A stretch of DNA of 64,000 nucleotides from the IMG/VR virus record IMGVR_UViG_3300010356_003652, positions 608-64,607 of that record; one strand, written 5' to 3'. Under the pieces are notes generated by a model. That model did not search any database, was not told the DNA's origin, and saw only the letters and a program-made list of their open reading frames with translations. Made by a program: the position numbers and the translations under genes. This document shows, piece by piece, positions 1-64,000 of this stretch (positions within the stretch are counted from its first letter, which is position 1; the number at the start of each line of letters is the position of its first letter). The DNA is from a virus (taxonomy: Duplodnaviria > Caudoviricetes).

Positions 1-6
1 CGGAGA

Positions 7-240
7 GTGGATAGGGATAGTCAAGAAGATCTTCCATATGAGGATATAGTAAGGCATGCAAGAGAGATCGAGGTAGAAAATGCTGATCTCATAAACAAGC
101 TTTTGGATACTCTTCAAAAAACTCGGGAGAGCAATAGATCTGCTTGGGATACATATGGATCCGAACTTTGTGCAGGTGCTATGATTAAAGAGGAAGAAAC
201 GATTGAAAAAAAGATAGAAAAATTAAGAAATGATAATTGA
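7..240 (+). CDS. hypothetical protein (77 aa, coiled-coil-like; start uncertain at window edge)
   Basis: ORF track; overlaps the start of the next ORF in an operon-like arrangement. Confidence 0.55.
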   Translation: MDRDSQEDLPYEDIVRHAREIEVENADLINKLLDTLQKTRESNRSAWDTYGSELCAGAMIKEEETIEKKIEKLRNDN

Positions 241-604
241 TAATTATGAAGCCAAAATTTGGCTTGGCCTCAGGGATGGATATTCCAACAAATACTATAC
301 TTATCAGCAAGTAACAGAAGTTATCAGCAAATGGTGTACAGAAAAGGGTCAGTGTGTTTCCGTAACTCCTACTGAATTCTTCTATGTTAAAAATGATGAA
401 ACAGGAACCGGAAAGGAAGAGGGATTGATCATAGGATTTATTAATTATCCCAGATATCCTCAGAGTGAAGCAGAAATTCGTAATCGAGCTAGAGAATTAG
501 CAACTCTTCTTATGAAGAAATTCGGTCAGTATAGGGTTAGTATCACTTTCTATCCTTCTATTCCGAATGGAACAGTTATGTTGGAAAACGATGAATTAGA
601 ATAA
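230..604 (+). CDS. hypothetical phage protein (124 aa)
   Basis: ORF track; normal globular composition, co-directional with neighbours. Confidence 0.7.
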   Translation: MIIDNYEAKIWLGLRDGYSNKYYTYQQVTEVISKWCTEKGQCVSVTPTEFFYVKNDETGTGKEEGLIIGFINYPRYPQSEAEIRNRARELATLLMKKFGQYRVSITFYPSIPNGTVMLENDELE

Positions 605-646
605 TAAAAAATATCTCCGGTAGAGATAAATATAATAAAACTTGAG

Positions 647-1198
647 ATGAAAATAGAAGAGATTAAAACCGGAGATACCATTTTAGTTAATCAGGATACA
701 TTTCTGAGTAGAACTATTCAAAAGGTAATGAAAAAATGGGGAAAAAGGCAGGGATGGCCTACTTCTCCTATTTATAGTCATGCAGGAAGATGCGTTTGGA
801 TTGAAGGGAAACTTTATGTTTTCGAGAGTGTGGTTAATGGATACAATCCAAGGCTATTCGAACGTCATTATGACTTAGTCGAATCTGACCTAGCAATTAT
901 GAGAAGAATCGAGCCTCTATCGGAAGAAGAGATGATTCAGACAACCCACTATTGCCTCCACTTAGATACTATTAGCATCTCTTATCAGTATTGGAATTTT
1001 ATCCAATGGCTTCTATTAGTCTATCTCAGATTTGATACTTTTCATAAGGATAGCGATAAATTTGAATATTGCTATGAGAGCGAAGCTAAAGCTAGAAAGA
1101 ATTTAAACCCAGATCATTATGGATATGTAAATCAGACAGATATTTTCGAATTGATCTACGATCCATATTATGAAGTGATCTATAAATCTAAACAATAA
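647..1198 (+). CDS. permuted papain-like (NlpC/P60, YiiX/YebB-type) amidase/hydrolase
   Basis: N-terminal GDxILV, His motif YSHAG precedes Cys motif EYCYE, the permuted catalytic order. Confidence 0.65.
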   Translation: MKIEEIKTGDTILVNQDTFLSRTIQKVMKKWGKRQGWPTSPIYSHAGRCVWIEGKLYVFESVVNGYNPRLFERHYDLVESDLAIMRRIEPLSEEEMIQTTHYCLHLDTISISYQYWNFIQWLLLVYLRFDTFHKDSDKFEYCYESEAKARKNLNPDHYGYVNQTDIFELIYDPYYEVIYKSKQ

Positions 1199-1395
1199 TG
1201 CCTGAAGTAAGAGAGACGAAAGTTCAGCAAGTTGATCAAAAATGTTCTACCTGTAATAAAGGATGGATGAGGCCTACCGGAATAGTTATTCCAGGAGATC
1301 CTACCCAATTTGAGCATCAATGTACCTCTTGTGGAGCTAAAAATATGTATACCGAGAGGTATCCCTATGTTCTTTATAGTGAAAATACCTTCTAA
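1198..1395 (+). CDS. small zinc-ribbon protein
   Basis: CSTC ... CTSC pairs in 65 aa; ATG overlaps the previous TAA. Confidence 0.65.
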   Translation: MPEVRETKVQQVDQKCSTCNKGWMRPTGIVIPGDPTQFEHQCTSCGAKNMYTERYPYVLYSENTF

Positions 1396-1416
1396 AATTT
1401 TTTTATCTCGGGAATT

Positions 1417-1430
1417 TTTATTATATTAGC
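1417..1430 (+). promoter_or_regulatory. putative early/host-RNAP promoter box TTTATTATATTAGC (copy 1 of 3)
   Basis: Identical 14-mer at 1417, 7294 and 10164, each intergenic and just upstream of a start codon. Confidence 0.6.
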
Positions 1431-1464
1431 ATTGTAGTGAATAAAGATCTAATTTTTAAAATAT

Positions 1465-2910
1465 ATGCCAAGAAGAGCTCCTAAAAAGACTAAGGTACAA
1501 AAGACAGTAGCAGTAAAAAATATTAAGCTTCCTATTAGCAAGCTTATCGATACTAAATTCAGGGAATATGCTCTTTATGTTTTAGCAAACAGGGGCATCC
1601 CTTCTTTCTATGATGCTCTTACTCCTGTCCAGAGGTATATCCTTATGAACTCCCCACAATCATTTACAAAGACCCTCTCCGTGGTTGGGGACAGTATCAA
1701 AGACGGATATCATCATGGAGATATGAGTTTAGGAAAAGCCATAGCGAAGCTTGCGCGCCCCTTCGGATGCTCAATGCAGCTCTTGGAAGGTTATGGTTTC
1801 TTCGGAACTGAGGTTTCTCCTGAACCCGCTTCTCCTAGGTATACATCAGTTCGGATGGCCTCAAAGACTTCCGAAATCCTTAAAAAATATAAATATCTCT
1901 TTACCAAAGAAGATGACGGTTCCTATAGCCCATTTTGGGTAGATTTCCCAATAGGACTAACTACAGGAATTATCGGTATTGCTGTTGGATATAAAACTAC
2001 AATTCTTCCCCGAAAATTAGAAGATATAAAAGAGTATTTCGAAGGAAAGCGTAAGAGTGTAAAACCATATTTCAAAGATTTCACCGGAAGCATTCAGAGA
2101 TATAAAGGTCTCGAAAAGGCTTGGCTAATATCTTCAAATATTATAGTTGTTGATAATAAGATCCAGGTCCGAGAATTACCTCCTATAATGAAATATACAT
2201 CCGCTCTTAAGAGATTAGATTGGCTCTTTAATAAATTTGAGGGAAAGATAAGGGTCCTGGATAATTCAAATGTTAAAGCTAACATTGATATAATCTATTC
2301 CGGTAAGAGTTCAGAAGAGTGGAAACAAATACAGGATTTCGTTCAAAAGACTTTCTCCATAATTGTTACAGAGACCCCGGTTTTCATTAAAGATGATCAG
2401 GTCCTCGTATATGATAAAATAGAGGAATATCTTGATGATTATAAATGGCAGCTCCTAAGGCTTGATTATAAAGATAAGGAATACCAAAGAAACTGGAATT
2501 CGGAAGAGCTAGAATTCAATAGAGCAAAGAAACTATTTATTACTTTTATTCTCCAAACAAAGAGAACAGTTAAGGAAATAGATGAATTTCTCAAACCATA
2601 TAATGAGGGAATCAAGGATAGACTAGAATCGATGACCTCAAAGAAATTCACTAAAGACGAACTCGTAAAGACTGCCGAAAAGATAAAGGAACTTGAAACT
2701 GCTTTACGTTTAGCTGAGAAAGCGCTAAAAGAATCACAAAAACTTTTCGAAAGCACTCCGGATCCTACGAAATCTAGAGGTATCGCATCTAAGAAAATGA
2801 ATATTGACCTATTTGATGCAGAAGATATGTCAGAGGTAAATGGTATTTTAGTCTGGGACGGAGAAGATCTTTTTGAAGAAGTGATAAAAGAAGAAGATTT
2901 AGACGAATAA
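1465..2910 (+). CDS. gp52: type IIA DNA topoisomerase, DNA breakage-reunion subunit (GyrA/ParC/T4 gp52-like)
   Basis: RGIPSFYDALTPVQR, YHHGD and catalytic ASPRYT motifs. Confidence 0.92.
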   Translation: MPRRAPKKTKVQKTVAVKNIKLPISKLIDTKFREYALYVLANRGIPSFYDALTPVQRYILMNSPQSFTKTLSVVGDSIKDGYHHGDMSLGKAIAKLARPFGCSMQLLEGYGFFGTEVSPEPASPRYTSVRMASKTSEILKKYKYLFTKEDDGSYSPFWVDFPIGLTTGIIGIAVGYKTTILPRKLEDIKEYFEGKRKSVKPYFKDFTGSIQRYKGLEKAWLISSNIIVVDNKIQVRELPPIMKYTSALKRLDWLFNKFEGKIRVLDNSNVKANIDIIYSGKSSEEWKQIQDFVQKTFSIIVTETPVFIKDDQVLVYDKIEEYLDDYKWQLLRLDYKDKEYQRNWNSEELEFNRAKKLFITFILQTKRTVKEIDEFLKPYNEGIKDRLESMTSKKFTKDELVKTAEKIKELETALRLAEKALKESQKLFESTPDPTKSRGIASKKMNIDLFDAEDMSEVNGILVWDGEDLFEEVIKEEDLDE

Positions 2911-2932
2911 ATATAGAAATAATCGTCTAACT

Positions 2933-3382
2933 ATGCCATCAAAATCAAAATCCCAGCAAAGATTTTTTGGAATGGTACATGCTCTTCAAAAAGGAGAAAT
3001 GAAACCATCCGAAGCTTCGCCAGAAGTTAAGCAAGCTGCAAAGAGCATGAAGAAAAAGGATGCTACTGATTTTGCAGAGACCAAACATAAAGGCCTTCCT
3101 GAAAAGGTAAAGAAAAAGAAAAAGGTTGTATCTGAATCTCTTGATGAGTTTATCAATGAAGGAATGGTCTATGAGGATTCGCCTATAATGGATTTACCCC
3201 AATTTGAGGATGCTGTAATGGATAAAATGCAGGAATTAGGCCTAACCTGGGAGGAAGCAGATTTTGCTATGGGACAGATTGACCCGGAACAAATGGACGA
3301 GTGGAGAATGGAAGTTATAGATGGCGTTTCGACACTTGATCAAATTGCAGAAGAAACCTTAAAAAATTCTTTTAATCAATAA
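2933..3382 (+). CDS. hypothetical virion-associated protein with a DUF3008-like N-terminus (MPSKSKSQQRFFGMV)
   Basis: Recognisable small phage N-terminal motif; internal VSESLDEFINEG; late-type TAAATA just upstream. Confidence 0.6.
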   Translation: MPSKSKSQQRFFGMVHALQKGEMKPSEASPEVKQAAKSMKKKDATDFAETKHKGLPEKVKKKKKVVSESLDEFINEGMVYEDSPIMDLPQFEDAVMDKMQELGLTWEEADFAMGQIDPEQMDEWRMEVIDGVSTLDQIAEETLKNSFNQ

Positions 3383-3891
3383 TGATTGTCAGAGAATCAA
3401 TAGATTTCGAAAGAGGTCAGGATCCAAGAAGAGCTATGGGGATAGGACAGGCTGCAATCTGGAGAGAAAATCATGCAGATAAACCTTTTGCTCAAGTAAC
3501 ATTTTTTCTAAAAGATCCCATGGGAAATAAAAAGAGATATGTAGCTGCTCTATTCTATGGTCCGGATTATGAAGGATCGGAAGATTCTATTTGGTGGGGG
3601 AGAGGCAGATTAATATCTGCATGGCAAGGATCAGGGGGAATTTCTTCAGTCGGAAATATGCAGAATAAGCCCCCTCAGTTTTTTGAAGGCGATGATGAGG
3701 AAAGAATGATGTGGATTAATCCTGATGAATTTAGCAAGAGAGTAATCAATCCTCTTCTGGATAATAGAGTTAAAGAAGTTATAGATCATATTACAGAGGA
3801 GTGGTGGGAAGGAAACTTCGAAGATCAATTAAGAGAATGGTTTAGTACTGGAGTCATGACAGTTTTTAATGTTAAATACGAGGCATTATAA
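3382..3891 (+). CDS. hypothetical protein carrying the F-x-R-G-x-D-P-x4-G-I-G tag
   Basis: Starts MIVRESIDFERGQDPRRAMGIG; motif shared with ORFs at 33112, 34437, 35333 and more loosely 60104. Confidence 0.7.
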   Translation: MIVRESIDFERGQDPRRAMGIGQAAIWRENHADKPFAQVTFFLKDPMGNKKRYVAALFYGPDYEGSEDSIWWGRGRLISAWQGSGGISSVGNMQNKPPQFFEGDDEERMMWINPDEFSKRVINPLLDNRVKEVIDHITEEWWEGNFEDQLREWFSTGVMTVFNVKYEAL

Positions 3892-3968
3892 TCAAAAAAT
3901 ATCATGGGACTTAAAAACTTAAGTCCCATTGTTGTATAAAAAGATAAACAATATTAAAAAAAATTATT

Positions 3969-4763
3969 ATGGCAAAAACCATTGAATTTACAGCAAAGAA
4001 CGTAAAACAATTTACATCTTGGCTTAAAAGATTCTCTTCAATAGAAAATTCATTACTTCTTGAGCTAAATGAGAAAGAGGAATGCTTTGTTGCTAAATCA
4101 TATAATGAGCAAAAGAGTATTGTTAAATATTCGAAGATCTCCTTCTCGGAAGCAGGCTTCTCCCTAAATAAAAAAACCAATAATGATCAGCTTATTAAAA
4201 TAGGTATCTATAATATACCTAGAGTGATTAAATCTCTGGATCATTTTCAAACTGGAGAATTCTCTTTTGCAGTTCAATATGATGAACTGGACGACGGGAA
4301 AGAAAAGGATCTGGCGGGTATAGCTCTCCTGATAAAGAGTTCTTCCCTCAAAGTAAAAATCGATTGTTCGTCTCTTCGAGTCTTTAAGTATATCTCTGAT
4401 GATCTTTTCAAAACCAGAATTGCTAAAACTAATGCTGTCTCGATATTCGATTTAGCAAGTGCTACAATTGATAAAATAAATTCTCTTTGCGATTTGGATA
4501 AGGATTACGACTTTCTGGAATTCGTTATCAAGGATAATAATCTAATGATTCAGGGAAAATCCTTTGAATTAAAGATAGGAGAGGCCTCCGGAGATGCAGT
4601 CCTTTCAATTTATAAAGATCAGTTCCATAAGATCGATATGGAAAACTATGCTGTAGATTTTGGAGATGACAAGTTAATATTCAGATCCAAAGACAGCGAT
4701 ACAACAACTGTAACTTCCATGGTGGAAAAGGATAAAAAATATGAGAGCTCCCCAATGGGATAA
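3969..4763 (+). CDS. gp45: DNA polymerase sliding clamp (T4 gp45-like)
   Basis: LKRFSSIENSLLL and IGIYNIPRVIKSL resemble gp45 LKNFATINSGIML and VAIYDLNGFLGIL; size 264 aa fits a two-domain clamp. Confidence 0.65.
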   Translation: MAKTIEFTAKNVKQFTSWLKRFSSIENSLLLELNEKEECFVAKSYNEQKSIVKYSKISFSEAGFSLNKKTNNDQLIKIGIYNIPRVIKSLDHFQTGEFSFAVQYDELDDGKEKDLAGIALLIKSSSLKVKIDCSSLRVFKYISDDLFKTRIAKTNAVSIFDLASATIDKINSLCDLDKDYDFLEFVIKDNNLMIQGKSFELKIGEASGDAVLSIYKDQFHKIDMENYAVDFGDDKLIFRSKDSDTTTVTSMVEKDKKYESSPMG

Positions 4764-4802
4764 TTTTTTCATGATTTTATTTGTACTTTGCTTTTATAAA
4801 TG

Positions 4803-4827
4803 GGCAGACTTAAGGTCTGCCTTTTTT
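4803..4827 (+). terminator. intrinsic terminator
   Basis: GGCAGAC-TTAAG-GTCTGCC followed by T6. Confidence 0.85.
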
Positions 4828-4852
4828 AATATATAGAAAAAAGAATCATTCT

Positions 4853-6382
4853 ATGCGATTTTATCCGCTACTGGAAGAAGTGAAAAGACGTCAAGAGGCT
4901 ACAGCCACCAGAGATGAGCTTCTTAATAAATTTCCTAAAAAGTATCTAAAACATAGTGCTGGAAATAGAATTAAGAATGCTGGGAATGTGTCATCTGAAG
5001 AATTTAAGAAAGATGTTGAAGAAGTTTTAAATGGTCTAAGTCTTGAATTCAATAGTATAGAAATAATTCCTCCGGGAAGAATAAGCAATTCCAAAGCTCA
5101 GTCTGACAGTTTTGATACAATCCATGTAAATCTTAAGGATACAAGCCGAAAGGACTTTGGAATCATCTTAGCTAAGTTAGGAGGTAGAACAAAAACATCC
5201 ACTCTCTTTAAAGAGGGAATGGTGTGTTATTTTTTCGGATCAGCAGAAGAATACGAGCCATTTAAAAAATCCGGGGATAAGCAAGAGAGCTATGTTCAGT
5301 TATTAGAAAATATTATCAGTGACATAAGAAGGAATGGAATTGGAGGATTAGAGAAAAAAGATAGCAATGAAATTTCTGAATTTCTTAAAAATGAATTAGC
5401 AGAATATAATTTATCAACTCTAAATTCTATTTTTAATGCTATGTCTATTGGAAATTGGCTTAGAAATAGTAATTTTTCAGATTATCAAATCCATAGAGAT
5501 AAATTATTTACGGATATTAAAAAAGCCGGTGCCAAAATAACAAATATGCCTGAAGATAAATGGTGTCCCATGGATATAATGCTTGTTAAGAATGGAAAGG
5601 AATCGGAAGTCCGAAAGATAATAGGAGAGGTAAATTCAGAAAGTAATAAAGATACCGCATTATCGAATCTTAATAGGATTTTTATATCTAATATAGATTC
5701 CGCACCTAAAGACCCTAAAGCTATTTGTTTAGCTATATCCCTTAAAGAAGCTGATTCTCAACACGGAAGAGCAAAGAGCTATATCGATAGTCTTGATGTT
5801 TCGGATAAGACCCATTATAACCTCTCTGAGACCGAAAAATCGTGGAGAGAAGATGATGAGAAGCTCCTTGAAGAAATAATCAAATTACGAGAATGGATTG
5901 AAGACAATGCAGATAAGTCCGTTTTTGATTATAAAAAAGGAAGTAAAGATATTACAGAATTTGAAGGAGCTAATCGTTTAGGAAAATACGGCTCTCTAAA
6001 AATGACTAAATTCTTCATAGACTATGCGAAGGATAACCCAGATATATTTGCCAATTTAGCCTCTTATGGATTATCTCTAGGAGCGAACCCAACATTCTTT
6101 AAGCTGGTAGGAACTATTGACGGAGATAGCAATAACATAGGATCAGAGAAATTCGAAGCTAAAGGAGGGGTAGTACTATATGACGTTCCCGATATATCAT
6201 ATGATAAAAAAATCTGGATTATAGATAATCCTCGAAATAGCGGAATTCAATTACTCTACTGGGTATTATTTGGAAGCTGGGTCTATTATGTTAAGATCCA
6301 GATCAGATCTTCTGCTGGTCCTGCTAAGACAACTCAAGTAGATGTAGAAATAGAAGAATTCCAGAAGTTAAAGGAAATCTAA
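4853..6382 (+). CDS. putative PD-(D/E)xK restriction-endonuclease-like protein
   Basis: DKWCPMDIML ... AISLKE resembles the phage KWNPADIW...SLK nuclease-like motif. Confidence 0.5.
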   Translation: MRFYPLLEEVKRRQEATATRDELLNKFPKKYLKHSAGNRIKNAGNVSSEEFKKDVEEVLNGLSLEFNSIEIIPPGRISNSKAQSDSFDTIHVNLKDTSRKDFGIILAKLGGRTKTSTLFKEGMVCYFFGSAEEYEPFKKSGDKQESYVQLLENIISDIRRNGIGGLEKKDSNEISEFLKNELAEYNLSTLNSIFNAMSIGNWLRNSNFSDYQIHRDKLFTDIKKAGAKITNMPEDKWCPMDIMLVKNGKESEVRKIIGEVNSESNKDTALSNLNRIFISNIDSAPKDPKAICLAISLKEADSQHGRAKSYIDSLDVSDKTHYNLSETEKSWREDDEKLLEEIIKLREWIEDNADKSVFDYKKGSKDITEFEGANRLGKYGSLKMTKFFIDYAKDNPDIFANLASYGLSLGANPTFFKLVGTIDGDSNNIGSEKFEAKGGVVLYDVPDISYDKKIWIIDNPRNSGIQLLYWVLFGSWVYYVKIQIRSSAGPAKTTQVDVEIEEFQKLKEI

Positions 6383-6400
6383 GCACGTTAAAGATACTTA

Positions 6401-6427
6401 AGGCCTGTAACAATTACGGGCCTTTTT
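6401..6427 (+). terminator. intrinsic terminator
   Basis: AGGCCTGTAA-CAA-TTACGGGCCT followed by T run. Confidence 0.8.
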
Positions 6428-6483
6428 AGTATATGGAAGATCCATACATATTTTGAGTCCTTAACTAAAATAAATTCTGAACT

Positions 6484-7245
6484 TTGGCGAGAAAAAAGAA
6501 TTTAACCAGAGATGATCTCGAGGATTTTACAGAATACGAGATCAAAACATTAACCTCACAAAACGGCTCAAAAAATACAATAAAACTACAAGATATTAAA
6601 CTAGACATTAAATGCCTTAACGAAAGACAAAAAGAATTAAGAAGAGCCATCGAAGAAAAGGATGTTGTTATTTCTACAGGCCCAGCTGGAACAGGGCGTA
6701 CTTACATGAGCTTGCTAACCTCTCTTCATTTAATGAAGACACAACTGCAGTACAAGCGACTAGTCCTAGTCAAATCACTTCAAGTAATCAAAGGAGAAGA
6801 ACTCGGGTTTTTACCTGGTAACGTATGGGAAAAAATGGAACCGCATATGTTCTCATTTACCGGTAACCTAGATAAGATTTTTCACAGTCCATCTATAACT
6901 AAAGGACTTATAGAGAAGGGTGTGATAGAAGTCTTTCCAATAGCCTATATCAGAGGTGTTACTATGGACAATTGTATTGTAATTGTAGATGAGGCCCAAA
7001 ATTTATCTCTAGAGACCTTCCGGACTCTTATAACAAGAATAGGGAGAAATTGCAAGATGATATTTCTTGGCGATACAGAACAAGTAGATCTCAAAGACAA
7101 AAACATGTCCTGTTTATCCTGGGTATCCGAATTATTTAAGGATCAAGAATATGCAGGATCTGTAATTTTTGAAGATGAGGACAGCGTTCGAAACCCGATC
7201 ATTCCTAGCTTACTAAAATTATTAAGAAAGAAGAAGATTGAATAA
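6484..7245 (+). CDS. phoH: PhoH-family ATPase (Walker A Lys replaced by Arg)
   Basis: GPAGTGRT, ELGFLPGN, PIAYIRGVT, IVDEAQN, LITRIG, GDTEQVD, VRNPII; TTG start. Confidence 0.9.
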   Translation: MARKKNLTRDDLEDFTEYEIKTLTSQNGSKNTIKLQDIKLDIKCLNERQKELRRAIEEKDVVISTGPAGTGRTYMSLLTSLHLMKTQLQYKRLVLVKSLQVIKGEELGFLPGNVWEKMEPHMFSFTGNLDKIFHSPSITKGLIEKGVIEVFPIAYIRGVTMDNCIVIVDEAQNLSLETFRTLITRIGRNCKMIFLGDTEQVDLKDKNMSCLSWVSELFKDQEYAGSVIFEDEDSVRNPIIPSLLKLLRKKKIE

Positions 7246-7251
7246 ATAAAG

Positions 7252-7273
7252 GGGGAGAAATAACTCCCCTTTT
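7252..7273 (+). terminator. intrinsic terminator
   Basis: GGGGAG-AAATAA-CTCCCC followed by T-rich tract. Confidence 0.75.
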
Positions 7274-7293
7274 ATTTTTTTATTAAGGAAAGA

Positions 7294-7307
7294 TTTATTA
7301 TATTAGC
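7294..7307 (+). promoter_or_regulatory. TTTATTATATTAGC box (copy 2)
   Basis: Follows the phoH terminator, precedes ORF 7325. Confidence 0.6.
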
Positions 7308-7324
7308 ATTATAAATTATCTCTT

Positions 7325-7567
7325 ATGGAAGAAGAAATTTTTAATGCTACCGGATGCGAAATGACTATCCACGAAGATGGAAGAGTTACTGTTAAAAGGC
7401 CTGAAATAGGGTCTATGATCAGCGTAAATACAGGAGCTGGGTCCACAAGAATGATCGTCCATTCATATGAAGGCAATCATATCTGCTGTGATAATGACGG
7501 AATTGAAGCTTGTGTTTGCCTTACTAAAAATGGAAATATCCTTATCTGGAAAGATATAACCGAATAA
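7325..7567 (+). CDS. hypothetical protein (80 aa)
   Basis: ORF just downstream of a TTTATTATATTAGC box. Confidence 0.65.
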   Translation: MEEEIFNATGCEMTIHEDGRVTVKRPEIGSMISVNTGAGSTRMIVHSYEGNHICCDNDGIEACVCLTKNGNILIWKDITE

Positions 7568-7572
7568 TAATT

Positions 7573-7788
7573 ATGAGCGAGGACACATCAAAATATACTC
7601 AAAGGCCTAAATTAGATGGGAATAAGACGGAGGTCTTTAGGGTTTATTATGATAAAAATTCTACAACTTTTGATGAGTTTCTTTTGATGGAGCACTTTTC
7701 TCTAATCCATGCTGCTCAGAAAAAATGGAAAATATTCCATGCATTTCCCTCTATTTTTATTGATCCCTATATGATTTGCAAAAATTAA
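7573..7788 (+). CDS. hypothetical protein (71 aa)
   Basis: ORF track; tight spacing with neighbours. Confidence 0.55.
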   Translation: MSEDTSKYTQRPKLDGNKTEVFRVYYDKNSTTFDEFLLMEHFSLIHAAQKKWKIFHAFPSIFIDPYMICKN

Positions 7789-7842
7789 CAAAACCTTTCT
7801 CTATTCATATTCATAAAAGAATGGAATAGAATAATAGTACAG

Positions 7843-9012
7843 ATGAGTTTTGAATTTACAAAAATCGATCCAGAGAATTGTTCAGTAGAAGAACTTAAAG
7901 CGGAGATCAAAAGATTAGAGAATCTTAAAGATGAATACAATGGTATTCAGCATTCAATAAAGATTTTTATTAACTCTGTTTATGGAGCTACTGCATCCAT
8001 TTATTTTACGGGATATAATGTCTTTGTTGCTGAAGCGATAACTCTTCAGGGACAGGATTTAATCCTGTTTGCTAATTCCATTCTTGATGACTATTTCCTA
8101 AATCATTGGCATGAGGATACAGAAACACACAAAGCCTTAGGATTAACAAAAGTTAATAAAATCTTAGCTAAAACGGTTACGGTCTATAATGATACAGACT
8201 CAACCTATATGACCTTTCAGCCTGTTTTGGATTCCTGCGATTGGAAAGATGATCCAAAGGAATTTATTCTTAAATTAAAAGAGATAAAACTGGATAAGTA
8301 TTTTAATGATAAATTTGAGGAATATGCTAAGAAATTTAATACCCACAATATACAGAATTTTGAACTTGAAAAGATAGCATATTCAGGCCTTATGATGGCT
8401 AAAAAGAAATATGTTCTCGATATAGCTTGGAAAGATCCCGGTATTGAATATAAGCCTCAAGAAAAATTAGCATATACGGGAGTAGAAATTGTTCAGAGCT
8501 CAACTCCAAAATTTGCAAGAAAAATTCTAAAAGATCTTGTTAATCATATTTTTGTTAACGGAAAGAAATTAGACTATTCTGAAACTGTTCAAAAATTACG
8601 AGAATACAAGAAGCAATTTGTCATGCAGGATCCAGATGATATAGCTAAAGGAGTTTCTATAGGGGATTACGAAAAATATGTTCTGGATGATAGAAAAGAG
8701 ATTGCATTAGCAGACAAATGTCCTATAAATGTCAGATCTGCTGCAGTCTATAATCATATTCTTTTCCAGAGTAAATGGAAGGGAAAATACAATCTCATCA
8801 AAACAGGAGATAAGATCAAACACTATTATTGTAAAGGGGAATATCAAGTATTTGGATTTCTTCCAGGAAACTATCCTTATGAATTTGCTCCAGAAATAGA
8901 TTATGATATGCAATTTGAAAAGATAATCATTGAACCATTCAACAGATTTATTGAGGTATTAGGATTTAATCCAATCCCAGGAAATTTGATTTATGCGCGT
9001 TCACTTTTTTGA
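7843..9012 (+). CDS. gp43: family B DNA polymerase, C-terminal half only (split gp43, B-type subunit)
   Basis: Motif B KIFINSVYG, motif C YNDTDS, KKKYVL, YTGVEIVQSSTP; no exonuclease motifs or motif A; only 389 aa. Confidence 0.88.
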   Translation: MSFEFTKIDPENCSVEELKAEIKRLENLKDEYNGIQHSIKIFINSVYGATASIYFTGYNVFVAEAITLQGQDLILFANSILDDYFLNHWHEDTETHKALGLTKVNKILAKTVTVYNDTDSTYMTFQPVLDSCDWKDDPKEFILKLKEIKLDKYFNDKFEEYAKKFNTHNIQNFELEKIAYSGLMMAKKKYVLDIAWKDPGIEYKPQEKLAYTGVEIVQSSTPKFARKILKDLVNHIFVNGKKLDYSETVQKLREYKKQFVMQDPDDIAKGVSIGDYEKYVLDDRKEIALADKCPINVRSAAVYNHILFQSKWKGKYNLIKTGDKIKHYYCKGEYQVFGFLPGNYPYEFAPEIDYDMQFEKIIIEPFNRFIEVLGFNPIPGNLIYARSLF

Positions 9013-9037
9013 TATATAGATAAAATATATCTTAATT

Positions 9038-10150
9038 GTGAAAGAATTTAGATGTCAAATATGCGATAAAAATTTTAATTCCAGACAGGGTCTTGGAAAT
9101 CATATAGGTCGATATCATAATAAAAAAGACTATTATGATAAATTTTTAAAAAAAGAAAATGAAGGATCTTGTATAATATGCGGATCCCCTACTATTTTTA
9201 GAAATATGGTTTTAGGATATAAGCAAACTTGTGAAAGCAAGGCTTGTATATCAGAAAATATTAAAAATAAATCTGGGGATGCTATACAGAAAAAATATGG
9301 GGTTAAATCATTTTCCCAAATTCCCGGGGTTCAAGATAAGAAGAGAAAAACATGTTTAGAATTATATGGGGTAGAAGTATCTTCCCAAGCAGATATAGTC
9401 AAAGAAAAAAATAAACAAACCTGTTTAAAAAATCATGGAGTAGAAAATGTATATCAAAGTGAGAAAATAAAAGAAAAATGTAGGAAAACAAAGAAGGAAA
9501 AATACGGAGATGAAAACTTCACTAATAGAGACAAAGCTAAACAAACTTGTTTAAAAAATCATGGGGTGGAATGGTCATTAATGGATCCATCTATAAGAGA
9601 GATAGGAACTCAAACTATGATTTCTATATATGGAGAAAATCCTCTATCTAATATTATTATTAAAAAGAAGAAGGAAGAAACCTCTCTAAAAAAATATGGT
9701 GTTAAATCTCCAAATCAATCCAAGGTAGTTAAAAAACACAAGGAAGAGAGCTATATTAGAAAATTTGGGGTAAAAAACATCATGCATGATGAAAAAATAT
9801 TTTTAAAATGCCAGATAAATGGATTAAAAAGAAATAGATTTAAAGAATCTGATATACATTACCAAGGGACTTATGAATTGGATTTTCTTGAAAAATATTA
9901 CGATCTAATAGAACTGGAAAATGGTAAAACTCACAGATACTTATTTAAACAAAAAAACAGAGTTTATTATTCGGATTTTTTTATACCGTCATTAAATTTA
10001 ATAGTAGAGGTAAAATCTAAATATTATTATAATAGGGAACTAGAAAAAAATAATGCAAAGAAAGAATCTGTAATTAACGAAGGATATAATTATATAATGA
10101 TATTAGATAAGGATTATACAGAATTTGAAAAATTACTAAGTATTTCATAA
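9038..10150 (+). CDS. free-standing homing-type endonuclease: Zn fingers, K-x-T-x-L-x-x-(Y/H)-G repeats, C-terminal PD-(D/E)xK domain
   Basis: CQIC...HIGRYH, CIIC...C; repeats such as KQTCLKNHGVE; YQGTYELDFL and YYSDFFIPSLNLIVEVKS. Confidence 0.7.
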   Translation: MKEFRCQICDKNFNSRQGLGNHIGRYHNKKDYYDKFLKKENEGSCIICGSPTIFRNMVLGYKQTCESKACISENIKNKSGDAIQKKYGVKSFSQIPGVQDKKRKTCLELYGVEVSSQADIVKEKNKQTCLKNHGVENVYQSEKIKEKCRKTKKEKYGDENFTNRDKAKQTCLKNHGVEWSLMDPSIREIGTQTMISIYGENPLSNIIIKKKKEETSLKKYGVKSPNQSKVVKKHKEESYIRKFGVKNIMHDEKIFLKCQINGLKRNRFKESDIHYQGTYELDFLEKYYDLIELENGKTHRYLFKQKNRVYYSDFFIPSLNLIVEVKSKYYYNRELEKNNAKKESVINEGYNYIMILDKDYTEFEKLLSIS

Positions 10151-10163
10151 TATTTATAATATT

Positions 10164-10177
10164 TTTATTATATTAGC
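10164..10177 (+). promoter_or_regulatory. TTTATTATATTAGC box (copy 3)
   Basis: Intergenic, 3 nt upstream of the ORF-track start 10181 (true start may be downstream). Confidence 0.55.
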
Positions 10178-10180
10178 TTT

Positions 10181-10909
10181 ATGACAGTAAAAAACATATT
10201 AGAAAATATTACTCCAGGGATCAGAAAAGAAATGGAAACTATCTGGTTCACTGCTGATATTCATCATGGTCATCCAAAGATTGTTCCTATATGTAATCGG
10301 CCTGTATATTTTGATCGTGAAACTGAATTATATTTCAAAAAGAAACAAGCTGATGCTATAGAAAAAGATGAAAAGTGGATTCCATGGGCAGATAAGGAAT
10401 GGAGGGACGCTATGAATAAAATCCACGACCAGTGGATTGTAAAAGAGGCATTCAACAAGTATATCAGAAGAAAGGATACTGTTTTTATTCTTGGAGATCT
10501 ATCATTAGCTAGGAGGCCAGAAGCCGAAAAATTTATAGACAGGCTTAATGGAAATAAGTTCCTAATATTGGGAAATCACGATAGGAATATAGATACTTCT
10601 ACAAGATTTGCTCAGATTACTCAGATTAAAGATTTTAGATTCAAAAGACCCGGAGTTGATATCCATATTTCTCTTTGTCATTATCCTATGGCATCTTGGG
10701 ATAGAAAGCCTCACGGATCCTGGCACCTGTACGGCCACGTACACGGGAGATATAAAAATCCAGGATTATCGCTAGATGTAGGTATTGATAATCCTGAGAT
10801 AGGATGGAGGCCTATAAATCTATATGAAGTAGCTCTAATAATGGCAGATAAGGAGAGAGATCTAGGAATCGGCAATTACTATGACAATGGATTAGAAGGG
10901 GTTGATTAA
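10181..10909 (+). CDS. calcineurin-like metallophosphoesterase
   Basis: ADIHHGH, ILGD, GNHD, HYP, HLYGHVH. Confidence 0.88.
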   Translation: MTVKNILENITPGIRKEMETIWFTADIHHGHPKIVPICNRPVYFDRETELYFKKKQADAIEKDEKWIPWADKEWRDAMNKIHDQWIVKEAFNKYIRRKDTVFILGDLSLARRPEAEKFIDRLNGNKFLILGNHDRNIDTSTRFAQITQIKDFRFKRPGVDIHISLCHYPMASWDRKPHGSWHLYGHVHGRYKNPGLSLDVGIDNPEIGWRPINLYEVALIMADKERDLGIGNYYDNGLEGVD

Positions 10910-10957
10910 ACCCCTTTTTTATTTTTGGATAAATATAAAAATAGCCAAAGAATTATT

Positions 10958-11452
10958 ATGAAATTAGTAAGAGAATCTTTAGTACTTGAACAGAAAAAGC
11001 TCGAACTCTCTTCGGGGCTAGCTATTATCCAAAATGGCTCTATTCTTCTAGGACACCCTAAGGGACAAAAATGGTATGGAACATATAGTATCCCTAAAGG
11101 TCATGTTGAGGAGGGTGAAGATTTACTAGAAGCTGCTATCAGAGAAACTAGAGAAGAGATAGGTCTTACAGTGGATCTCGAAGATATTATTTCTAAGGAA
11201 CCAGAATTTATTGATTATATTGATAAGGGAGGAAATCTATATAAAAGAGTATACTATTTTATTGTAAATCCAAAAACTCCAATAAAACAATCTGCCATCC
11301 ATCCAGATAAATCTGAGATAGATTGGGCCGGATTCATTCTTAAAGATGCTGCGGAAGCCCGAATATTCTGGAGGCTTAAGCCTATTTTAGATCATATCGA
11401 AGAGGTTGAAGACGCAGAAGAAATTATGAAGGAAATCGAAGGAAAAGAATAA
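10958..11452 (+). CDS. Nudix hydrolase
   Basis: Nudix box KGHVEEGEDLLEAAIRETREEIG; ATG at 10958 (MKLVRES) preferred over TTG at 10925, which overlaps the GATAAATA box. Confidence 0.9.
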   Translation: MKLVRESLVLEQKKLELSSGLAIIQNGSILLGHPKGQKWYGTYSIPKGHVEEGEDLLEAAIRETREEIGLTVDLEDIISKEPEFIDYIDKGGNLYKRVYYFIVNPKTPIKQSAIHPDKSEIDWAGFILKDAAEARIFWRLKPILDHIEEVEDAEEIMKEIEGKE

Positions 11453-11505
11453 GAATAAGAAAAACTTTATTTTTTCTGTCCATAAAATAATTAAAATATT
11501 AGAAT

Positions 11506-12825
11506 ATGGCCAAGAAAAAGTTTAGTGAGGATAATAGTTCAAAATCCTTTTCAAAATTAAATGATTTCCTTAATAAAATCGCTCCAGATGGGGAAATCCT
11601 AGATGTAAGTCCAATTGCAAAAATAGATGAATGGATAAGTACAGGATCTTATGTACTTAATGCTGCTCTCTCCGGGTCTCTTTTCGGCGGACTCCCAAAT
11701 CGTAGATCGCTAGTTCTCGCTGGTGAAGAGGGAACAGGAAAAACCTTTATAGCTCTAAGCATCTGTAGAAACGCTCAGAAAATGGGATACGATGTCATTT
11801 ACTTCGATTCAGAAGGAGCTATTGATGTTGATTTTGTTTCGAGACTGGGCGTAGACACATCTAGAGTGAGACTCCAACCAGTAAATACTGTCGAAGAATT
11901 TTCTCATATTTCTGCTCAAATTGTAGAGCAATTTAATGAGATGAAGAACAAAGGAGAAGAGCCACCAAAAATTATGGTAGTTCTTGATTCACTTGGAAAC
12001 CTATCTTCTATAAAGGAATCTGAAGATACTACAAAGGGCGATAATAAGAGAGATATGACTAAGCAGCAAGCGATAAGAAAGCTCTTTAGGGTTAACGGAT
12101 TGCAATTTGCTATGCTAGGTATTCCATTTATCATCAACAATCACGTTTATGATTCTATGAGTATGTTCTCGCCTAAAGAAATATCCGGAGGTGGCGGGGT
12201 CAAGTACAATGCATCAATCATCTTTCTTCTAGGAAAGGGAAAACTCGATGATGCTGAAGGAGAGAAAAAAGCTAAAGATAAAAATGTTGATGCTGTAAGA
12301 GTCGGAGTCACAATTTATGTAACTCCGGTAAAACAGAGATTCGCGAAGCCTATAAAAGTTCAGCTTCATATTCCATTTTATAAGAAACCTAATCCCTATG
12401 TAGGACTTGAAAAATTTGCCAGTTGGGATTCATGTGGTATCGTAAGAGGAAAGACACACACAGAAAAAGAATACGAGAAACTAAAGGATTCTGAAAAGAA
12501 AGTATGTTTTAGATGGGAAGGATTCAATTTAGAAACGGATCCAAATGGAAAGGTAATTAAAGTTCCTAATGGAAAGGTCTGGGTGGAGCCTAGGGATACA
12601 GCAACAAAATTAGTCTGTAAACATCTTGGAGGGGAAATACCTATCGGCGAACTATTTACTGAAAAAGTATTCACAGAAGAAGTTCTAAGAGAGCTGGACG
12701 AAAAAGTTATAAAGCCTACCTTTATGCTCCCAAGTATTGAATCTCTTGAGGATCTAGCAGAAATAACGAAAGAAATTATGCTAGAGGAGGAAGAGACCAG
12801 CGATCTCCTAAGTCTTGACGAATAA
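11506..12825 (+). CDS. uvsX: RecA/UvsX-like recombinase
   Basis: ISTGSYVLNAALSG, AGEEGTGKT, FDSEGA, VLDSLGNL, SGGGGVKYNAS. Confidence 0.92.
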   Translation: MAKKKFSEDNSSKSFSKLNDFLNKIAPDGEILDVSPIAKIDEWISTGSYVLNAALSGSLFGGLPNRRSLVLAGEEGTGKTFIALSICRNAQKMGYDVIYFDSEGAIDVDFVSRLGVDTSRVRLQPVNTVEEFSHISAQIVEQFNEMKNKGEEPPKIMVVLDSLGNLSSIKESEDTTKGDNKRDMTKQQAIRKLFRVNGLQFAMLGIPFIINNHVYDSMSMFSPKEISGGGGVKYNASIIFLLGKGKLDDAEGEKKAKDKNVDAVRVGVTIYVTPVKQRFAKPIKVQLHIPFYKKPNPYVGLEKFASWDSCGIVRGKTHTEKEYEKLKDSEKKVCFRWEGFNLETDPNGKVIKVPNGKVWVEPRDTATKLVCKHLGGEIPIGELFTEKVFTEEVLRELDEKVIKPTFMLPSIESLEDLAEITKEIMLEEEETSDLLSLDE

Positions 12826-12837
12826 AATTCCAGACTC

Positions 12838-13110
12838 ATGAAAGGAATTAATAAAAATAAGATCAAGATTAAGAATCTTATAGGAATCGTTGACAATCCA
12901 ACCCACGAGGATCTTCTTTTTGAGATTGTCTCCTTTCTCGAAAAAGAAGGAAGACTTAGTGATGAATTCATCAAACAAGAAGTAAGCCTTAAAACCAGAT
13001 GCAGAATTGAAGAGGATCTAGAATTCGATCTTAAGAAATTGCAAGAATTGGGCTATATCGAGCATAAAGGCTGGACTAAATGGAAATTACTAAAACACCC
13101 ATGGCAATGA
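12838..13110 (+). CDS. hypothetical protein (possible winged helix)
   Basis: ORF track; ends LKKLQELGYIEHKG, wHTH-like. Confidence 0.55.
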   Translation: MKGINKNKIKIKNLIGIVDNPTHEDLLFEIVSFLEKEGRLSDEFIKQEVSLKTRCRIEEDLEFDLKKLQELGYIEHKGWTKWKLLKHPWQ

Positions 13111-13553
13111 AAAAAGAAATAAGATTAACTGGAAATTTTCTGCATTTTGATCAGAAAAATTTAAATGGCGTCACTTATACCAAAAAAGTTGCTGAAAGTA
13201 TTATCGAGCAATTTAAAGAGCAAAGAGGGGAGGATGGGGTTTTCTTCGGTGAATTAGGGCAGGATCGAGATGATGCAGGAATAAATATCAGCAATGTTTC
13301 TCACGATGTTATAGAACTTAAAATTAATGAGAATAATAAGACATTGGAAGGAACTATTCTTTTGCTAGAAACCTCGGCTGGAAAAAAAGCTTTAGAAATG
13401 TTAAAAGATCCAAACAATTATAGCATATCCTGTCGACCTAGGGGAATAGGAAAGGTTAATGATAGAGGGGAGATAGAAGAATATCAGATTATATCTTTTG
13501 ACCTAATACCAACTTCTTTGGATTCGTTTGGCCAAAGAGATCAGTTGAAATGA
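13101..13553 (+). CDS. T4 gp21-like prohead protease homologue, apparently lacking catalytic residues
   Basis: NLNGVTY, FGELGQ, NVSH, RPRGIG, ISFDLI align with gp21-family NRNxRxY, GELxH, VSH, SSRGxG, D; start at 13101 or 13107 more likely than 13080. Confidence 0.65.
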   Translation: MAMKKEIRLTGNFLHFDQKNLNGVTYTKKVAESIIEQFKEQRGEDGVFFGELGQDRDDAGINISNVSHDVIELKINENNKTLEGTILLLETSAGKKALEMLKDPNNYSISCRPRGIGKVNDRGEIEEYQIISFDLIPTSLDSFGQRDQLK

Positions 13554-13554
13554 A

Positions 13555-14460
13555 TCATTTATAAGATTCAATCCCTTTATAGTCTTTATTAATTATCATA
13601 ATAAAATTATAACCAGCGGCTAAAACAGCCGCTTTTTTTATTCTATTCTTTTTTCTATATTTTTTGTTCAGATACGAGTTTTTTATCTCTACTACTAAGT
13701 TTAATTCAGGAATCCAAAAATCACTATGATATATTTTATTCTTTCCATTAAAAATATAAGGAATAGATAATCCCTGCTCAATTTTGAATTTATCATAATA
13801 TTTTTTTAAGAAATCTAATTCAAATGATCCCCTATAATAAAGATCTTTATAGTTTTTTGCACAACATCCTGATTTCTGATTTCTTAAAAATACTTCCCTG
13901 TTTTGCATTGCATTCGGAAATCCATATTTTTTTATAAATGTTTTTTTGATTTTTTCCTGTATCTCTGGGACCATGAAATAATGAGCAAATCCATGTTCCT
14001 TCATGCAGGTTTCGGATCTGGATTTATTAGCCTTATCCATAACTTCCATAATTTTGGAAACATTTTCTACTCCATATTTTTCCAAATTATTGCTGACCCG
14101 CTTCTCCAGAGTTTCCTGAAGTTGCATAGTTGAATTTACTCCATATCTTTTCTGATTTGTATTTCTTTGATTATCTTTTGAAACCTGGTTTTTCATAGGA
14201 TTTTCATTCTTCATTCGATCGGAATAGTCTGCAGCCTCACATTCTTTAGAGCAATATACCGCATACCCAGTAGAGAATATTCTGAAATTAGTGGGGCTTC
14301 CGCAGATTTTGCAAAAGCCTTCTCCATCATTCTTCATATAAAGATCATAATATTCTTTCTTTTTATTCCCGTGTTTAAATTGAATATGAGCGGAAAGAGC
14401 TAATAAATTTTTTACTTCCTGATTACAAATTTGGCACTTCATCTTACGAAATCTTAACAA
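13555..14460 (-). CDS. free-standing homing-type endonuclease, paralogue of 9038 and 22632
   Basis: CQIC...HIQFKH, CKIC; QKRYG/EKYG/KKYG repeats; YRGSFELDFL, YHSDFWIPELNLVVEIKN; opposite strand to all neighbours. Confidence 0.72.
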   Translation of the reverse strand: MLRFRKMKCQICNQEVKNLLALSAHIQFKHGNKKKEYYDLYMKNDGEGFCKICGSPTNFRIFSTGYAVYCSKECEAADYSDRMKNENPMKNQVSKDNQRNTNQKRYGVNSTMQLQETLEKRVSNNLEKYGVENVSKIMEVMDKANKSRSETCMKEHGFAHYFMVPEIQEKIKKTFIKKYGFPNAMQNREVFLRNQKSGCCAKNYKDLYYRGSFELDFLKKYYDKFKIEQGLSIPYIFNGKNKIYHSDFWIPELNLVVEIKNSYLNKKYRKKNRIKKAAVLAAGYNFIMIINKDYKGIESYK

Positions 14461-14524
14461 CTAGTTTTATCTATAAAGAATAACACGTTTTATTATATAT
14501 ATCAATTCTAAAATTTTAAAAAGG

Positions 14525-15994
14525 GTGATCCAGGCATATCAAGAACAAATTTTTTGGCATTATATTCTAAACAATAGGATATATCTCAATACTACTAAGC
14601 CAGAGTTCTTCTCAAATCAGACTCTTAAGGAGCTATTTGAGATAGCTAAAGATCATTCTCTCCGATATGGTGAAGCTCCTTCAAGAGATCAGATTATAGA
14701 GTTAGTCAAGATTAAGGGTAAGAACGATACTATTTCAGAGGATATAATCTCCGCTCTTTATAATGCAAAAGAGCAATTAAAAAATTACGATCAGAAATGG
14801 ATTGAGGACAATGTTGGTCCGTGGATTAGAGTTCGTAATTTAGATAATGTAATACGTAAGGTTATTGCATATATGAAGACCTCTCAGATCACTGCTGAAA
14901 ATGCAGCTGAAACTGTAGAAAAGGTCAGAAGTATGCTAACCACCGAAACTGCTATAGATTTCGATTTTAATTTAGGATCTGATTTTTTCGATGCAGAAAA
15001 GCACAAACAAACTCGATTAGCTAGAACTTCAACAGGATATGACTATATTGATATCTGTATGAAGGGCGGCTATTGGAAAGGATCCCTAATAGGATTTTTA
15101 GGGGGTCCTAAGAGCGGTAAATCTACTTGGCTTACAAACTTAGCTGCAAGATCAGTCGCATTAGGATATAATACAGCTTATATCACTTTGGAACTTCAAG
15201 AAGAGCTGGTTCTCATGAGAATAGGATCTAATCTTTTGGAATTACCCCTTGATGAATATGATAAGATAGCTCAGGATACTGATAGGCTAAGAAATAAGTT
15301 AAATGATTTTAAATCCACTTCATTTCACCCCGTTGGTGTTCTCCATGTAAAAGAATTTCCCTCCTCGACGGCCTCTGTCAATGATATCAAATCGTATCTT
15401 AAAAAAGTTGAAGAAATCATTGGCATTAAATTCGACAATGTATTTGTAGACTATATTAATATCATGAAGAATTGGAGGAATCCGAATACCGAAAATACTT
15501 ACATGAAAATTAAGCAGATCTCAGAAGATCTTCGTGCAATGGCGATGGAGGAACAATGGGCTGTCATCACAGTAACACAGACTAATAGAGGCGGTTGGGA
15601 TGCCGAAGATCTAAACATAACAAATGTATCAGAATCCGCCGCTCTTATTCATACAGTGGATATGCTATTCGGTATTATTACATCTCCTGAAATGAAAGCA
15701 AGAAGCGAATATTATCTAAAGTGCCTTGCAAACAGGGTAGCAGGATTTGAAAATACTCGAAAGAGATTTACTATAGACTGGAAATATGCTAGAATTGATG
15801 AAGACAAGAATGCAGAAATCGAGGATATGGATTTTCTATTTAATAGTACTGTAGCAGGTCAAGCACAAAGAAGAGGTGTTAAAACACAATTTAAAAACAC
15901 AAAAAATAATATTTCAGGAAACACATCTGTAAGTATAGATCCTGATAAATTAGACAGTATAGGTAACGAGAAAAGAGGAGAGGGACTTTTTTAA
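14525..15994 (+). CDS. gp41: DnaB-type replicative helicase (T4 gp41-like)
   Basis: STGYDYID, GGPKSGKS, ITLEL, VFVDYINIM, TQTNRGG, SESAAL; GTG start. Confidence 0.9.
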   Translation: MIQAYQEQIFWHYILNNRIYLNTTKPEFFSNQTLKELFEIAKDHSLRYGEAPSRDQIIELVKIKGKNDTISEDIISALYNAKEQLKNYDQKWIEDNVGPWIRVRNLDNVIRKVIAYMKTSQITAENAAETVEKVRSMLTTETAIDFDFNLGSDFFDAEKHKQTRLARTSTGYDYIDICMKGGYWKGSLIGFLGGPKSGKSTWLTNLAARSVALGYNTAYITLELQEELVLMRIGSNLLELPLDEYDKIAQDTDRLRNKLNDFKSTSFHPVGVLHVKEFPSSTASVNDIKSYLKKVEEIIGIKFDNVFVDYINIMKNWRNPNTENTYMKIKQISEDLRAMAMEEQWAVITVTQTNRGGWDAEDLNITNVSESAALIHTVDMLFGIITSPEMKARSEYYLKCLANRVAGFENTRKRFTIDWKYARIDEDKNAEIEDMDFLFNSTVAGQAQRRGVKTQFKNTKNNISGNTSVSIDPDKLDSIGNEKRGEGLF

Positions 15995-16042
15995 ATTTTA
16001 TGAAAGATAAATAGTCCAATCTTTCCTAAAATTATTATTAAA

Positions 16043-16525
16043 ATGGACTACTACTTCGAAGAAGAATATGAAAATATGAAAGAGGATAAAATTATAAACA
16101 ACTCGTATAATACGGGCGAATTAGAATTTGAAGCTTTTAGTTCTGTTATGAAAATAGATGATCGGGTTTCCGATCTATATGAAGATCAGCACAGCGATAA
16201 TATGGTTGAAAATCGAACCATTAAGGCATTAAATGAGGAAATATATTCTATTTTTATGGAATCCCCTTATTATGAGAAATATAAAAATCCGAAGAGAGTT
16301 GATAAGAGTGATATGATTAAAATGTATTATTATTTTAAAGAAAAACTTCTTCCAAAAAATACTTATTCTTCTTCTCAGATTTTCATAGGATTCGCAGAAT
16401 TCTTTCAGATTAATTATGACCAGCTCTATAGCGATATAGGAGTCATGGATAAAGAAAATCTCCTCAAAGAACTAAATACTCATAAAGGAATGAAAACTAA
16501 AATTCAGACTAAAAAGCTATTCTAA
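16043..16525 (+). CDS. hypothetical protein (160 aa)
   Basis: ORF between helicase and nuclease genes. Confidence 0.7.
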   Translation: MDYYFEEEYENMKEDKIINNSYNTGELEFEAFSSVMKIDDRVSDLYEDQHSDNMVENRTIKALNEEIYSIFMESPYYEKYKNPKRVDKSDMIKMYYYFKEKLLPKNTYSSSQIFIGFAEFFQINYDQLYSDIGVMDKENLLKELNTHKGMKTKIQTKKLF

Positions 16526-16613
16526 ATCATTTATTTAACATTATATTAAGCCTGATAGATTAAAACTATCGGGCTTTTTCTGTATAAAATGACTAAGGAA
16601 ATAAAAATAGAGT

Positions 16614-17744
16614 ATGAATTTGGATATTGCAGAGTACCAAGTACCCTCCCTTAATATAGATTATAAAAGAATATTTTTGCTTTCTGACTTGCATTTTGGG
16701 GTTAGAGCTAATTCTATAGAATGGATCGAAAATCAATTGAAATTCTTCTATGATTTCTATATTCCGATGCTTAAAGAAAAAAAGCAGAACGGGGATATTC
16801 TTTTTATACTCGGGGATTGGTTTGATAATCGTCAGCTTCTTGATATCAATGTCATGAATAAGTCCATCGATCTGATTTTTGATTTAGCTGAAATTATTCC
16901 TGTCTATTTTATGACAGGCAATCATGATATCTACAAAAAGAATGATACCGATGTTAATTCATTAGCGGCATTTAGATTTATTCCTAATGTTACCATCTTC
17001 GAAGATCCCGTTATTATAACGAATGGAAAAACCAAAATTCTAGTCTTAACGTGGACAGGAAATGGGGAAAAAGAGGAGGCCTATGCAAAAGCAAATCCAA
17101 CTGATTATATCTTTGCTCATACTGATATTGCAGGATTTAAATATGATAATGGATTTAATATTAAGAAAGGAGCTAGATTACAAAAGCTACCAGGAGTAAA
17201 AAGACTATACTCTGGCCATATCCATAAAAGACAGGAGCATAAAGGATCTATTTATATCGGATCGCCCTATTCTACTAAGAGATCAGATATAGGAAATAGA
17301 AAGGGTGTTTATATAATAGACACGGAAACCGATCAACAAGAATTTATTCCTAATATAGTTTCTCCAATATTCCAAAGAATAGATCTTGAAGAATTGATGG
17401 AGATGACTCTAGAAAAAGCATATAGGGCATTAGAAAATAACTATACTGATATTATTGTCCCTGATAAGTATATTCAGCTCTTTAATCTAACAAAATTTAT
17501 TGATCTTTTAAGCGGATGTGCCTATAAGAAAATCGAGACACGGGGAGAAAAGAATAAATTAGACGAATCTTTTGGCGAAATACTAGATGGGGAAGAAATC
17601 AAGGATATTGTAACCCTTCTGGAGAACAATATAGAGATTCTTGAGCAGAATATGGAAACTATTGTTAAGTTAAAATTACTTAATAGAGAATATTACGAAA
17701 AAGCAAAATCGTCTCAAACTGAACAAGAAAATATATCTGGTTAA
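16614..17744 (+). CDS. gp47: Mre11/SbcD-type nuclease (T4 gp47-like)
   Basis: SDLHFG, GDWFD, GNHD, SGHIH. Confidence 0.9.
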   Translation: MNLDIAEYQVPSLNIDYKRIFLLSDLHFGVRANSIEWIENQLKFFYDFYIPMLKEKKQNGDILFILGDWFDNRQLLDINVMNKSIDLIFDLAEIIPVYFMTGNHDIYKKNDTDVNSLAAFRFIPNVTIFEDPVIITNGKTKILVLTWTGNGEKEEAYAKANPTDYIFAHTDIAGFKYDNGFNIKKGARLQKLPGVKRLYSGHIHKRQEHKGSIYIGSPYSTKRSDIGNRKGVYIIDTETDQQEFIPNIVSPIFQRIDLEELMEMTLEKAYRALENNYTDIIVPDKYIQLFNLTKFIDLLSGCAYKKIETRGEKNKLDESFGEILDGEEIKDIVTLLENNIEILEQNMETIVKLKLLNREYYEKAKSSQTEQENISG

Positions 17745-17746
17745 TT

Positions 17747-18121
17747 ATGGCAAAAGATTATGTACCTCCGTACCCCCAATTTCCTTCGGAATTCTTATCT
17801 GATGGAGATTTATATAAGATCTTTATGAATCATGGTCTTATGATGGGAAGAATGATATCCGGATCCAAATCCGGGTATAGAGATAGGTATCCGGAAAATT
17901 TAGTGGTATTTAATGCAAATATTGTTACTAAAAAAAGAGGAAAGGTATGGCATGGAGACCTAGATGTAACTCTGGATTATGAAAAGCTTGAAGCAGCAGC
18001 AGAATCTCTTCAAGAAGATTTATACATCTTAAGAGAAATGGATGGAAGATTTGAAAACGAAGACGCTGGATTCCCATATTGGGAAGCTCATGCAGTCGCA
18101 AAAATACAGCATAAAGGATGA
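17747..18121 (+). CDS. hypothetical protein between gp47 and gp46
   Basis: ORF track; stop overlaps the gp46 start. Confidence 0.7.
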   Translation: MAKDYVPPYPQFPSEFLSDGDLYKIFMNHGLMMGRMISGSKSGYRDRYPENLVVFNANIVTKKRGKVWHGDLDVTLDYEKLEAAAESLQEDLYILREMDGRFENEDAGFPYWEAHAVAKIQHKG

Positions 18122-19818
18122 AGCTTAAGAATATTCGATGGAGAAATATAGGTCCATATGGAAATAAATTACAAAAACTAGAATTTGATGAAGAAGGCGG
18201 TCTTTGGGCGGTCGTTGGAAAAAATGGCCACGGTAAAAGTTTCGTTGTTAACCTTCCGAAAATTCTATATTATGGACGTCTTGAGGGATTCCGTAAAGAG
18301 GAAATAGCAAATCGCTTAAATAAACATGGCTGGATTCAGGGAGAAGTAGAAACCAGTCCAGGAACTCTTGTATCCATTGAGAGAAATATATCCCCTCAAG
18401 ACTTAAAAGTTTATAAGTATAGGGAAGGAGAAGCCCCTGATGAAAAGAATGACATAGGGAAAGCGGGCATCCAAAATTATCAAGATTACATCGATCTTGA
18501 AGTTACAGGTCTACCTTATAATATTTTTTCGAATATTATTTCGCTATCGGTAAATGATTTCAAGAGCTTTATTTCTATGACTCCTAGCGATAAGAGAATT
18601 ATTATAGACAAGCTATTTGCAATGGAGATCATTAACAAAATGAATGACTTAGTAAAGAAAGATCTGAGAGAGGTTAAAATCAATATAGATCTCTATGACA
18701 GAGAAATATCAGCTCTTAACAGTTCTATTAAGGGAGCTATGAAGGAGCTAGAAAAGCTAAAGAATAAGGTTGCAGAAGATAATTCGAAAAAAATAAAAGA
18801 GATCGTTCAGAAAATGAAAGATCTAAAACCTAAATTTGAATCCGCACAAAAGAGCCTTGAAGACTTTAAGAAAAAAGAGGAAGAGATCAAAAAAGCTAAA
18901 GAAGTATATTTATCTCAAAAGAGAAACCTCCTAGCTGATATTCAGGCAGTTCAGAAGAAAATAGACTTGTATAATCAAGACAAGTGTCCTACTTGTGAAA
19001 CTCCATTTTCGGATAAGAGATTCTCTCTTCTAAAAGAGAATCTTCAAGAAAAAATGTCAACTCAAAAGACATCTTTAGAGGCTATCGGTGATGGAGTTAA
19101 ATACGATGAAGCTCTAGTTAAATTCAAAGAGAGCATTGCTAAAATAAATGAATATCTAATTCAGGTCCGAACCGGATATAATACCCTTGCGAATAAGCTT
19201 AAAGAACTTAAGGAATATAAGCCTGAAGAGTTTTCATCTATCGAAAATATCATATCTAAGAATACGATTCAAATAAAGAAAAAAGAAGAGGAGAAGGTTG
19301 ACGAGGATTCAAAATATCAATATTTGGCTATTCTTGAAGTGCTCTATTCGGATTCAGGAGTAAAGAAGAAAATATTAGAATCATATCTCCCAACACTAAA
19401 TAAAGAGATAGAATTTACTCTTTCCGAACTTCACTTTCCTTATTCCCTAAAATTCAATACCAATTTTGAACCCAAATTAGAACACTTAGGTATTGACATA
19501 AATGTTGAAACACTTTCGACAGGGGAGAAGAAAAGAGTGGATCTAGCAGTTCTTATATCAATTATACGAATGCTGAAGAGAAAATATCCATCTCTTAACA
19601 TCTTTATGCTCGATGAGGTCTTATCCTCAATCGATGGTGATGGAATATATGATATCATTGGTCTTCTTCAGAGAACTGCAAAAGAGATGAATATGAATAT
19701 TTTTATCATTAATCATTCTCCCTTACCGGTTGAATATTTTTCATATAGGATAGAAATACAAAAAAATGCAGGATTTTCAGATTTGATTATCGAAAAATTA
19801 GATGAGGGGAATTACTAA
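18118..19818 (+). CDS. gp46: Rad50/SbcC-type ATPase (T4 gp46-like)
   Basis: Walker A GKNGHGKS, coiled coils with CPTC zinc hook, signature LSTGE, Walker B MLDE, H-loop INH. Confidence 0.93.
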   Translation: MKLKNIRWRNIGPYGNKLQKLEFDEEGGLWAVVGKNGHGKSFVVNLPKILYYGRLEGFRKEEIANRLNKHGWIQGEVETSPGTLVSIERNISPQDLKVYKYREGEAPDEKNDIGKAGIQNYQDYIDLEVTGLPYNIFSNIISLSVNDFKSFISMTPSDKRIIIDKLFAMEIINKMNDLVKKDLREVKINIDLYDREISALNSSIKGAMKELEKLKNKVAEDNSKKIKEIVQKMKDLKPKFESAQKSLEDFKKKEEEIKKAKEVYLSQKRNLLADIQAVQKKIDLYNQDKCPTCETPFSDKRFSLLKENLQEKMSTQKTSLEAIGDGVKYDEALVKFKESIAKINEYLIQVRTGYNTLANKLKELKEYKPEEFSSIENIISKNTIQIKKKEEEKVDEDSKYQYLAILEVLYSDSGVKKKILESYLPTLNKEIEFTLSELHFPYSLKFNTNFEPKLEHLGIDINVETLSTGEKKRVDLAVLISIIRMLKRKYPSLNIFMLDEVLSSIDGDGIYDIIGLLQRTAKEMNMNIFIINHSPLPVEYFSYRIEIQKNAGFSDLIIEKLDEGNY

Positions 19819-19860
19819 ACATTCCCCTTATTTTTTGATATATAAAATAAAAGTAAATCC

Positions 19861-20805
19861 ATGCAATACGTTTTCGAATCTCTCGAAGAATTCTTATTTG
19901 AGGATTTAGGGACTCTAAAGAAATTTAATCTTCCCAAAGAGCTCCTTCAAAAGATTATAAAATCCCCTGGGGCTTCTTCTTCTGGCGGAAGGGAATCCGC
20001 AATAGAGGTCATAGATAATCCAACTGATTATCAAAAATTATTAAAAGCTTTGAAAGACGAATTCATTGCTGGAATAATTTCTGTTAACGGGGATCCAAGA
20101 GTTTTATTTTATAGATCTTCTGAAAGGAAATTCCAATGCTATAGTATTCACAGATCCAGGGAAAAGGAGGAGGACAGAAGGAAAAGAGATGCGGAAAGAA
20201 AGCAAAGGGAGCTAGAAAGGCAGAGGCAAAATGAAAGCTTAAACGAGGGAAGGAGCAGGAGAGGATATTATAATTATGATCCTTCAGATATGGGAGAAAT
20301 GTCTACTCAATCTCTATCCGATTTTATTAAAGATTTGGAGAGTAAAGAGGGAGGCGTGGCTGTCGAATTAATTAGGCGAGATATGGATAGGGAATTAAAA
20401 AGAAGTGAAAGATGGGAAAGAAGAAAGATAGAGGATCCGCTACGTCAGCCTTCCAGCGAATATTCTAGAGAATCATCCCCATCTCAGCTGAAAAGATATG
20501 AAAAATTCGCTACAAAACAAAGAATAAAAATAGATAAAGATATTGAAGAGCAAAGGGAAAAACTAAAAAAACAAATTGAAGATAATTTCGACAAGGTCTT
20601 TGATAAAGTTATAGCGGATCTCAGGAGAGGCTATTCATGGAATGCAGACCCAAAAAATTTCTCCAGCGAACTAATAAAAGGCATAGACTTTTCCGGAGTA
20701 CAGAAATTAGCAAAAGCTTATGATGCCGTCGAACCAGGAAGAAGAGATCCTCTTTCTATACAAAAAGCTATAAAAACTCTAAAGGACTTAGGATATAATA
20801 AATAA
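19861..20805 (+). CDS. hypothetical, probably virion-internal protein
   Basis: Begins MQYVFESLEEFLFE, internal QNESLNEG; preceded by terminator and GATATATA box. Confidence 0.65.
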   Translation: MQYVFESLEEFLFEDLGTLKKFNLPKELLQKIIKSPGASSSGGRESAIEVIDNPTDYQKLLKALKDEFIAGIISVNGDPRVLFYRSSERKFQCYSIHRSREKEEDRRKRDAERKQRELERQRQNESLNEGRSRRGYYNYDPSDMGEMSTQSLSDFIKDLESKEGGVAVELIRRDMDRELKRSERWERRKIEDPLRQPSSEYSRESSPSQLKRYEKFATKQRIKIDKDIEEQREKLKKQIEDNFDKVFDKVIADLRRGYSWNADPKNFSSELIKGIDFSGVQKLAKAYDAVEPGRRDPLSIQKAIKTLKDLGYNK

Positions 20806-20868
20806 GAAATAATTCGATTTATTTTCACGGCGCTAGAAACTCTAGCGCCTCTTTTTTGTAAAAAGGAT

Positions 20869-22584
20869 ATGAATTTAGAACCATATTTTACAGAGTTTCA
20901 GGAAATCTTTATGCCTGAAAATTTCCAGTGGCGCAAAGGACAAAAAGAAGCAATTGAGCAAATTGTTGAGGTCTATCATAGTAAACAGTATAATACGGTC
21001 ATTCTCGATGCTCCCGTTGGAAGTGGAAAGTCCCTTATAGCAATGTGTTCGTCTTGGATCCTTAATCAGGAAGGCCATAAAGGATATGTCCTATCCTCAG
21101 AAATTTCTCTTCAGGACCAATATGAAAAAGATCTTCACGAATTCCGTCTTGATTGGGGTAGCATTAAGGGCCTTGATAATTACGAATGCATCGATAATTT
21201 TGAAAAGACCTCTATGGGAACTTGCAAAATTATGGGGAAGGAAGCCAGAAAGATGCCATGCTATTCCGAATGCCCATATTATGTAGCAAGAGATAAAGCA
21301 TCTTCAAGTGATACATCTATGCTTAATTACGCCTATTGGTTAGCAATGATGAATGAGGTAAATCCTCGAATGGATGAGGATAAACAGATATTTCCTAAAA
21401 GAGATTTTACATTTTGCGACGAAGCCCATAAGATATTGGATATTATTCAAAGTACCTATTCTCCAAAATTCTCAGAGAAACAAGCTGAAAGAATAGAGAG
21501 ACTTGTAGAATTTTTTGAAGTTCATAAGATGGGGGATTATTATGATGAGGTTCGAATTATCAGAAATTCCATTAAATCTATGTGGGTAGAAGAGGACCAG
21601 TATAAATTATTAGGGCTTATTTCTGCGGTAGCTCTGGCTCTTAATAAATTAGAGGATCCTATAGAGGTATTCAAAGAAAAGATTAAAAAGGATTATGATA
21701 GGAATCCTCCTAAAGAGTGGAAAAGATCCCTATGGACTTCTGATTGGATTATAGAATTCAGATCCAGAATTGTTGAATATATTAACATTATTGACGATAC
21801 TTCTATAAAAAATCTCGTAAAAAATCCAAATTCAGATGAAATAATATTTAATTGTCTCGAAGAGCGATATCTAATGCACAAATATTTCCACAAGCATACA
21901 GGATTTGCTATTCTTATGAGCGCAACCTTTTCTGATCCATCTGCTTATCTTAGAGGGATTTCTCTAAATAGTGCTAAGTATATCAAATTAGAAAGCCTTT
22001 TTGATTTTGAAAAATCTCCCATCTATTTCTATAACTCTCATAGAATGTCTTATAATCATATAGATAAAAATCTACCTTGGCTTATTGATAGAATAAATGA
22101 GATTATAAAAAATCATAAGGGGGAATCAGGTCTTATCCATTCAGCCTCTTATAAGCTTTCTATGGATATTTTTGGTGGACTAACCGAAGAGAATCGAAAG
22201 AGAGTTTTTATATACAATGGAACAGAAGAGAAAAGAAATTTTCTTGACGAGCTTAAGAAAAACAATGATAAGATCCTTTTGGGCCCGTCTCTGCTGGAAG
22301 GCCTTGATATGAAGGATGACTTTGCGAGGTTTATTATTTTTGCTAAGACCCCATATCCTAGCTTAGCAGACAGACTGGTTAAAGCCAAAATGAATAAAGA
22401 TTCTATGTGGTATTCTTTCAAAACTGCTATTTCAATCCTGCAAGGCGTCGGGAGAGGGGTAAGGCACGAAAAAGATTATTGTAAAACCTATTATTTAGAT
22501 GCTACCTTATCGGACCTTATTCATAAACATAGAAATCTTTTTCCAAAAGAGTTTCTTAATCGTATAATTCCTGTATCTATTTAA
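20869..22584 (+). CDS. DinG/YoaA/XPD-family SF2 helicase with a probable Fe-S cluster
   Basis: DAPVGSGKS, Cys cluster (YECID...GTCK...PCYSECPYY), DEAH, QGVGRGVRH. Confidence 0.85.
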   Translation: MNLEPYFTEFQEIFMPENFQWRKGQKEAIEQIVEVYHSKQYNTVILDAPVGSGKSLIAMCSSWILNQEGHKGYVLSSEISLQDQYEKDLHEFRLDWGSIKGLDNYECIDNFEKTSMGTCKIMGKEARKMPCYSECPYYVARDKASSSDTSMLNYAYWLAMMNEVNPRMDEDKQIFPKRDFTFCDEAHKILDIIQSTYSPKFSEKQAERIERLVEFFEVHKMGDYYDEVRIIRNSIKSMWVEEDQYKLLGLISAVALALNKLEDPIEVFKEKIKKDYDRNPPKEWKRSLWTSDWIIEFRSRIVEYINIIDDTSIKNLVKNPNSDEIIFNCLEERYLMHKYFHKHTGFAILMSATFSDPSAYLRGISLNSAKYIKLESLFDFEKSPIYFYNSHRMSYNHIDKNLPWLIDRINEIIKNHKGESGLIHSASYKLSMDIFGGLTEENRKRVFIYNGTEEKRNFLDELKKNNDKILLGPSLLEGLDMKDDFARFIIFAKTPYPSLADRLVKAKMNKDSMWYSFKTAISILQGVGRGVRHEKDYCKTYYLDATLSDLIHKHRNLFPKEFLNRIIPVSI

Positions 22585-22631
22585 TATGGATATAGAATTT
22601 TTGCAAATAAATATTTCTATATATAGAGATT

Positions 22632-23717
22632 ATGGAGGAATGTCTTATTTGTAATAAAAAATTTAAAAATAAGGGGGAACTTTCAAAACACCTAAATAGA
22701 TCCCATGATGGGGCAGAAAAATATTATTTGGAGGATCTTAACCGAAAACCCGGAAAGTGCAAAATTTGCAAAGAACCAACCGAATTCATAAATATATGGG
22801 AAGGATATAAAAATACATGTTATAGAAAAAAATGTAAAAATTCATATGCTCAAATAAAAAGGGAGAGCACTTTTTTAAAAAAATACGGAGCAAAAAACCC
22901 ATCCTCATTGGATTCGGTAAAGAAAAAAATAGGAAATTCCAATAAGAAGAAATCCCGGGAGGCTTCATTAAAAAGAGAGAATACTAATAAGAAAAAATAT
23001 GGTGTAAAAAATCCATATCAGTCGGATGAGATTAAAGAAAAAATTAGGAAAACAAATCTGGAAAGATATGGAAATGAAATACCACAAAAAACTAAAGAAA
23101 TAAAAGAAAAGACTAAAAAAACAAATCGTAAAAAATATGGTGGTAATTCTCCGCAGTCGGATTCTGGGGTTTTTGAAAAATCCAAATCCACAAAGGAGAT
23201 AAAATATGGGAGCCCAAATTATAATAATCCGAAAAAATCCCAAAAAACCCTTCTTAAAAAAACCGGATACAAGCATGCTTTACAGAGCCCCGAATCTATC
23301 AAAAAATTCCGGCTTACCTCAAAATTAAAATTCGGAACCCCCCATCCTATGCAAAATGAAGAGGTCTTTCTAAATTCATTAAGATCTGGGTTTAGATCGA
23401 AAAAATATAGAAATACCGATATTTTTTATCAGGGCTCTTATGAATTGGATTTTTTAGAATCTTTTTATGACACGATTAAAGATTTATCACGGGGTCCGAG
23501 AATAGAATATATTTTTAATGATAAGAAACATTATTATTTTCCCGATTTCTATATCCCTTCAAAAAAATTAATCATTGAGATTAAAAGCAAATATTGGAAT
23601 AAAAAACACATAGATCTAAATTATATAAAGGAAATAGCATGTTTAGAAATGGGATATAATTATATTCTAATTGAAGATAAAAATTATGAAGAATTCGAAA
23701 AAATTATGAATAAATAA
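22632..23717 (+). CDS. free-standing homing-type endonuclease, paralogue of 9038 and 13555
   Basis: CLIC...HLNRSH, CKIC; KKYG/ERYG repeats; YQGSYELDFL, YFPDFYIPSKKLIIEIKS. Confidence 0.72.
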   Translation: MEECLICNKKFKNKGELSKHLNRSHDGAEKYYLEDLNRKPGKCKICKEPTEFINIWEGYKNTCYRKKCKNSYAQIKRESTFLKKYGAKNPSSLDSVKKKIGNSNKKKSREASLKRENTNKKKYGVKNPYQSDEIKEKIRKTNLERYGNEIPQKTKEIKEKTKKTNRKKYGGNSPQSDSGVFEKSKSTKEIKYGSPNYNNPKKSQKTLLKKTGYKHALQSPESIKKFRLTSKLKFGTPHPMQNEEVFLNSLRSGFRSKKYRNTDIFYQGSYELDFLESFYDTIKDLSRGPRIEYIFNDKKHYYFPDFYIPSKKLIIEIKSKYWNKKHIDLNYIKEIACLEMGYNYILIEDKNYEEFEKIMNK

Positions 23718-23761
23718 TTAAATAGTCAATGATCGTGCACGTAAGTAGTTGGCTAGAATTA

Positions 23762-23836
23762 GGGCCTTATAGTTTAATGACAGAACTCCCGTGCTTGCGA
23801 CGGGGAGGTGCGAGTTAAAGTCCCGCAAAAGGCCCT
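23762..23836 (+). tRNA. degenerate tRNA-like element (anticodon ambiguous, TTG or TGC), possibly a pseudo-tRNA
   Basis: GGGCCTT/AAGGCCC acceptor, TAGTTTAATGACAGAAC D-arm, CCCGT/ACGGG anticodon stem, GCGAG-TTAAAGT-CCCGC T-arm; conserved G19, U33 and C56 absent. Confidence 0.45.
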
Positions 23837-23861
23837 AATTCATTTTTAAAAAAATTAAGAT

Positions 23862-24215
23862 ATGAAACCTCTAAAAAATTGGGACGATTTAACTGATGAA
23901 CAGATTGAAGCTATAAATAGCTTTCGTCCGCCTAAATACTATATTTGGTTCTATAAATTCTATAAGAAATTCTTATCCTATTTCTTTTTCTTTGGAATTA
24001 TTGGGGCAGGAATACTTATGGCTATTCATAATGCCTTAAATATTGATCTATTTGATGTTGTTAAGGGACTCTTCTTCGTCCTATTTGGATCAATGCTTTG
24101 GGCTCTAAGTGCTTACTTAACAAAGCACTTCTACACTAAGAAATATGCCAAATCTATAGGCCTTACATTAGAAAACTGGAATTATCTGACAAAAGGATTG
24201 ACTTTCGAGGTCTAA
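23862..24215 (+). CDS. membrane protein, two predicted TM helices
   Basis: Hydrophobic FLSYFFFFGIIGAGILMAI and LFFVLFGSMLWALSAYL. Confidence 0.7.
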   Translation: MKPLKNWDDLTDEQIEAINSFRPPKYYIWFYKFYKKFLSYFFFFGIIGAGILMAIHNALNIDLFDVVKGLFFVLFGSMLWALSAYLTKHFYTKKYAKSIGLTLENWNYLTKGLTFEV

Positions 24216-24242
24216 TCTTAATATATAAATAAAAAGATCTTT

Positions 24243-25580
24243 ATGGCATTATTCCAAAGGTATAATAACGAGAATGTTCTCATAAGAGCTATTATAGCTG
24301 GATTACTTGACGTTCTTAACAACCATATTAAATATAATCAAATATGGGGGAATGATCCGGTAGAAGATATTGAGAGCATTTCCGTTCCTTGGTTCTATAA
24401 TCAATCAGGGGATGAGAGGTTCATGCAGGACTTCTATACTCATTATGCGGAATGCCTACCCCCAAGACCGGTTGATGGAAACTTTGATATGATCCCTAGG
24501 GGAATTCTCACTTATACGGGATCTGGAATAAATGCTCAGCGAATAACCTCAAGATATGTACAAGGACGATATGTTAAAGAAGTAGATGGAAAATTGGAAG
24601 GATTCGTTTCATATCTCTATTCCATACCCCTTAATATTCGATTTGACTGCGAATTATGGGCGGATACGCAATTAACTGCACTTAAGATAGAGCAAGAATT
24701 ACGAGAGGTATTCTATAAGAATGTCACTTATTATGTCTATTATAAGGGGATGAGAGTAGGATGCACAGCAGGATTCCCCGAAGATTTTGCTATTGAGAAA
24801 AAAATCGAGTACTCTTTTGAACAGGAGAATAAGATTAAACTTACCTTCCAGCTAGAAGTAGAATCATATCAACCTGTTTTTGATCCTACCACTGAGATGC
24901 CTGCTAGGAATAGTATCAAAAAATTCACATATCGATTATACGATAAGGATGAGAAAAATGACGGAGATATTCATGATGTTAAAGTAACCTCCCCTTCGCC
25001 AGGATCTGTTATACCTAAGGGCAATCCTATGTGGATCGAGTGGAGTTTCACGAGAGAAGGCGGAATTATGAGGGATGTGGATCTCTATTGGCTTTATGTA
25101 GGCAGCAATGAGTTCAATAAAATTGCGATGGCAGAGACTAATCATGAATACTACATCTGGAATATTCCATCTGATTTTACAAGTTTTAAAGAGCCTGATA
25201 TAATTTGGGAAGAAACACCAATTCTTTCTGTTTCTAGAAAACCTATTCTAAAAATTATACCAGATTTAAATACAGGTCAAATAACCTCTTCGTCATTTAA
25301 AGCTTTTTCAGAGGGATATTTCATAACTCCTTATGATGATGCCTCCATTAATATTCAATTAGAAATGAGAGATGATAATGGAATAGTTTCATATTCAGAG
25401 GAAGGAACTATCTATGCGAATATTAAATACAACAAGATAGATATAAATAATCCGGTAACGGTAACAGATTCTTCCCTGTTCTTCCCAGGGACCGTAGATT
25501 ATAAAAATATAGATATACATGTAGCCAATAGCGTCAATAATGATGTCTTTGGTGTTGTTGCAAATCTCACAATTCTGTAA
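24243..25580 (+). CDS. gp15: tail terminator/sheath stabiliser (T4 gp15-like) with C-terminal extension
   Basis: ISVPWFY, IPRGIL, SIPLNIRFDCELW, EQELREVF resemble gp15-family VP.., LPRM.., PVPYN..F.L; about 200 extra beta-rich residues. Confidence 0.65.
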   Translation: MALFQRYNNENVLIRAIIAGLLDVLNNHIKYNQIWGNDPVEDIESISVPWFYNQSGDERFMQDFYTHYAECLPPRPVDGNFDMIPRGILTYTGSGINAQRITSRYVQGRYVKEVDGKLEGFVSYLYSIPLNIRFDCELWADTQLTALKIEQELREVFYKNVTYYVYYKGMRVGCTAGFPEDFAIEKKIEYSFEQENKIKLTFQLEVESYQPVFDPTTEMPARNSIKKFTYRLYDKDEKNDGDIHDVKVTSPSPGSVIPKGNPMWIEWSFTREGGIMRDVDLYWLYVGSNEFNKIAMAETNHEYYIWNIPSDFTSFKEPDIIWEETPILSVSRKPILKIIPDLNTGQITSSSFKAFSEGYFITPYDDASINIQLEMRDDNGIVSYSEEGTIYANIKYNKIDINNPVTVTDSSLFFPGTVDYKNIDIHVANSVNNDVFGVVANLTIL

Positions 25581-25651
25581 AAAAGGAATAAAAAACGGAA
25601 GAAGTAATAAATATATAGAAAAATGCAATTTATCAAATAATTGAACGAGAA

Positions 25652-27742
25652 ATGATAGAAAAAATTAATTCTTTAAAGAGCAAGACACAAAATAAAGAGG
25701 TAAAAGCTCTTTGCGAAAAAGCAGTATCGAATTTGAATGAAGGAATCTATAGAGATATCCCTTCTCATGCTAAGGTAGAGATCGATAATGCTATTATTAA
25801 AAATCTTTTTGAAAAGCTTTCAGCTATAGATGAGGTTGAAACTCAGGAATGGCTAAATAATTCGAAAAGAGTTTGGTCTGTTAAGAATTTAGGGGTTAGA
25901 GAAGCCGTTAATACATTAACATCTTCAGAAGCTGTTATGAATGGAACGCTAAAACAAACTCTAGACTTCTTCAGAGAGCAGCTAGAATCAGAGCCTGAAG
26001 TACTTCTTTATGAGAGCTTCATTACTGCTATGCAGTCTTTCAGCTATCTTCCAAAAGTCGGAAATGCAGTTCAAGCTATTAAAGACAGAGTGGATAATTA
26101 TGAAGCTGATGTTTCTATAACGAAGATTATGGAAACTATGAAGAAAACTCGAAGCAGCTACTTACTTCCTATTATCGAGGATCTCGTTCAAAATTATCTT
26201 GATAATAAAACCGAGCAGACTAAGAGTTCTCTAAAAGAAGGACTTATAAAATTCTCTTATGATCCATTTATAAGGGATATTATTAATCTTGTTGCTATCG
26301 ACGCTACAAATCTACAGCTCGAATATGCAAATGCTCGTTGTGATATAGAGAAAGTCTTTTCACCAGTTCTCTACCTAGGTGAAAATGAAGCTATCTTCTC
26401 TGTTAGAGGATCATATTATATTAAGAAGGGAAATACTCTTTCTCGTCTAAATAAGGATAGTATCAAGAGATTGGATCCTGAATTCGTAACACTTTGCGAA
26501 GCTATTAATAGTCCTGACGTTGTTATTGATGGAAAATCAATTTCTGTCTATAAGGGAAGTGATAAAGCTGTTATTACAGAAAAGGGAGTAACCCTAAATG
26601 GTCAGGCATTCACTAATGAAGACTATCATAATTCAGCAAAAATTGCTAAATGGACTGGTAAAGGAACTCTCCTATCTCTAGTAGAAATGCTTAGACATAA
26701 TTTTAATGAAATTGCAGAAGTTGATTTCGCTAAAAGAGTATTCCTAAAAGAGAATAGAGAATATGCAGCTGACGTATTTAAGCTAAGGGATAATATTTCT
26801 ATAACTACCTTTGACCCTCAGATGGGTAAAGGAACTTTCTATAGAAATGTAAATCCAATACAGGCTAAAAAACTTATGATGGAACATCTTCGTTTCGATA
26901 TGTCTGGTACTTTCAGAGATCTTCTTCCTGCTGAAGAAAAGATTAATGAGGAAATCGAAGAGACTAAGAAGGAGTATGCAGCTTGCATTACAGATCTAGA
27001 GAATAAAATCTATGAATTTAAATCTGCTCCTTTCCAATCTAAATCAGTTCCTGCCGTTATTGAGGCCTTAGAAGAGGAATTAGCTGGAGTTAAAGAAGAA
27101 TACAAGGATTATCTAAATCTTGTTGAAAAACATACGAGGATACCTAAAGGAGATATTTCAGAAGCCAAACTTACTCTAGATATTGAAGGCCCTCTAAATA
27201 TTGAGGTTAACGGCCAGAAATATACTGTTCCCATCCCTGCAGAAGCAGCTGGTGGAGAAGGAGAAGTTTCTTCGGATGAGTTTGGATCTGAAGTTGGAGG
27301 TGACGAGATAGCAGGAGAACCTGCTTCTGCAATAACTTTCGATGATAGCGATACCGAACTATTGGGCGATTCTCCATCAATTCAGGCAGATGAGGTAACT
27401 CTAGGTTCTGATCGGGTTGAAGCTGATGCTGATGCAGCAGAAGCAGAAGCTGAATTAGGTGCTGAAGAAGAACCTGCTGAAGGAGAAGAAGGTGTTGAAG
27501 GTGAAGAAGACGGCGAAGAACTAGGTGCTGGTGAAGAAGGCGGAGAGGGAGAGATCAAAATAGGTGACGAAGGAGAATTGGACCTAGGTCTTGGTGACGA
27601 AGAAGGTGTTGAAGGTGAAGAAGGAGGAGAAGAAGCTGAAGAGGAAGAGGAAGAAGGAGAAAAAGTTGAAGATAGCACTTCCAATTCTATAAAGCCAAAG
27701 GAGTTAAAGAAAAAAGTATATCTTAAGAAAAAGAAAGCTTAA
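25652..27742 (+). CDS. large hypothetical structural (possibly head/scaffold) protein with an acidic Glu/Gly-rich tail
   Basis: 696 aa; coiled-coil segment; C-terminal EEGEG-type low complexity ending in a basic KKKVYLKKKKA; late-type box upstream. Confidence 0.6.
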   Translation: MIEKINSLKSKTQNKEVKALCEKAVSNLNEGIYRDIPSHAKVEIDNAIIKNLFEKLSAIDEVETQEWLNNSKRVWSVKNLGVREAVNTLTSSEAVMNGTLKQTLDFFREQLESEPEVLLYESFITAMQSFSYLPKVGNAVQAIKDRVDNYEADVSITKIMETMKKTRSSYLLPIIEDLVQNYLDNKTEQTKSSLKEGLIKFSYDPFIRDIINLVAIDATNLQLEYANARCDIEKVFSPVLYLGENEAIFSVRGSYYIKKGNTLSRLNKDSIKRLDPEFVTLCEAINSPDVVIDGKSISVYKGSDKAVITEKGVTLNGQAFTNEDYHNSAKIAKWTGKGTLLSLVEMLRHNFNEIAEVDFAKRVFLKENREYAADVFKLRDNISITTFDPQMGKGTFYRNVNPIQAKKLMMEHLRFDMSGTFRDLLPAEEKINEEIEETKKEYAACITDLENKIYEFKSAPFQSKSVPAVIEALEEELAGVKEEYKDYLNLVEKHTRIPKGDISEAKLTLDIEGPLNIEVNGQKYTVPIPAEAAGGEGEVSSDEFGSEVGGDEIAGEPASAITFDDSDTELLGDSPSIQADEVTLGSDRVEADADAAEAEAELGAEEEPAEGEEGVEGEEDGEELGAGEEGGEGEIKIGDEGELDLGLGDEEGVEGEEGGEEAEEEEEEGEKVEDSTSNSIKPKELKKKVYLKKKKA

Positions 27743-27746
27743 TAAT

Positions 27747-28409
27747 ATGTCTAAAGAAAAATTTCGCGAAAAAATATTAGAATTCAAAGTTGCTGAGAAG
27801 AAAAAGACTCAGAAACTAAATGAATCCGCTCAAGTTGGAGATAAAGTTGTCTTTGACGGAAAGAAAGGCTTTGTTATTGGGCAGGCATCAAATGGAGATC
27901 TTCTTGTTCAAGTTCAGGGATCATCCCAATTTGTAAGTCCCAATAAAGTTAAAGTTGCTGGTATAAAGGCAAAAGTAATGGAGCCTCCCTTCAAATTTGA
28001 TGAAAAGACTCAGAAGGTTCTTTTTGAACAATATGTAAGATGCGGAATTTTCATGGGAAATACTCCCGTTAAGACCCAGAATTGCTATATAAAGTATTCT
28101 CATTGGAAGGATGCTAAATTAGATGAAAATGTAAATGTCATGTCCGACGGACAATTAAATATTCTGCCTAAACAAAATGTAAGGGTTTTTGAAGATCCTA
28201 ACGAATTTGCTAATCCAGAAGATTATGTTGAAGGAGTTGTTGTAGATAAACTTTCCGGAGACGTAACGGCTAATGTGTTAGTTAATGCTATTGATTATAC
28301 AAAGGCATTAGGGGATGCTGATCCGGTAAGAATCATCAGAGGCCCAGAAAGTGACAGCCCACAATTAGAGACATTGCCAAAAGCTCTTATAAGGACACTT
28401 TCTGTCTAA
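27747..28409 (+). CDS. hypothetical protein with a KOW/SH3-like segment
   Basis: LNESAQVGDKVVFDGKKGFVIG. Confidence 0.65.
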   Translation: MSKEKFREKILEFKVAEKKKTQKLNESAQVGDKVVFDGKKGFVIGQASNGDLLVQVQGSSQFVSPNKVKVAGIKAKVMEPPFKFDEKTQKVLFEQYVRCGIFMGNTPVKTQNCYIKYSHWKDAKLDENVNVMSDGQLNILPKQNVRVFEDPNEFANPEDYVEGVVVDKLSGDVTANVLVNAIDYTKALGDADPVRIIRGPESDSPQLETLPKALIRTLSV

Positions 28410-28444
28410 AAAAACAACATAATATAAAAGAAAGAATATGAAAA

Positions 28445-29020
28445 ATGGCAACAGTACCTCTAGAAAAGTTTAACCTAAATCGATTTTGGGAAAAAACACC
28501 TACTGCTCTTAAGTACGTCCTCATATTTGCTATATTTCTTATTACTGCTTATTTTCTATTCTCAAAAAGAATGGATGATAATCACTTAAGGGAAATAGAA
28601 CAAATGAAAGTCGGGATAACTGCTACTTATGAGCTTATTGACAATTTTGAAGAATTTAGGAGAGAGCAAGACAGCTATAACAAAGAAGTGTTAGAGTATC
28701 TTAATAATTTGCATGCATTGGTAGAAGATCTTAATGCAACGACAAATCGAAAGCTAGATATGATTCTCTCCGCTGGCGGACAAAATTCTCAAGATATAAT
28801 AGACAAGATACTCTTACTTAATGAATCATTTGAAAGACTCTCAAAAGCTTATCAGTCTAATATAGAAAATCCTAATCTAGATGATAATAAAGTTAAAAGA
28901 AATTATCAATTCGATCCTCAGATAGTACCGATAGATGAAAATGGTAAAGAGCTAAAAGATCCTCAGAAAGACCCATCAATACAAGTCAGAAAAATAGACT
29001 CGTCATCCATCAAAAAATAA
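28445..29020 (+). CDS. single-TM coiled-coil membrane protein
   Basis: YVLIFAIFLITAYFLF followed by heptad-rich helix. Confidence 0.65.
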   Translation: MATVPLEKFNLNRFWEKTPTALKYVLIFAIFLITAYFLFSKRMDDNHLREIEQMKVGITATYELIDNFEEFRREQDSYNKEVLEYLNNLHALVEDLNATTNRKLDMILSAGGQNSQDIIDKILLLNESFERLSKAYQSNIENPNLDDNKVKRNYQFDPQIVPIDENGKELKDPQKDPSIQVRKIDSSSIKK

Positions 29021-29028
29021 TTATATCT

Positions 29029-29307
29029 ATGGATAGAAAAAAATGGAAATCTCCTCAAGCATTGATTGTGATGGCTTTAATCTTTCTTATATTCCTCTAT
29101 ATTGGGATAGACATGGGAAAAGTTAAGCCTGAAATCAAACGAGATTTAAAAGAAGTTAAAAAAGAATATACCGAACTCTCTGGATTTTTAGATAGAAAAA
29201 TACCAGAGATCGATTCTATATTAAGGATTCAAGCAACACAGATATCAAGGCAGGGAGAAGATATCGATTCATTAAATTCGAAAGTTAATTCTATAACTTC
29301 TCGATAA
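29029..29307 (+). CDS. small single-TM coiled-coil protein
   Basis: ALIVMALIFLIFLYIGI then coiled coil. Confidence 0.65.
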   Translation: MDRKKWKSPQALIVMALIFLIFLYIGIDMGKVKPEIKRDLKEVKKEYTELSGFLDRKIPEIDSILRIQATQISRQGEDIDSLNSKVNSITSR

Positions 29308-29406
29308 GTGTTCAAATTTTTGACTTTTGTCCCTGGGCGAGCAGTTCTTAAAACTTGCTATGCCTTTTTTTGTATAAATAAGAACCACAATTATAATTAG
29401 AGAAGT

Positions 29407-29757
29407 ATGGCGAATCATCATGTAAAGAATAAAGACTTAAGGGAAGCCCTTATAGTATCCAAAGCTCAAGACGAGTTAACGAAAGAAACATTAGATATGT
29501 TTATACTAATGGCAGAAAAATTTTCTACAAAATTTAAATATATCTATCCGGAAGATAAAGAAGACTGTATTTCTTTTGCTATTATGGATTGCTATCTCTA
29601 TTGGAGAGGATATGATCCAGAAAAATCCCAAAATGCTTTTGCATATATTACTCAGATAATTAAAAATGGATTTGCTAAAGGATGGAGAAAGCTTTATGGT
29701 AATATGCCTAAAAGTAAAAAAATATCTGTTAGCCAGAATAATATCTATAGTCTCTAA
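29407..29757 (+). CDS. gp55: late transcription sigma factor (T4 gp55-like)
   Basis: HVKNKDLREAL, MFILMAEKFS, YDPEKSQNAFAYITQIIKNGF match gp55 YVNNKELLQAI...[21 protein letters not shown]. Confidence 0.85.
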   Translation: MANHHVKNKDLREALIVSKAQDELTKETLDMFILMAEKFSTKFKYIYPEDKEDCISFAIMDCYLYWRGYDPEKSQNAFAYITQIIKNGFAKGWRKLYGNMPKSKKISVSQNNIYSL

Positions 29758-30407
29758 TGTGCCCAAACGAAGCATATAAGCGTTGGCATAAGCCAAAACC
29801 TATGCATGTTCTTTATAACGAAGATGGATCCCTCAAGAAAGGAAAAACCCATGAGGGATTTTATACTGTGAGAAATAAAGAAAAATATGTTGGCGATCCA
29901 TCTCTAGTCATTTATAGAAGTGCTTGGGAATTCTCTTTTTGTAAATGGTGCGATTATTCTGAATCCGTTGTTAAATGGTCATCAGAACCTGTAAAAGTTC
30001 CATATTATGACAGGATTTCTAAATTAAAGGAGTGTCAAAAATTAGGGCTAGATCCTAATAATCCAAAAAACTGGACTGTTAAATACTATAATACTGATTT
30101 CTGGATTCAGGTTAAAAAGGCCGATGGAATATCCGAAAAATGGTATATTGAGATCAAGCCAAAGAGCAAATTGATTAAACCACAGCCAGTTCCGCCTGAT
30201 TCACCACTTCGAGTTCAGAAGAAGTTTAATAAGGAGGCTAAAGAATATGTTATAAACGAGGCTAAGTTTGCTGCAATGCATGAATTTGCAACCAGAAACG
30301 GAGCTAAATTTTATGTGTTTACTGAAGATCAATTATCCAAGTTCGGAATAATTGGGGGGAGGTTCGATTTTATAGTTGATCATAAAATGAATTTTGATTC
30401 TAAATGA
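29757..30407 (+). CDS. gp4: head completion nuclease (T4 gp4 / TnsA-like)
   Basis: YRSAWE..FCKWCD, KWSSEPVKVPY, YNTDFW, IEIKP, NEAKF. Confidence 0.85.
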   Translation: MCPNEAYKRWHKPKPMHVLYNEDGSLKKGKTHEGFYTVRNKEKYVGDPSLVIYRSAWEFSFCKWCDYSESVVKWSSEPVKVPYYDRISKLKECQKLGLDPNNPKNWTVKYYNTDFWIQVKKADGISEKWYIEIKPKSKLIKPQPVPPDSPLRVQKKFNKEAKEYVINEAKFAAMHEFATRNGAKFYVFTEDQLSKFGIIGGRFDFIVDHKMNFDSK

Positions 30408-31084
30408 GATCGCCAATAGAAGAATATAGATTCCTCCAGAGAGTTGATGGAGTTGAGGATACCGCATATTTCACGCTATTCGAGAAGTATATGAAATATG
30501 ATATGAGGGGATATGAGAAAAAATTCGAAATCGAAGATACGGATCAGGAGAGCATAATCAGAAGTAAAAATGGAGGATATCCCATTCCGGGGATAATCTA
30601 TACATTCCTATATAAAGGAGGCCCTTTTTCTATTCCGAATCCACCAAGAAAGCCAAGTGAATATACAGACCTTGTTCCGTTGGTTTTTTGTATGGGAATA
30701 GAACGTGATTCATTCTCCGGAATTAATATGAATTTACTTCCCCGACCGGTTAGACTCAACTTTTTGCAGAGTTTTTATGAATCCTTTGAAGATTTTTTGA
30801 GCCGGGAAGTTGAGGTATTAGCTCAGAATGATAAATTAGCAATGAATAAGAGATTTCTAGCCTATATTAAATCCGGAAAAGCTCAAGAAATGATTAAATT
30901 ATTCAGTATTAAAAACGGAGCTAATTTTAATTTCGGATATAGAAAATACTTAATCGAAAAGGTAAATAATTTAAGAATGGTAGAATATCCAGAATGGAAA
31001 TATATTCCTTTCTATGAGCCAAAGGATGCATTTAGGAAACTTAACCTAAATCAGATCTATAAATTATACGATAAGTCAAAATAG
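30404..31084 (+). CDS. gp2: DNA end protector (T4 gp2-like)
   Basis: YTDLVPLVF...FSGINMNLLP resembles gp2 YYDxFPL...GLNLHYL; position next to gp4. Confidence 0.65.
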   Translation: MRSPIEEYRFLQRVDGVEDTAYFTLFEKYMKYDMRGYEKKFEIEDTDQESIIRSKNGGYPIPGIIYTFLYKGGPFSIPNPPRKPSEYTDLVPLVFCMGIERDSFSGINMNLLPRPVRLNFLQSFYESFEDFLSREVEVLAQNDKLAMNKRFLAYIKSGKAQEMIKLFSIKNGANFNFGYRKYLIEKVNNLRMVEYPEWKYIPFYEPKDAFRKLNLNQIYKLYDKSK

Positions 31085-31092
31085 GATATATA
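31085..31092 (+). promoter_or_regulatory. T4-like late promoter GATA(A/T)ATA (representative copy, upstream of portal)
   Basis: Same motif at + 625, 9011, 10928, 19837, 35308, 35772, 57925, 62244 and - 14496, 44783, 56574, shortly upstream of start codons; T4 late consensus is TATAAATA. Confidence 0.65.
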
Positions 31093-31108
31093 AATAAAAT
31101 AATAATTC

Positions 31109-32923
31109 ATGGCAGGATTCACATTAAGGAGCCTCGATAGAAAAAGCATGGGATGGGTTGGAAATATTCAGAGGAATATTCGATACCTAGCATCCCTTGG
31201 AATGAAATGGGAGGATAAAGTTATAAAGCAATCAAAATCTATTGGTATTGCTGAAGCTCAGCTAGATTCCATGTATGGCCTATATTATCAGGGCAACTAT
31301 ATGGGCACTGACTATGGTCAAAAGGAATTTATTGCTTTTTATGATAAGGAATACCCTACACGTAGGGACTTTTTGCGTAAATTTGCAATGAATGGCGAGG
31401 TCGAACATGTTCTTGAAGTAATTGCCGACGAATCTATAATCTATGATACTAATAACTATTTTGCATATCCGGATACTAAAAATCTTAAAAACGTTCTAAA
31501 ACAGGATAAAGCAAAGGAAATCGTTGATGATTTAAACGAAGCTTTCAAGAAAGTCTATTTTGCTTTTGGCTTTAATCAGGGACACGATGCTTGGCATTAT
31601 TACAAGAAATTTCTTATTGACGGATTCTTAGCCTTTGAAATAATCTATGATGGCGAAGGAGAAGAAGATGCTAAAAATATTATAGCTCTCAAAGAAGTAG
31701 ATCCTGTTTCACTAGAACCCGAAGTTCGTATTGGTGTTGATGGTAATGAATATAGAGTATGGATCCAATATAGAGGCGATACTATGAAACAAAGGGAGCT
31801 TCTGGATTCAAACCTTATTTACATATCTTGGGCAAGAGGAAATTTCATTTCAAGATTATCATATGTTGAAAGACTAGTTCGCTCCTTCAATATGCTAAGA
31901 ACCCTTGAAAATTCACGTATCATTTGGAATGTATGGAACTCTCAGATGAGGGTAAAAATTCTAGTTCCAATTGGATCTCAGTCTGAAGCTAAAGCAAGAA
32001 CAAGACTCTCTGAATTAAGAGGTATGTATAAAGAAGAACTTAATATTGATGATCAGAGTGGAGAGGTTACTTATAATGGATCCCCCCAGTTTAACTTTGC
32101 TAAGACCTTTATTATTCCAACTAAATCTGGGGAGACCACAGAAATTGGAGGATTCCAGCCAGAAGGATATGATCTATCAAATGTAGAAGCTCTTAAATAT
32201 TTCTGGCTTAGATTTATTATAGAGACTAAAGTTCCTCAGAGTAGATTCTCTCAGCAATTAACTGGAGAGGGAGGGGATAATCCTTGGGGAGCTGGAGTCG
32301 AATCTGCAAGTAGAGATGAAATTAGATTTTCTTATTTTATCAATAGAGTTCGCTCGATGTTCCAGGAGGTATTACTTAAACCTCTTTGGATTCAGTTTAT
32401 TCTTAAACATCCTGAATTTGAAAAGGATAAATCTCTTAAATCCGCTATAGGTCTTAATTTTAATGAGGAGAACCTATTTAAACTTATGAAATTAAGGGAG
32501 ATTGCGGATAAGGGTGCTACCCTAGTTAGTAATTTGATGGGTATCAACGAGCCAACAATTAATCCTGATGGAACTCCAGGTGAAACTCCATATTTCGATC
32601 CAAAATTCTTAGTTGGAAAATATATGAGTTTCACTGATGAAGATATGAAGCTAAATGCTAAATTCAAGAAGGAAAGACAAGATGAAATTAAGAGATTAGC
32701 TCAAGCCTATGCTCGATTAGCAGCTTCTAAAGGAACTGCTGCCGGTGGAGAAGCAGGAGGCGGAGAGTTTGGAGCAGGTGGTGGAGAATTCGGCGGCGGC
32801 GCTGGTGGATTTGATCTTGGAGGAGGCGGTGGTCTCGATCTAGGAGGCGGAGCAGAATCTGGAGGAGAAGAATTAGGAGGTGGCGGTGAAGAAGCCGGCG
32901 GAGGTGAAGAATTAGGATTATAA
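31109..32923 (+). CDS. gp20: portal protein (T4 gp20-like) with a Gly/Glu-rich tail
   Basis: EVEHVLEVIADESI, IDGFLAF, SYVERLVRSFNMLRTLENSRIIW, LKYF...KVPQSRF, RDEIRFSYFI. Confidence 0.88.
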   Translation: MAGFTLRSLDRKSMGWVGNIQRNIRYLASLGMKWEDKVIKQSKSIGIAEAQLDSMYGLYYQGNYMGTDYGQKEFIAFYDKEYPTRRDFLRKFAMNGEVEHVLEVIADESIIYDTNNYFAYPDTKNLKNVLKQDKAKEIVDDLNEAFKKVYFAFGFNQGHDAWHYYKKFLIDGFLAFEIIYDGEGEEDAKNIIALKEVDPVSLEPEVRIGVDGNEYRVWIQYRGDTMKQRELLDSNLIYISWARGNFISRLSYVERLVRSFNMLRTLENSRIIWNVWNSQMRVKILVPIGSQSEAKARTRLSELRGMYKEELNIDDQSGEVTYNGSPQFNFAKTFIIPTKSGETTEIGGFQPEGYDLSNVEALKYFWLRFIIETKVPQSRFSQQLTGEGGDNPWGAGVESASRDEIRFSYFINRVRSMFQEVLLKPLWIQFILKHPEFEKDKSLKSAIGLNFNEENLFKLMKLREIADKGATLVSNLMGINEPTINPDGTPGETPYFDPKFLVGKYMSFTDEDMKLNAKFKKERQDEIKRLAQAYARLAASKGTAAGGEAGGGEFGAGGGEFGGGAGGFDLGGGGGLDLGGGAESGGEELGGGGEEAGGGEELGL

Positions 32924-32942
32924 ACTAAAATAAATCGATACT

Positions 32943-33101
32943 ATGAAAATCGTAAAATTTTTTAAAAGCCCATGGTGGGACTTAGCGCCTGTTCCTGCAT
33001 TTGCAATTATTGCAATGGCAGAAGGAACTGGTTACTGGATCGGAGGAATTATGACTGTTGTCTGGCTATTTTCGATGGCTATTCGTCATTTTACAAAATA
33101 A
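32943..33101 (+). CDS. small membrane protein (52 aa), below the ORF-track cutoff
   Basis: Translated by hand: MKIVKFFKSPWWDLAPVPAFAIIAMAEGTGYWIGGIMTVVWLFSMAIRHFTK; fills the portal-to-33112 gap. Confidence 0.6.
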   Translation: MKIVKFFKSPWWDLAPVPAFAIIAMAEGTGYWIGGIMTVVWLFSMAIRHFTK

Positions 33102-33111
33102 TAAAAAATGA

Positions 33112-34437
33112 ATGCGAGCTCTTCTTGTTGAGGAAGTAATTAATTTCAAGAGAGGCGAGAACCCGCTTAGCTCAATGGGGCTTGGTGGGTTTTCCTTTGA
33201 AACACTTCAGCCTGGAGCTATTATTCAGTCTAAAAGATATTTTGGAGTTACAGAAAAAACCGGAAATATAACAGGATACCATTCAGGAAAAATTAAGATA
33301 GGAAATGGAAATTATTTATTAATTACAGAAGCTCGAAAAACTAATAATCCCGAAACAAAGAATCTCTATTTTCATCGGTATATTGATTTAGAAACTGCTA
33401 AAAAGGAAAAGGAAAAATTAAAAGAAGGAGGAACGAGAGCTCTTTCCTGGTGGGGAATTCCAAGAGGATTCTTTTCCTCCATGACCAAATCAAAATTCAA
33501 TTATAGATTTGATATCATAGAACCAGGATTTGGTATTGAAGAATCGATAAATTTCCAAAGGGGGCTAGATCCAAAAAAAGTTCTGGGCTTGGGAAGGCCA
33601 TTCGGATTTACTAAAGATCTTTTAGATTTATCCCATAACGATGGAAAAAATATTCTATTTGTACGACCGGATTTTGTAGAAAAATTAAAAGCAGAAGGGA
33701 TTTATCAATATGATACAAAAAGACTCTATTTTGGAAATGATCTCATAGGAAGATGGGGATACAGAAAAAAAGATTATCAAAATCATGATGGGACTTTCAA
33801 AGGGCCATATTCCTGCAATTTCAGATTATTTAATAGAGGAGGGGACCTGTATATGCTGCAAGGATCTTCCGGCGATTATGGATTTGGGGGAATGCAAAGA
33901 ACGCAAAGCGAAACTATAGGACCAACTTTTAGAAAATCCCTATATGAGCAAGTATATAATTATCTAATGAATAAGTGGGTCGAAACTACGAATGAAAGCC
34001 TCAATTTCCAGAGAGGGCTGGATCCTAAAGCTTCTATAGGTATAGGAGGATATTCCTTTGACACATTAAGAAATGGTACTATAATAAAATGTATTAAACC
34101 TTTTGGAACATCAAAAGGAGGAGTTATACGAGCATATCAAGGATCTGCTAAAAGAATTCCCCTAGAAACATATTTAGTAATATTTAATATAAGGAAATTA
34201 GATTCATATTATATCTCATTTGGATATATAAATGTTGGGGGAGTTGGATGGTATCACAAAGGGGAGGAAAGAGCTAGAAAAGATCTAGAATATTTTGATA
34301 GGGCAAAAGGAATTCAAAAATTATATCTCGAAGGAGATCCATATATAGAATCCTCTAGAAAATATTCAGGGGGATTAATAGCTAAGATAGGGCGAGAAAA
34401 ATTTAATAATCTCTTTAAAATAATAGAAACACCATAA
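33112..34437 (+). CDS. three-unit protein; each unit begins with the F-x-R-G-x-(D/N)-P tag
   Basis: INFKRGENPLSSMGLG, ESINFQRGLDPKKVLGLG, NESLNFQRGLDPKASIGIG. Confidence 0.75.
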   Translation: MRALLVEEVINFKRGENPLSSMGLGGFSFETLQPGAIIQSKRYFGVTEKTGNITGYHSGKIKIGNGNYLLITEARKTNNPETKNLYFHRYIDLETAKKEKEKLKEGGTRALSWWGIPRGFFSSMTKSKFNYRFDIIEPGFGIEESINFQRGLDPKKVLGLGRPFGFTKDLLDLSHNDGKNILFVRPDFVEKLKAEGIYQYDTKRLYFGNDLIGRWGYRKKDYQNHDGTFKGPYSCNFRLFNRGGDLYMLQGSSGDYGFGGMQRTQSETIGPTFRKSLYEQVYNYLMNKWVETTNESLNFQRGLDPKASIGIGGYSFDTLRNGTIIKCIKPFGTSKGGVIRAYQGSAKRIPLETYLVIFNIRKLDSYYISFGYINVGGVGWYHKGEERARKDLEYFDRAKGIQKLYLEGDPYIESSRKYSGGLIAKIGREKFNNLFKIIETP

Positions 34438-34883
34438 TGAGAGCTCGATTAGTAGAGGCAAATTTCGAAAGAGGAGATATGGATCCTAAAACCCGAATAG
34501 GCATAGGATTGGGGCCTGCTCAGCATATAAAGAAATTTGAAGAGATTATGGATGAGTTTAATTTTGAATATGAAAGAGAGGATCCTACAGAATCATATGA
34601 GACATATACGTGGGTATTAAATGATGCGGATTTCGGCCCTCTGGTAGATAAAACCATTTTTCTTCACCCAGTTCCAAATAGAGAAGGAAAGATAGGGTGG
34701 TTTTTTAGACCGCTAAGTCACAAATATTATGATGACCCATATCCTATAATAGAATTCATAGTTCAATCAGTTTTATATGATATGAGTAATGAGCTGGATT
34801 CTATTAAAAAGAGTATTCAATATTACGAGGAAAGAATAGTAGAGATAAAAGGTGATGCAAAAAGGTTAAAAATTAACATTTAA
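34437..34883 (+). CDS. hypothetical tag-bearing protein
   Basis: MRARLVEANFERGDMDPKTRIGIG. Confidence 0.7.
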   Translation: MRARLVEANFERGDMDPKTRIGIGLGPAQHIKKFEEIMDEFNFEYEREDPTESYETYTWVLNDADFGPLVDKTIFLHPVPNREGKIGWFFRPLSHKYYDDPYPIIEFIVQSVLYDMSNELDSIKKSIQYYEERIVEIKGDAKRLKINI

Positions 34884-34935
34884 TTAACTTTTTTATCGTA
34901 GATTTTACAATAAATATATTATATTTAAGATACTT

Positions 34936-35006
34936 AAGTTCACGTTCTTTGGAACTAGCTGCGAGAGACGGCTGTTTGGACGCGGGTTCGAATCCCGCCA
35001 CCTCCA
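34936..35006 (+). ncRNA. ssrA: tmRNA acceptor piece (permuted two-piece ssrA); 5' boundary approximate
   Basis: GGAC-GCGGG-TTCGAAT-CCCGC-CACCTCC-A: tmRNA-type T-arm and acceptor 3' strand; upstream bases pair with the coding piece. Confidence 0.85.
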
Positions 35007-35147
35007 CATCGCCAGGTTTCCTGCTTCCCTTTAAAAAGCAGGTGGTGGAAAGTTGATTATTTTTAATCAGCCCCAATGTGAGTACTCTACCTTGGGTAGG
35101 GATCCTCTCAAGGCCTTTCTGGTTGGGCCCGTTAATCAACCAGATAC

Positions 35148-35265
35148 GGGGGTGACTTTGGCTTTGACAGCAGTGCGGAAGTAGTAAGCGAACGAACTTG
35201 AGAGCGTTATAAACGGCGCATTTAAAAGTGAACTAAGGGTTGCTGCCTAAGAGGCACCTTCCTTT
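35148..35265 (+). ncRNA. ssrA: tmRNA coding piece (5' acceptor strand plus tag reading frame); 3' boundary approximate
   Basis: GGGGGTG pairs with CACCTCC including G3:U70; GACAGC helix 2; ATAAAC resume context then GGC GCA TTT AAA AGT GAA CTA AGG GTT GCT GCC TAA at 35215-35250. Confidence 0.85.
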
Positions 35266-35274
35266 ACGAGATTG

Positions 35275-35304
35275 GGCATCCTGCGAAAGTGGATGCCTTT
35301 TTTT
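35275..35304 (+). terminator. intrinsic terminator of the ssrA locus
   Basis: GGCATCC-N9-GGATGCC followed by T7. Confidence 0.85.
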
Positions 35305-35332
35305 GTGGATATATAAAGAAAAATATATCTGC

Positions 35333-35785
35333 ATGGATTTCAGAAGGGGGCAAGATCCCGTTAAGAGCTTGGGCTTAGGTTATGGAAATAAGATGAACAC
35401 CAAAGCCTGGAAAATTCTTCAATTTATAGGTAGTAAGGGGGAAGAAGGAGCAGGCCTTACAGATATTCAAAGATTTCTTTGGACAGAGCTTCAAGAGAGA
35501 TCATTAAAGGATTTTGAAATGTCATCAAATGATAAATGGGGATATAATTACCCTTCTCTGTATAATAAAACAAGAGCTACCCGCGGATATTATAATACAA
35601 ACCTTTATGGAACTAGGTATAAGCCCGGATTATTACGTAAATATTGCAGGAAAAATGAGAGGGGAAAATGGGTTCTCGAAAGGATGCCCGAGCCTGGTGA
35701 AAATATATATGAAAACGAGGGATTTAAACTTGTCCCGGAATCTCTGAATGAAATGTTAATTAAAAAGAATAGATATATAAAATAA
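35333..35785 (+). CDS. hypothetical tag-bearing protein
   Basis: MDFRRGQDPVKSLGLG; the ORF-track start at 35240 lies inside the tmRNA and terminator; GATATATA at 35308. Confidence 0.7.
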   Translation: MDFRRGQDPVKSLGLGYGNKMNTKAWKILQFIGSKGEEGAGLTDIQRFLWTELQERSLKDFEMSSNDKWGYNYPSLYNKTRATRGYYNTNLYGTRYKPGLLRKYCRKNERGKWVLERMPEPGENIYENEGFKLVPESLNEMLIKKNRYIK

Positions 35786-35798
35786 AATACTGTAGATT

Positions 35799-36287
35799 AT
35801 GAAAGCTGGATATTTTAACATACATGAATACCTTCAAAAACTTCATGAAAACGTTTCTGATGGAAATCTTCCTTCAGGACAGCAAGACGGAATTCTTATT
35901 CCGGATGAAAACAAGAAATCATTCTCTTGGTTAAAGAAGGAATTTGACAAAAGCAGAGTAGAGGTTAAGGTTGAAATTAATATGGGCGGAAGTAAATTTT
36001 CGCCGGGATATGAGCTTCAGACAAATCTTAAATCAGTAAAAGATTTCAAACCGGGTATGTTTGGTGATGTGAAAACTTCTGACACTCCAGGCGCTAAAAA
36101 AGAAGAAAAAGACACTGCTCAGACTCAGGCTGAAGTAGAAAAAAAGAAACCAGAATTAGAAAAGACAGCTGAAAAATCTACAGGTGGCGAAAAACAGCCA
36201 AAACCAGCTATCTCAGCTAAGGTCAAAACAGCAGAAGAAGAGGAGAAAAAACCCAAGAAAGAGGAAAAAGAAGATGATAAAACATAA
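35799..36287 (+). CDS. hypothetical protein with a Lys/Glu-rich C-terminus
   Basis: ORF after GATATATA at 35772. Confidence 0.65.
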   Translation: MKAGYFNIHEYLQKLHENVSDGNLPSGQQDGILIPDENKKSFSWLKKEFDKSRVEVKVEINMGGSKFSPGYELQTNLKSVKDFKPGMFGDVKTSDTPGAKKEEKDTAQTQAEVEKKKPELEKTAEKSTGGEKQPKPAISAKVKTAEEEEKKPKKEEKEDDKT

Positions 36288-36582
36288 TGCACTAGAAGAT
36301 CGATTAAATGCAGTAAGAACTGGTAAACCAATTCCGGAAGAACCTGCTCATTTTGATATAAAGCCAAATATTCAATCATCAAATACACCAAAAGTCTTGA
36401 CCTATCAGCAATTCTTCATTTCAGAAGGATATAAATTATTTAATGTCTTAGCAACATCTGTTCTGTATGGATATGGACTAAGAACTATATTCTCTCAGGA
36501 CTGGGCTTTCATAGGAACCTTAGGTGTTGGATTTTTACTTAATCATTTCTTAACAATAATCTTAAAACTTTTGAAAAAGTAA
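36274..36582 (+). CDS. membrane protein (2 TM)
   Basis: ATG at 36274 (MIKHNALE) overlaps the previous stop region; hydrophobic C-terminal helices. Confidence 0.65.
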   Translation: MIKHNALEDRLNAVRTGKPIPEEPAHFDIKPNIQSSNTPKVLTYQQFFISEGYKLFNVLATSVLYGYGLRTIFSQDWAFIGTLGVGFLLNHFLTIILKLLKK

Positions 36583-36608
36583 GATCTATAATTCTTAAAA
36601 AGATTTAT

Positions 36609-37331
36609 ATGCTTAATAAGTTAATTGTATTGGAAGGTACAGATGGATCCGGTAAATCCACTCAGGTAGAGCTCGTTAAAAAATACCTTCAAGATCACTC
36701 CTTAAAATTCAAATTTTTTCATTTTCCTATGTATGGACATAATGAGTTTAGCGAAGTTATCGCTAAATTTTTACGTGGAGAATTCGGAGGAGTAGATGAT
36801 GTGGATCCCTATTTTGTAGCAAATATCTACGCAATGGATCGATTTATGTTTCTTCCTGAATTGCAAGCAGCTATAGAGGAAAATGATGTAGTTCTTCTAG
36901 ATAGATATGTATTTTCAAATTTAGCATATCAGGGAGCAAAATTAGAATTGGGAGAGAGCGAACTTATTAAGAATTGGATTTATGAATTTGAATTTAAATT
37001 CCTTAAACTTCCCTATCCTGATTTAAGCCTATTTTTTGATGTACCTATAGAAGTTGTCAAAGAGAGACTAGAGAACAAAAGAGAAGGAAATGATAGAGAT
37101 TACCTCCAAGGAAAACAGGATATACATGAAGCAGATCTTGGATTTCAGAGCAGGGTCAGGGATAATTATTTAAGCTTGGTTGGTTCTGTAAATTATCAGA
37201 TTGTCCAATGTGCAACTCAGGTAGGAGAATTCCAGAATATTCAATGGTTTGTTTTTCCTCCTGAAGAACTATTTAAATTCTATAAGAAATCATTGGATTA
37301 TGTAATATTCAATATTCCTTATAATGGCTAG
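36609..37331 (+). CDS. tmk: thymidylate kinase
   Basis: LEGTDGSGKSTQ, LDRYVFSNLAYQG, PYPDLSLFFDV. Confidence 0.92.
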   Translation: MLNKLIVLEGTDGSGKSTQVELVKKYLQDHSLKFKFFHFPMYGHNEFSEVIAKFLRGEFGGVDDVDPYFVANIYAMDRFMFLPELQAAIEENDVVLLDRYVFSNLAYQGAKLELGESELIKNWIYEFEFKFLKLPYPDLSLFFDVPIEVVKERLENKREGNDRDYLQGKQDIHEADLGFQSRVRDNYLSLVGSVNYQIVQCATQVGEFQNIQWFVFPPEELFKFYKKSLDYVIFNIPYNG

Positions 37332-37563
37332 AAAAACTGGACATATTTCGGAATATTCTAGATATAAGGAGCTCTCTAGATTTAAAAAACCTAGATCTCC
37401 GCATACCCTAGTTTTTATGACGGAAGATCCGGAGGAATGGTTTATAAATTGTATTGAATATAGAACAAAATCTGGTGAGGTCGTTCATGACAGTCTTATA
37501 ATAGCAGCAGATTTAGATCAATGGGTTGGATGGCACGAAGGAATGGGATGGAAAAGGATTTAA
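37324..37563 (+). CDS. hypothetical protein (79 aa)
   Basis: ORF overlapping the tmk stop. Confidence 0.6.
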   Translation: MARKTGHISEYSRYKELSRFKKPRSPHTLVFMTEDPEEWFINCIEYRTKSGEVVHDSLIIAADLDQWVGWHEGMGWKRI

Positions 37564-37695
37564 CTCCGGCTTAACTTTTTTAAGAAATCATAACGAGGTT
37601 TTTACCTTATATTGTATAAAACTTAATCTTTTTGAATTCTATAATATATAGAAATAAATAATGAATAAATTAAAATAATCTAAAAATTTAAAATT

Positions 37696-37995
37696 ATGGC
37701 AGAAGAAAAAGCTCCCCAGGCAGAAAAACAGGTGGACTCAACCCAGCAAGTGGAAACTAAGGCTTATGTTCCAACATACAAAATTAGGCCAGAACTAAAA
37801 CAGGCAGTTCTAAAAGCTATTGGCAAATATCCTTTCAACCAGATTGCTTCTATTATGAATGCAATTAATGTTGAAGTAATGGATCACAATACTTTAACAA
37901 ATGTAATTAATGTTCTTGGGAATTTTCCTTATCAGGATGTAGCTCCTTTACTTTCGAACATTAACGATTTTATAGAGCAGGTGGTTGAGGAATAA
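37696..37995 (+). CDS. hypothetical protein with an internal helical duplication
   Basis: AIGKYPFNQIASIMNAIN versus VLGNFPYQDVAPLLSNIN. Confidence 0.7.
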   Translation: MAEEKAPQAEKQVDSTQQVETKAYVPTYKIRPELKQAVLKAIGKYPFNQIASIMNAINVEVMDHNTLTNVINVLGNFPYQDVAPLLSNINDFIEQVVEE

Positions 37996-38047
37996 TCCTC
38001 AACCTCTCTCTTTTTGTTTTTAATGTTGGAAAATAAAGTAAATATTT

Positions 38048-38671
38048 ATGCAAAAAAAGCAAGAAAGTATCCAGAATATAGCACTGGATTTTTTGGAAAA
38101 AAGAGACAATAATACATTCAGAACACTTATAAACAGGCTAAAACCCGGATTAATTTCTTATACTTACAAATATGTTAATGATATGGATCTTTGCAAAGAG
38201 ATCATATCCAAGACTTTTATTTCAGTATGGGAAAAATTAGATCAGTACGACAAAACCTATAACTTCTCAACCTGGGTTTATGCTATTGCCAAGAACGAGT
38301 GTCTTGGCCAGCTAAGAGTTCAGAAGAGAAATGTTTCTCATGAGAAGCTAACAGAAAATCACTCGAGGGTCTTAAAAATGTATAGCCCCGTGGTTCATAT
38401 GGAAACGGAAGTTATAGGGCCTAGCGGAGAAGAGCTGATTGATTGTCTTTATCAAAGAACGGTAGATGAGATTCAGAATTTAGACGAACCTTATAAAACT
38501 GTTATGATTGAAAGAGAGATTAATCAAAAAAGATTGCAAGATATAGCTGCCGATCTTAATTGGAATCTCTCTACTGTAAAAACAAGATTAAGGAAAGCAA
38601 GAATGGATGTAGCAAAAATAATTGCTGAAAAACATCCGGAATTATTGGAATCCTACTATGAAGAAGAATAA
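38048..38671 (+). CDS. ECF-type sigma-70 factor (regions 2 and 4)
   Basis: EIISKTFISVWEKLDQYDKTYNFSTWVYAIAKNECL; LQDIAADLNWNLSTVKTRLRKAR. Confidence 0.88.
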   Translation: MQKKQESIQNIALDFLEKRDNNTFRTLINRLKPGLISYTYKYVNDMDLCKEIISKTFISVWEKLDQYDKTYNFSTWVYAIAKNECLGQLRVQKRNVSHEKLTENHSRVLKMYSPVVHMETEVIGPSGEELIDCLYQRTVDEIQNLDEPYKTVMIEREINQKRLQDIAADLNWNLSTVKTRLRKARMDVAKIIAEKHPELLESYYEEE

Positions 38672-39119
38672 GAAAATAAGGAAACGATTCTCCCTTCCCC
38701 TCATTGAAGTGATAAGGGATATCAGGAGTTATCGAAAATGGATTAATGCTATTAGAGAAGAAAGAGCTAATCCTAATTCAAAGTTCAATAAATTTGAGCT
38801 TAATGCTAATTATTTCTATGTTCTATATCTTCCGATTACCCTACCGCAAGAAGATGCTGCTCTTCCAGATAATATCAAAAGATTACGGGTGGTGGAAAAC
38901 TTAGCTCCAATTCATCAATACTTGGATAATGATTTGGGATTTGCCGATTATATTGTTCCGGAATTTAATCAATTCTATGATGAGGATAATAATCCTACTC
39001 TAACTTACGGGATTGTCTATAGATTTGCATTTAAAAAGCTATCTCTAAAGTGGGTTTTGTCAAGGATTCTATTTTTAGCAGCAGCAATTTTCGCACTTTT
39101 CAAATTTGTTCTTGTTTAA
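38658..39119 (+). CDS. hypothetical protein with a C-terminal TM anchor
   Basis: ATG at 38658 preferred; ends ILFLAAAIFALFKFVLV. Confidence 0.65.
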   Translation: MKKNKKIRKRFSLPLIEVIRDIRSYRKWINAIREERANPNSKFNKFELNANYFYVLYLPITLPQEDAALPDNIKRLRVVENLAPIHQYLDNDLGFADYIVPEFNQFYDEDNNPTLTYGIVYRFAFKKLSLKWVLSRILFLAAAIFALFKFVLV

Positions 39120-39172
39120 TTTCTATACCCTTCTATAGAGAGTGAAATGAGCCAACTCGAATTTCATTCAAT

Positions 39173-39200
39173 AAAAAAGCCAATCAGTGATTGGCTTTTT
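39173..39200. terminator. bidirectional intrinsic terminator at a convergent junction
   Basis: AAAAAAGCCAATC-AGT-GATTGGCTTTTT, A and T tracts on both sides. Confidence 0.85.
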
Positions 39201-39205
39201 CCTTT

Positions 39206-40966
39206 TTAGGAGGTCTTTAGAGCGGAATTCTCATCTCTTAATGCCTGATTTTCAGCTTCCAATTGGGAAATCTGAGTTTGAAGATCCGTTATTTTGAATA
39301 GAGATGTATATTGAGATAGTACCTGCTGATAATTAGAATATGAGAAATAGAAGCCCTCATAGAAAGTGTAGCTAGTTCCGTCCGGATTTTTAATAATAAT
39401 GGAATAGCTATTATTATTCTGTTTTAGAAGCTTAGCTGTTTGTGCTTCCATTATCTTAAATTCTAATTCTCCTAATGTAACATTCATATTAGATGAATAT
39501 GTAGGCGGAATTTCAATTTTGGTATCGTCATCAAGGATAAACAGAAGTGCATAATTATAAGCTCCAGAGAGGTCAACATTCATGGGTTCGTTATTAGCAT
39601 TCTCATCGATCCTATCAAAAGAGAATTTATAATTTCCATCTCCTCTTTTTAGGAATAACGGACCCGTTCCCTGGGGAAGAACCTCATTAGCCATATTAAG
39701 AAGAACCCTTGTAGTATCATAAAATACTTTAACAAATTTAGATTTTCTATTATCTGTAGTCTGGACAATAGTGGAAGCTTCACCCTCAACTCTATTAAAA
39801 ACTTTATATGGAATATAGTTGTCTACATTTAATCTAGTAAAGTATCTTCCATATTTTTGCGGGTCCGTGCTCGCGAGAGATGCCTTTCTAATGATCTGAG
39901 TTCCATCCATCCTATTTGTTAATCTACAAATATAATCAATTGTATATGATGAAGCTATATCTGCATTCTTAATAACCGGTCTGAAATAATTTGGTAGCGA
40001 GAAGTTATTCTCTTGAGTAAAGATATATTTCTGAGTAAGTAATGAATTTCCTGGGATATGCTCATATACATAGATCTCGTGCATGACGACCCATTTTGCA
40101 GCACCAGCCCCATAGATATCAGAGAATTCTTCAAAATTGTCATTTGGGTTATTAGAGGTATAGAGCCTAATTCTTCCGCTCTCTATATCCCCCATATATT
40201 CTCCAATAATTATATCATTCCATGTAGCATAGAACTCTATAAAATCCCCTCCCGTACTCTGGGCAATGAAGGCATTAAAACTGTCCGCCTGCGATGTCAC
40301 AGGAAGCTGTAGCGAGATTCTTTCCTGAATTATATAATTATCCCCGTCGATCTCCGGAATCGTGCTATACGTAAAGTAAACATCAGATAGAGGAGCTATC
40401 GATAAAGCCTGACCCAAATTAGAGATATTATCACCGCCTAACTCTTGTACTGAAGGAACTTTAAATTCTACATACTTATCGTAAAACTTATTGCCTAAAT
40501 ATAAGGCATTAAGAGAAAATTTAATGACACTATTTCCAGTAACCTGATTTATCCAGGTGAAATTAGTTAGATCTAACATGTTTCCAGCTGTGTCCATTGC
40601 TCCTATCTGAAGCAGGAATCCTGGAATATCATCAAAATTATATCCAGAAACAATATGAACTTTTACCGTGTCAAGTGCATAATTTTCGGAAAAAGAGGTA
40701 GATGAATCAAAAAATGGCCAATAAGAGGATTCGTCCGTAGATGTATACCAGGAAGTCCTCTTAACATCGGTTGGTTCAGAATTTAATTTCAGATCATTAT
40801 TCAGAGTTCCTATACTATTCTGATTGAAATATTGTTTTCGTCCCAAAATGGTATTAGCAACAACATGCTGAATCCCAGCAGTTTCCTCACCAGATTTATT
40901 AAATTCATACTCTAAGAGTAGAAAGTCGTTTAATTGTACATATTTGGAAATATTATTCATATTCAT
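39206..40966 (-). CDS. hypothetical structural protein (586 aa) of the tail module
   Basis: Long beta-rich ORF with a C-terminal coiled coil; co-oriented with the fibre genes. Confidence 0.65.
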   Translation of the reverse strand: MNMNNISKYVQLNDFLLLEYEFNKSGEETAGIQHVVANTILGRKQYFNQNSIGTLNNDLKLNSEPTDVKRTSWYTSTDESSYWPFFDSSTSFSENYALDTVKVHIVSGYNFDDIPGFLLQIGAMDTAGNMLDLTNFTWINQVTGNSVIKFSLNALYLGNKFYDKYVEFKVPSVQELGGDNISNLGQALSIAPLSDVYFTYSTIPEIDGDNYIIQERISLQLPVTSQADSFNAFIAQSTGGDFIEFYATWNDIIIGEYMGDIESGRIRLYTSNNPNDNFEEFSDIYGAGAAKWVVMHEIYVYEHIPGNSLLTQKYIFTQENNFSLPNYFRPVIKNADIASSYTIDYICRLTNRMDGTQIIRKASLASTDPQKYGRYFTRLNVDNYIPYKVFNRVEGEASTIVQTTDNRKSKFVKVFYDTTRVLLNMANEVLPQGTGPLFLKRGDGNYKFSFDRIDENANNEPMNVDLSGAYNYALLFILDDDTKIEIPPTYSSNMNVTLGELEFKIMEAQTAKLLKQNNNSYSIIIKNPDGTSYTFYEGFYFSYSNYQQVLSQYTSLFKITDLQTQISQLEAENQALRDENSALKTS

Positions 40967-41589
40967 TATTTATTTTTTGAATCCCAATATTTTTTCATGG
41001 ATTCGCTTCTTTTTCTTCTGGTTCCCTCGCTTTGTTTTCTACCTATTAAGCTTTCTGAAATTCTTTTTCTTGAATCCGGAGTATGACTCTTTCCATCCCA
41101 AGAAGAAATCCCTGTTCTACTCAGACTTATTTTTTGTTTTGTCTCTTCCCGATGTTTTTTTCCTTTCATTGGAGATTCAACACCATTTAAGGAGAGGCTT
41201 ATTTTCTTTTTTGTCTCCTCTGATCTTTTCTTTCCCGTCCATGGACCTTCATGATTGTGTTTTCCTATGTTGTTTTTTCTAATTTTTTCCTTTGTTTTTT
41301 CTGAATGTCCACCATTGCTTGTTCCCCCAAACGGACTTATATTGTATCCATTCGGATTTAATGTTCTATAGTTTTCTATTAAAATTCTTTCTCCATTCCT
41401 TGCATCCTCTATATTGTGATAGTATTTTATAATTTTCTTCGAGAAATTATTAGCTCCGTATTTTTTTAATGCTTTCCTAATTAATGATCCGCTCCCCAGA
41501 TAATTATCATTCTCTAGCAAACTTTTATGACTTCCGACATATTGCTTGCCATTTATTTTATTAGTAGTTAAATATGTATAAAAAAACAT
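40966..41589 (-). CDS. GIY-YIG homing endonuclease with NUMOD3-type repeats
   Basis: YTYLTTNKINGKQYVGS; HSEKTKEKI, KKRSEETKKKIS, KKHREETKQKIS repeats. Confidence 0.88.
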   Translation of the reverse strand: MFFYTYLTTNKINGKQYVGSHKSLLENDNYLGSGSLIRKALKKYGANNFSKKIIKYYHNIEDARNGERILIENYRTLNPNGYNISPFGGTSNGGHSEKTKEKIRKNNIGKHNHEGPWTGKKRSEETKKKISLSLNGVESPMKGKKHREETKQKISLSRTGISSWDGKSHTPDSRKRISESLIGRKQSEGTRRKRSESMKKYWDSKNK

Positions 41590-41605
41590 TTTTATTCTAT
41601 ATATT

Positions 41606-42424
41606 CTACCAGGAAAAGATATTATATCCTAAGGTTGGTCCTATAACTACAGTTGGCTGTTTGTGTATAAAATCCCAGGTTGGAGTAATACCTATACTAA
41701 CTGAAAATCCAGTAAACCAGTGTCTTTTTTCTATTAAATCCTTTATATACTTATTTGAATTAGGATCTATAAAAACTCCCTCCATCGATTTTGTTGATAG
41801 GCCGGGATATTTAGATGTTACATAGACATTATATTTCCCATCAACAACCTTTTCTCCAAATGTTAATTCGATATTTCCCTCTCTCTTATCCATCAGAGTA
41901 TTTTTATGGCTAACCACAAAAGTCGTAGTATCTACTTGAACAATTGTATGGCCGTAAAAATTATCATAATTTTGAGAGTCCCATGTATATTTTAATTCCC
42001 ATGGAACGCTCCATGTTGTTTTATCAATTTGAACAGGTTTACCTATAATAGATTTTAGATATCTAATCGTATCATGAAGAATTGTTGTATCCTGTTTAAG
42101 CTGAAATACTACATTATTAAGAGATATTATTTTTCCATCCTGAGCTTTTACTTTATCATAAAGTTCTTTATTCTCTTCTTTTAGTTGTTTTTCCGTTAGA
42201 ATCCAAACAGCCTTTTCAGAAGTTAATCTGCCATTTTTATCCTTATAGGTCTTTATAGAATCATTTGCAGCGGCAATATTCTGCTCTTGTATTCTATTCT
42301 CTCTTCTTAGATCCGTATTTCTTTTACACTGACCCGCTAATAAGAGGATAAGTACTATGGCAACAGCATATCCGAAGAATTTGCTATTAATAAACTTCCA
42401 TATAGCTTCTAAAAATTTTTTCAT
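41606..42424 (-). CDS. N-terminally anchored membrane protein (possible spanin-like lysis protein)
   Basis: FFGYAVAIVLILLLAGQC, coiled coil, C-terminal GPTLGYNIFSW beta strand. Confidence 0.55.
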   Translation of the reverse strand: MKKFLEAIWKFINSKFFGYAVAIVLILLLAGQCKRNTDLRRENRIQEQNIAAANDSIKTYKDKNGRLTSEKAVWILTEKQLKEENKELYDKVKAQDGKIISLNNVVFQLKQDTTILHDTIRYLKSIIGKPVQIDKTTWSVPWELKYTWDSQNYDNFYGHTIVQVDTTTFVVSHKNTLMDKREGNIELTFGEKVVDGKYNVYVTSKYPGLSTKSMEGVFIDPNSNKYIKDLIEKRHWFTGFSVSIGITPTWDFIHKQPTVVIGPTLGYNIFSW

Positions 42425-42435
42425 TTCTTTATTTT

Positions 42436-42858
42436 TTAATCAAGGTCAACAAATGAGATTTCACTGGCATCAGCAAATTTAGCTTTTACTAATACATCGT
42501 AATAGACAGGAAGACCAGTACTAGGATCTAATATAATTTCTCCTGTGCTTGGATCTAGAGCAATTTCCTTTCTATAGATATCGGTGGAAAGATATTCTTT
42601 AATTTTTTCATGTAAATAGGGGAGAATATCTCCATCGATTTCAGAATCATATGAAAAATCGTAATTAATTTTTAGATTATTCATATGAATAATATTAGTA
42701 TTCTCATCTCCTAGAAATGATTCTTTATTATAATAAGGAAAAACTGAACAGAAAATCCATTTTCCAGAAAGCATCACCATATATTGAAGCCTAAGATATA
42801 TCTGAGATACGGGAATTCCGCCCATAATATCCATTTGTTTATCAATCAATATTGCCAT
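42436..42858 (-). CDS. hypothetical protein (possible fibre assembly factor)
   Basis: Directly downstream of an S74 fibre; contains an LDPSTG repeat. Confidence 0.6.
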   Translation of the reverse strand: MAILIDKQMDIMGGIPVSQIYLRLQYMVMLSGKWIFCSVFPYYNKESFLGDENTNIIHMNNLKINYDFSYDSEIDGDILPYLHEKIKEYLSTDIYRKEIALDPSTGEIILDPSTGLPVYYDVLVKAKFADASEISFVDLD

Positions 42859-42862
42859 AATA

Positions 42863-44770
42863 TTATATTTTATTTTTTATTGTTTCTAATTCTTTCATTA
42901 AAAATTCAATTTTATCTTCTAACTTATTGATGTGTTTCTGTTGCTCCTGAATAGCTCCAGATAAATATGGAATTAATTCTACATATTTAATAGTCTTATA
43001 AATTGTACTAGGATCTTCACCCAAAATTTCGCTTTCCGTAATTAATTCGGGAAACAAATTCTCAAATTCCTGCGCAATATATCCTACATGCTTCTCCCCA
43101 TTTGATTTTCTTTCATAAGAAACACCTCTTAATGTTAAAATCTTATCTAATGAAGGCTGAAGATCCTGGATATTCTTCTTAAGTCTTATATCTGATATCA
43201 AGGATGAATACGCTATTATGTTTCCATCTGCGTGGAATGTAGATACGTCAAATCGGAATTGTTCAGATCCGGATATTACAATTCCTATTCCATTACGGGG
43301 AGATGTAGTATAGAAAAATCCTGCTGCAGACCCTGCTCCAGCGAATTGGAGTGCTAAAGATGAAGGACTTCCTTTAGCAATATAAGTTCTTCCTAAAATA
43401 TCTCCAGATTGGTTGGTAGAAAGATAAACTCCTCCGGCTCCTCCTGCAGTAAAGCTTCCCTTATAATCTCCCGGTATTAAAACTATATCTCCGCCTTTAG
43501 AAGAAGGTTGCGTACTATTAACTCCACCAGCAAATATTCTTATACTGCCTCCCACTGGTCCAGGTCCGGAGGCGGAAGGATTAGGCGTTCCGCTTCTTCC
43601 AGCTGATATATCTATAATTCCCCCATCACCGGGGGACTGTTCTCCATCCCCGCCATTTCCTGCTGATAATATAATGCCTCCCGCGTTTCCCCCATAAAAC
43701 CCTGCTGTGTCTCCCCCGTCTCCTGTTAATATCTCTATATTACCCGAATCATATTGAAGGCCTGCTGATACATCTCCCGTATAAATAGTAATTTTTTTAG
43801 CATTACCAGTTAATCTAGCAGGGAGATAGATCGAATGATCAACAGCAGATCCAAGAAAAACATCTTTTGCGATGCTAACATCCCCATTAATCTGAAGAAT
43901 TGAACCATCAAATGTGAAATTAGAATTTGCGTAAATATTTGTATCTGAGTTTCCTGCTGTTATAACCCTATATTCAGCATAATTTGACATTATCATTCCG
44001 GAAGGAGCAGAGCCTTGAGCTATCCTTCCAGATGTTCGATCCCAATAAAGAATATCTGTTTCCGTGGATTTCGTTGCTACGCTAGGACAATAAATATCAT
44101 TAAAGTCTAGATATAGACTAGCATCTCTTATAGATCCATCATCAAAATTACCAAAATGCCATTCATTTTTATCTCCCCTTCTTGCTAAAGCTATGGCATC
44201 ATTTCCTGTTGTGTTATTTCCGATGGTCCATATTTCAAATGGATACCATCCATTAAGATCTGCCAAAACATCATTTCCAATATAGCTCACTCTACCAAAA
44301 TAAGTAGCCATGTTATCATATATGGAAGAAGGATATTGAGTGTAATCGCCGACAGTATTTGTATAGACCGTATCAATAAGGAATTTATCTGTCTCAAAAG
44401 CATTCGAATACCTCTGAAATCCAGGTGATAGAGTTTGCGGAGGGCCCTCTGCAAAGAATCCTGATGTATTAAGGAATATTCCCGTGTCCTTATAGAGATT
44501 TGCCTCATTTAGGTCAATCTGGAAAACCCTAGCATTTTTATCAATGAAAATATCGCCTGTTTGATAAACCCTATTGGGATATCCGGGGATAAGCACATCA
44601 TTAGAAAATAATTCTTTGTTCGCAATAATTTTCCCTTTGATAGTAACTGTATCTGAGTTGCCATCATAAGCGGAAAAGAATACTGCCAATCCAGTTAAAC
44701 CAGCTGAACCATCAGTTCCTGCTGTTCCATATCCAGGAAGTCCAGGTCCGTATATAAATTTTCGAGGCAT
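42863..44770 (-). CDS. tail fibre/spike with C-terminal peptidase S74 intramolecular chaperone
   Basis: Gly-rich repeats; SDIRLKKNI...GYIAQE...PELI...YVELIPYLSGAIQEQQ. Confidence 0.85.
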   Translation of the reverse strand: MPRKFIYGPGLPGYGTAGTDGSAGLTGLAVFFSAYDGNSDTVTIKGKIIANKELFSNDVLIPGYPNRVYQTGDIFIDKNARVFQIDLNEANLYKDTGIFLNTSGFFAEGPPQTLSPGFQRYSNAFETDKFLIDTVYTNTVGDYTQYPSSIYDNMATYFGRVSYIGNDVLADLNGWYPFEIWTIGNNTTGNDAIALARRGDKNEWHFGNFDDGSIRDASLYLDFNDIYCPSVATKSTETDILYWDRTSGRIAQGSAPSGMIMSNYAEYRVITAGNSDTNIYANSNFTFDGSILQINGDVSIAKDVFLGSAVDHSIYLPARLTGNAKKITIYTGDVSAGLQYDSGNIEILTGDGGDTAGFYGGNAGGIILSAGNGGDGEQSPGDGGIIDISAGRSGTPNPSASGPGPVGGSIRIFAGGVNSTQPSSKGGDIVLIPGDYKGSFTAGGAGGVYLSTNQSGDILGRTYIAKGSPSSLALQFAGAGSAAGFFYTTSPRNGIGIVISGSEQFRFDVSTFHADGNIIAYSSLISDIRLKKNIQDLQPSLDKILTLRGVSYERKSNGEKHVGYIAQEFENLFPELITESEILGEDPSTIYKTIKYVELIPYLSGAIQEQQKHINKLEDKIEFLMKELETIKNKI

Positions 44771-44791
44771 ATCTTTTTACTTTATTTATCT

Positions 44792-47700
44792 TTATTTTTC
44801 AAATAGGGTGAATTTTACAAAATATATGAATGCAGGATCAGGAGTGACGTTAATAGTGTAGACATATTCATTATTTACATAAGATAATACCCCATCCACA
44901 TTTGCTGCATCCCATTTTTGGAAAGAACTATCGAGAGAATAAGAAATTCTTGAAGATTCCCCCTTGTATGGTTTACGCCAAATATCAACTTTTATCTTAG
45001 GCCTACTGATATTATAATAGTTTAGAATAGTTCTTTTAATGTATCCATCAATAACATTATCAGCTTCTGATAGATCAGACCAGTTATCTATAAAGGTATC
45101 ATTATCCTTAAAGATATTAACAATTGTACGAGTTAAGTTATATGAAAGCGATAATCTTCTCTCCCCATATTCCTCATTTGTTGTTGTATTGGCCCAGGAA
45201 TCAAGTTCAAGTGATTCAGGTAAATTTATAAGCTTTGATCCAAAATAAGATGGCAATTCTTGTGTAGAATTATATCCATCTACTTCTGTTTTTGATAATC
45301 CTGAATAGAGATAGTAATATCTAGAATCCCATTGAGATTTAAATGGGTTCCAGCTATCTACAAAATTAATGGCATTCCCTACTGATACATCGAAGGAGGT
45401 CACATTTGAAACCACTTTATTATACCATAATTGAGGAATATTATTATAAGATCTCAAATTGGTATTGCTGAAGATGAAGTCTTTTTCAACAACATCAGAG
45501 ATTTCTCTGCTCTCATTTGATGAGAATTCGAAAATATTGTTAAACTTAGGTCTATACCATCCGCTATAAGTAGTAACTCCATTATACTCTCTAGGAGAAT
45601 TAATAGTAATTGTTACAGGATTAACCGCAAAAGAGGAACTTGTAAATAAAGAATTTCCTCTAAAGATGTAATATTGAACTCTATTCTGAGATAGAATACT
45701 ATTTAGAGTAGTCCAATTACATGTATCTTCTTTATATAAGTTATCATTCTTCATATAGGAATAGGGAAGGTTAGCTACAAGAGGCCCATAAGTTCCTGTC
45801 TGCTTCAAATATGAGTAAGATACATATTGCCTAAATGTATCAAATGATTTTCCATAAAATTCAAAAGCACTCCCTATAATTTGGTTAACATTCCATGCAT
45901 TAAATACAGAGAATAAATTATCTCCAAAGTTGAGATTTATCTGATTAAATGGAGAAGCAATAGAAGGATCACCTGTATAATCACCCGTTCCATAAATAGG
46001 AAAAATATTTGATGAAAGAGATGCATTATTTACGCCAAATGGTGTTTTTACATGAGAATAATACCTCGAAGAGTGATCAAATCCTCTCCACTGAATATCA
46101 GAAATAACACTCTCCTCCGGATCTAAAACGCCCTTTCCTAGGACAGTAGTAGAAGTTCTGTAATTATAATTTAAGATATCATTTCCCTGATACCAAACGA
46201 TAAGAATTGTTTGAGTATTTTCGTTTATAAATACCTCTATTGGTTTATTATTATCCCTGTTTCTCGAAGGTACTGCTATTCCCGAAACCCTAAATCTGTT
46301 CCAGTCCTGAATATCCAAAATGTTTCTTGCACTTTCAACAATACGAAGTGAAAGGCTAAGGCCATTAATAATAACATCGATAGTATTTTTATAGTTATTG
46401 TAATAAGCTATAGACGATCTCAATTTTGTTCCGTCAACATTATTATTCGAATATACTAATTTAGAGAATATATCGGAGGCTGGATTTGATATCATAAAAT
46501 CTTTAAATGTAGAATAGACTGTATTTCCATCAACCTCATACATTATTGTATCATTAATATCATAGAAAACATAATCCTCCCAGTTTCTTGTTCCCGGACT
46601 TAGATATTTAAATGATGGATAGAATATTTCATCTGATAATGATGTAGCAGTTGGAATAAAGTTAGTAGAGACGTCTAATAGAGAGCTGTCAAATATAAGC
46701 CTCATAGGGTTATTTCTACAATCGTTTCCAATTCCGGCCCACTTAACTACCGTGGGAACAGTTAATCCGTATTTTAATTTTTTTGATCCATATAATCCTA
46801 AACAAGGATCATATCCTTGGTAATAATCTCCTAAGCTCTCCTCTGAGGATCCCGGAATATAAGATTTGAAATTCCTGGATCCGTCTAAAACTCCATAAGT
46901 TACTGTTGTATTTGTTGTTGCCTGAATAATGGCACTAGAATCAAAAGTATTAAACTTAAATGGACTTGATGGAGATGAGACACTATAAGATGACGAATCT
47001 CCTCCTATAGTAATAGATCCCGTTCCACTAATAATATCATAGGAATTAGGTATTCCTATTGAATCTGATGTTCCAGAAGGAATATAACGGCTAAATGTAG
47101 ATGAATCGCCTTCCCTATTATACCAATAACTGCTTTGGAAATCCATTTCAATCCCAACAGAGGGATCATCCGTTAAAGAATCATAGACAGTAAAATCAAA
47201 ATCTTTCACGGGATTTATTCCCATTAGAGATATGATAAGAGGATAAACGGCATAAGCATTCCAGAAATCATTAATAGTTACTATAGGATGTTCTGTAATA
47301 ATTCCTATTTTTCCGTAATTTCCTCTAGGATCTTCGATATATTGAAGAGAATGAGATATGGCAGTGCTAACATCAAAATTCTGAACAAGCCTATACCAGT
47401 TATCTGGTGAAAGATATAGCATATTCTCTTCAAAAACATCAACAATTGAGGAATCCAAAGAGTAGAAGCTATATCCATTTGGATTAAATATATCTAGCAT
47501 TATAGACATTCTATCCCCAAATAATTCAAAATTGATTGGGCCAAATGATGAATCGTATTTTAATCTCTGAAAATCTTCTATCGTAGGAATTAGAGTTCCA
47601 TAGAATATAACATCATCATATTTAGCTGCAGAATTGAAAGCCGAAGATGGATCATAGGTTCCGAGAGTATCAAAAACATGACTTGTCGTCTGAGCGGTTA

Positions 47701-49615
47701 ATCTCTGAAATTTTATATCATGGTCAAGAGCCCAGTCTTCGATAACGAGAGAATGACTCTCATCTTTCTTAGCAAAAGTTCTGAATGGAGTATTTGGATA
47801 ATCTGCAAAAACGTTCCATGCTTTCCAAAGAGCATTATTTTGGTCCTTTTTAGTTCCCCTTGTCGAAAATAGAGTTCTCCTAACTGTTGGATATCCATCA
47901 TCAGAATATTCTGTTGCATATGCCCAGGATTCTCCTGGCTCTAATAGATCTGTTTCAGATCCTAGAACTTCCCAGATACAGAAATCTGTATTATCAACAA
48001 TCCTTAAATGCTCTCCTTGGTTTAATAAATTATTAATTCCTATAGAAATAAATGGAGAAAAATCTACGATTTCCTGAACTTTGGTAGAAAATATATTATC
48101 TCCCGGCTTATTGACCCATTCCTCGATATCCGATTTAGTTGTTCCATCTACTTGGTGAACATTCGTAATTCTCTTAATAGAAAGTATATCATCTAAGGTA
48201 AATATCCTATTTTCGTATTCCTCTTTAAGATCTCCGTTTGAATCAAAAAGTTCAGAGAAGAAAAATTCGCTGCTGTCTTTTCCGTCCAATGATATAACTC
48301 TTATAGAACTATCGGGATCATCCGAATAGTATGATATTTGATATAGGGGATTTTCGGTTAAATAAAGACCAAAATACCTATGCATTGTAAATAGAGAGAC
48401 ATCGTCATCACTAAATGCATATTCCATATTAATTAGGTTTGGACAAAGAAGATTAAGTCTCTCAAAACCCTGTGAGCAGAATGCATTTAGATCCGTAAAA
48501 TTGGATGCCTTTTCATCGAAGAAATAGGTCGTTTCGCTTCTACCTGTGATAATTCCCTTATCAATAGCGACTCCATACCATGTATTTGGATCCGGATCTT
48601 TTAAATTAGGATCTGAAAGAGAGAGGAACATTGGAGATATAACCTGAGTAAGTTCCTTAAGATGATTTCTTAAATAGGTTCCAAGGGGGGATCCCTCTTT
48701 AATACCCCATGATTCCATTAGCTCCCCCTGTCTGATAAATTTATCAGCAAGCCCGGATAAGTCCTCTTCCTCTCCAGGAAGGGGATAGGTTTCTTCATTA
48801 ATTACTCCAGGAACTCTAAATATTGCGAAATAATCAGGCAGCTTGGAATTTATCCAAAGCGGAGCTAACATAGCATAATCATCCTCATATAATTCATCCT
48901 GAAATAATCTAGCTCCGTATGTGTAATTAACATTGTATTGATCAAATAAATCTGTCTTAGGAATAGCTATATTAAGAGTATCTTCTGCATCTAGCCTATA
49001 CATCTCTCCAAGAGGAAGAGAAGAAAATACCCTTCTGATATCTCCGGAAAGCACACTGCTTGCTGATACTTTTTGCTTTCTATATAATTTATTAGATAAT
49101 ATATCAGAAACTTTGAATGTATCAAGATAGAGATAATTACTTGTATCAACAGTTAATTTTATATTCCCGGAGAATTTAGGGTTCGTTCTCAATAAGAGAT
49201 ATGAAGCTTCCCCCTCGACTTGAACATTAGAAGTCTCAAATGTGCTAATGCTATCCGATGATATAATATAAGGTCTATTTAGAACAGAGACATCTATAGT
49301 AAATAAAGAAGTAGTAATATGTAGATTAACATCAAATGGGATTAATTCCCGTGTATAAAGAAATAGAGAAGCTATACTTGGATCTCCAGCATCACCTAAA
49401 TATAATTCAGTATTTATAGAAGGGTCTCCATAAATGCTAGCCTCCTGACTAATATCTAATCCATTAACCCATAAAATACCTCTGGATACATCGGAAATAG
49501 GATCAGCATTAATATAAATTGATCCATCTCCGGTTTCCCACCTGAAATTAAGAAATGCACCAGGTTCCTGTGTTGTAAGTACTACTGCACCATTGTTCTG
49601 AAAGTCTAATATCAT
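44792..49615 (-). CDS. very large (1607 aa) hypothetical virion structural protein
   Basis: Asp/Ser/aromatic, beta-rich ORF inside the tail module. Confidence 0.7.
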   Translation of the reverse strand: MILDFQNNGAVVLTTQEPGAFLNFRWETGDGSIYINADPISDVSRGILWVNGLDISQEASIYGDPSINTELYLGDAGDPSIASLFLYTRELIPFDVNLHITTSLFTIDVSVLNRPYIISSDSISTFETSNVQVEGEASYLLLRTNPKFSGNIKLTVDTSNYLYLDTFKVSDILSNKLYRKQKVSASSVLSGDIRRVFSSLPLGEMYRLDAEDTLNIAIPKTDLFDQYNVNYTYGARLFQDELYEDDYAMLAPLWINSKLPDYFAIFRVPGVINEETYPLPGEEEDLSGLADKFIRQGELMESWGIKEGSPLGTYLRNHLKELTQVISPMFLSLSDPNLKDPDPNTWYGVAIDKGIITGRSETTYFFDEKASNFTDLNAFCSQGFERLNLLCPNLINMEYAFSDDDVSLFTMHRYFGLYLTENPLYQISYYSDDPDSSIRVISLDGKDSSEFFFSELFDSNGDLKEEYENRIFTLDDILSIKRITNVHQVDGTTKSDIEEWVNKPGDNIFSTKVQEIVDFSPFISIGINNLLNQGEHLRIVDNTDFCIWEVLGSETDLLEPGESWAYATEYSDDGYPTVRRTLFSTRGTKKDQNNALWKAWNVFADYPNTPFRTFAKKDESHSLVIEDWALDHDIKFQRLTAQTTSHVFDTLGTYDPSSAFNSAAKYDDVIFYGTLIPTIEDFQRLKYDSSFGPINFELFGDRMSIMLDIFNPNGYSFYSLDSSIVDVFEENMLYLSPDNWYRLVQNFDVSTAISHSLQYIEDPRGNYGKIGIITEHPIVTINDFWNAYAVYPLIISLMGINPVKDFDFTVYDSLTDDPSVGIEMDFQSSYWYNREGDSSTFSRYIPSGTSDSIGIPNSYDIISGTGSITIGGDSSSYSVSSPSSPFKFNTFDSSAIIQATTNTTVTYGVLDGSRNFKSYIPGSSEESLGDYYQGYDPCLGLYGSKKLKYGLTVPTVVKWAGIGNDCRNNPMRLIFDSSLLDVSTNFIPTATSLSDEIFYPSFKYLSPGTRNWEDYVFYDINDTIMYEVDGNTVYSTFKDFMISNPASDIFSKLVYSNNNVDGTKLRSSIAYYNNYKNTIDVIINGLSLSLRIVESARNILDIQDWNRFRVSGIAVPSRNRDNNKPIEVFINENTQTILIVWYQGNDILNYNYRTSTTVLGKGVLDPEESVISDIQWRGFDHSSRYYSHVKTPFGVNNASLSSNIFPIYGTGDYTGDPSIASPFNQINLNFGDNLFSVFNAWNVNQIIGSAFEFYGKSFDTFRQYVSYSYLKQTGTYGPLVANLPYSYMKNDNLYKEDTCNWTTLNSILSQNRVQYYIFRGNSLFTSSSFAVNPVTITINSPREYNGVTTYSGWYRPKFNNIFEFSSNESREISDVVEKDFIFSNTNLRSYNNIPQLWYNKVVSNVTSFDVSVGNAINFVDSWNPFKSQWDSRYYYLYSGLSKTEVDGYNSTQELPSYFGSKLINLPESLELDSWANTTTNEEYGERRLSLSYNLTRTIVNIFKDNDTFIDNWSDLSEADNVIDGYIKRTILNYYNISRPKIKVDIWRKPYKGESSRISYSLDSSFQKWDAANVDGVLSYVNNEYVYTINVTPDPAFIYFVKFTLFEK

Positions 49616-49617
49616 AA

Positions 49618-51918
49618 TTAATTATTATTCTCTAAGTCGTTATATATTCCTATACTTGCATCAACTAATTTTTGTAAAGCCTCCTGTATTGTAACTACCC
49701 TTGAACCAGCTCCTCCGGGATTGTTAATTCTAACAAATATTCTTGAAGCTAATTCATCCAGTATTGTCTGAAGATCTAGAGATTTCTCCTCTACTAAATC
49801 ACCAGCAAGATCTTTCTTACCCCAGTCATATGATAGGAATCTTGCCTGGTGCTTAAAGTATGTTCCGCTTCCCGCATTAGGATTAGGATAACCATCCTGT
49901 AAGTGGGTTATAACTCCTGTAGCATTAAGAGTCTCATCAAGCTGTATTTGAGCAGACTCCTGAGTTGCATCAGAAAGAATATTAGCAACCTGATCTGATC
50001 CTTCCAAGTTTGCAGGAAATTCGACTATAACGGAATTAGACCAAGAAGATTTAAGAGGATTCTGTGGCCAGCCGGCTTCAGAAATAGATCTGATTCTCAT
50101 TTCTACCTTTTCCCCCTTGGTAATTGGAATATCTACCTGATTTATATTGACCTGCTCGCCATCTCCTACATTCTCATCTGCCCATACATATTTTCCCAGG
50201 GCTGAATCATATACTTTAGATTTAATCGGAGACTGCATAATTTGCCAATCCGTAAATGTTCCTGTAATCTTTTGACCGGTTGAAGGATCATTATATGAAT
50301 AAGTATTTAGCGGATTTCCTGTATTATCTAATCTTAAATACCTATAGCTAATCTCAAACTGAATAACTTGCTGAGGATCCTCCGCCGAATTGGCTGTGCT
50401 TTTCTTTCCAGCAGGAATCTCAAAGAATCCTCTTACTCTGTATTTTGGATTTCCAAATACTGCATTGTTCTCATAAGCAAGAGTTGCTAGAGATTTTACA
50501 AGTGATTGATATTCTACAGTCTTTTTACTTAACTGCGAAATGTTATTATCAATCTTAGTCTGTAAGTCTTCCCTTTCTGCTGGATCCGTTAATTCAACAA
50601 GCTCTGCTTTCTGCTGAGAAATAGTTGTTTTCAAAGAACTGATAATAGTCTTCGTACTCTCAATCTGAGTTTGAGTATTCTTTATATCTTCGGTATCAAG
50701 AGAGGCATTAAGCTGAGTATTAATCTGTTTAACCGCAAACTGATCTACTGAAATAACAGGAGCATCAGGGGTAACCCCATAAAAGGCCGAAATCATTCGA
50801 TCTTTAGCCTGACCCTCCATCTGCTTTCCAAAGTCAACCACATAATTAAAATAATAGGTCTCTAAGTCCGTAGTACTATTGGCTAATGTAAGATCATTTG
50901 TATAGAAGGATATTGAATCCCCCCATGAATCAGCAATGACATTAAAATCATCATTTACTCCCTTTATGAAAATAGTATTACACTCATCATATCCAATAGG
51001 AATTCTTACATATTTTTCTGTAAATGGAGTAGAATATATGTAGAATTTATTATTGATATTAGGATTTCCAATACCAATTAGGGGAGTTAGTTTAACTCTC
51101 TTTTCTGTAACCTCTATGGAATCTATCTTATAAAGACTTTCATTATATCGAATTTGATCTCCAATTTTTAATTCAATATTCTTAACAACTGAAGCATCTG
51201 TTGTAAGACCATAATTAAGAGTATCAAGATAATACCACTGGCTTCCAGCAATTACCTTTTTATCAAGGATTGTAAAGGACCCTGTATATTTGTTAGGGTT
51301 AAGAGGAAGATCCTGAACTTCTTCATCAATCCAGTATCTCTTTCCACTTTCGTTTAGGATGTTTACGGTATCCTGATATGAATAATAATTTCCGACAAAA
51401 TTATCCTTGAACCACTGAGTTTCCGCATCATCAAAATTATCAAATATCACTCTTCTTACAACGACTCTATCCGAACGATCATCTATTTTATTTTTAAGAT
51501 CAAATTCGACATACATTTGAGGAAATAACATGTTCTCGAAGAACCAGTTATTTCTCCAATTGAATTTTGTTGGAGCCGCAACATCAACAATAGGTCTAGG
51601 TGATTTTGAAAGAGGTACAGTAGTAACACTTCTGTATGTTCCATCGTCTAAAAGAACCACGCCATTTCCTGATACAAATGTATTTACAGTATTTGATATT
51701 CGTGCTAATTGTTCTAATGTATACTGATAAGACGGCATACTATATGTGTATATTGAAGGATCTCCAGTTACCGGATCTGTTCCTTCAAATCTAACGGTTA
51801 CAGTATCTTCTTGAGATGTTAGTGTCTCGTTCATACCTGTCATTGCAGATAGAGCCAAATTAACATTTCTAGTTAAATCTGCTACGGTCTGAATAAAAGA
51901 ATTATTGCTATTTGACAT
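49618..51918 (-). CDS. hypothetical structural protein (766 aa) with a central coiled coil
   Basis: DIKNTQTQIESTKTIISSLKTTISQQKAELVEL heptads flanked by beta-rich regions. Confidence 0.7.
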   Translation of the reverse strand: MSNSNNSFIQTVADLTRNVNLALSAMTGMNETLTSQEDTVTVRFEGTDPVTGDPSIYTYSMPSYQYTLEQLARISNTVNTFVSGNGVVLLDDGTYRSVTTVPLSKSPRPIVDVAAPTKFNWRNNWFFENMLFPQMYVEFDLKNKIDDRSDRVVVRRVIFDNFDDAETQWFKDNFVGNYYSYQDTVNILNESGKRYWIDEEVQDLPLNPNKYTGSFTILDKKVIAGSQWYYLDTLNYGLTTDASVVKNIELKIGDQIRYNESLYKIDSIEVTEKRVKLTPLIGIGNPNINNKFYIYSTPFTEKYVRIPIGYDECNTIFIKGVNDDFNVIADSWGDSISFYTNDLTLANSTTDLETYYFNYVVDFGKQMEGQAKDRMISAFYGVTPDAPVISVDQFAVKQINTQLNASLDTEDIKNTQTQIESTKTIISSLKTTISQQKAELVELTDPAEREDLQTKIDNNISQLSKKTVEYQSLVKSLATLAYENNAVFGNPKYRVRGFFEIPAGKKSTANSAEDPQQVIQFEISYRYLRLDNTGNPLNTYSYNDPSTGQKITGTFTDWQIMQSPIKSKVYDSALGKYVWADENVGDGEQVNINQVDIPITKGEKVEMRIRSISEAGWPQNPLKSSWSNSVIVEFPANLEGSDQVANILSDATQESAQIQLDETLNATGVITHLQDGYPNPNAGSGTYFKHQARFLSYDWGKKDLAGDLVEEKSLDLQTILDELASRIFVRINNPGGAGSRVVTIQEALQKLVDASIGIYNDLENNN

Positions 51919-51932
51919 GGTTCAAATATTTT

Positions 51933-54900
51933 TTATTTTTTAAGTTCATTAATTTCATCAATTTCCCTTCTAAGCTCATCAATCATTTTTTGCTGTTCCT
52001 TGATGGCTTCTATGAGATAAGGAATTATCTCTGTATATCTAACTGTCTTATAGAGTGTATCCTCCTCTCCAGTTTCAAGAGGAACGGTTGTTTCTACTAC
52101 AACTTCTGGAATGATTTTTTCAATCTCCTGAGCAATAACACCAAGGTGTCTTTCCCCAGTTTTCTTTCTATCATATGAAACCCCTCTGACCTGAAGAATC
52201 TTTTCTAGCGGATTCTCTAATTCCTCTATATTCTCTTTAAGCCTGATATCTGAGATTACAGATGAATAACCTACTATATCGTTATCAGCTTCAAATTTCC
52301 CTGTATCGATAGTAAATCTAAATCTAATAGTTCCATCATCATTTAGATCAAGATACCTACTAGTATTATTCCAATAGAATCCTGTATCTGTATCGTTAGC
52401 AAATTGGATAACATATCCATCACTTGCCGGAAATTTTATAGGTACAGCAGATTGTAAAGCCGAGCTATCTAGAGTTAATCTTTCTACAGATGCATTTCCT
52501 GCATAGAAAAAGATATTTGAAGCATACTCTGATCCTCCTGTATTATCTCCCCCTAAATAAATATCTCCATGGGTTCCAGCCGTCGAGCCTGTTTTTATAT
52601 ATAGGTCACCGCTTGAAGAAGCCCCTCCGCCTGTTCTTACAACTAAATCTCCGCCATCCGTATCAGATCCTGCACCTGTTATTGTTAGGGATCCTGCACT
52701 TCCAGTAATTCCCAGCATTCCAATTGTTCTTGTTGAAGCATGAGTAACATATAGTCCACCGCTAACGTCCAATTGAGTACCATTATATGATAAGCCAGCT
52801 TCTCCGTTAATTGTACTTCCTCCAGTTGCAGTTAAGACGTAATTATTAACGTTATTAGAAATAGACGTAACTGCTCCTCCGCCTCCTGAAGTCCTCTTAA
52901 TCCTGTTTCCATCTGCTGTATCAACATATAGTACCTCATTAGCTCCAGCTGTACCAGTAGGAATATTCGTAGTTGTTCCGAGGATAATAGCACTCGTATC
53001 GGTTGTTCCTATAAATACTCTTCCATCTCCTGCATAAGAAGCTCCCAATCCGCCTTTAATATAAGCATTTCCGCCAGTTGCTACTCCTGAGTTTCCCCCG
53101 GTTAAAGTAGCATCACCGCCGCCTCCTGAACCAGCTCCACCCCTGACATAAATATCTCCGCCCAAGCTGTTAGAATTTTGGGCTTCTAAGTAGAGATTAT
53201 AGCTAGTTCCTGTAGTGGATGATTCTATTCCTATAGTTCTATGAGCGCCGGATTTAAGAGTTATATTTCCTGAAACGTCCATCGCTCCATTGACAGATAG
53301 CTTAGAAGTTGCATTCGCGTATCCTATTCCAAAAAGGCCTCCAGTTGTTATAGATAGCGAATAAGCTGGATCTCCAATACCTCCTCCTGCATAATCATTA
53401 GTAAGATATAAATTTGTATCACTTGCTTTGCTACCTAATTTTGCATTTGCTATTCCTAGCTGCCATAATTCTATAGATGTCTCTTGTCCTCCTGGCATTG
53501 TAACGCTAATAGGCTTGTCTCCGGTCATTGAAGTACCAGTCCCTACGTGTAATAATCCATAAACATAGAGAGCTTCATTTGAAATTACTGCAGGATGATT
53601 TATTGCAATATTTCCAAGAATAGGGCCATTAAGATATAGCGAACTATCAATTCTAGCATCCCCAGCCACATGAAGTGCTGTTGAAGGTTCCGATGTTCTA
53701 ATGCCCAAGCTCTTTGTAGCTATTTTCCAGTTAAAGCTAGCATCTGCTTCCATAGTTCCGCCGGAATTAAACTGGATATTTCCGGTACTTCCGGCAGCAC
53801 TTACGTCCGATGAAGCTATTATTTCTAAATATCCATTAATCCACCGGAATTGAGTTCCTACTGATGTATCAGAAATATAGCTCTTATCGAAATTAAAAGA
53901 GGAACTAGTAATTTTATCTACAGATAGGTAAGATAATTTTGTTGATCCATCTACTTTTAGGTGTCCTAATATCGACACATCATCTCTTAAGAGAATATTA
54001 TTAGAGGTATCAATATGAAGAGCAGAAAGAAGATTTCCTGTATAGATATCCACTTCCCTATAATTTGTTGATGCTCCGAGTTGTAATGGGGACCCATATC
54101 CAAGTATTATATTATTGGACGTATCTCTTACAGCATTCTGTATAATAACTTCATCAAGTTTGGTAGTTCCTGAAACATGAAGAGGATAGCTAGGATACTG
54201 AACTTTAACACCAACATTTCCAAATTTCATATAGACTGAAGAATCTACAAGAGGATCATCCCCATCAGCAAATAGTGCTAATGCATTTGGGGTTCCCGTT
54301 ATATCTCTTCCTATATCATTAACCTGGAATTGTAAAGCTTGAAGATCGTTTAGGATCTGAGTCTGAGTCGATTGTACTTCAATATAGTTTTCGGAAATGC
54401 CCTGAATAACACTATTATTTTGAGTCAATAGGTTGACTGCAGTATTAAGATTTGCGAAAGCTTCGGTCCAGTCCTCTGCATATAGCTGATCAGAAGTTGC
54501 CATATCAACTATGGTTGCTCCCGTATCATCCACCATATTATCGGTTTTAATGTTAAGACGTAATGAATATGATGTACCGAATCCGGAAGGCCCGCTCTGA
54601 ATCTTTTCAAGTGCGGGAAGAAGAATTCCGTCAAGAGGAATATTTGCTGAATTACCAGATGGAGCGTCTATAAATAGAACTCCTAATAGGTTTCTTCCTA
54701 ATATTTCTTCCTGCGTTGAATTCCATACTGTATAATAGATAAGAACTGCATTAAATTCGAAACTATCATTTATAGAATTCTGAATAGCCATTTTATCATA
54801 GGTCAATTCAGTATCTCCATATATGTCCTTTAGCTCATCAAGATTAAAGACAAGAGAAAGACAGTCGACTTTGGACCTACGGAATTCAACGGTACTTCCC

Positions 54901-55838
54901 CCATTGGTATATTTGAGATCTACATTATAGATTCCAGTAGTCTGATAAGAAGATGAATCAATTAAATATGCATTATCGGCTGCTATAGGATCTATTCCTT
55001 CCGCAGTATACCACCATCCATCGGAATAAACCCCCGTGGAGTTATCAAATTGAAGTGTCCAAGTTCCATCAGGAGCTACAACCTGAGTTGAAGAATCAAC
55101 AAAGTCATAATATGCTAAATAGCTTAATCCGTCTGGGTGGGGAAGAGTATATGATTCTCTTCCTAATATTTTTTCTCCTAATCCTCCTATTTCCATTCCA
55201 TGGTAGTAGTTATCATCATCGACTATTTCGAAGTATGCATCCATTTGACCATGGGAGGTGGGCACTAGAATATAGGTCTCATTATAAGTTCCAAAAGAGT
55301 CTGTACGAACGTTACCCGCTGAAACCTGACCTAGATACTTAACAACCGAATTATAACCTAGCGAACCATCTGCATCTATTTCTTCAGACCAGTACTGTTT
55401 TGAGCCAACAGATACATCCTTACTCCATCGGATAGCACCTGATTCTTTAAGCCATTTCCAGAATACTCTTTCGGAAACTGTTCGAATAAGAGTAGGATTA
55501 TAATCTTCTCTATTTAAGAGATTGGATTCTAAGTTTAATGCATAGTTCTCGAAAGATTCTGCTATTAAGACTCTTCCATCTTTAATAGATGGATTCCCCT
55601 GCTCATATTCAAAAGCTCCGGCAATATTTGTAATTGCAAATCTATTCTGAACCACGCCATCTGGTGGATCCTGCTGAATCGAAGGAATATTAAGAAGTGC
55701 AAAGTTTGAAATCTTTACAACATTATTTCTCTCGTTAATATTAAGACCGATATCCTCAACAGCAGAACTGAACGTATAGATCGTTCCGCCGTTCGTACGC
55801 AGCCTTTTAACAAATGGAGTAATTCTATTATTGCTCAT
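51933..55838 (-). CDS. long tail fibre with C-terminal peptidase S74 chaperone
   Basis: Gly-rich repeats; SDIRLKENI...GVIAQEIEKIIPEVV...YTEIIPYLIEAIKEQQ. Confidence 0.85.
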   Translation of the reverse strand: MSNNRITPFVKRLRTNGGTIYTFSSAVEDIGLNINERNNVVKISNFALLNIPSIQQDPPDGVVQNRFAITNIAGAFEYEQGNPSIKDGRVLIAESFENYALNLESNLLNREDYNPTLIRTVSERVFWKWLKESGAIRWSKDVSVGSKQYWSEEIDADGSLGYNSVVKYLGQVSAGNVRTDSFGTYNETYILVPTSHGQMDAYFEIVDDDNYYHGMEIGGLGEKILGRESYTLPHPDGLSYLAYYDFVDSSTQVVAPDGTWTLQFDNSTGVYSDGWWYTAEGIDPIAADNAYLIDSSSYQTTGIYNVDLKYTNGGSTVEFRRSKVDCLSLVFNLDELKDIYGDTELTYDKMAIQNSINDSFEFNAVLIYYTVWNSTQEEILGRNLLGVLFIDAPSGNSANIPLDGILLPALEKIQSGPSGFGTSYSLRLNIKTDNMVDDTGATIVDMATSDQLYAEDWTEAFANLNTAVNLLTQNNSVIQGISENYIEVQSTQTQILNDLQALQFQVNDIGRDITGTPNALALFADGDDPLVDSSVYMKFGNVGVKVQYPSYPLHVSGTTKLDEVIIQNAVRDTSNNIILGYGSPLQLGASTNYREVDIYTGNLLSALHIDTSNNILLRDDVSILGHLKVDGSTKLSYLSVDKITSSSFNFDKSYISDTSVGTQFRWINGYLEIIASSDVSAAGSTGNIQFNSGGTMEADASFNWKIATKSLGIRTSEPSTALHVAGDARIDSSLYLNGPILGNIAINHPAVISNEALYVYGLLHVGTGTSMTGDKPISVTMPGGQETSIELWQLGIANAKLGSKASDTNLYLTNDYAGGGIGDPAYSLSITTGGLFGIGYANATSKLSVNGAMDVSGNITLKSGAHRTIGIESSTTGTSYNLYLEAQNSNSLGGDIYVRGGAGSGGGGDATLTGGNSGVATGGNAYIKGGLGASYAGDGRVFIGTTDTSAIILGTTTNIPTGTAGANEVLYVDTADGNRIKRTSGGGGAVTSISNNVNNYVLTATGGSTINGEAGLSYNGTQLDVSGGLYVTHASTRTIGMLGITGSAGSLTITGAGSDTDGGDLVVRTGGGASSSGDLYIKTGSTAGTHGDIYLGGDNTGGSEYASNIFFYAGNASVERLTLDSSALQSAVPIKFPASDGYVIQFANDTDTGFYWNNTSRYLDLNDDGTIRFRFTIDTGKFEADNDIVGYSSVISDIRLKENIEELENPLEKILQVRGVSYDRKKTGERHLGVIAQEIEKIIPEVVVETTVPLETGEEDTLYKTVRYTEIIPYLIEAIKEQQKMIDELRREIDEINELKK

Positions 55839-55860
55839 ATTCTAGGTTAATTTTCTTTTT

Positions 55861-56556
55861 TTAAGATATTGTATAAGTTCCGCCTGATTGTTTTACGATC
55901 CAAGTTGGACCCCAAGAAGCATCATAAGCGATATTGATTAGTTTTATCCAAGTTCCTGCCGAAGCATCAGGAAGAGTAACTCTTAAAGTCTTTACTGGAC
56001 CTTCCGAAGTTGACTGTAATAGAATCGTATAATCATCAGCTGTCAAAACATCTAAATCAAAAATCACTTGGAATTCCTGACTAATATTATTATTCTGGAA
56101 ACCATAAGATGCATCATTAGAGATCTTAATATATGGAGTTTGTACATCCACCCACGAAAAAGCTGAAGGCTCTAATGGCCATAGTGTTGTTGATGGATCA
56201 ACTAATATGGATCCATCGGATGGTCTCCACCTAATAAGTGATGAAGGATCGCTAGTTGCTAGCCTTGTTGACACATCTGCTCCAAGATAAGAATTAACGA
56301 AGTCTAGATCTGCAGTAGTAGTATTCTGATATAGATTTGTAAACTGATTTCTAACTACAAGGTTATCTACAACACAAGTTACAAATTCACCTCTAGCTCC
56401 TTTTACTCTTCCAGCTGTCTCAAGAGGCTTTATAATTATTTCTCTATTTTCATCATAGAATACATCCAAATATCTCTTAAAAGAAGAGAAGTTTCCGTTC
56501 CAAAATTTAGGTAGTTCCGGGATGAATGTATCGAGGTAGATTTGACTCCAATCCAT
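55861..56556 (-). CDS. hypothetical structural protein, first gene of the minus-strand module
   Basis: ORF preceded by reverse-strand GATATATA at 56574-56581. Confidence 0.7.
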   Translation of the reverse strand: MDWSQIYLDTFIPELPKFWNGNFSSFKRYLDVFYDENREIIIKPLETAGRVKGARGEFVTCVVDNLVVRNQFTNLYQNTTTADLDFVNSYLGADVSTRLATSDPSSLIRWRPSDGSILVDPSTTLWPLEPSAFSWVDVQTPYIKISNDASYGFQNNNISQEFQVIFDLDVLTADDYTILLQSTSEGPVKTLRVTLPDASAGTWIKLINIAYDASWGPTWIVKQSGGTYTIS

Positions 56557-56664
56557 ATCTTATAGTTTTATTTTATATATCTCCGCTATTTAAAAAGGTC
56601 CTTTTTCAGGCGAAAAAAGATTTCATATATAGGATATAATGTCGAACTATTAAACTAAAATAAA

Positions 56665-57906
56665 ATGAGCGAAACAGGATTTGAAGGCTTCAACTGGGAA
56701 AAGTACGAAAATTGGAACGGTGCAAGCTTAAGAGTGAATAATAAAATAAAGGGGCAAGATCGAAAAACAAAGGTTTATTCCTTTGAACCATATGCTCAGG
56801 AACTGTTCGACCTCTACAATAATCAAACCCATAAATTTATTAGAAAAGACCTTGAAAGAGGAGATGTAGTTCCTATTGTGGAATTCTCCTTTATCGATGG
56901 TTCTGGGAAAATGATGGTGGAGATTTTAGGAGGTCTAACTATAGATGTTGATTTAGGAAGGGAAAAGAGGTTTATTCAGATCTACGGATTTAATACCATT
57001 TCCGAATTTATCGAGGCCTTTAATACAGCAGAAAAGAGGAAGCAATTTATCGATCATGGAATCTATGCCTATGTGGTAGAATCGTCTCCAGCCGTAAAAG
57101 TTTCCCTCTGGCAAGGTCATATCAAGAAGATTAAGGACGAATTCATGGAGCAAATTCAGTCTCCTTCAAGAGCTTATGTTGCAAAAATAATTGAGGCAAA
57201 TAGGGGTGGATTCTTTGTAGAAGTTCAAGGAGTTGAGGCATTCATGCCAGGATCTCTTGCAGCTCCGAATAAGATTATTGATTTTGAATCATATGTGGGA
57301 AAAGAAGTCGTTGTAATGATAGAGGACTTCTTACAAGATATGAATTCATTTATAGTCTCTCATAAGAAATATATTGAACATGTTCTTCCTCAGAAGATTT
57401 CAGAACTATCTCTATCGCAGAAATATTCGGGATCAGTTACAGGAACTTCCAAATATGGGATCTTCGCCGAATTTAATGATATCTTCACCGGATTGCTTCA
57501 TAAGAGCAAAATGAAAGAAGATACTTATCATAAGTTCAGAAATAGACAATATAATCCTGGTGATGCTCTTGAATTCTATATTTCAGAAATTACGAAAGAT
57601 AATAGAATTATACTTACAGAAGAGAGTCCCGAAGAGAAAAGGGAAAAGATTCTCAAATTTGTTGAAAAATATGATAATAAGCCTATTGATGCTGAGGTTG
57701 CAGCTATTATGAATTTCGGTCTTATTGTTAACGCAGAAGATCTATCTGGAGTGGTTCCAAATAAGGAATTCAGAAAAGCTCACACATCTCCTAAAAATTT
57801 CGTTATAGGGGATAAGATGAAATTAAAACTATTTGAAATTAAAGAGGGAGATAAACTCGTATTTACATTCTGGCTTGAACAGGAGAAAAAAGAGGAAGGA
57901 GCTTAA
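56665..57906 (+). CDS. rpsA: ribosomal protein S1-like protein (about 4 S1/OB domains)
   Basis: AKIIEANRGGFFVEVQGVEAFMPGSL, VGKEVVVMI...IVSHK, GSVTGTSKYGIFAEF..TGLLHKS, AEVAAIMNFGLIV. Confidence 0.82.
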   Translation: MSETGFEGFNWEKYENWNGASLRVNNKIKGQDRKTKVYSFEPYAQELFDLYNNQTHKFIRKDLERGDVVPIVEFSFIDGSGKMMVEILGGLTIDVDLGREKRFIQIYGFNTISEFIEAFNTAEKRKQFIDHGIYAYVVESSPAVKVSLWQGHIKKIKDEFMEQIQSPSRAYVAKIIEANRGGFFVEVQGVEAFMPGSLAAPNKIIDFESYVGKEVVVMIEDFLQDMNSFIVSHKKYIEHVLPQKISELSLSQKYSGSVTGTSKYGIFAEFNDIFTGLLHKSKMKEDTYHKFRNRQYNPGDALEFYISEITKDNRIILTEESPEEKREKILKFVEKYDNKPIDAEVAAIMNFGLIVNAEDLSGVVPNKEFRKAHTSPKNFVIGDKMKLKLFEIKEGDKLVFTFWLEQEKKEEGA

Positions 57907-57922
57907 TGCTCCTTTCTTTTTT
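57895..57922 (+). terminator. intrinsic terminator
   Basis: AAGGAGC-TTAAT-GCTCCTT followed by T-rich tract. Confidence 0.75.
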
Positions 57923-57948
57923 TAGATAAATAGAATAAAAGAGGATTT

Positions 57949-59358
57949 ATGCGTCCAAAGGAATATTCTGTTAGAGAAGTTTTTAATAATACATCAATAG
58001 GACTTAAATTCGAGTTCTTTTCTTCTAAAAAGACTGAATTTATTGCTGAAGACCTGTCAAAGGCTTTAGGAAAAAATGTAGTTATCACTGGTGATTTCAA
58101 AAGTATTCCAACTTGGTCATCCTCTGTTCTATTAAAAGAATACAACGGAAAAAGACCTAGATACCAATTAAAAGTAGCTCAGCAGGATTATCCATCGATA
58201 TTAACTGGATTACATTCAGTTCTTGAATGGATAAAAGAAAATGCTGCTCTTGATTACAGCACAAAATTATCTATAGATTTATCCTTTAATCATAGGCACT
58301 TACAAACTCTTTCATCCATATCTCATATGGATATAGGAAAAATGATTCTCAAGATTGATGAGAATTTCCTCTATAATAAATTTCCCATGATGTCTAAATC
58401 TCCCTTTGCGTTATCTGTAAAGAGAATAATTCCATTTGATGGGTTTATCAATATTTCTACTTCTCTATCAAATTTAGGAAATAATTTCCAGCTTCCCGTA
58501 TCTGAACACTATGCGATAGACTTTACAGAACAACCAATGGGAATTCTCCGCTTTAACTATATTGGTGGAAAATATACCGAAAAACTTCATGAGGTCAATG
58601 AGGCTATAAAATATTATATTATTTCAACATATCAGGTTCTAAATACATCAGGATTTAGTGTTGATATGAAACATGAATTGGATAAGATCGTTGAAAATTA
58701 TTCGAAGATAAGAAGATGCTATAATGAGCCTGATTTCTTTTTGAAAGAGTTTAAAGATATTAAGGTCTCAGTAGATCTTAAAATAGGAGAGCAAGTAATA
58801 AAAACATATTGGGACAAGATGAGATCTCCCCTCTTAAAACTTATGTTAGAAACGGATATCAAAAAAGGATACTTTAACTGGGATTCAGATTTAGGGCGAT
58901 TTGAACTAAATAATTCTGAAATATCAGGAGCAAAAATAAAAGGCCTTAATCTTATTGATTGTAAAGTAACGGGGCTTATAGAAAACTGCCATTTATGGAG
59001 AAGTAATTTAGAAAATTCCAGAATAATTAATTCGGTTATTGTAGCAGGAAATAAGATCCAATCCTCTCTAGTAGAAGGATGCCGAGCAGATAGGGGGAAC
59101 ACTATAGAAAGATCATATATAATAAACAGAGGAGAAATTATTAATTGTAAGGTTAATGAATCTATTATAAAAAATGCAGGCCTAGGGGCTCAAGCTAAAA
59201 TTGATGAAGAATGCACTGTTATAGAAGATCGTCAAAAGCTCTCCCCCGAACCGGCAAAAGGAATAGCTTCCGAAGAGATCAGAGATTACAAATGGATAAA
59301 GAGCATGAGCAAGTCTGAAGATAAAGGATTTGGGAATGAATATAAAATTAAATACTAA
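57949..59358 (+). CDS. degenerate amidoligase-like protein with a C-terminal beta-helix
   Basis: IGLKFEFF, YSTKLSIDLSF and ILRFNYIGG echo amidoligase GxEFEF, SCGLHIN and IEFR..GG; C-terminal repeats such as IENCHL and IINSVI. Confidence 0.45.
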   Translation: MRPKEYSVREVFNNTSIGLKFEFFSSKKTEFIAEDLSKALGKNVVITGDFKSIPTWSSSVLLKEYNGKRPRYQLKVAQQDYPSILTGLHSVLEWIKENAALDYSTKLSIDLSFNHRHLQTLSSISHMDIGKMILKIDENFLYNKFPMMSKSPFALSVKRIIPFDGFINISTSLSNLGNNFQLPVSEHYAIDFTEQPMGILRFNYIGGKYTEKLHEVNEAIKYYIISTYQVLNTSGFSVDMKHELDKIVENYSKIRRCYNEPDFFLKEFKDIKVSVDLKIGEQVIKTYWDKMRSPLLKLMLETDIKKGYFNWDSDLGRFELNNSEISGAKIKGLNLIDCKVTGLIENCHLWRSNLENSRIINSVIVAGNKIQSSLVEGCRADRGNTIERSYIINRGEIINCKVNESIIKNAGLGAQAKIDEECTVIEDRQKLSPEPAKGIASEEIRDYKWIKSMSKSEDKGFGNEYKIKY

Positions 59359-59360
59359 AG

Positions 59361-60095
59361 ATGACTAAAGCCGAATTAGTTGAAGAAGTAAAGGGGGAAT
59401 TAACTGCTTCCTGCGCTCTACCATATTCGCCTCCAACAAAAGAGATCGAAAGGATAATCGATAAGGAGATGAGGTGGCTTTATAGAGAGTATCGAGAATT
59501 GCTACAGGATAAAATATACGTTATTAATAGAAGATATTTCCAAACGCCTGAGTTTAAAAACTCCAGGACTATGCAAATGAATAATTGCACAGAAGGTGTT
59601 AAGAAAGTTGTTGAAATGACTGGCGGTAGTAGAGTCTTTGGTATTAATGATCCAGATATGAGTTTTGATAGACTTATGGCATCGGATCTATATTTAACCC
59701 CCCTTTCATCAGATCAGATTACTTATAGAACTATTCAGTGGAGTTTCTGGGATTTAGCTAGAGGATTTAATCTGGTTGATATAAATCATGATTTTAATCC
59801 TAATACTCATAGACTTATTATAACTGGTCGAACACCAAATGAGAGTCTAATGGTATTAGCTATGGACCATATTCCGGAAGAGGATGCTTATGAAGATACA
59901 GTGGTTATAGAATGGATGATTGCAAAATCGAAAATATCTTTGGCAAGAATTTTAGGAGCATTTAATTATAATCTTTTAGGAAACGTTACAATTAATTTTG
60001 AACAGTGGAGATCAGAGGGGCAGGAAGAATTAGAGAGATTAAGAGAGAAAATAAAAGGCGATGATACTGCCGACTGGTTCCTATTTTTCCCATAA
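59361..60095 (+). CDS. gp13: neck protein (T4 gp13-like)
   Basis: EWMIAKSKISLARILGAFNYNLLGNVTINFEQWRSEGQEELERLREKI resembles the gp13 C-terminus (..LPGGVTIDG..EARxExE.LREEL). Confidence 0.7.
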   Translation: MTKAELVEEVKGELTASCALPYSPPTKEIERIIDKEMRWLYREYRELLQDKIYVINRRYFQTPEFKNSRTMQMNNCTEGVKKVVEMTGGSRVFGINDPDMSFDRLMASDLYLTPLSSDQITYRTIQWSFWDLARGFNLVDINHDFNPNTHRLIITGRTPNESLMVLAMDHIPEEDAYEDTVVIEWMIAKSKISLARILGAFNYNLLGNVTINFEQWRSEGQEELERLREKIKGDDTADWFLFFP

Positions 60096-60103
60096 TAGAT
60101 AAT

Positions 60104-60529
60104 ATGAAGTTAGTAAGAGAATATATTGAACCAGTTAATTTTTATAGCAAGATGGATTTTGAAAAAACAGGAGATCCTCTAAAGGATATGCAGTTGGGTC
60201 AGAAAGCTAGAATATCTCAGTGGCTAGATTCCAAGGGAATCGAGAACTATAAAATTCTGGAGGACCTAACTATCGATGTTTTTGATGACGTAAATTTAGT
60301 TGGGGAGGAGTTGGAAGAATTACCAGAATTCATCAAATTTAATAAGATATATGGCGGATTTTATGCAGGAGGGAATAATTGGAAAAATCTTGAAGGATTT
60401 CCTAAAGAAGTTCTGGGAGATTTTCAGTTAAGATCCCCTTCAGCCCCAGCTTTTTATAATATTGTTAAGAGATTTAAAGAAGAAAAAATAAGAAAATTAA
60501 TAAAAATTCATGGGAAAGTTTACAACTAA
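60104..60529 (+). CDS. tag-bearing protein with an LRR-like/beta-solenoid repeat
   Basis: MKLVREY..MDFEKTGDPLKDMQLG; KFNKIYGGFYAGGNNWKNLEGFPKEVLGDF. Confidence 0.6.
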   Translation: MKLVREYIEPVNFYSKMDFEKTGDPLKDMQLGQKARISQWLDSKGIENYKILEDLTIDVFDDVNLVGEELEELPEFIKFNKIYGGFYAGGNNWKNLEGFPKEVLGDFQLRSPSAPAFYNIVKRFKEEKIRKLIKIHGKVYN

Positions 60530-62234
60530 TCAGATGATAGAGTTTTATCCCAGATGGGAAGATCATATCATGGAGACCAAGGGAGGATCACCAATCCCCA
60601 AGGCTGCAAAGATTGATGAAATGGGAACAGTCTATACTAAGGATGGTGAAGCTATAGATATGAAGCATCTCCGAAATGAGATGGAGAGTGCTAAAACAGC
60701 TATTGTTTCTCAGTCTCCTCTTTTTGCTCCGTATGTTCATAATTTCACTCCTATCTATACATGGCTAGTTCCTACAATGGCAACCGATGGAATTAGACTA
60801 TTTGTTAACCCTAAGTTCGCTAATGATCTAGACTGGAATCAGAAAATATTTGTTATAATTCACGAGATTATGCACTGTGTTCTTCTTCATATAGATCGTC
60901 AGAAAGGAAGGGACCCTAAATTATTTAACGTTGCAGGAGATTTAGAGATAAATCCTCTTATTGTCGATACGATTAACGATTTTGACGAGGCATTTATTAA
61001 AAAATTAGGAGGTCTTTACGATAAAAAATATCTTAATCAGCCTGTAGAATTTATTTATGAGGATATTAAGAAGAATATGCCTAATATGCCTCCAAACCAG
61101 CAAAATAATCAAGGATCCGGTCAGGGTGACCCACAACAAGGTCAGGGTCAGGGCTCCGGCGGGGGACAAGGGCAAGGAGGAGGCGGAGGTCAGCCAGGAA
61201 AGATTGATCCAAAGGTCGGAGATAAAGTAAAAATTAGAGCTACCGGTCAGGAGGGGGTAGTTAGTGCTATAAATCCCGACGGAACTTATGAAGTAGATAT
61301 TGTTAATGAAAGTTTCTATCCCTCATTAAAAGCTCTTTTAGAGAGTTATACAAGAGAAGAAATTATTCCTATTATTGAAGGTCCAGCACCTCCTCCAGCA
61401 AGTGGAAATGTAGGAGGAGCAGGAGATCCAAATAGCGAAGTTATCTATAAACAAATGGCCGAACACGATCCCGCGGGAACAGGTGGAGTTATCTCAGAAG
61501 AGCAAGGAAAGAAAATTGCTCAGGAATCAGGATATGATGTAGAAGCAGGGGAAGCAGGACCAGATGTCAATGCTAAAGATAAGTGGAACGTTGAGTCTTC
61601 AAAGATGCTTGACCAAATGGAAAAATCCAAGCAATATGGATCCGGTAAGGGAAAAGCTCTATTGACTGCTCTTGCTCGAATTCACAGAGGAGAAGTTAAC
61701 TGGAAGAATATCTTCCGTAGATATGTAGCAACCGCACTATCTCCAGAAATCTATCACCGAATTGGAAATAAGAAACACCTGGGTAAAGAATATCTCAAAT
61801 ATGGTGAGAAAAAGAAAATGGATTCACTTGAAAATATCGTGGTTCTTGTAGACGTATCCGGTTCTATGAGTAAAGAAGTTCTCGAGAGAATTCTGGGAGA
61901 AATAAATTCAATTATATTTTCCAAAAGAGTTAATACCATTACAGTTGCTTTCTTTGATGATGGAGTTGATAAGAATAGCGTCCAGAAAATTAAAAAACAT
62001 GGATCAAGACCATGGATTCCAAAGAATGTCGCTGGTGGAGGCGGAACAAACTTTCAAAAGGCATTAGATTGGGTAAGTGAAGAATTACATGATAGAGTCT
62101 CTCTACTTGTATTCTTTACTGATGGATATGCTCCTATGCCTAAAAAACCTAAATATACAAACAAATTTATCTGGGTTCTTTATGATAATGCTACATTCCA
62201 GCAGCCATTTGGTAAAATGATTAATTTAAGTTAA
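60510..62234 (+). CDS. metallopeptidase-VWA protein (DUF2201-like architecture)
   Basis: TMATDG, HEIMH (HExxH), MIDAS VDVSGSMS, GGGTNF, FTDG. Confidence 0.85.
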   Translation: MGKFTTNQMIEFYPRWEDHIMETKGGSPIPKAAKIDEMGTVYTKDGEAIDMKHLRNEMESAKTAIVSQSPLFAPYVHNFTPIYTWLVPTMATDGIRLFVNPKFANDLDWNQKIFVIIHEIMHCVLLHIDRQKGRDPKLFNVAGDLEINPLIVDTINDFDEAFIKKLGGLYDKKYLNQPVEFIYEDIKKNMPNMPPNQQNNQGSGQGDPQQGQGQGSGGGQGQGGGGGQPGKIDPKVGDKVKIRATGQEGVVSAINPDGTYEVDIVNESFYPSLKALLESYTREEIIPIIEGPAPPPASGNVGGAGDPNSEVIYKQMAEHDPAGTGGVISEEQGKKIAQESGYDVEAGEAGPDVNAKDKWNVESSKMLDQMEKSKQYGSGKGKALLTALARIHRGEVNWKNIFRRYVATALSPEIYHRIGNKKHLGKEYLKYGEKKKMDSLENIVVLVDVSGSMSKEVLERILGEINSIIFSKRVNTITVAFFDDGVDKNSVQKIKKHGSRPWIPKNVAGGGGTNFQKALDWVSEELHDRVSLLVFFTDGYAPMPKKPKYTNKFIWVLYDNATFQQPFGKMINLS

Positions 62235-62273
62235 AATTATTAGGATAAATATAAAAAATATAAATACGAAAAA

Positions 62274-63806
62274 ATGAAAAAACTAGTTAGCGAATCCATT
62301 CAGGAGTTTAGAGAAAGAAAAGCTCTTAATGAAGGCGTATTCTCCAAAATAGGAGGTGCCATTAAGAGATTTTTACAAAAAGTAGGAAAATTCTTCTGGT
62401 TCTTAAATCCAGAAGGCCAGGCCGAACCTGTTATTGCTCCTGTTAATATTGGTATTATGACCAAAGGAAGAATGATCAATCCTGCTATTTCTTTCTTACC
62501 TAATCAAGCAGACTTAGAATTGGAGCCTGGATTAAGATCTGAAACGGCTGAAAAGATCCTCGCAAAAAGAGGTCCAGAAGAGGCTAATGAAAATCTTAAT
62601 GAGGCGAGAGTTCAGCTTGAACACCCAGATAAAAACGTTCCTAATGTTAATAAGGACGAGCTCTATATGGAAATTGAAATGGCACTTGAAAATCCGGAAG
62701 GAAAACCTCTTATGATTTGGGGAGCTCCTGGTATTGGAAAGACAAAAATTGTTCAGGCAGTTTTAGGTGCTAACTCAAAGGGAAGACTTATTGACGTTCA
62801 GACTTCAAAAATGGCTCCAGATGACTGGGCTCTTCCTGCAATTGCTAAAATGGAAACAGGCGAATTAAAACCTCTTGACCTTCCTAAATCTTGGCTTCCT
62901 GTCTATAAACCAACTGGAGATCCCAAGAAGGATAAGGAATTGGATGATGCAGCTAACGAAGGTGAAGGCGGAGTTCTATTCTTGGATGAGCTTTCAAGAG
63001 CATCCGGTTCAGTTCAGAACACCTGTCTAAAACTCGTAGACGAAAGAATTATTGGAGACGCTAGAATTGGTTCAAAATGGGTTATTATTGCTGCTTCCAA
63101 CAGAGCAGAAGACGATCCCGATTCGGTTCAGAACTTCTCAACCGCTCTTGGAAACAGATTCGAACAGGTTAATTACGTTCCTGATTTTAAAGGATGGAAA
63201 GAATGGGGTATTGATAAAATAGACCCAAGAATCCTAGACTTCCTAGAATTCAACCAGGAATACTTCTATACACTAGAGGATGATCCCGAAAAATCCATCT
63301 TTGCTTCTCCACGTTCATGGCATGCTGCTTCAGATGCAATGGCTAAATTAATGCAATGGGGTAAGAAAAATGGCAAACGTATTACCATTCCTATGCTAAC
63401 TAAGGCAATTGGTAAAAACGTTGGTATGGATATTGCTACAGAACTTAGCACATTCCTCAGATTACTTGAAACTTTCAGGAAAGAGGATATCGAAAAGATC
63501 CTTAAAGATCCTGATAAAGCTCCGCTTCCAAAGAAAGCTGGTTCTGGATATGATCAGTCAGAAGCTAATGCTCTTATATCTCTTGTAATTACTTCAACAA
63601 GAGGTAGAGAACTAGATCCTAAGGAATTTACTAACTTTGCTAAATATCTTGTAAGACTTGACAATCCATCTCTTGCAACAAGAGGACTTAAGATGATGTT
63701 TGACGTTCATAAGTATATGCACGAAGAACTGGGTGAAGTAGAAGGACGCGACAAATACAAAGAAGGTGTAGATATCTTCATCGAAAAATATAAAGATATA
63801 TTCTAA
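62274..63806 (+). CDS. MoxR/AAA_5-type ATPase, partner of the VWA protein
   Basis: WGAPGIGKT, LFLDELSRA, AASNRAED, ALGNRF, SPRSW. Confidence 0.88.
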   Translation: MKKLVSESIQEFRERKALNEGVFSKIGGAIKRFLQKVGKFFWFLNPEGQAEPVIAPVNIGIMTKGRMINPAISFLPNQADLELEPGLRSETAEKILAKRGPEEANENLNEARVQLEHPDKNVPNVNKDELYMEIEMALENPEGKPLMIWGAPGIGKTKIVQAVLGANSKGRLIDVQTSKMAPDDWALPAIAKMETGELKPLDLPKSWLPVYKPTGDPKKDKELDDAANEGEGGVLFLDELSRASGSVQNTCLKLVDERIIGDARIGSKWVIIAASNRAEDDPDSVQNFSTALGNRFEQVNYVPDFKGWKEWGIDKIDPRILDFLEFNQEYFYTLEDDPEKSIFASPRSWHAASDAMAKLMQWGKKNGKRITIPMLTKAIGKNVGMDIATELSTFLRLLETFRKEDIEKILKDPDKAPLPKKAGSGYDQSEANALISLVITSTRGRELDPKEFTNFAKYLVRLDNPSLATRGLKMMFDVHKYMHEELGEVEGRDKYKEGVDIFIEKYKDIF

Positions 63807-64000
63807 TGTTAGTTTGCGAAACTTTAGAACAATTCCTTAATGAGTGGATCGATCCCGCTGAAGATAGATGGGCTAACAGACAAATTGATCTATACTTAAA
63901 AAGGAAGCAAGGAATAAATCCTAACGAAGATCCAGAGGAGATATTATCATCTCCTCAGGATCTCGAGGTTCCACAGGGTATCCCGAATATAAAAGAGTTC
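63806..64000 (+). CDS. partial ORF running off the window
   Basis: Hand translation MLVCETLEQFLNEWIDPAED... is open to base 64000; ATG overlaps the previous TAA. Confidence 0.65.
   Translation, partial: MLVCETLEQFLNEWIDPAEDRWANRQIDLYLKRKQGINPNEDPEEILSSPQDLEVPQGIPNIKEF

Follow-up and report, generated by a model that had tools for sequence, protein, structure and literature searches.

A portable peptide tag on small, independent protein modules encoded by huge phages of T4-type head

The internal proteins of T-even phages form a diverse set whose members have only their capsid targeting sequence (CTS) in common (PMC3012670), and the cleavage motif of the T4 head protease gp21 is L/I-x-E (PMC9026906). 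The huge phages phiKZ, 201phi2-1 and SPN3US contain many head-internal proteins from which propeptides are removed by gp175/gp245-type proteases; the phiKZ and SPN3US enzymes cut after Glu, too, and SPN3US gp53 and gp54 are paralogues with conserved N-termini (PMC5694885). Encapsulins recruit their cargo via targeting peptides, e.g. GSLGIGSLR or GGDLGIRK, that bind to the inner side of their HK97-fold shell (PMC10960027), namely to its P-domain.

Here we analyse a stretch of 64,000 nucleotides (the window), a ~16% fragment of the genome of a huge phage whose portal is T4-type, and its relatives in a lineage of phages that are uncultured and have genomes of ~400 kb. As in the T4 internal proteins IPI, IPII, IPIII and Alt, a short conserved N-terminal peptide is found on otherwise unrelated small proteins, it lies in a hydrophobic-x-Glu cleavage context (PMC9026906), here recognized at the sequence level only, the portal is of the T4 type (the capsid protein and the S77 protease come from a relative, G002), and the repertoire differs between related phages (PMC3012670). 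The tagged proteins do not, however, resemble the T4 CTS or internal proteins in sequence. Moreover, the CTS precedes the cut and is lost, whereas the tag would stay on the product because its 14-18 conserved residues follow the Glu. Unlike T4 internal proteins, the modules, which are putative head cargo, are also concatenated into polyproteins of up to 12, have mixed charge and number, by extrapolation, dozens to ~100 per genome as compared to 3-4 in T4.

With the inner-body/ejection proteins of phiKZ, 201phi2-1 and SPN3US the system shares the huge phage genome and, putatively, processing after Glu at a short motif (A/S/G-x-E in those phages; PMC5694885), but phiKZ-type propeptides exceed 100 aa, are removed, and have neither a FERGxDP motif nor polyprotein arrays. 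The head lineage differs as well, the gp20 and gp23 genes studied here being recognisably T4-type. Encapsulin peptides may resemble the tag as retained short peptides with a small-hydrophobic-Gly-[IL]-Gly core and a flexible linker to unrelated cargo of an HK97-fold container. The Family 1 peptide is, however, C-terminal on its cargo, whereas the tag invariably precedes its module, and the likeness of tag positions 9-13, [AS][ML]G[IL]G, to GSLGIGSLR spans five residues and could be chance.

The tag and its conservation

The tag comprises approximately 20 residues with the consensus [VLI]-x-E-[SA]-[VIL]-[ND]-F-E-R-G-x-D-P-K-x-[AS]-[ML]-G-[IL]-G. All seven places at which an earlier note on this DNA had reported it are present, on the + strand and in real ORFs (Table 1); a strict regular expression finds five copies in the window and a loose one seven, and 30 shuffles of the window gave no tag match. 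An HMM of the tag, which the note had proposed together with a copy count, was built from 89 related copies. It identifies 297 copies of at least 10 bits in the fetched loci and scores six of the window copies at 14.7-43.1 bits. The seventh is degenerate, i.e. its motif alone is at noise level (5.7 bits), and belongs to the set via homology: the 141-aa protein aligns with a canonically tagged protein from the tag onward (32% over 115 aa, E 2e-13) and has 31 orthologues grading into the canonical tag, which is why we regard this copy as a true, diverged member. Judged by its codons, the tag is selected at the protein level: between copies, positions 1 and 2 of the invariant residues are 97% identical, position 3 is 45% identical.

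Table 1. Tagged genes and other features of the window. Tag coordinates start at the codon of the motif Phe; a slash marks the putative cleavage position after Glu.
Feature	Position (nt)	Strand	Details
169-aa tagged protein	3382..3891	+	MIVRE/SID-FERGQDPRRAMGIG; tag nt 3406-3447; HMM 43.1 bits
157-aa S77-like ORF	13080-13553		S77-like, below Pfam cut-off; within replication module
T4-type portal protein gp20	31109..32923	+	PF07230, 180.7 bits; upstream border of variable tagged cassette
441-aa three-module protein	33112..34437	+	tags nt 33145-33186, 33553-33594, 34006-34047 (aa 12-25, 148-161, 299-312); HMM 25.5, 37.0, 36.2 bits
148-aa tagged protein	34437..34883	+	MRARLVE/AN-FERGDMDPKTRIGIG; tag nt 34464-34508, one-residue insertion; HMM 14.7 bits
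150-aa tagged protein, short form	35333..35785	+	MD-FRRGQDPVKSLGLG; tag nt 35339-35380; HMM 30.5 bits
162-aa K/E-rich protein	35799..36287	+	conserved after tagged genes in portal loci; downstream border of cassette
141-aa protein, degenerate tag	60104..60529	+	MKLVRE/YIE...MD-FEKTGDPLKDMQLG; tag nt 60158-60199; HMM 5.7 bits

The phenomenon is larger than first noted. At least 1,856 clusters of database proteins bear the tag, a single ORF carries up to 12 copies, and a genome would, by extrapolation, encode ~35-120 modules. In IMG/VR 17 loci match a 51-bit consensus pattern of the tag, 596 Gb of prokaryote genomes contain no match to this pattern, and the tag is absent from LR756500.1 and Lak-A1, the nearest huge phages in GenBank. 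Searches of Pfam and PHROGs with the five tagged window proteins found neither the tag nor a domain family; the ESM Atlas held no usable match for the 169-aa protein, and a tblastn search of 50,697 phage records with the 148-aa protein returned a single match, unrelated to the tag (E 0.5). The literature searched contained neither the motif nor phage polyproteins of this type. Within the collections covered, the tag is restricted to one virus lineage and new to Pfam, PHROGs and the literature searched.

Downstream domains and Glu junctions

With borders defined by the HMM, the 204 unique modules (median length of the domain 110 aa) fall into 114 BLAST clusters, of which one contains a Pfam domain and one a PHROG, i.e. 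nearly all downstream domains are orphans. A first clustering of regex-defined "cargo" had placed 44 of 108 modules in one cluster; this was an artefact, because degenerate tags had gone undetected inside the "cargo". The mostly dissimilar cargo described in the earlier note is found in the other tagged window proteins, which have only the 16-22 aa of the tag in common, but not in the 441-aa protein, whose three modules are paralogues (modules 1 and 3: 32% over 145 aa, E 2e-14). Overall, 51% of the downstream domains are acidic, their charge being mixed and not uniformly basic.

AF2 models present the tag as a flexible N-terminal or inter-domain linker and not as a domain core, with low-confidence tags and independently folded domains between them, like beads on a string. 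In the 169-aa protein residues 1-12 have pLDDT values <50, the tag (residues 9-22) is predicted with low confidence and the downstream domain is folded; in the 441-aa protein the regions with pLDDT <50 (1-25, 148-168 and 291-312; pTM 0.36) are the tags. Models and clustering thereby bear out the idea of a portable tag on unrelated small domains. Foldseek searches of PDB and BFVD with both models returned nothing at E<=0.001, and VIA-align wide reached Z 5-6 only, SH3-like and KA1/START-like resemblances lying below the meaningful range of the tool.

Modules occur both fused and split. The domain of the 148-aa protein recurs as an internal module in the two-module protein P0168 (residues 152-290, 58% identity), and P0003, a homologue of the 169-aa protein, is a fusion of DUF3008, tag and domain with the junction I-M-E/S; in the window the 169-aa gene is located directly 3' of a DUF3008 gene. 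As judged from these two cases, the fused and the split form are equivalent. We regard the motif as a portable linear peptide with which ~400 kb phages of the T4 head type mark their small independent protein modules, and which probably delimits these modules, too.

The Glu that had been noticed upstream of most window copies proved to be real and general, as it occupies position -4 in 67 of 69 internal tags of the fetched loci and in 456 of 466 (98%) in 150 independent database proteins. In the latter set position -6 is V/L/I/M/F in 87% and position -3 is S/A in 85% of the internal tags. The corresponding junctions of the 441-aa protein are GIEE/SIN and TTNE/SLN. Of the 150 database proteins 132 begin with the motif; long N-terminal forms carry just a short MKAKFVxE-type piece ahead of the tag, and short "MN-FERG" forms (n=24) carry nothing, i.e. 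they have no [VLI]-x-E element. The 150-aa window protein, which has orthologues in three related loci (L070, L042 and L069), likewise lacks the upstream Glu element, its start being the ATG at 35333, immediately 3' of a permuted tmRNA gene. In polyproteins the tags follow each other with a median spacing of 117 aa and, as in protease-processed polyproteins, distinct folded domains of one ORF are separated by a conserved junction (AF2; up to 12 tags). This junction, [VLI]-x-E-[SA], matches the published T4 gp21 motif in sequence. Within the downstream domains [LIV]xE shows the expected depletion, which is, however, weak as well as confounded.

Genomic setting and head genes

In 12 of 18 portal loci a tagged gene begins 0.2-1.3 kb downstream of the portal gene and has the same orientation. 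Among close relatives the interval between the portal gene and the gene of the 162-aa protein ranges from 0.8 to 6.8 kb and contains 0-9 tags; the tagged genes fill this variable cassette, which follows the portal gene immediately. Module 1 of the 441-aa protein is kept beside the portal in relatives.

In the window, which covers 16% of the genome, neither an active prohead protease nor a gp23-type capsid gene was found. In the tag-rich relative G002 (38 tags) an S77 prohead protease (53 bits; domain at L091:8769-9400) adjoins a gp23-type capsid gene (135 bits) on the same contig. The protease, whose family membership suggests a specificity matching the junction, is fused to a scaffold-like extension in which [VLIMF]xE[SA] occurs 0.95 times per 100 aa, as compared to 0.28 in the downstream domains. 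Most tag arrays of the larger relatives lie well away from head genes; in G002 such arrays are situated at 23-32, 99-109 and 118-128 kb, the protease and capsid genes at 61-65 kb.

Other candidates were rejected. The 157-aa S77-like ORF, situated in the replication module, scores below the cut-off and has its catalytic His replaced by Gln (Tyr in the orthologue of the relative G004), which speaks against a role as processing protease. A DUF2201 metallopeptidase/VWA protein is not a general partner, being linked to the 141-aa subfamily only, the gene of which is located directly upstream of it in 5 of 5 loci. In G002 the sequence LNE/AEMGG may resemble the maturation site of T4 gp23. It is, however, 20 residues off the ungapped equivalent of T4 residue 66, and phmmer gave no alignment for the short piece; the likeness is therefore not used as evidence.

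A possible route into the head and its alternatives

The junctions look like T4 head-protease cleavage sites and suggest a very large, as yet undescribed set of head-loaded proteins. In analogy to the T4 internal proteins we speculate that the modules are loaded into the head and freed by the prohead protease, a reading to which we assign a probability of roughly 0.45. The modules would be produced one by one or in polyproteins comprising up to 12 of them, and a T4-type (S77) prohead protease would cut after the Glu of [VLI]-x-E/[SA]. The products would start with (S)-[VIL]-[ND]-FERGxDPKx[AS][ML]G[IL]G, i.e. with the N-terminus that is specified from the outset in the short "MN-FERG" genes. 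The retained peptide may dock the module on an interior part of the prohead (scaffold, capsid inner face or portal), which would finally result in a big, rapidly exchanged repertoire of small proteins inside the head that probably enter the cell together with the DNA, like T4 internal proteins. The T4-like sorting tag proposed in the earlier note is consistent with the L/I-x-E context, the T4-type portal, the S77 protease and gp23-type capsid protein of G002 and the portal-adjacent cassette; the part of that proposal which does not hold is the position of the conserved peptide, as this follows the Glu and would be retained, whereas the T4 CTS is removed. Further points against head loading are the extrapolated ~35-120 modules per genome, far more than in any known head-internal repertoire, the acidic half of the downstream domains as compared to the basic, DNA-binding T4 internal proteins, the distance of most G002 arrays from head genes, the window without an active protease and the weak depletion of [LIV]xE.

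Several of these points would be accommodated if the tag docked many variable domains on a non-capsid hub, i.e. a host protein or a phage machine, in the infected cell, the polyproteins being cut in the cytoplasm or left uncut and the modules being host-takeover or anti-defence factors that are made after infection and not packaged. The very high copy number, the mixed charge and a tag remaining on the product fit this explanation, as do the arrays, which are several long runs of small orphan genes that share a strand and are remote from the head genes, like the early hyperplastic regions of T4-type phages, and the one subfamily fixed beside the DUF2201 gene. We nevertheless consider it rather unlikely, as the junction agrees with the specificity known for prohead proteases, enzymes that work within the prohead, as the cassette beside the portal is conserved, and as no other protease is consistently linked to the tag, DUF2201 accompanying a single subfamily only. 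The beads-on-a-string models with the motif as linker and the regular spacing of ~117 aa would also be expected of uncleaved polyproteins in which the motif is a conserved flexible hinge, e.g. of virion surface or fibre decorations, single-module genes being fragments of arrays. This is improbable, since it leaves unexplained why 132 of 150 proteins start with the motif, why stand-alone genes keep it at their extreme N-terminus, and why [VLI]-x-E is present in 98% of internal copies and in none of the short N-terminal forms; nine near-invariant residues are, moreover, more than a hinge needs.

The earlier note had itself named a folded domain core shared by true paralogues as the case that would speak against its idea. 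The paralogous modules of the 441-aa protein and the first clustering point in this direction, but the large cluster was artefactual and HMM-defined borders yield 114, the tags are low-pLDDT segments, and modules 1 and 2 of the 441-aa protein differ in their predicted folds. The alternative of a repeat at the DNA level, e.g. a site of recombination or regulation, is rejected because synonymous positions are free to vary (45% identity at codon position 3). The motif being a folded core or a DNA repeat is thus largely refuted already and highly improbable.

Head loading could also be taken further, in analogy to encapsulins: a retained docking peptide might attach to the scaffold or to the inside of the HK97-fold capsid and load about a hundred different small effector modules, made as polyproteins and cut by the prohead protease, and this programmable injection arsenal of high capacity would evolve by cassette swaps at the tag. 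We regard this extended version as unlikely. If the modules are head cargo, they would be by far the largest and most modular phage-packaged protein set known, the simple rule of tag and Glu junction would allow cargo to be recognized in metagenomic sequences directly, a function would be assigned to ~10% of what this huge-phage lineage encodes, otherwise dark matter, and the tag would be a compact natural device by which foreign proteins could be packed in large capsids. Should the capsid reading prove wrong, a 20-residue motif under strong selection in at least 1,856 protein clusters still constitutes a new, well-defined and testable short linear motif system.

The cassette between portal gene and 162-aa gene resembles the hyperplastic regions of T4-type phages, as an interval between conserved genes varies in length and in its number of modules. 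Unlike in those regions, every cassette here carries the same peptide tag, and in-frame fusion is possible.

A recurrent peptide on dissimilar domains

The seven copies of the ~20-residue FERGxDP-type peptide (tag) claimed in the earlier note were all recovered where that note had placed them, on the + strand and in real ORFs. A strict regular expression matches five copies in the window and a loose one seven, and neither finds any in shuffled windows. With a tag profile HMM built from 89 related copies, six copies score 14.7-43.1 bits; the seventh, at 60158 in the 141-aa protein, scores 5.7 bits, i.e. at noise level. By homology, this copy is nevertheless genuine: similarity between the 141-aa protein and a canonically tagged one starts at the tag and extends downstream (32% over 115 aa, E 2e-13), and the 31 orthologues of the 141-aa protein retain MK[LI]VRE together with a decaying FER[TS]GDP..D[ML].[LI]G. 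In one distant member of this set the canonical tag is complete.

The copies share the consensus [VLI]-x-E-[SA]-[VIL]-[ND]-F-E-R-G-x-D-P-K-x-[AS]-[ML]-G-[IL]-G; F, G, P and the last G never vary, and R and D rarely do. Between copies, codons for the invariant residues are 97% identical at positions 1 and 2 and 45% identical at position 3, with every synonymous codon in use; the tag is selected at the protein level. In the AlphaFold2 model of the 169-aa protein (pLDDT 76.7) residues 1-12 fall below 50, and the low-confidence tag is followed by a well-folded domain. In the 441-aa protein (pTM 0.36) pLDDT is below 50 at residues 1-25, 148-168 and 291-312, i.e. exactly at the three tags, and the domains in between are folded. 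Thus, the tag is predicted to be a flexible linear peptide rather than a domain core.

The 204 unique complete modules (tag plus downstream domain, with HMM-defined borders) fall into 114 BLAST clusters, the largest having 22 members, and the median domain length is 110 aa. Together with the flexibility of the tags in the models, this upholds the proposal of a portable tag on unrelated cargo. A 44-member cluster in the first grouping was spurious, having arisen from degenerate tags that had been counted as part of the "cargo". Of the 114 cluster representatives, one matches Pfam (ankyrin) and one a PHROG; fold searches on the downstream domains gave nothing significant, and modules 1 and 2 of the 441-aa protein weakly resemble different folds. 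No transmembrane-like runs were found in these domains. Sequence comparison indicates that the same domain can occur either fused or on its own, the two forms being interchangeable: residues 152-290 of a two-module database protein (P0168) match the stand-alone 148-aa protein of the window with 58% identity over 140 aa, and a 253-aa protein from another metagenome (P0003) unites a DUF3008 domain with the 169-aa homologue through the junction ...DIME/SIDFQRG (I-M-E/S; slash, putative cut).

Distribution of the tag

The HMM search and copy count suggested earlier yielded 297 copies in the fetched loci, with up to 10 per ORF, and a 30-column profile run against 1.84 billion representative proteins retrieved 1,856 proteins at E<=0.001, of which 480 remain at a cut-off of 1e-10 and 87 at 1e-30, the richest carrying 12 tags in 1,511 aa. 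The original observation is confirmed and greatly extended. A back-translated pattern matched 68 IMG/VR loci, about 59 of them true; they cluster strongly, a single 46 kb contig holding 14 exact matches. Individual records, which are fragments 16-34% complete, hold 6, 22, 38, 6 and 19 tags; extrapolated from such fragments, a genome would carry roughly 35-120 modules in several clusters. The 1,856 proteins are named by no source and the motif string was not found in the searchable literature; the tag system is undescribed in Pfam, PHROGs and that literature.

A 51-bit consensus pattern matched 17 IMG/VR loci and nothing in bacterial or archaeal genomes totalling 596 Gb, and a looser pattern was not found in LR756500.1 or Lak-A1. 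NCBI files three close homologues of window proteins (P0001, P0163 and P0206) under MAGs named Candidatus Paceibacterota bacterium and Candidatus Nanoarchaeia archaeon; the contig of one measures 161 kb. Since none of 185,579 species-representative genomes contains the strict pattern, these contigs probably come from huge phages and were mis-binned into CPR/DPANN MAGs, or they may hint at the host.

The Glu junction and the possible fate of the modules

Among 69 unique internal tags of the fetched loci, counted back from the F, Glu occupies position -4 in 67, Ser or Ala position -3 in 57 and V/L/I/M/F position -6 in 62. The same rule holds in 150 independent database proteins with 466 internal tags (456 with E at -4, 87% hydrophobic at -6 and 85% S/A at -3), which have a median tag spacing of 117 aa and, in 132 cases, a tag at the protein start. 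The 24 short forms, i.e. genes starting directly with the tag, begin M-[ND]-FERG without the Glu element; a further N-terminal variant starts MRAxF[IV]RGxDP. Thus, the Glu element seems to be needed only where something precedes the tag, and behaves as a putative processing site. It agrees with the L/I-x-E specificity of T4 gp21, which cuts after Glu (PMC9026906), and with the phiKZ and SPN3US proteases, which are likewise Glu-specific (PMC5694885). Cleavage would give every module the N-terminus (S)-[VIL]-[ND]-FERG, nearly that encoded directly by the short genes.

The best-supported model is a system resembling the T4 internal proteins, in which modules and polyproteins would enter the prohead, would be cut by the prohead protease after the Glu of [VLI]-x-E-[SA], and would stay as head cargo. 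The sorting of tagged proteins into the capsid for injection, as proposed in the earlier note, is plausible, at slightly below even odds (about 0.45). Unlike the removable capsid-targeting sequence (CTS) of T4, the conserved peptide lies C-terminal of the putative cut and would be kept on the product, which would require it to act as a retained docking peptide. Its core [AS][ML]G[IL]G is reminiscent of encapsulin targeting peptides, which bind HK97-fold shells (PMC10960027), a likeness that serves as a lead only. In a tag-rich relative (G002), an S77/S80 prohead protease domain (53 bits) opens an 843-aa ORF directly followed by a gp23-type capsid protein gene (135 bits), and the C-terminal extension of this protease contains 0.95 [VLIMF]xE[SA] per 100 aa vs 0.28 in downstream domains. 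The main rival is that the tag docks onto a non-capsid hub and serves a cytoplasmic function, which would suit the copy number, the mixed charge of the domains (51% acidic by pI) and the scattering of the arrays, most of which lie tens of kb from the protease and capsid genes in G002. [LIV]xE occurs in downstream domains at 1.02x expectation vs 1.19x in untagged ORFs (Asp control, 1.22x vs 1.14x), a weak relative depletion that points toward protease exposure but is inconclusive.

Head genes and the cassette after the portal

CheckV rates the 64.6 kb contig as 16% complete, and the genome would therefore measure about 400 kb. The portal (PF07230, 180.7 bits) is closest, at ~41%, to those of Lak megaphages and a 462 kb uncultured phage. 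It ends in a ~60-residue Gly/Glu-rich low-complexity tail (32730-32923, aa ~540-604; GGEAGGGEFGAGGGEFGGG...GGEELGL), which would be directed toward the head interior; tblastn matches to relatives' portals stop at query residue about 530-547.

Features of the window around tagged genes and putative head genes
Feature	Coordinates	Strand	Remarks
DUF3008 protein	2933-3382	+	PF11450, 34.6 bits; immediately 5' of 169-aa tagged gene
169-aa tagged protein	3382-3891	+	
157-aa protein	13080-13553	+	Weak Peptidase_S77 (prohead protease) match, 13.5 bits; between UvsX-like recombinase and DnaB-like helicase
T4-type portal	31109-32923		
441-aa tagged protein	33112-34437	+	Three modules
148-aa tagged protein	34437-34883	+	
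Circularly permuted (two-piece) tmRNA gene	34943-35250	+	Rfam RF04321, 62.5 bits (gathering score 47)
150-aa tagged protein	35333-35785	+	
162-aa protein	35799-36287	+	Conserved; C-terminal half Lys/Glu-rich; closes tagged cassette in portal loci; then thymidylate kinase
Thymidylate kinase	36609-37331		Downstream of cassette
Sigma-factor-like protein	38048-38671		Downstream of cassette
Homing endonuclease	40966-41589	-	
Tail-fibre protein	42863-44770	-	
141-aa tagged protein	60104-60529	+	
DUF2201 metallopeptidase + VWA-like protein, 574 aa	60510-62234	+	Gln/Gly-rich insert; overlaps end of 141-aa tagged gene

Neither a capsid gene nor an active prohead protease was found within the window. 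The 157-aa ORF was rejected as an active protease, the catalytic His of GELxHP being replaced (GELG-QD); a second relative (G004) carries the same gene at the equivalent place, and there Tyr stands at the His site and the Ser is lost too. From its sequence, this member of the replication module seems to be a conserved protein with a protease fold and probably no activity.

A tagged gene starts 0.2-1.3 kb downstream of the portal, on the same strand, at 12 of 18 portal loci; the interval up to the 162-aa gene measures 0.8-6.8 kb and contains 0-9 tags. The 162-aa protein may be scaffold- or head-core-related. In T4 the gene order is portal-protease-scaffold-capsid; here the genes from thymidylate kinase to tail fibre follow, so this order is not kept. 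The permuted tmRNA gene, also called by ARAGORN (tag peptide GAFKSELRVAA), lies inside the variable cassette, flanked by the 148-aa and 150-aa tagged genes. Elsewhere, the order 244-aa gene, 141-aa family, DUF2201 is kept in five related loci; the PHROGs label of the DUF2201/VWA-like family, "HNH endonuclease", looks like a mis-annotation.

What the first reader, a model, noticed from the sequence alone, without database searches (positions are those of the whole stretch)
56665..57906. Phage ribosomal protein S1 homologue co-occurring with a phage tmRNA
Seen: a 413-aa protein with about four S1/OB repeats, its own terminator, and divergent placement from the tail module. Gene leaders here are A-rich and lack an obvious AGGAGG. 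Established: bS1 binds A/U-rich leaders and tmRNA, bS1 homologues have been reported in huge phages, and Bacteroidota initiate largely without SD. Inference: S1 plus tmRNA form a translation-takeover module that biases ribosomes toward phage leaders and recycles ribosomes stalled on degraded host mRNA.
Basis: partly seen in the sequence, partly recalled or inferred. Interest (0 to 1): 0.7.

Follow-up and report, generated by a model that had tools for sequence, protein, structure and literature searches.

The report
Megaphage four-domain ribosomal S1 copy
A fragment of a roughly 400-kb wastewater phage of probable Bacteroidia hosts carries a shortened copy of ribosomal protein S1 that keeps the host-type segment used to dock on the small ribosomal subunit; this kind of gene was already described in huge phages, and its link to the phage tmRNA is no more than presence in the same genome.

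Summary
ORF 56665-57906 (+) encodes a 413-aa protein with three Pfam S1 hits and four OB domains in an AlphaFold model. It has its own promoter-like box, an A-rich leader without a Shine-Dalgarno (SD) motif, and a terminator hairpin. It is transcribed divergently from tail-fibre genes. A permuted tmRNA lies 21 kb upstream.

It belongs to a large phage-only family of about 330-430 aa, found in Lak megaphages and the huge phages of Al-Shayeb 2020. In about 48 related contigs the gene sits at the same place.

Three results tie it to true bS1:
- Domain 2 matches only E. coli bS1 domain 2.
- The N-terminus is collinear with the N-terminus of class Bacteroidia bS1 (FNW motif, YSxE, aromatic helix).
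- A modelled complex with Bacteroidia uS2 passes (0.72 against 0.00 for controls) at the known S1-S2 interface. This may reflect likeness to solved structures.

The "S1 plus tmRNA module" is not supported. Their spacing ranges from 21 to 156 kb, no SmpB was found, and selectivity for phage leaders has no evident basis.

Al-Shayeb 2020 already proposed phage rpS1 together with SD-less genomes. This scan has also reported the same family on other genomes. Verdict: new member of a known kind.

The parts
56625..56640 (+). Promoter-like box ATATATAGGATATAAT (ATATATA-N3-TATAAT)
   Evidence: Read directly from the sequence. The same box is conserved 25-40 nt upstream of the ATG in most of 24 relatives. 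Its function is inferred.
56641..56664 (+). A-rich leader without an SD motif, ending ...TTAAACTAAAATAAA before the ATG
   Evidence: The motif TTAAAC(C/T)TAAAATAAA is conserved in relatives whose protein is only 53-73% identical.
56665..57906 (+). CDS of the 413-aa four-domain bS1-like protein
56665..56850 (+). N-terminal docking module (aa 1-62): FNWEKYE motif, VYSFE strand, aromatic helix YAQELFDLY
   Evidence: It is collinear with the class Bacteroidia bS1 N-terminus. These residues form the modelled interface with uS2. Y43 and A44 are invariant in the family, and F9, Q45 and F48 are at least 90% conserved.
56851..57114 (+). OB domain 1 (aa 63-150) with a helical insert of about 21 aa (aa 101-130)
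   Evidence: AlphaFold model. It has no sequence-level match to any E. coli bS1 domain. The insert is shared with Lak but not with LR7565xx phages or bacteria.
57157..57384 (+). OB domain 2 (aa 165-240), bS1 domain-2 type (GGFFVEVQGVEAFMPGSL)
   Evidence: The family HMM scores 32.9 bits against E. coli D2 and at most 6.7 bits against the other five domains.
57403..57630 (+). OB domain 3 (aa 247-322), canonical RNA-binding S1 domain
   Evidence: This is the best Pfam stretch, aa 253-317. It scores 33.6 bits against E. coli D4 and 23.3 against D5. G256, F267, F270, H279, D312 and R314 are invariant.
57667..57879 (+). OB domain 4 (aa 335-405), a more divergent S1 domain
   Evidence: It is absent from the 369-aa Lak-A2 homologue.
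57889..57923 (+). Intrinsic-terminator-like hairpin (14 bp, stop codon in the loop) followed by a T-run
   Evidence: Its position is conserved, with differing sequences, in about 17 of 26 relatives.
34914..35341 (+). Circularly permuted tmRNA gene, tag GAFKSELRVAA
   Evidence: ARAGORN and Rfam RF04321 at 62.5 bits. It is in the same genome but not linked to S1.
55861..56556 (-). 231-aa conserved structural-module gene transcribed divergently from S1
   Evidence: Synteny in about 45 related loci. It lies next to a tail-fibre gene with a Peptidase_S74 domain.
57949..59358 (+). 469-aa conserved downstream neighbour with weak left-handed beta-helix matches, preceded by a GATAAATA box and the only SD-like AAGAGGA nearby
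59361..60095 (+). Head-tail adaptor Ad2-like gene
   Evidence: PHROG 211, E 7e-8. Synteny.

Best explanation
The gene encodes a phage paralogue of ribosomal protein bS1, descended from a bS1 of class Bacteroidia type and cut down to four OB domains. Its layout is an N-terminal docking segment, D1 and D2 (the ribosome-binding half), then D3 and D4 (the RNA-binding half). The proposed mechanism has three steps. First, the gene is made as its own transcription unit inside the virion-structure region. Second, the protein docks on protein uS2 of the host 30S subunit at the site normally held by the loosely bound, exchangeable host bS1. It uses the aromatic helix YAQELFDLY, the preceding strand and the FNW motif. 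Third, D3-D4 capture single-stranded A-rich leaders and feed them into the mRNA channel, which sustains or raises initiation on SD-less messages during infection.

Shown here:
- homology and collinearity with bS1;
- the four-domain fold (model);
- the bS1-specific domain 2;
- the Bacteroidia-type N-terminus;
- conserved RNA-binding residues in D3;
- SD-less leaders across the window;
- fixed synteny, and a promoter box, leader and terminator of its own.

Inferred:
- actual binding to the 30S subunit;
- timing of expression;
- any effect on translation.

The tmRNA is a separate translation-related gene of the same genome. It would depend on host SmpB.
For: - **Domain content.** Pfam S1 gives 3 stretches. 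All the best NCBIfam hits are rpsA models, collinear over aa 132-395 with model positions 63-334.
- **Solved structures.** The best PDB sequence and fold matches are bS1 on the ribosome, with 9gut_B at E 4e-19 and the D1-D2 chain 9guq_B at TMt 0.63.
- **Domain 2.** The family HMM scores 32.9 bits against E. coli D2 and at most 6.7 bits against the other domains.
- **Collinearity.** MAFFT aligns window residues 68/171/253/341 with E. coli 23/108/194/280, the starts of D1 to D4.
- **N-terminus.** F-[DN]-W, then YSxE, then an aromatic helix occurs in 20 of 29 sampled Bacteroidia bS1. It occurs in 1 of 27 others from the phylum sample and not in E. coli, Myxococcota or Spirochaetia. hhalign gives E 5.5e-4. 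A Bacteroidia N-terminus HMM hits 21 phage-family proteins at E<0.01, the best at 1.3e-6.
- **Conservation pattern.** Between this protein and Lak-A2, the N-terminus (45% identity) and D2 (47%) are the best conserved parts.
- **Modelled complex with uS2.** The score is 0.72 against 0.00 for the best of 3 controls. In calibration the mark was reached by 58 of 80 solved complexes and by 2 of 110 mismatched pairs. The three runs agree in at least 73% of contacts, and partner pLDDT is at least 76. The interface uses uS2 H15-L19, F32 and N203/D205-S209. These are the residues of the E. coli S1-S2 crystal interface (PMC4288201).
- **Sufficiency of a short form.** E. coli domains 1-3 suffice for S1 activity on the 30S (PMC3858243).
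- **Family size.** There are 487 clusters at E<1e-5 and 150 representatives at E<1e-30, all about 330-430 aa. None was found in GTDB species genomes.
- **Synteny and leaders.** The gene order is fixed in about 48 loci, and leaders are SD-less.
- **Literature.** F. johnsoniae bS1 stimulates initiation on an SD-less mRNA (PMC9976891).
Against: - The whole-protein score is 83 bits against the rpsA cutoff of 577.
- D1 has no sequence similarity to any bS1 domain and carries a 21-aa insert.
- The D2-D4 tree puts the phage family on a branch of 4.5 substitutions per site, outside all sampled bacteria. It neither shows nor rejects a Bacteroidia origin (AU p 0.47).
- The complex model can pass through likeness to solved S1-S2 structures, and the uS2 used is a stand-in (Segatella-type) for an unknown host.
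- The hhalign probability is only 30%.
- Host leaders in Bacteroidia are also A-rich and SD-less, so how the protein could favour phage messages is unclear.
- No phage S1 has been tested experimentally in the papers I read.
Confidence: 0.6

Rival explanations
1. The protein works off the ribosome as an RNA-binding factor. It would act as an RNA chaperone, a protector of phage mRNA, or a cofactor of a phage RNase or RNA polymerase. Host S1 plays comparable roles for T4 RegB and for the Q-beta replicase.
For: D3 keeps the canonical RNA-binding residues. S1 domains are widespread in non-ribosomal proteins (PMC6375957). Al-Shayeb et al. leave open a role 'on or off the ribosome'. Host bS1 is used off the ribosome by T4 and Q-beta. 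D1 is strongly diverged.
Against: The best conserved parts are the N-terminal docking segment and D2, not the RNA-binding domains. The N-terminus keeps the host-type motifs. No catalytic or partner domain is fused.
Confidence: 0.2
2. The protein is a competitive blocker. It occupies the bS1 site on uS2 but, lacking D5-D6, it changes or reduces initiation on host mRNAs and so shuts off the host.
For: It is truncated to four domains, and to three in Lak. The modelled interface is the same as the bS1-uS2 interface.
Against: E. coli D1-D3 retain full S1 activity on the 30S, so truncation need not inactivate the protein (PMC3858243). Phage genes have the same SD-less leaders as Bacteroidia hosts and would be blocked as well.
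Confidence: 0.1
3. One reading: S1 and the phage tmRNA act together as one takeover module. S1 would load the phage tmRNA onto stalled ribosomes and bias ribosomes toward phage leaders.
For: Both genes are present in the window. Both are present in 3 of 3 related records that are at least 64% complete. Lak-A2 and LR756500 carry the S1-like gene and a standard tmRNA. From background knowledge, not checked here, E. coli S1 binds tmRNA.
Against: The spacing is 21, 34, about 146 and about 156 kb in different relatives, and no tmRNA lies within 60 kb upstream of S1 in G080. No SmpB was found in four records. LR756502 and LR756501 have the S1-like gene but no tmRNA above threshold. Huge phages carry many translation genes, so joint presence is expected without any coupling. 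An earlier report of this scan found that such genes are inherited independently.
Confidence: 0.08

Closest known systems
'Possible rpS1' genes of huge phages (Al-Shayeb et al. 2020, Nature, PMC7162821), including Prevotella Lak megaphages and LR756500-LR756504
   Same: They are direct homologues: 36-37% identity to Lak over aa 9-330 and 30-33% to the LR7565xx records. All occur in huge-phage genomes that lack SD motifs and carry tmRNA. The published hypothesis is the same, namely redirection of initiation. The S1, 469-aa protein and adaptor gene order is also seen in LR756500.
   Different: This subclade comes from activated sludge and anaerobic digesters. It has four domains and a 21-aa insert in D1. 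Lak has three domains. Its tmRNA is the permuted two-piece type, whereas Lak-A2 and LR756500 have the standard type.
Bacterial ribosomal protein bS1 (rpsA, TIGR00717), especially of class Bacteroidia
   Same: The order of N-terminal helix, D1, D2, D3 and D4 is collinear. Domain 2 is bS1-specific. The FDW/YSxE/aromatic-helix N-terminus is of the Bacteroidia type. The modelled interface with uS2 is the same.
   Different: It has 413 aa and four domains, against about 590-650 aa and six. It scores 83 bits against a cutoff of 577. D1 is unrecognisable by sequence. About 16 extra residues lie between the FNW motif and the YSxE strand. It forms a separate long-branch clade and was not found in cellular genomes.
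bS1 of jumbo cyanophage PhiMa05 (ISME J 2026, PMC13157829)
   Same: It is a phage-encoded bS1 proposed to replace the host protein.
   Different: The PhiMa05 gene groups with Vampirovibrio ribosomal proteins and lies among other ribosomal protein genes. The gene here belongs to an old, phage-only family that sits in the virion-structure region.
Short S1 proteins of Firmicutes and cyanobacteria/chloroplasts (three or four OB domains)
   Same: They have a reduced number of domains (PMC3858243). Chloroplast S1 chains appear among the matches.
   Different: Those proteins have a different first domain and their ribosome binding is doubtful. The phage protein keeps the Gram-negative, Bacteroidia-type docking segment.

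Membership tests
Ribosomal protein bS1 (rpsA) | Tandem S1/OB domains collinear with bS1 D1-D4 | tested here: met
   The model has four OB domains. The rpsA HMM aligns aa 132-395 to model positions 63-334. MAFFT matches the domain starts to E. coli 23/108/194/280.
Ribosomal protein bS1 (rpsA) | Whole-protein score above the curated rpsA cutoff (equivalog) | tested here: not met
   83.4 bits against the cutoff of 577 for TIGR00717. All other rpsA models are also far below their cutoffs.
Ribosomal protein bS1 (rpsA) | The specialised second domain (GG-x-V-x3-G-x2-AF-x-PGS) | tested here: met
   The family HMM of domain 2 scores 32.9 bits on E. coli D2 and at most 6.7 bits on D1 and D3-D6. The motif is aligned.
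Ribosomal protein bS1 (rpsA) | N-terminal aromatic helix and D1 that dock on uS2 (Phe32, Zn pocket) | tested here: inconclusive
   The helix YAQELFDLY is conserved. The modelled complex scores 0.72 against 0.00 for the best control, at uS2 F32, H15-L19 and N203/D205-S209. This matches PMC4288201. It is a model only and may pass through likeness to solved complexes.
Ribosomal protein bS1 (rpsA) | Six OB domains (Gram-negative form) | tested here: not met
   Four domains, with nothing beyond aa 413.
Ribosomal protein bS1 (rpsA) | Branches within bacterial bS1 in a tree | tested here: inconclusive
   The phage family is one clade (SH-aLRT 100) on a branch of 4.5 substitutions per site, and it joins the longest bacterial branch. 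A clade with Bacteroidia is not rejected (AU p 0.47).
Ribosomal protein bS1 (rpsA) | Physical component of the 30S subunit | not testable with these tools
   This needs co-sedimentation, pull-down or cryo-EM.
Huge-phage 'possible rpS1' (Mahaphage/Lak group) | Homology to the S1-like genes of Lak and LR7565xx phages | tested here: met
   tblastn gives E 4e-54 to Lak-A1/A2/C1, and 4e-31 to 8e-20 to the LR7565xx records.
Huge-phage 'possible rpS1' (Mahaphage/Lak group) | Genome of a huge phage with few or no SD motifs | tested here: met
   The record is 16% complete at 64.6 kb. A relative of 405 kb has terminal repeats. 0 of 53 leaders contain GGAG.
Non-ribosomal S1-domain proteins (PNPase, RNase R/II, NusA, Tex, CvfD/GSP13) | A catalytic or partner domain beside the S1 domain, or a single small S1 domain | tested here: not met
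   Only S1 passes in Pfam. Hits to PNPase, RNase R and NusA models cover one S1 domain at 21-30 bits.
tmRNA-SmpB ribosome rescue system (as a phage-encoded unit) | tmRNA gene together with SmpB | tested here: not met
   The tmRNA is present. No SmpB (PF01668) was found in the window's record or in three relatives, one of them complete.

The most novel reading that the evidence does not exclude
The phage protein out-competes host bS1 on uS2 through an enlarged docking module: the FNW motif, a phage-specific insert of about 16 residues, a strand and the aromatic helix. It thereby creates a phage-specific population of ribosomes during synthesis of virion proteins. The strongly conserved leader TTAAACTAAAATAAA of its own mRNA would be the site through which it limits its own synthesis, as bS1 does in E. 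coli.
Probability: 0.15. Interest if true: 0.65.

Novelty: new member of a known kind. Interest (0 to 1): 0.35.

Why it matters
Bacteroidia start translation without Shine-Dalgarno pairing, and bS1 is the main candidate for recruiting mRNA in them. A phage-made bS1 that keeps the host docking segment would be a natural tool for asking how bS1 selects messages in this class. It would also allow a test of the 2020 proposal that huge phages re-equip host ribosomes, which is still untested. The specific residues named here (F9, W11, Y43, F48, Y51) and the conserved leader make that test concrete. As a discovery it adds detail to a known gene class and does not open a new one.

Tried and rejected
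- **Tree against host RpsA**. It is uninformative about the donor. The phage clade sits on a very long branch and is attracted to the longest bacterial branch.
- **GTDB species genomes** scanned for relatives: none found, so there is no host hint from binned contigs.
- **PHROGs** for the S1 protein: no family.
- **SmpB and bS21** in four records: none found.
- **Permuted-tmRNA model** on Lak and LR7565xx: none. The standard model found tmRNA in two of the four.
- **Metatranscriptome contigs**. Short contigs from two RNA libraries of one anaerobic-digester study lie within the S1 gene (56659-56910, 57583-57885) and within tail-fibre genes. These are contigs, and DNA carry-over is not excluded, so they show neither transcription level, nor transcript ends, nor timing. 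Parts without cover mean nothing.
- **Assignment of the promoter box to an early or late class.** The ATATATA box precedes both structural and non-structural genes, so timing stays open.
- **The idea that the predicted beta-strand contact is phage-specific.** Rejected, because the YSxE strand motif is also present in Bacteroidia bS1.

Full report
**Observation.**
The ORF at 56665-57906 (+) is real and encodes 413 aa. Pfam finds the S1 domain (E 6.9e-20, three stretches). An AlphaFold2 model built on 30 homologues (mean pLDDT 80.5) shows four OB domains at about aa 68-147, 171-232, 253-318 and 341-402. They are preceded by a 60-residue N-terminal segment with short helices.

The gene has several signals of its own:
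- a promoter-like box, ATATATAGGATATAAT, at 56625-56640;
- a 24-nt A-rich leader;
- a 14-bp hairpin with the stop codon in its loop, followed by a T-run, at 57889-57923.

It is transcribed divergently from a 231-aa gene and from tail-fibre genes with Peptidase_S74 chaperone domains. Over 53 genes of the window the 20 bases before the start are 54% A and 9% G. None contains GGAG, and pairing to the anti-SD is weaker than in coding sequence (-0.64 against -2.84 kcal/mol). A permuted tmRNA lies at 34914-35341 (ARAGORN; Rfam RF04321 at 62.5 bits).

**What the DNA is.**
The window is nearly all of a 64.6-kb IMG/VR virus record that CheckV rates 16% complete. A relative with terminal repeats is 405 kb.

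The nearest named phages for the S1 protein are the Prevotella Lak megaphages (36-37% identity) and the LR7565xx huge phages of Al-Shayeb et al.. That paper places these in the 'Mahaphage' clade, with predicted Bacteroidetes hosts. Near-identical DNA occurs in activated-sludge, wastewater and anaerobic-digester metagenomes from more than ten studies.

**The family.**
The protein belongs to a large family:
- 487 clusters at 90% identity with E<1e-5, the top 120 all about 400-420 aa and on contigs of up to 376 kb;
- 150 representatives at 50% identity with E<1e-30, with a median length of 381 aa.

No relative was found in one genome per GTDB species.

In about 48 IMG/VR loci the gene order is kept: 231-aa gene (minus strand), then S1, the 469-aa protein and the Ad2-like head-tail adaptor (plus strand). 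LR756500 has the same downstream genes.

The promoter box, the leader motif TTAAAC(C/T)TAAAATAAA and a terminator hairpin are also conserved. The hairpin keeps its position while its sequence differs. The gene is therefore a self-contained transcription unit at a fixed place in the virion-structure region.

**Is it bS1 or just an S1-domain protein?**
Four lines of evidence point to bS1.

- *Database matches.* The best NCBIfam matches are all rpsA models and are collinear (aa 132-395 to model positions 63-334). The score is only 83 bits against a cutoff of 577. The best PDB sequence and fold matches are bS1 on ribosomes.
- *Domain-by-domain comparison.* I built family HMMs of each phage domain and scored them against the six E. 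coli domains. Domain 2 matches only E. coli domain 2 (32.9 bits against at most 6.7). Domains 3 and 4 match the RNA-binding domains D3-D5. Domain 1 matches nothing by sequence.
- *The N-terminus.* The conserved FNWExYE motif, a VYSxE strand and the helix YAQELFDLY line up with the N-terminus of bS1 from class Bacteroidia (…DF[DN]WD…YSxEE…LExxYxxTL…). That motif occurs in 20 of 29 sampled Bacteroidia bS1, in 1 of 27 others from the phylum sample, and not in E. coli, a myxobacterium or a spirochaete. hhalign gives E 5.5e-4 with a probability of only 30%. An HMM of the Bacteroidia N-terminus hits 21 phage-family members at E<0.01, the best at 1.3e-6. The helix corresponds to the E. coli N-terminal helix, whose Phe5 and Phe9 stack on Phe32 of S2 and are required for ribosome binding (PMC4288201).
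- *Conservation pattern.* Between this protein and the Lak-A2 homologue, the N-terminal segment (45% identity) and D2 (47%) are the best conserved parts. Lak lacks D4 altogether.

**Docking model.**
I modelled aa 1-165 (with its alignment) against a Bacteroidia uS2 alignment whose first row is from a Segatella copri genome.
- The score was 0.72, against 0.00 for the best of three controls.
- In the tool's calibration that mark was reached by 58 of 80 solved complexes and by 2 of 110 mismatched pairs.
- The three runs agree in at least 73% of contacts, and partner pLDDT is at least 76.

The confident contacts join uS2 F32 and strand 31-38 to phage residues 35-39 and 44-51. They also join uS2 H15-L19 and N203/D205-S209 to the D1 loop at 84-94. 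This is the interface seen in the E. coli S2-S1 crystal structure.

Because like complexes are solved, the pass may come from memory. It shows likeness, not binding. The uS2 is also a stand-in for an unknown host.

**Tree.**
On the D2-D4 columns the phage family is one clade (support 100). It is separated from all sampled bacterial bS1 by about 4.5 substitutions per site, and it joins the longest bacterial branch. Forcing it together with Bacteroidia costs 0.8 log-likelihood units (AU p 0.47). The tree neither shows nor rejects a Bacteroidia donor. I left out a number of near-duplicate bacterial rows, several long-branch phage rows and three short paralogues; they are listed in the scripts.

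**The tmRNA link.**
The permuted tmRNA and the S1-like gene are both present in the three related records that are at least 64% complete. Lak-A2 and LR756500 have a standard tmRNA. LR756502 and LR756501 have none above threshold.

The distance between the two genes varies:

| Record | Distance from S1 to tmRNA |
|---|---|
| this window | 21 kb |
| G079 | 34 kb |
| G003 | about 146 kb |
| G001 (complete, 405 kb) | about 156 kb |
| G080 | none within 60 kb upstream of S1 |

No SmpB and no bS21 were found in four records. The two genes share a genome but are not a physical unit. Whether they co-occur more often than other translation genes of huge phages was not tested.

**Mechanism.**
The best-supported reading has confidence 0.6. 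It is a host-derived bS1 paralogue that docks on uS2 in place of the exchangeable host bS1 and uses D3-D4 to recruit A-rich, SD-less messages.
- E. coli domains 1-3 suffice for S1 activity on the 30S (PMC3858243), so a three- or four-domain form can be functional.
- F. johnsoniae bS1 is sub-stoichiometric on purified ribosomes and stimulates initiation on an SD-less mRNA (PMC9976891). Extra supply during heavy synthesis of virion proteins is therefore a simple rationale.
- Selectivity for phage over host messages is not supported by anything seen here, since both kinds of leader look alike.

The rivals are an off-ribosome RNA-binding role (0.2), a blocker of the bS1 site (0.1) and a functional S1-tmRNA pair (0.08).

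**Novelty.**
Al-Shayeb et al. (2020) already reported rpS1-like genes, tmRNA and SmpB in huge phages. They also noted that genomes with possible rpS1 rarely have SD motifs, and they proposed a role in initiation on or off the ribosome. A phage bS1 was also described in PhiMa05 in 2026.

This scan has reported the same four-domain family on other genomes, with the same conclusion. I reached the N-terminal motif before reading those notes.

The present case adds a wastewater and digester subclade, the per-domain evidence, the Bacteroidia-specific N-terminal match, the conserved leader and terminator, and the negative result on linkage with the tmRNA. It is a new member of a known kind.

Noticed in passing
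window 34914-35341; G001:C1:62335-62516; G002:C1:56319-56499; G003:C1:222816-223099; Lak-A2 142603-142997; LR756500 94509-94921: This subclade carries a circularly permuted tmRNA (Rfam RF04321, 60-67 bits). The related Lak-A2 and LR756500 phages carry a standard one-piece tmRNA (58 and 95 bits). The tmRNA type therefore changed within the wider clade.
   Followed up: partly
window 56641-56664 and the same place in loci L002-L050: The last 15 nt or so of the S1 leader (TTAAAC(C/T)TAAAATAAA) are conserved across relatives whose proteins are only 53-73% identical, much better than the rest of the intergenic space. This could be a site of autoregulation, as in E. coli rpsA, or part of the promoter.
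   Followed up: partly
window 57949-59358: The 469-aa protein always follows S1 in relatives. It has only weak left-handed beta-helix or hexapeptide matches in its C-terminal third. It is the only gene nearby with an SD-like AAGAGGA, and it is preceded by a GATAAATA box at 57925-57932.
   Followed up: no
window 40966-41589 (-): A homing-endonuclease-like gene (PHROG 314, E 9e-40) sits inside the tail-fibre block.
   Followed up: no
window 60510-63806: A DUF2201 metallopeptidase-VWA protein and a MoxR-type AAA ATPase form a pair just after the adaptor gene.
   Followed up: no
PDB entry 9zcd chain A: A solved 591-aa '30S ribosomal protein S1' matches Segatella copri bS1 at 815 bits, so a Bacteroidia-type bS1 structure now exists. 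It was not in the fold library used, so the FDW segment could not be inspected.
   Followed up: no
Lak-A2 locus L055:7941-9050: The Lak homologue is 369 aa and lacks the fourth OB domain. It keeps the FNW motif (SFNWTPYEDGWNG) and the D1 helical insert.
   Followed up: partly
window 51900-62300: Contigs from two metatranscriptome libraries of an anaerobic-digester study lie on parts of the S1 gene and of the tail-fibre genes. This is a weak hint of expression in the field, and DNA carry-over is not excluded.
   Followed up: partly
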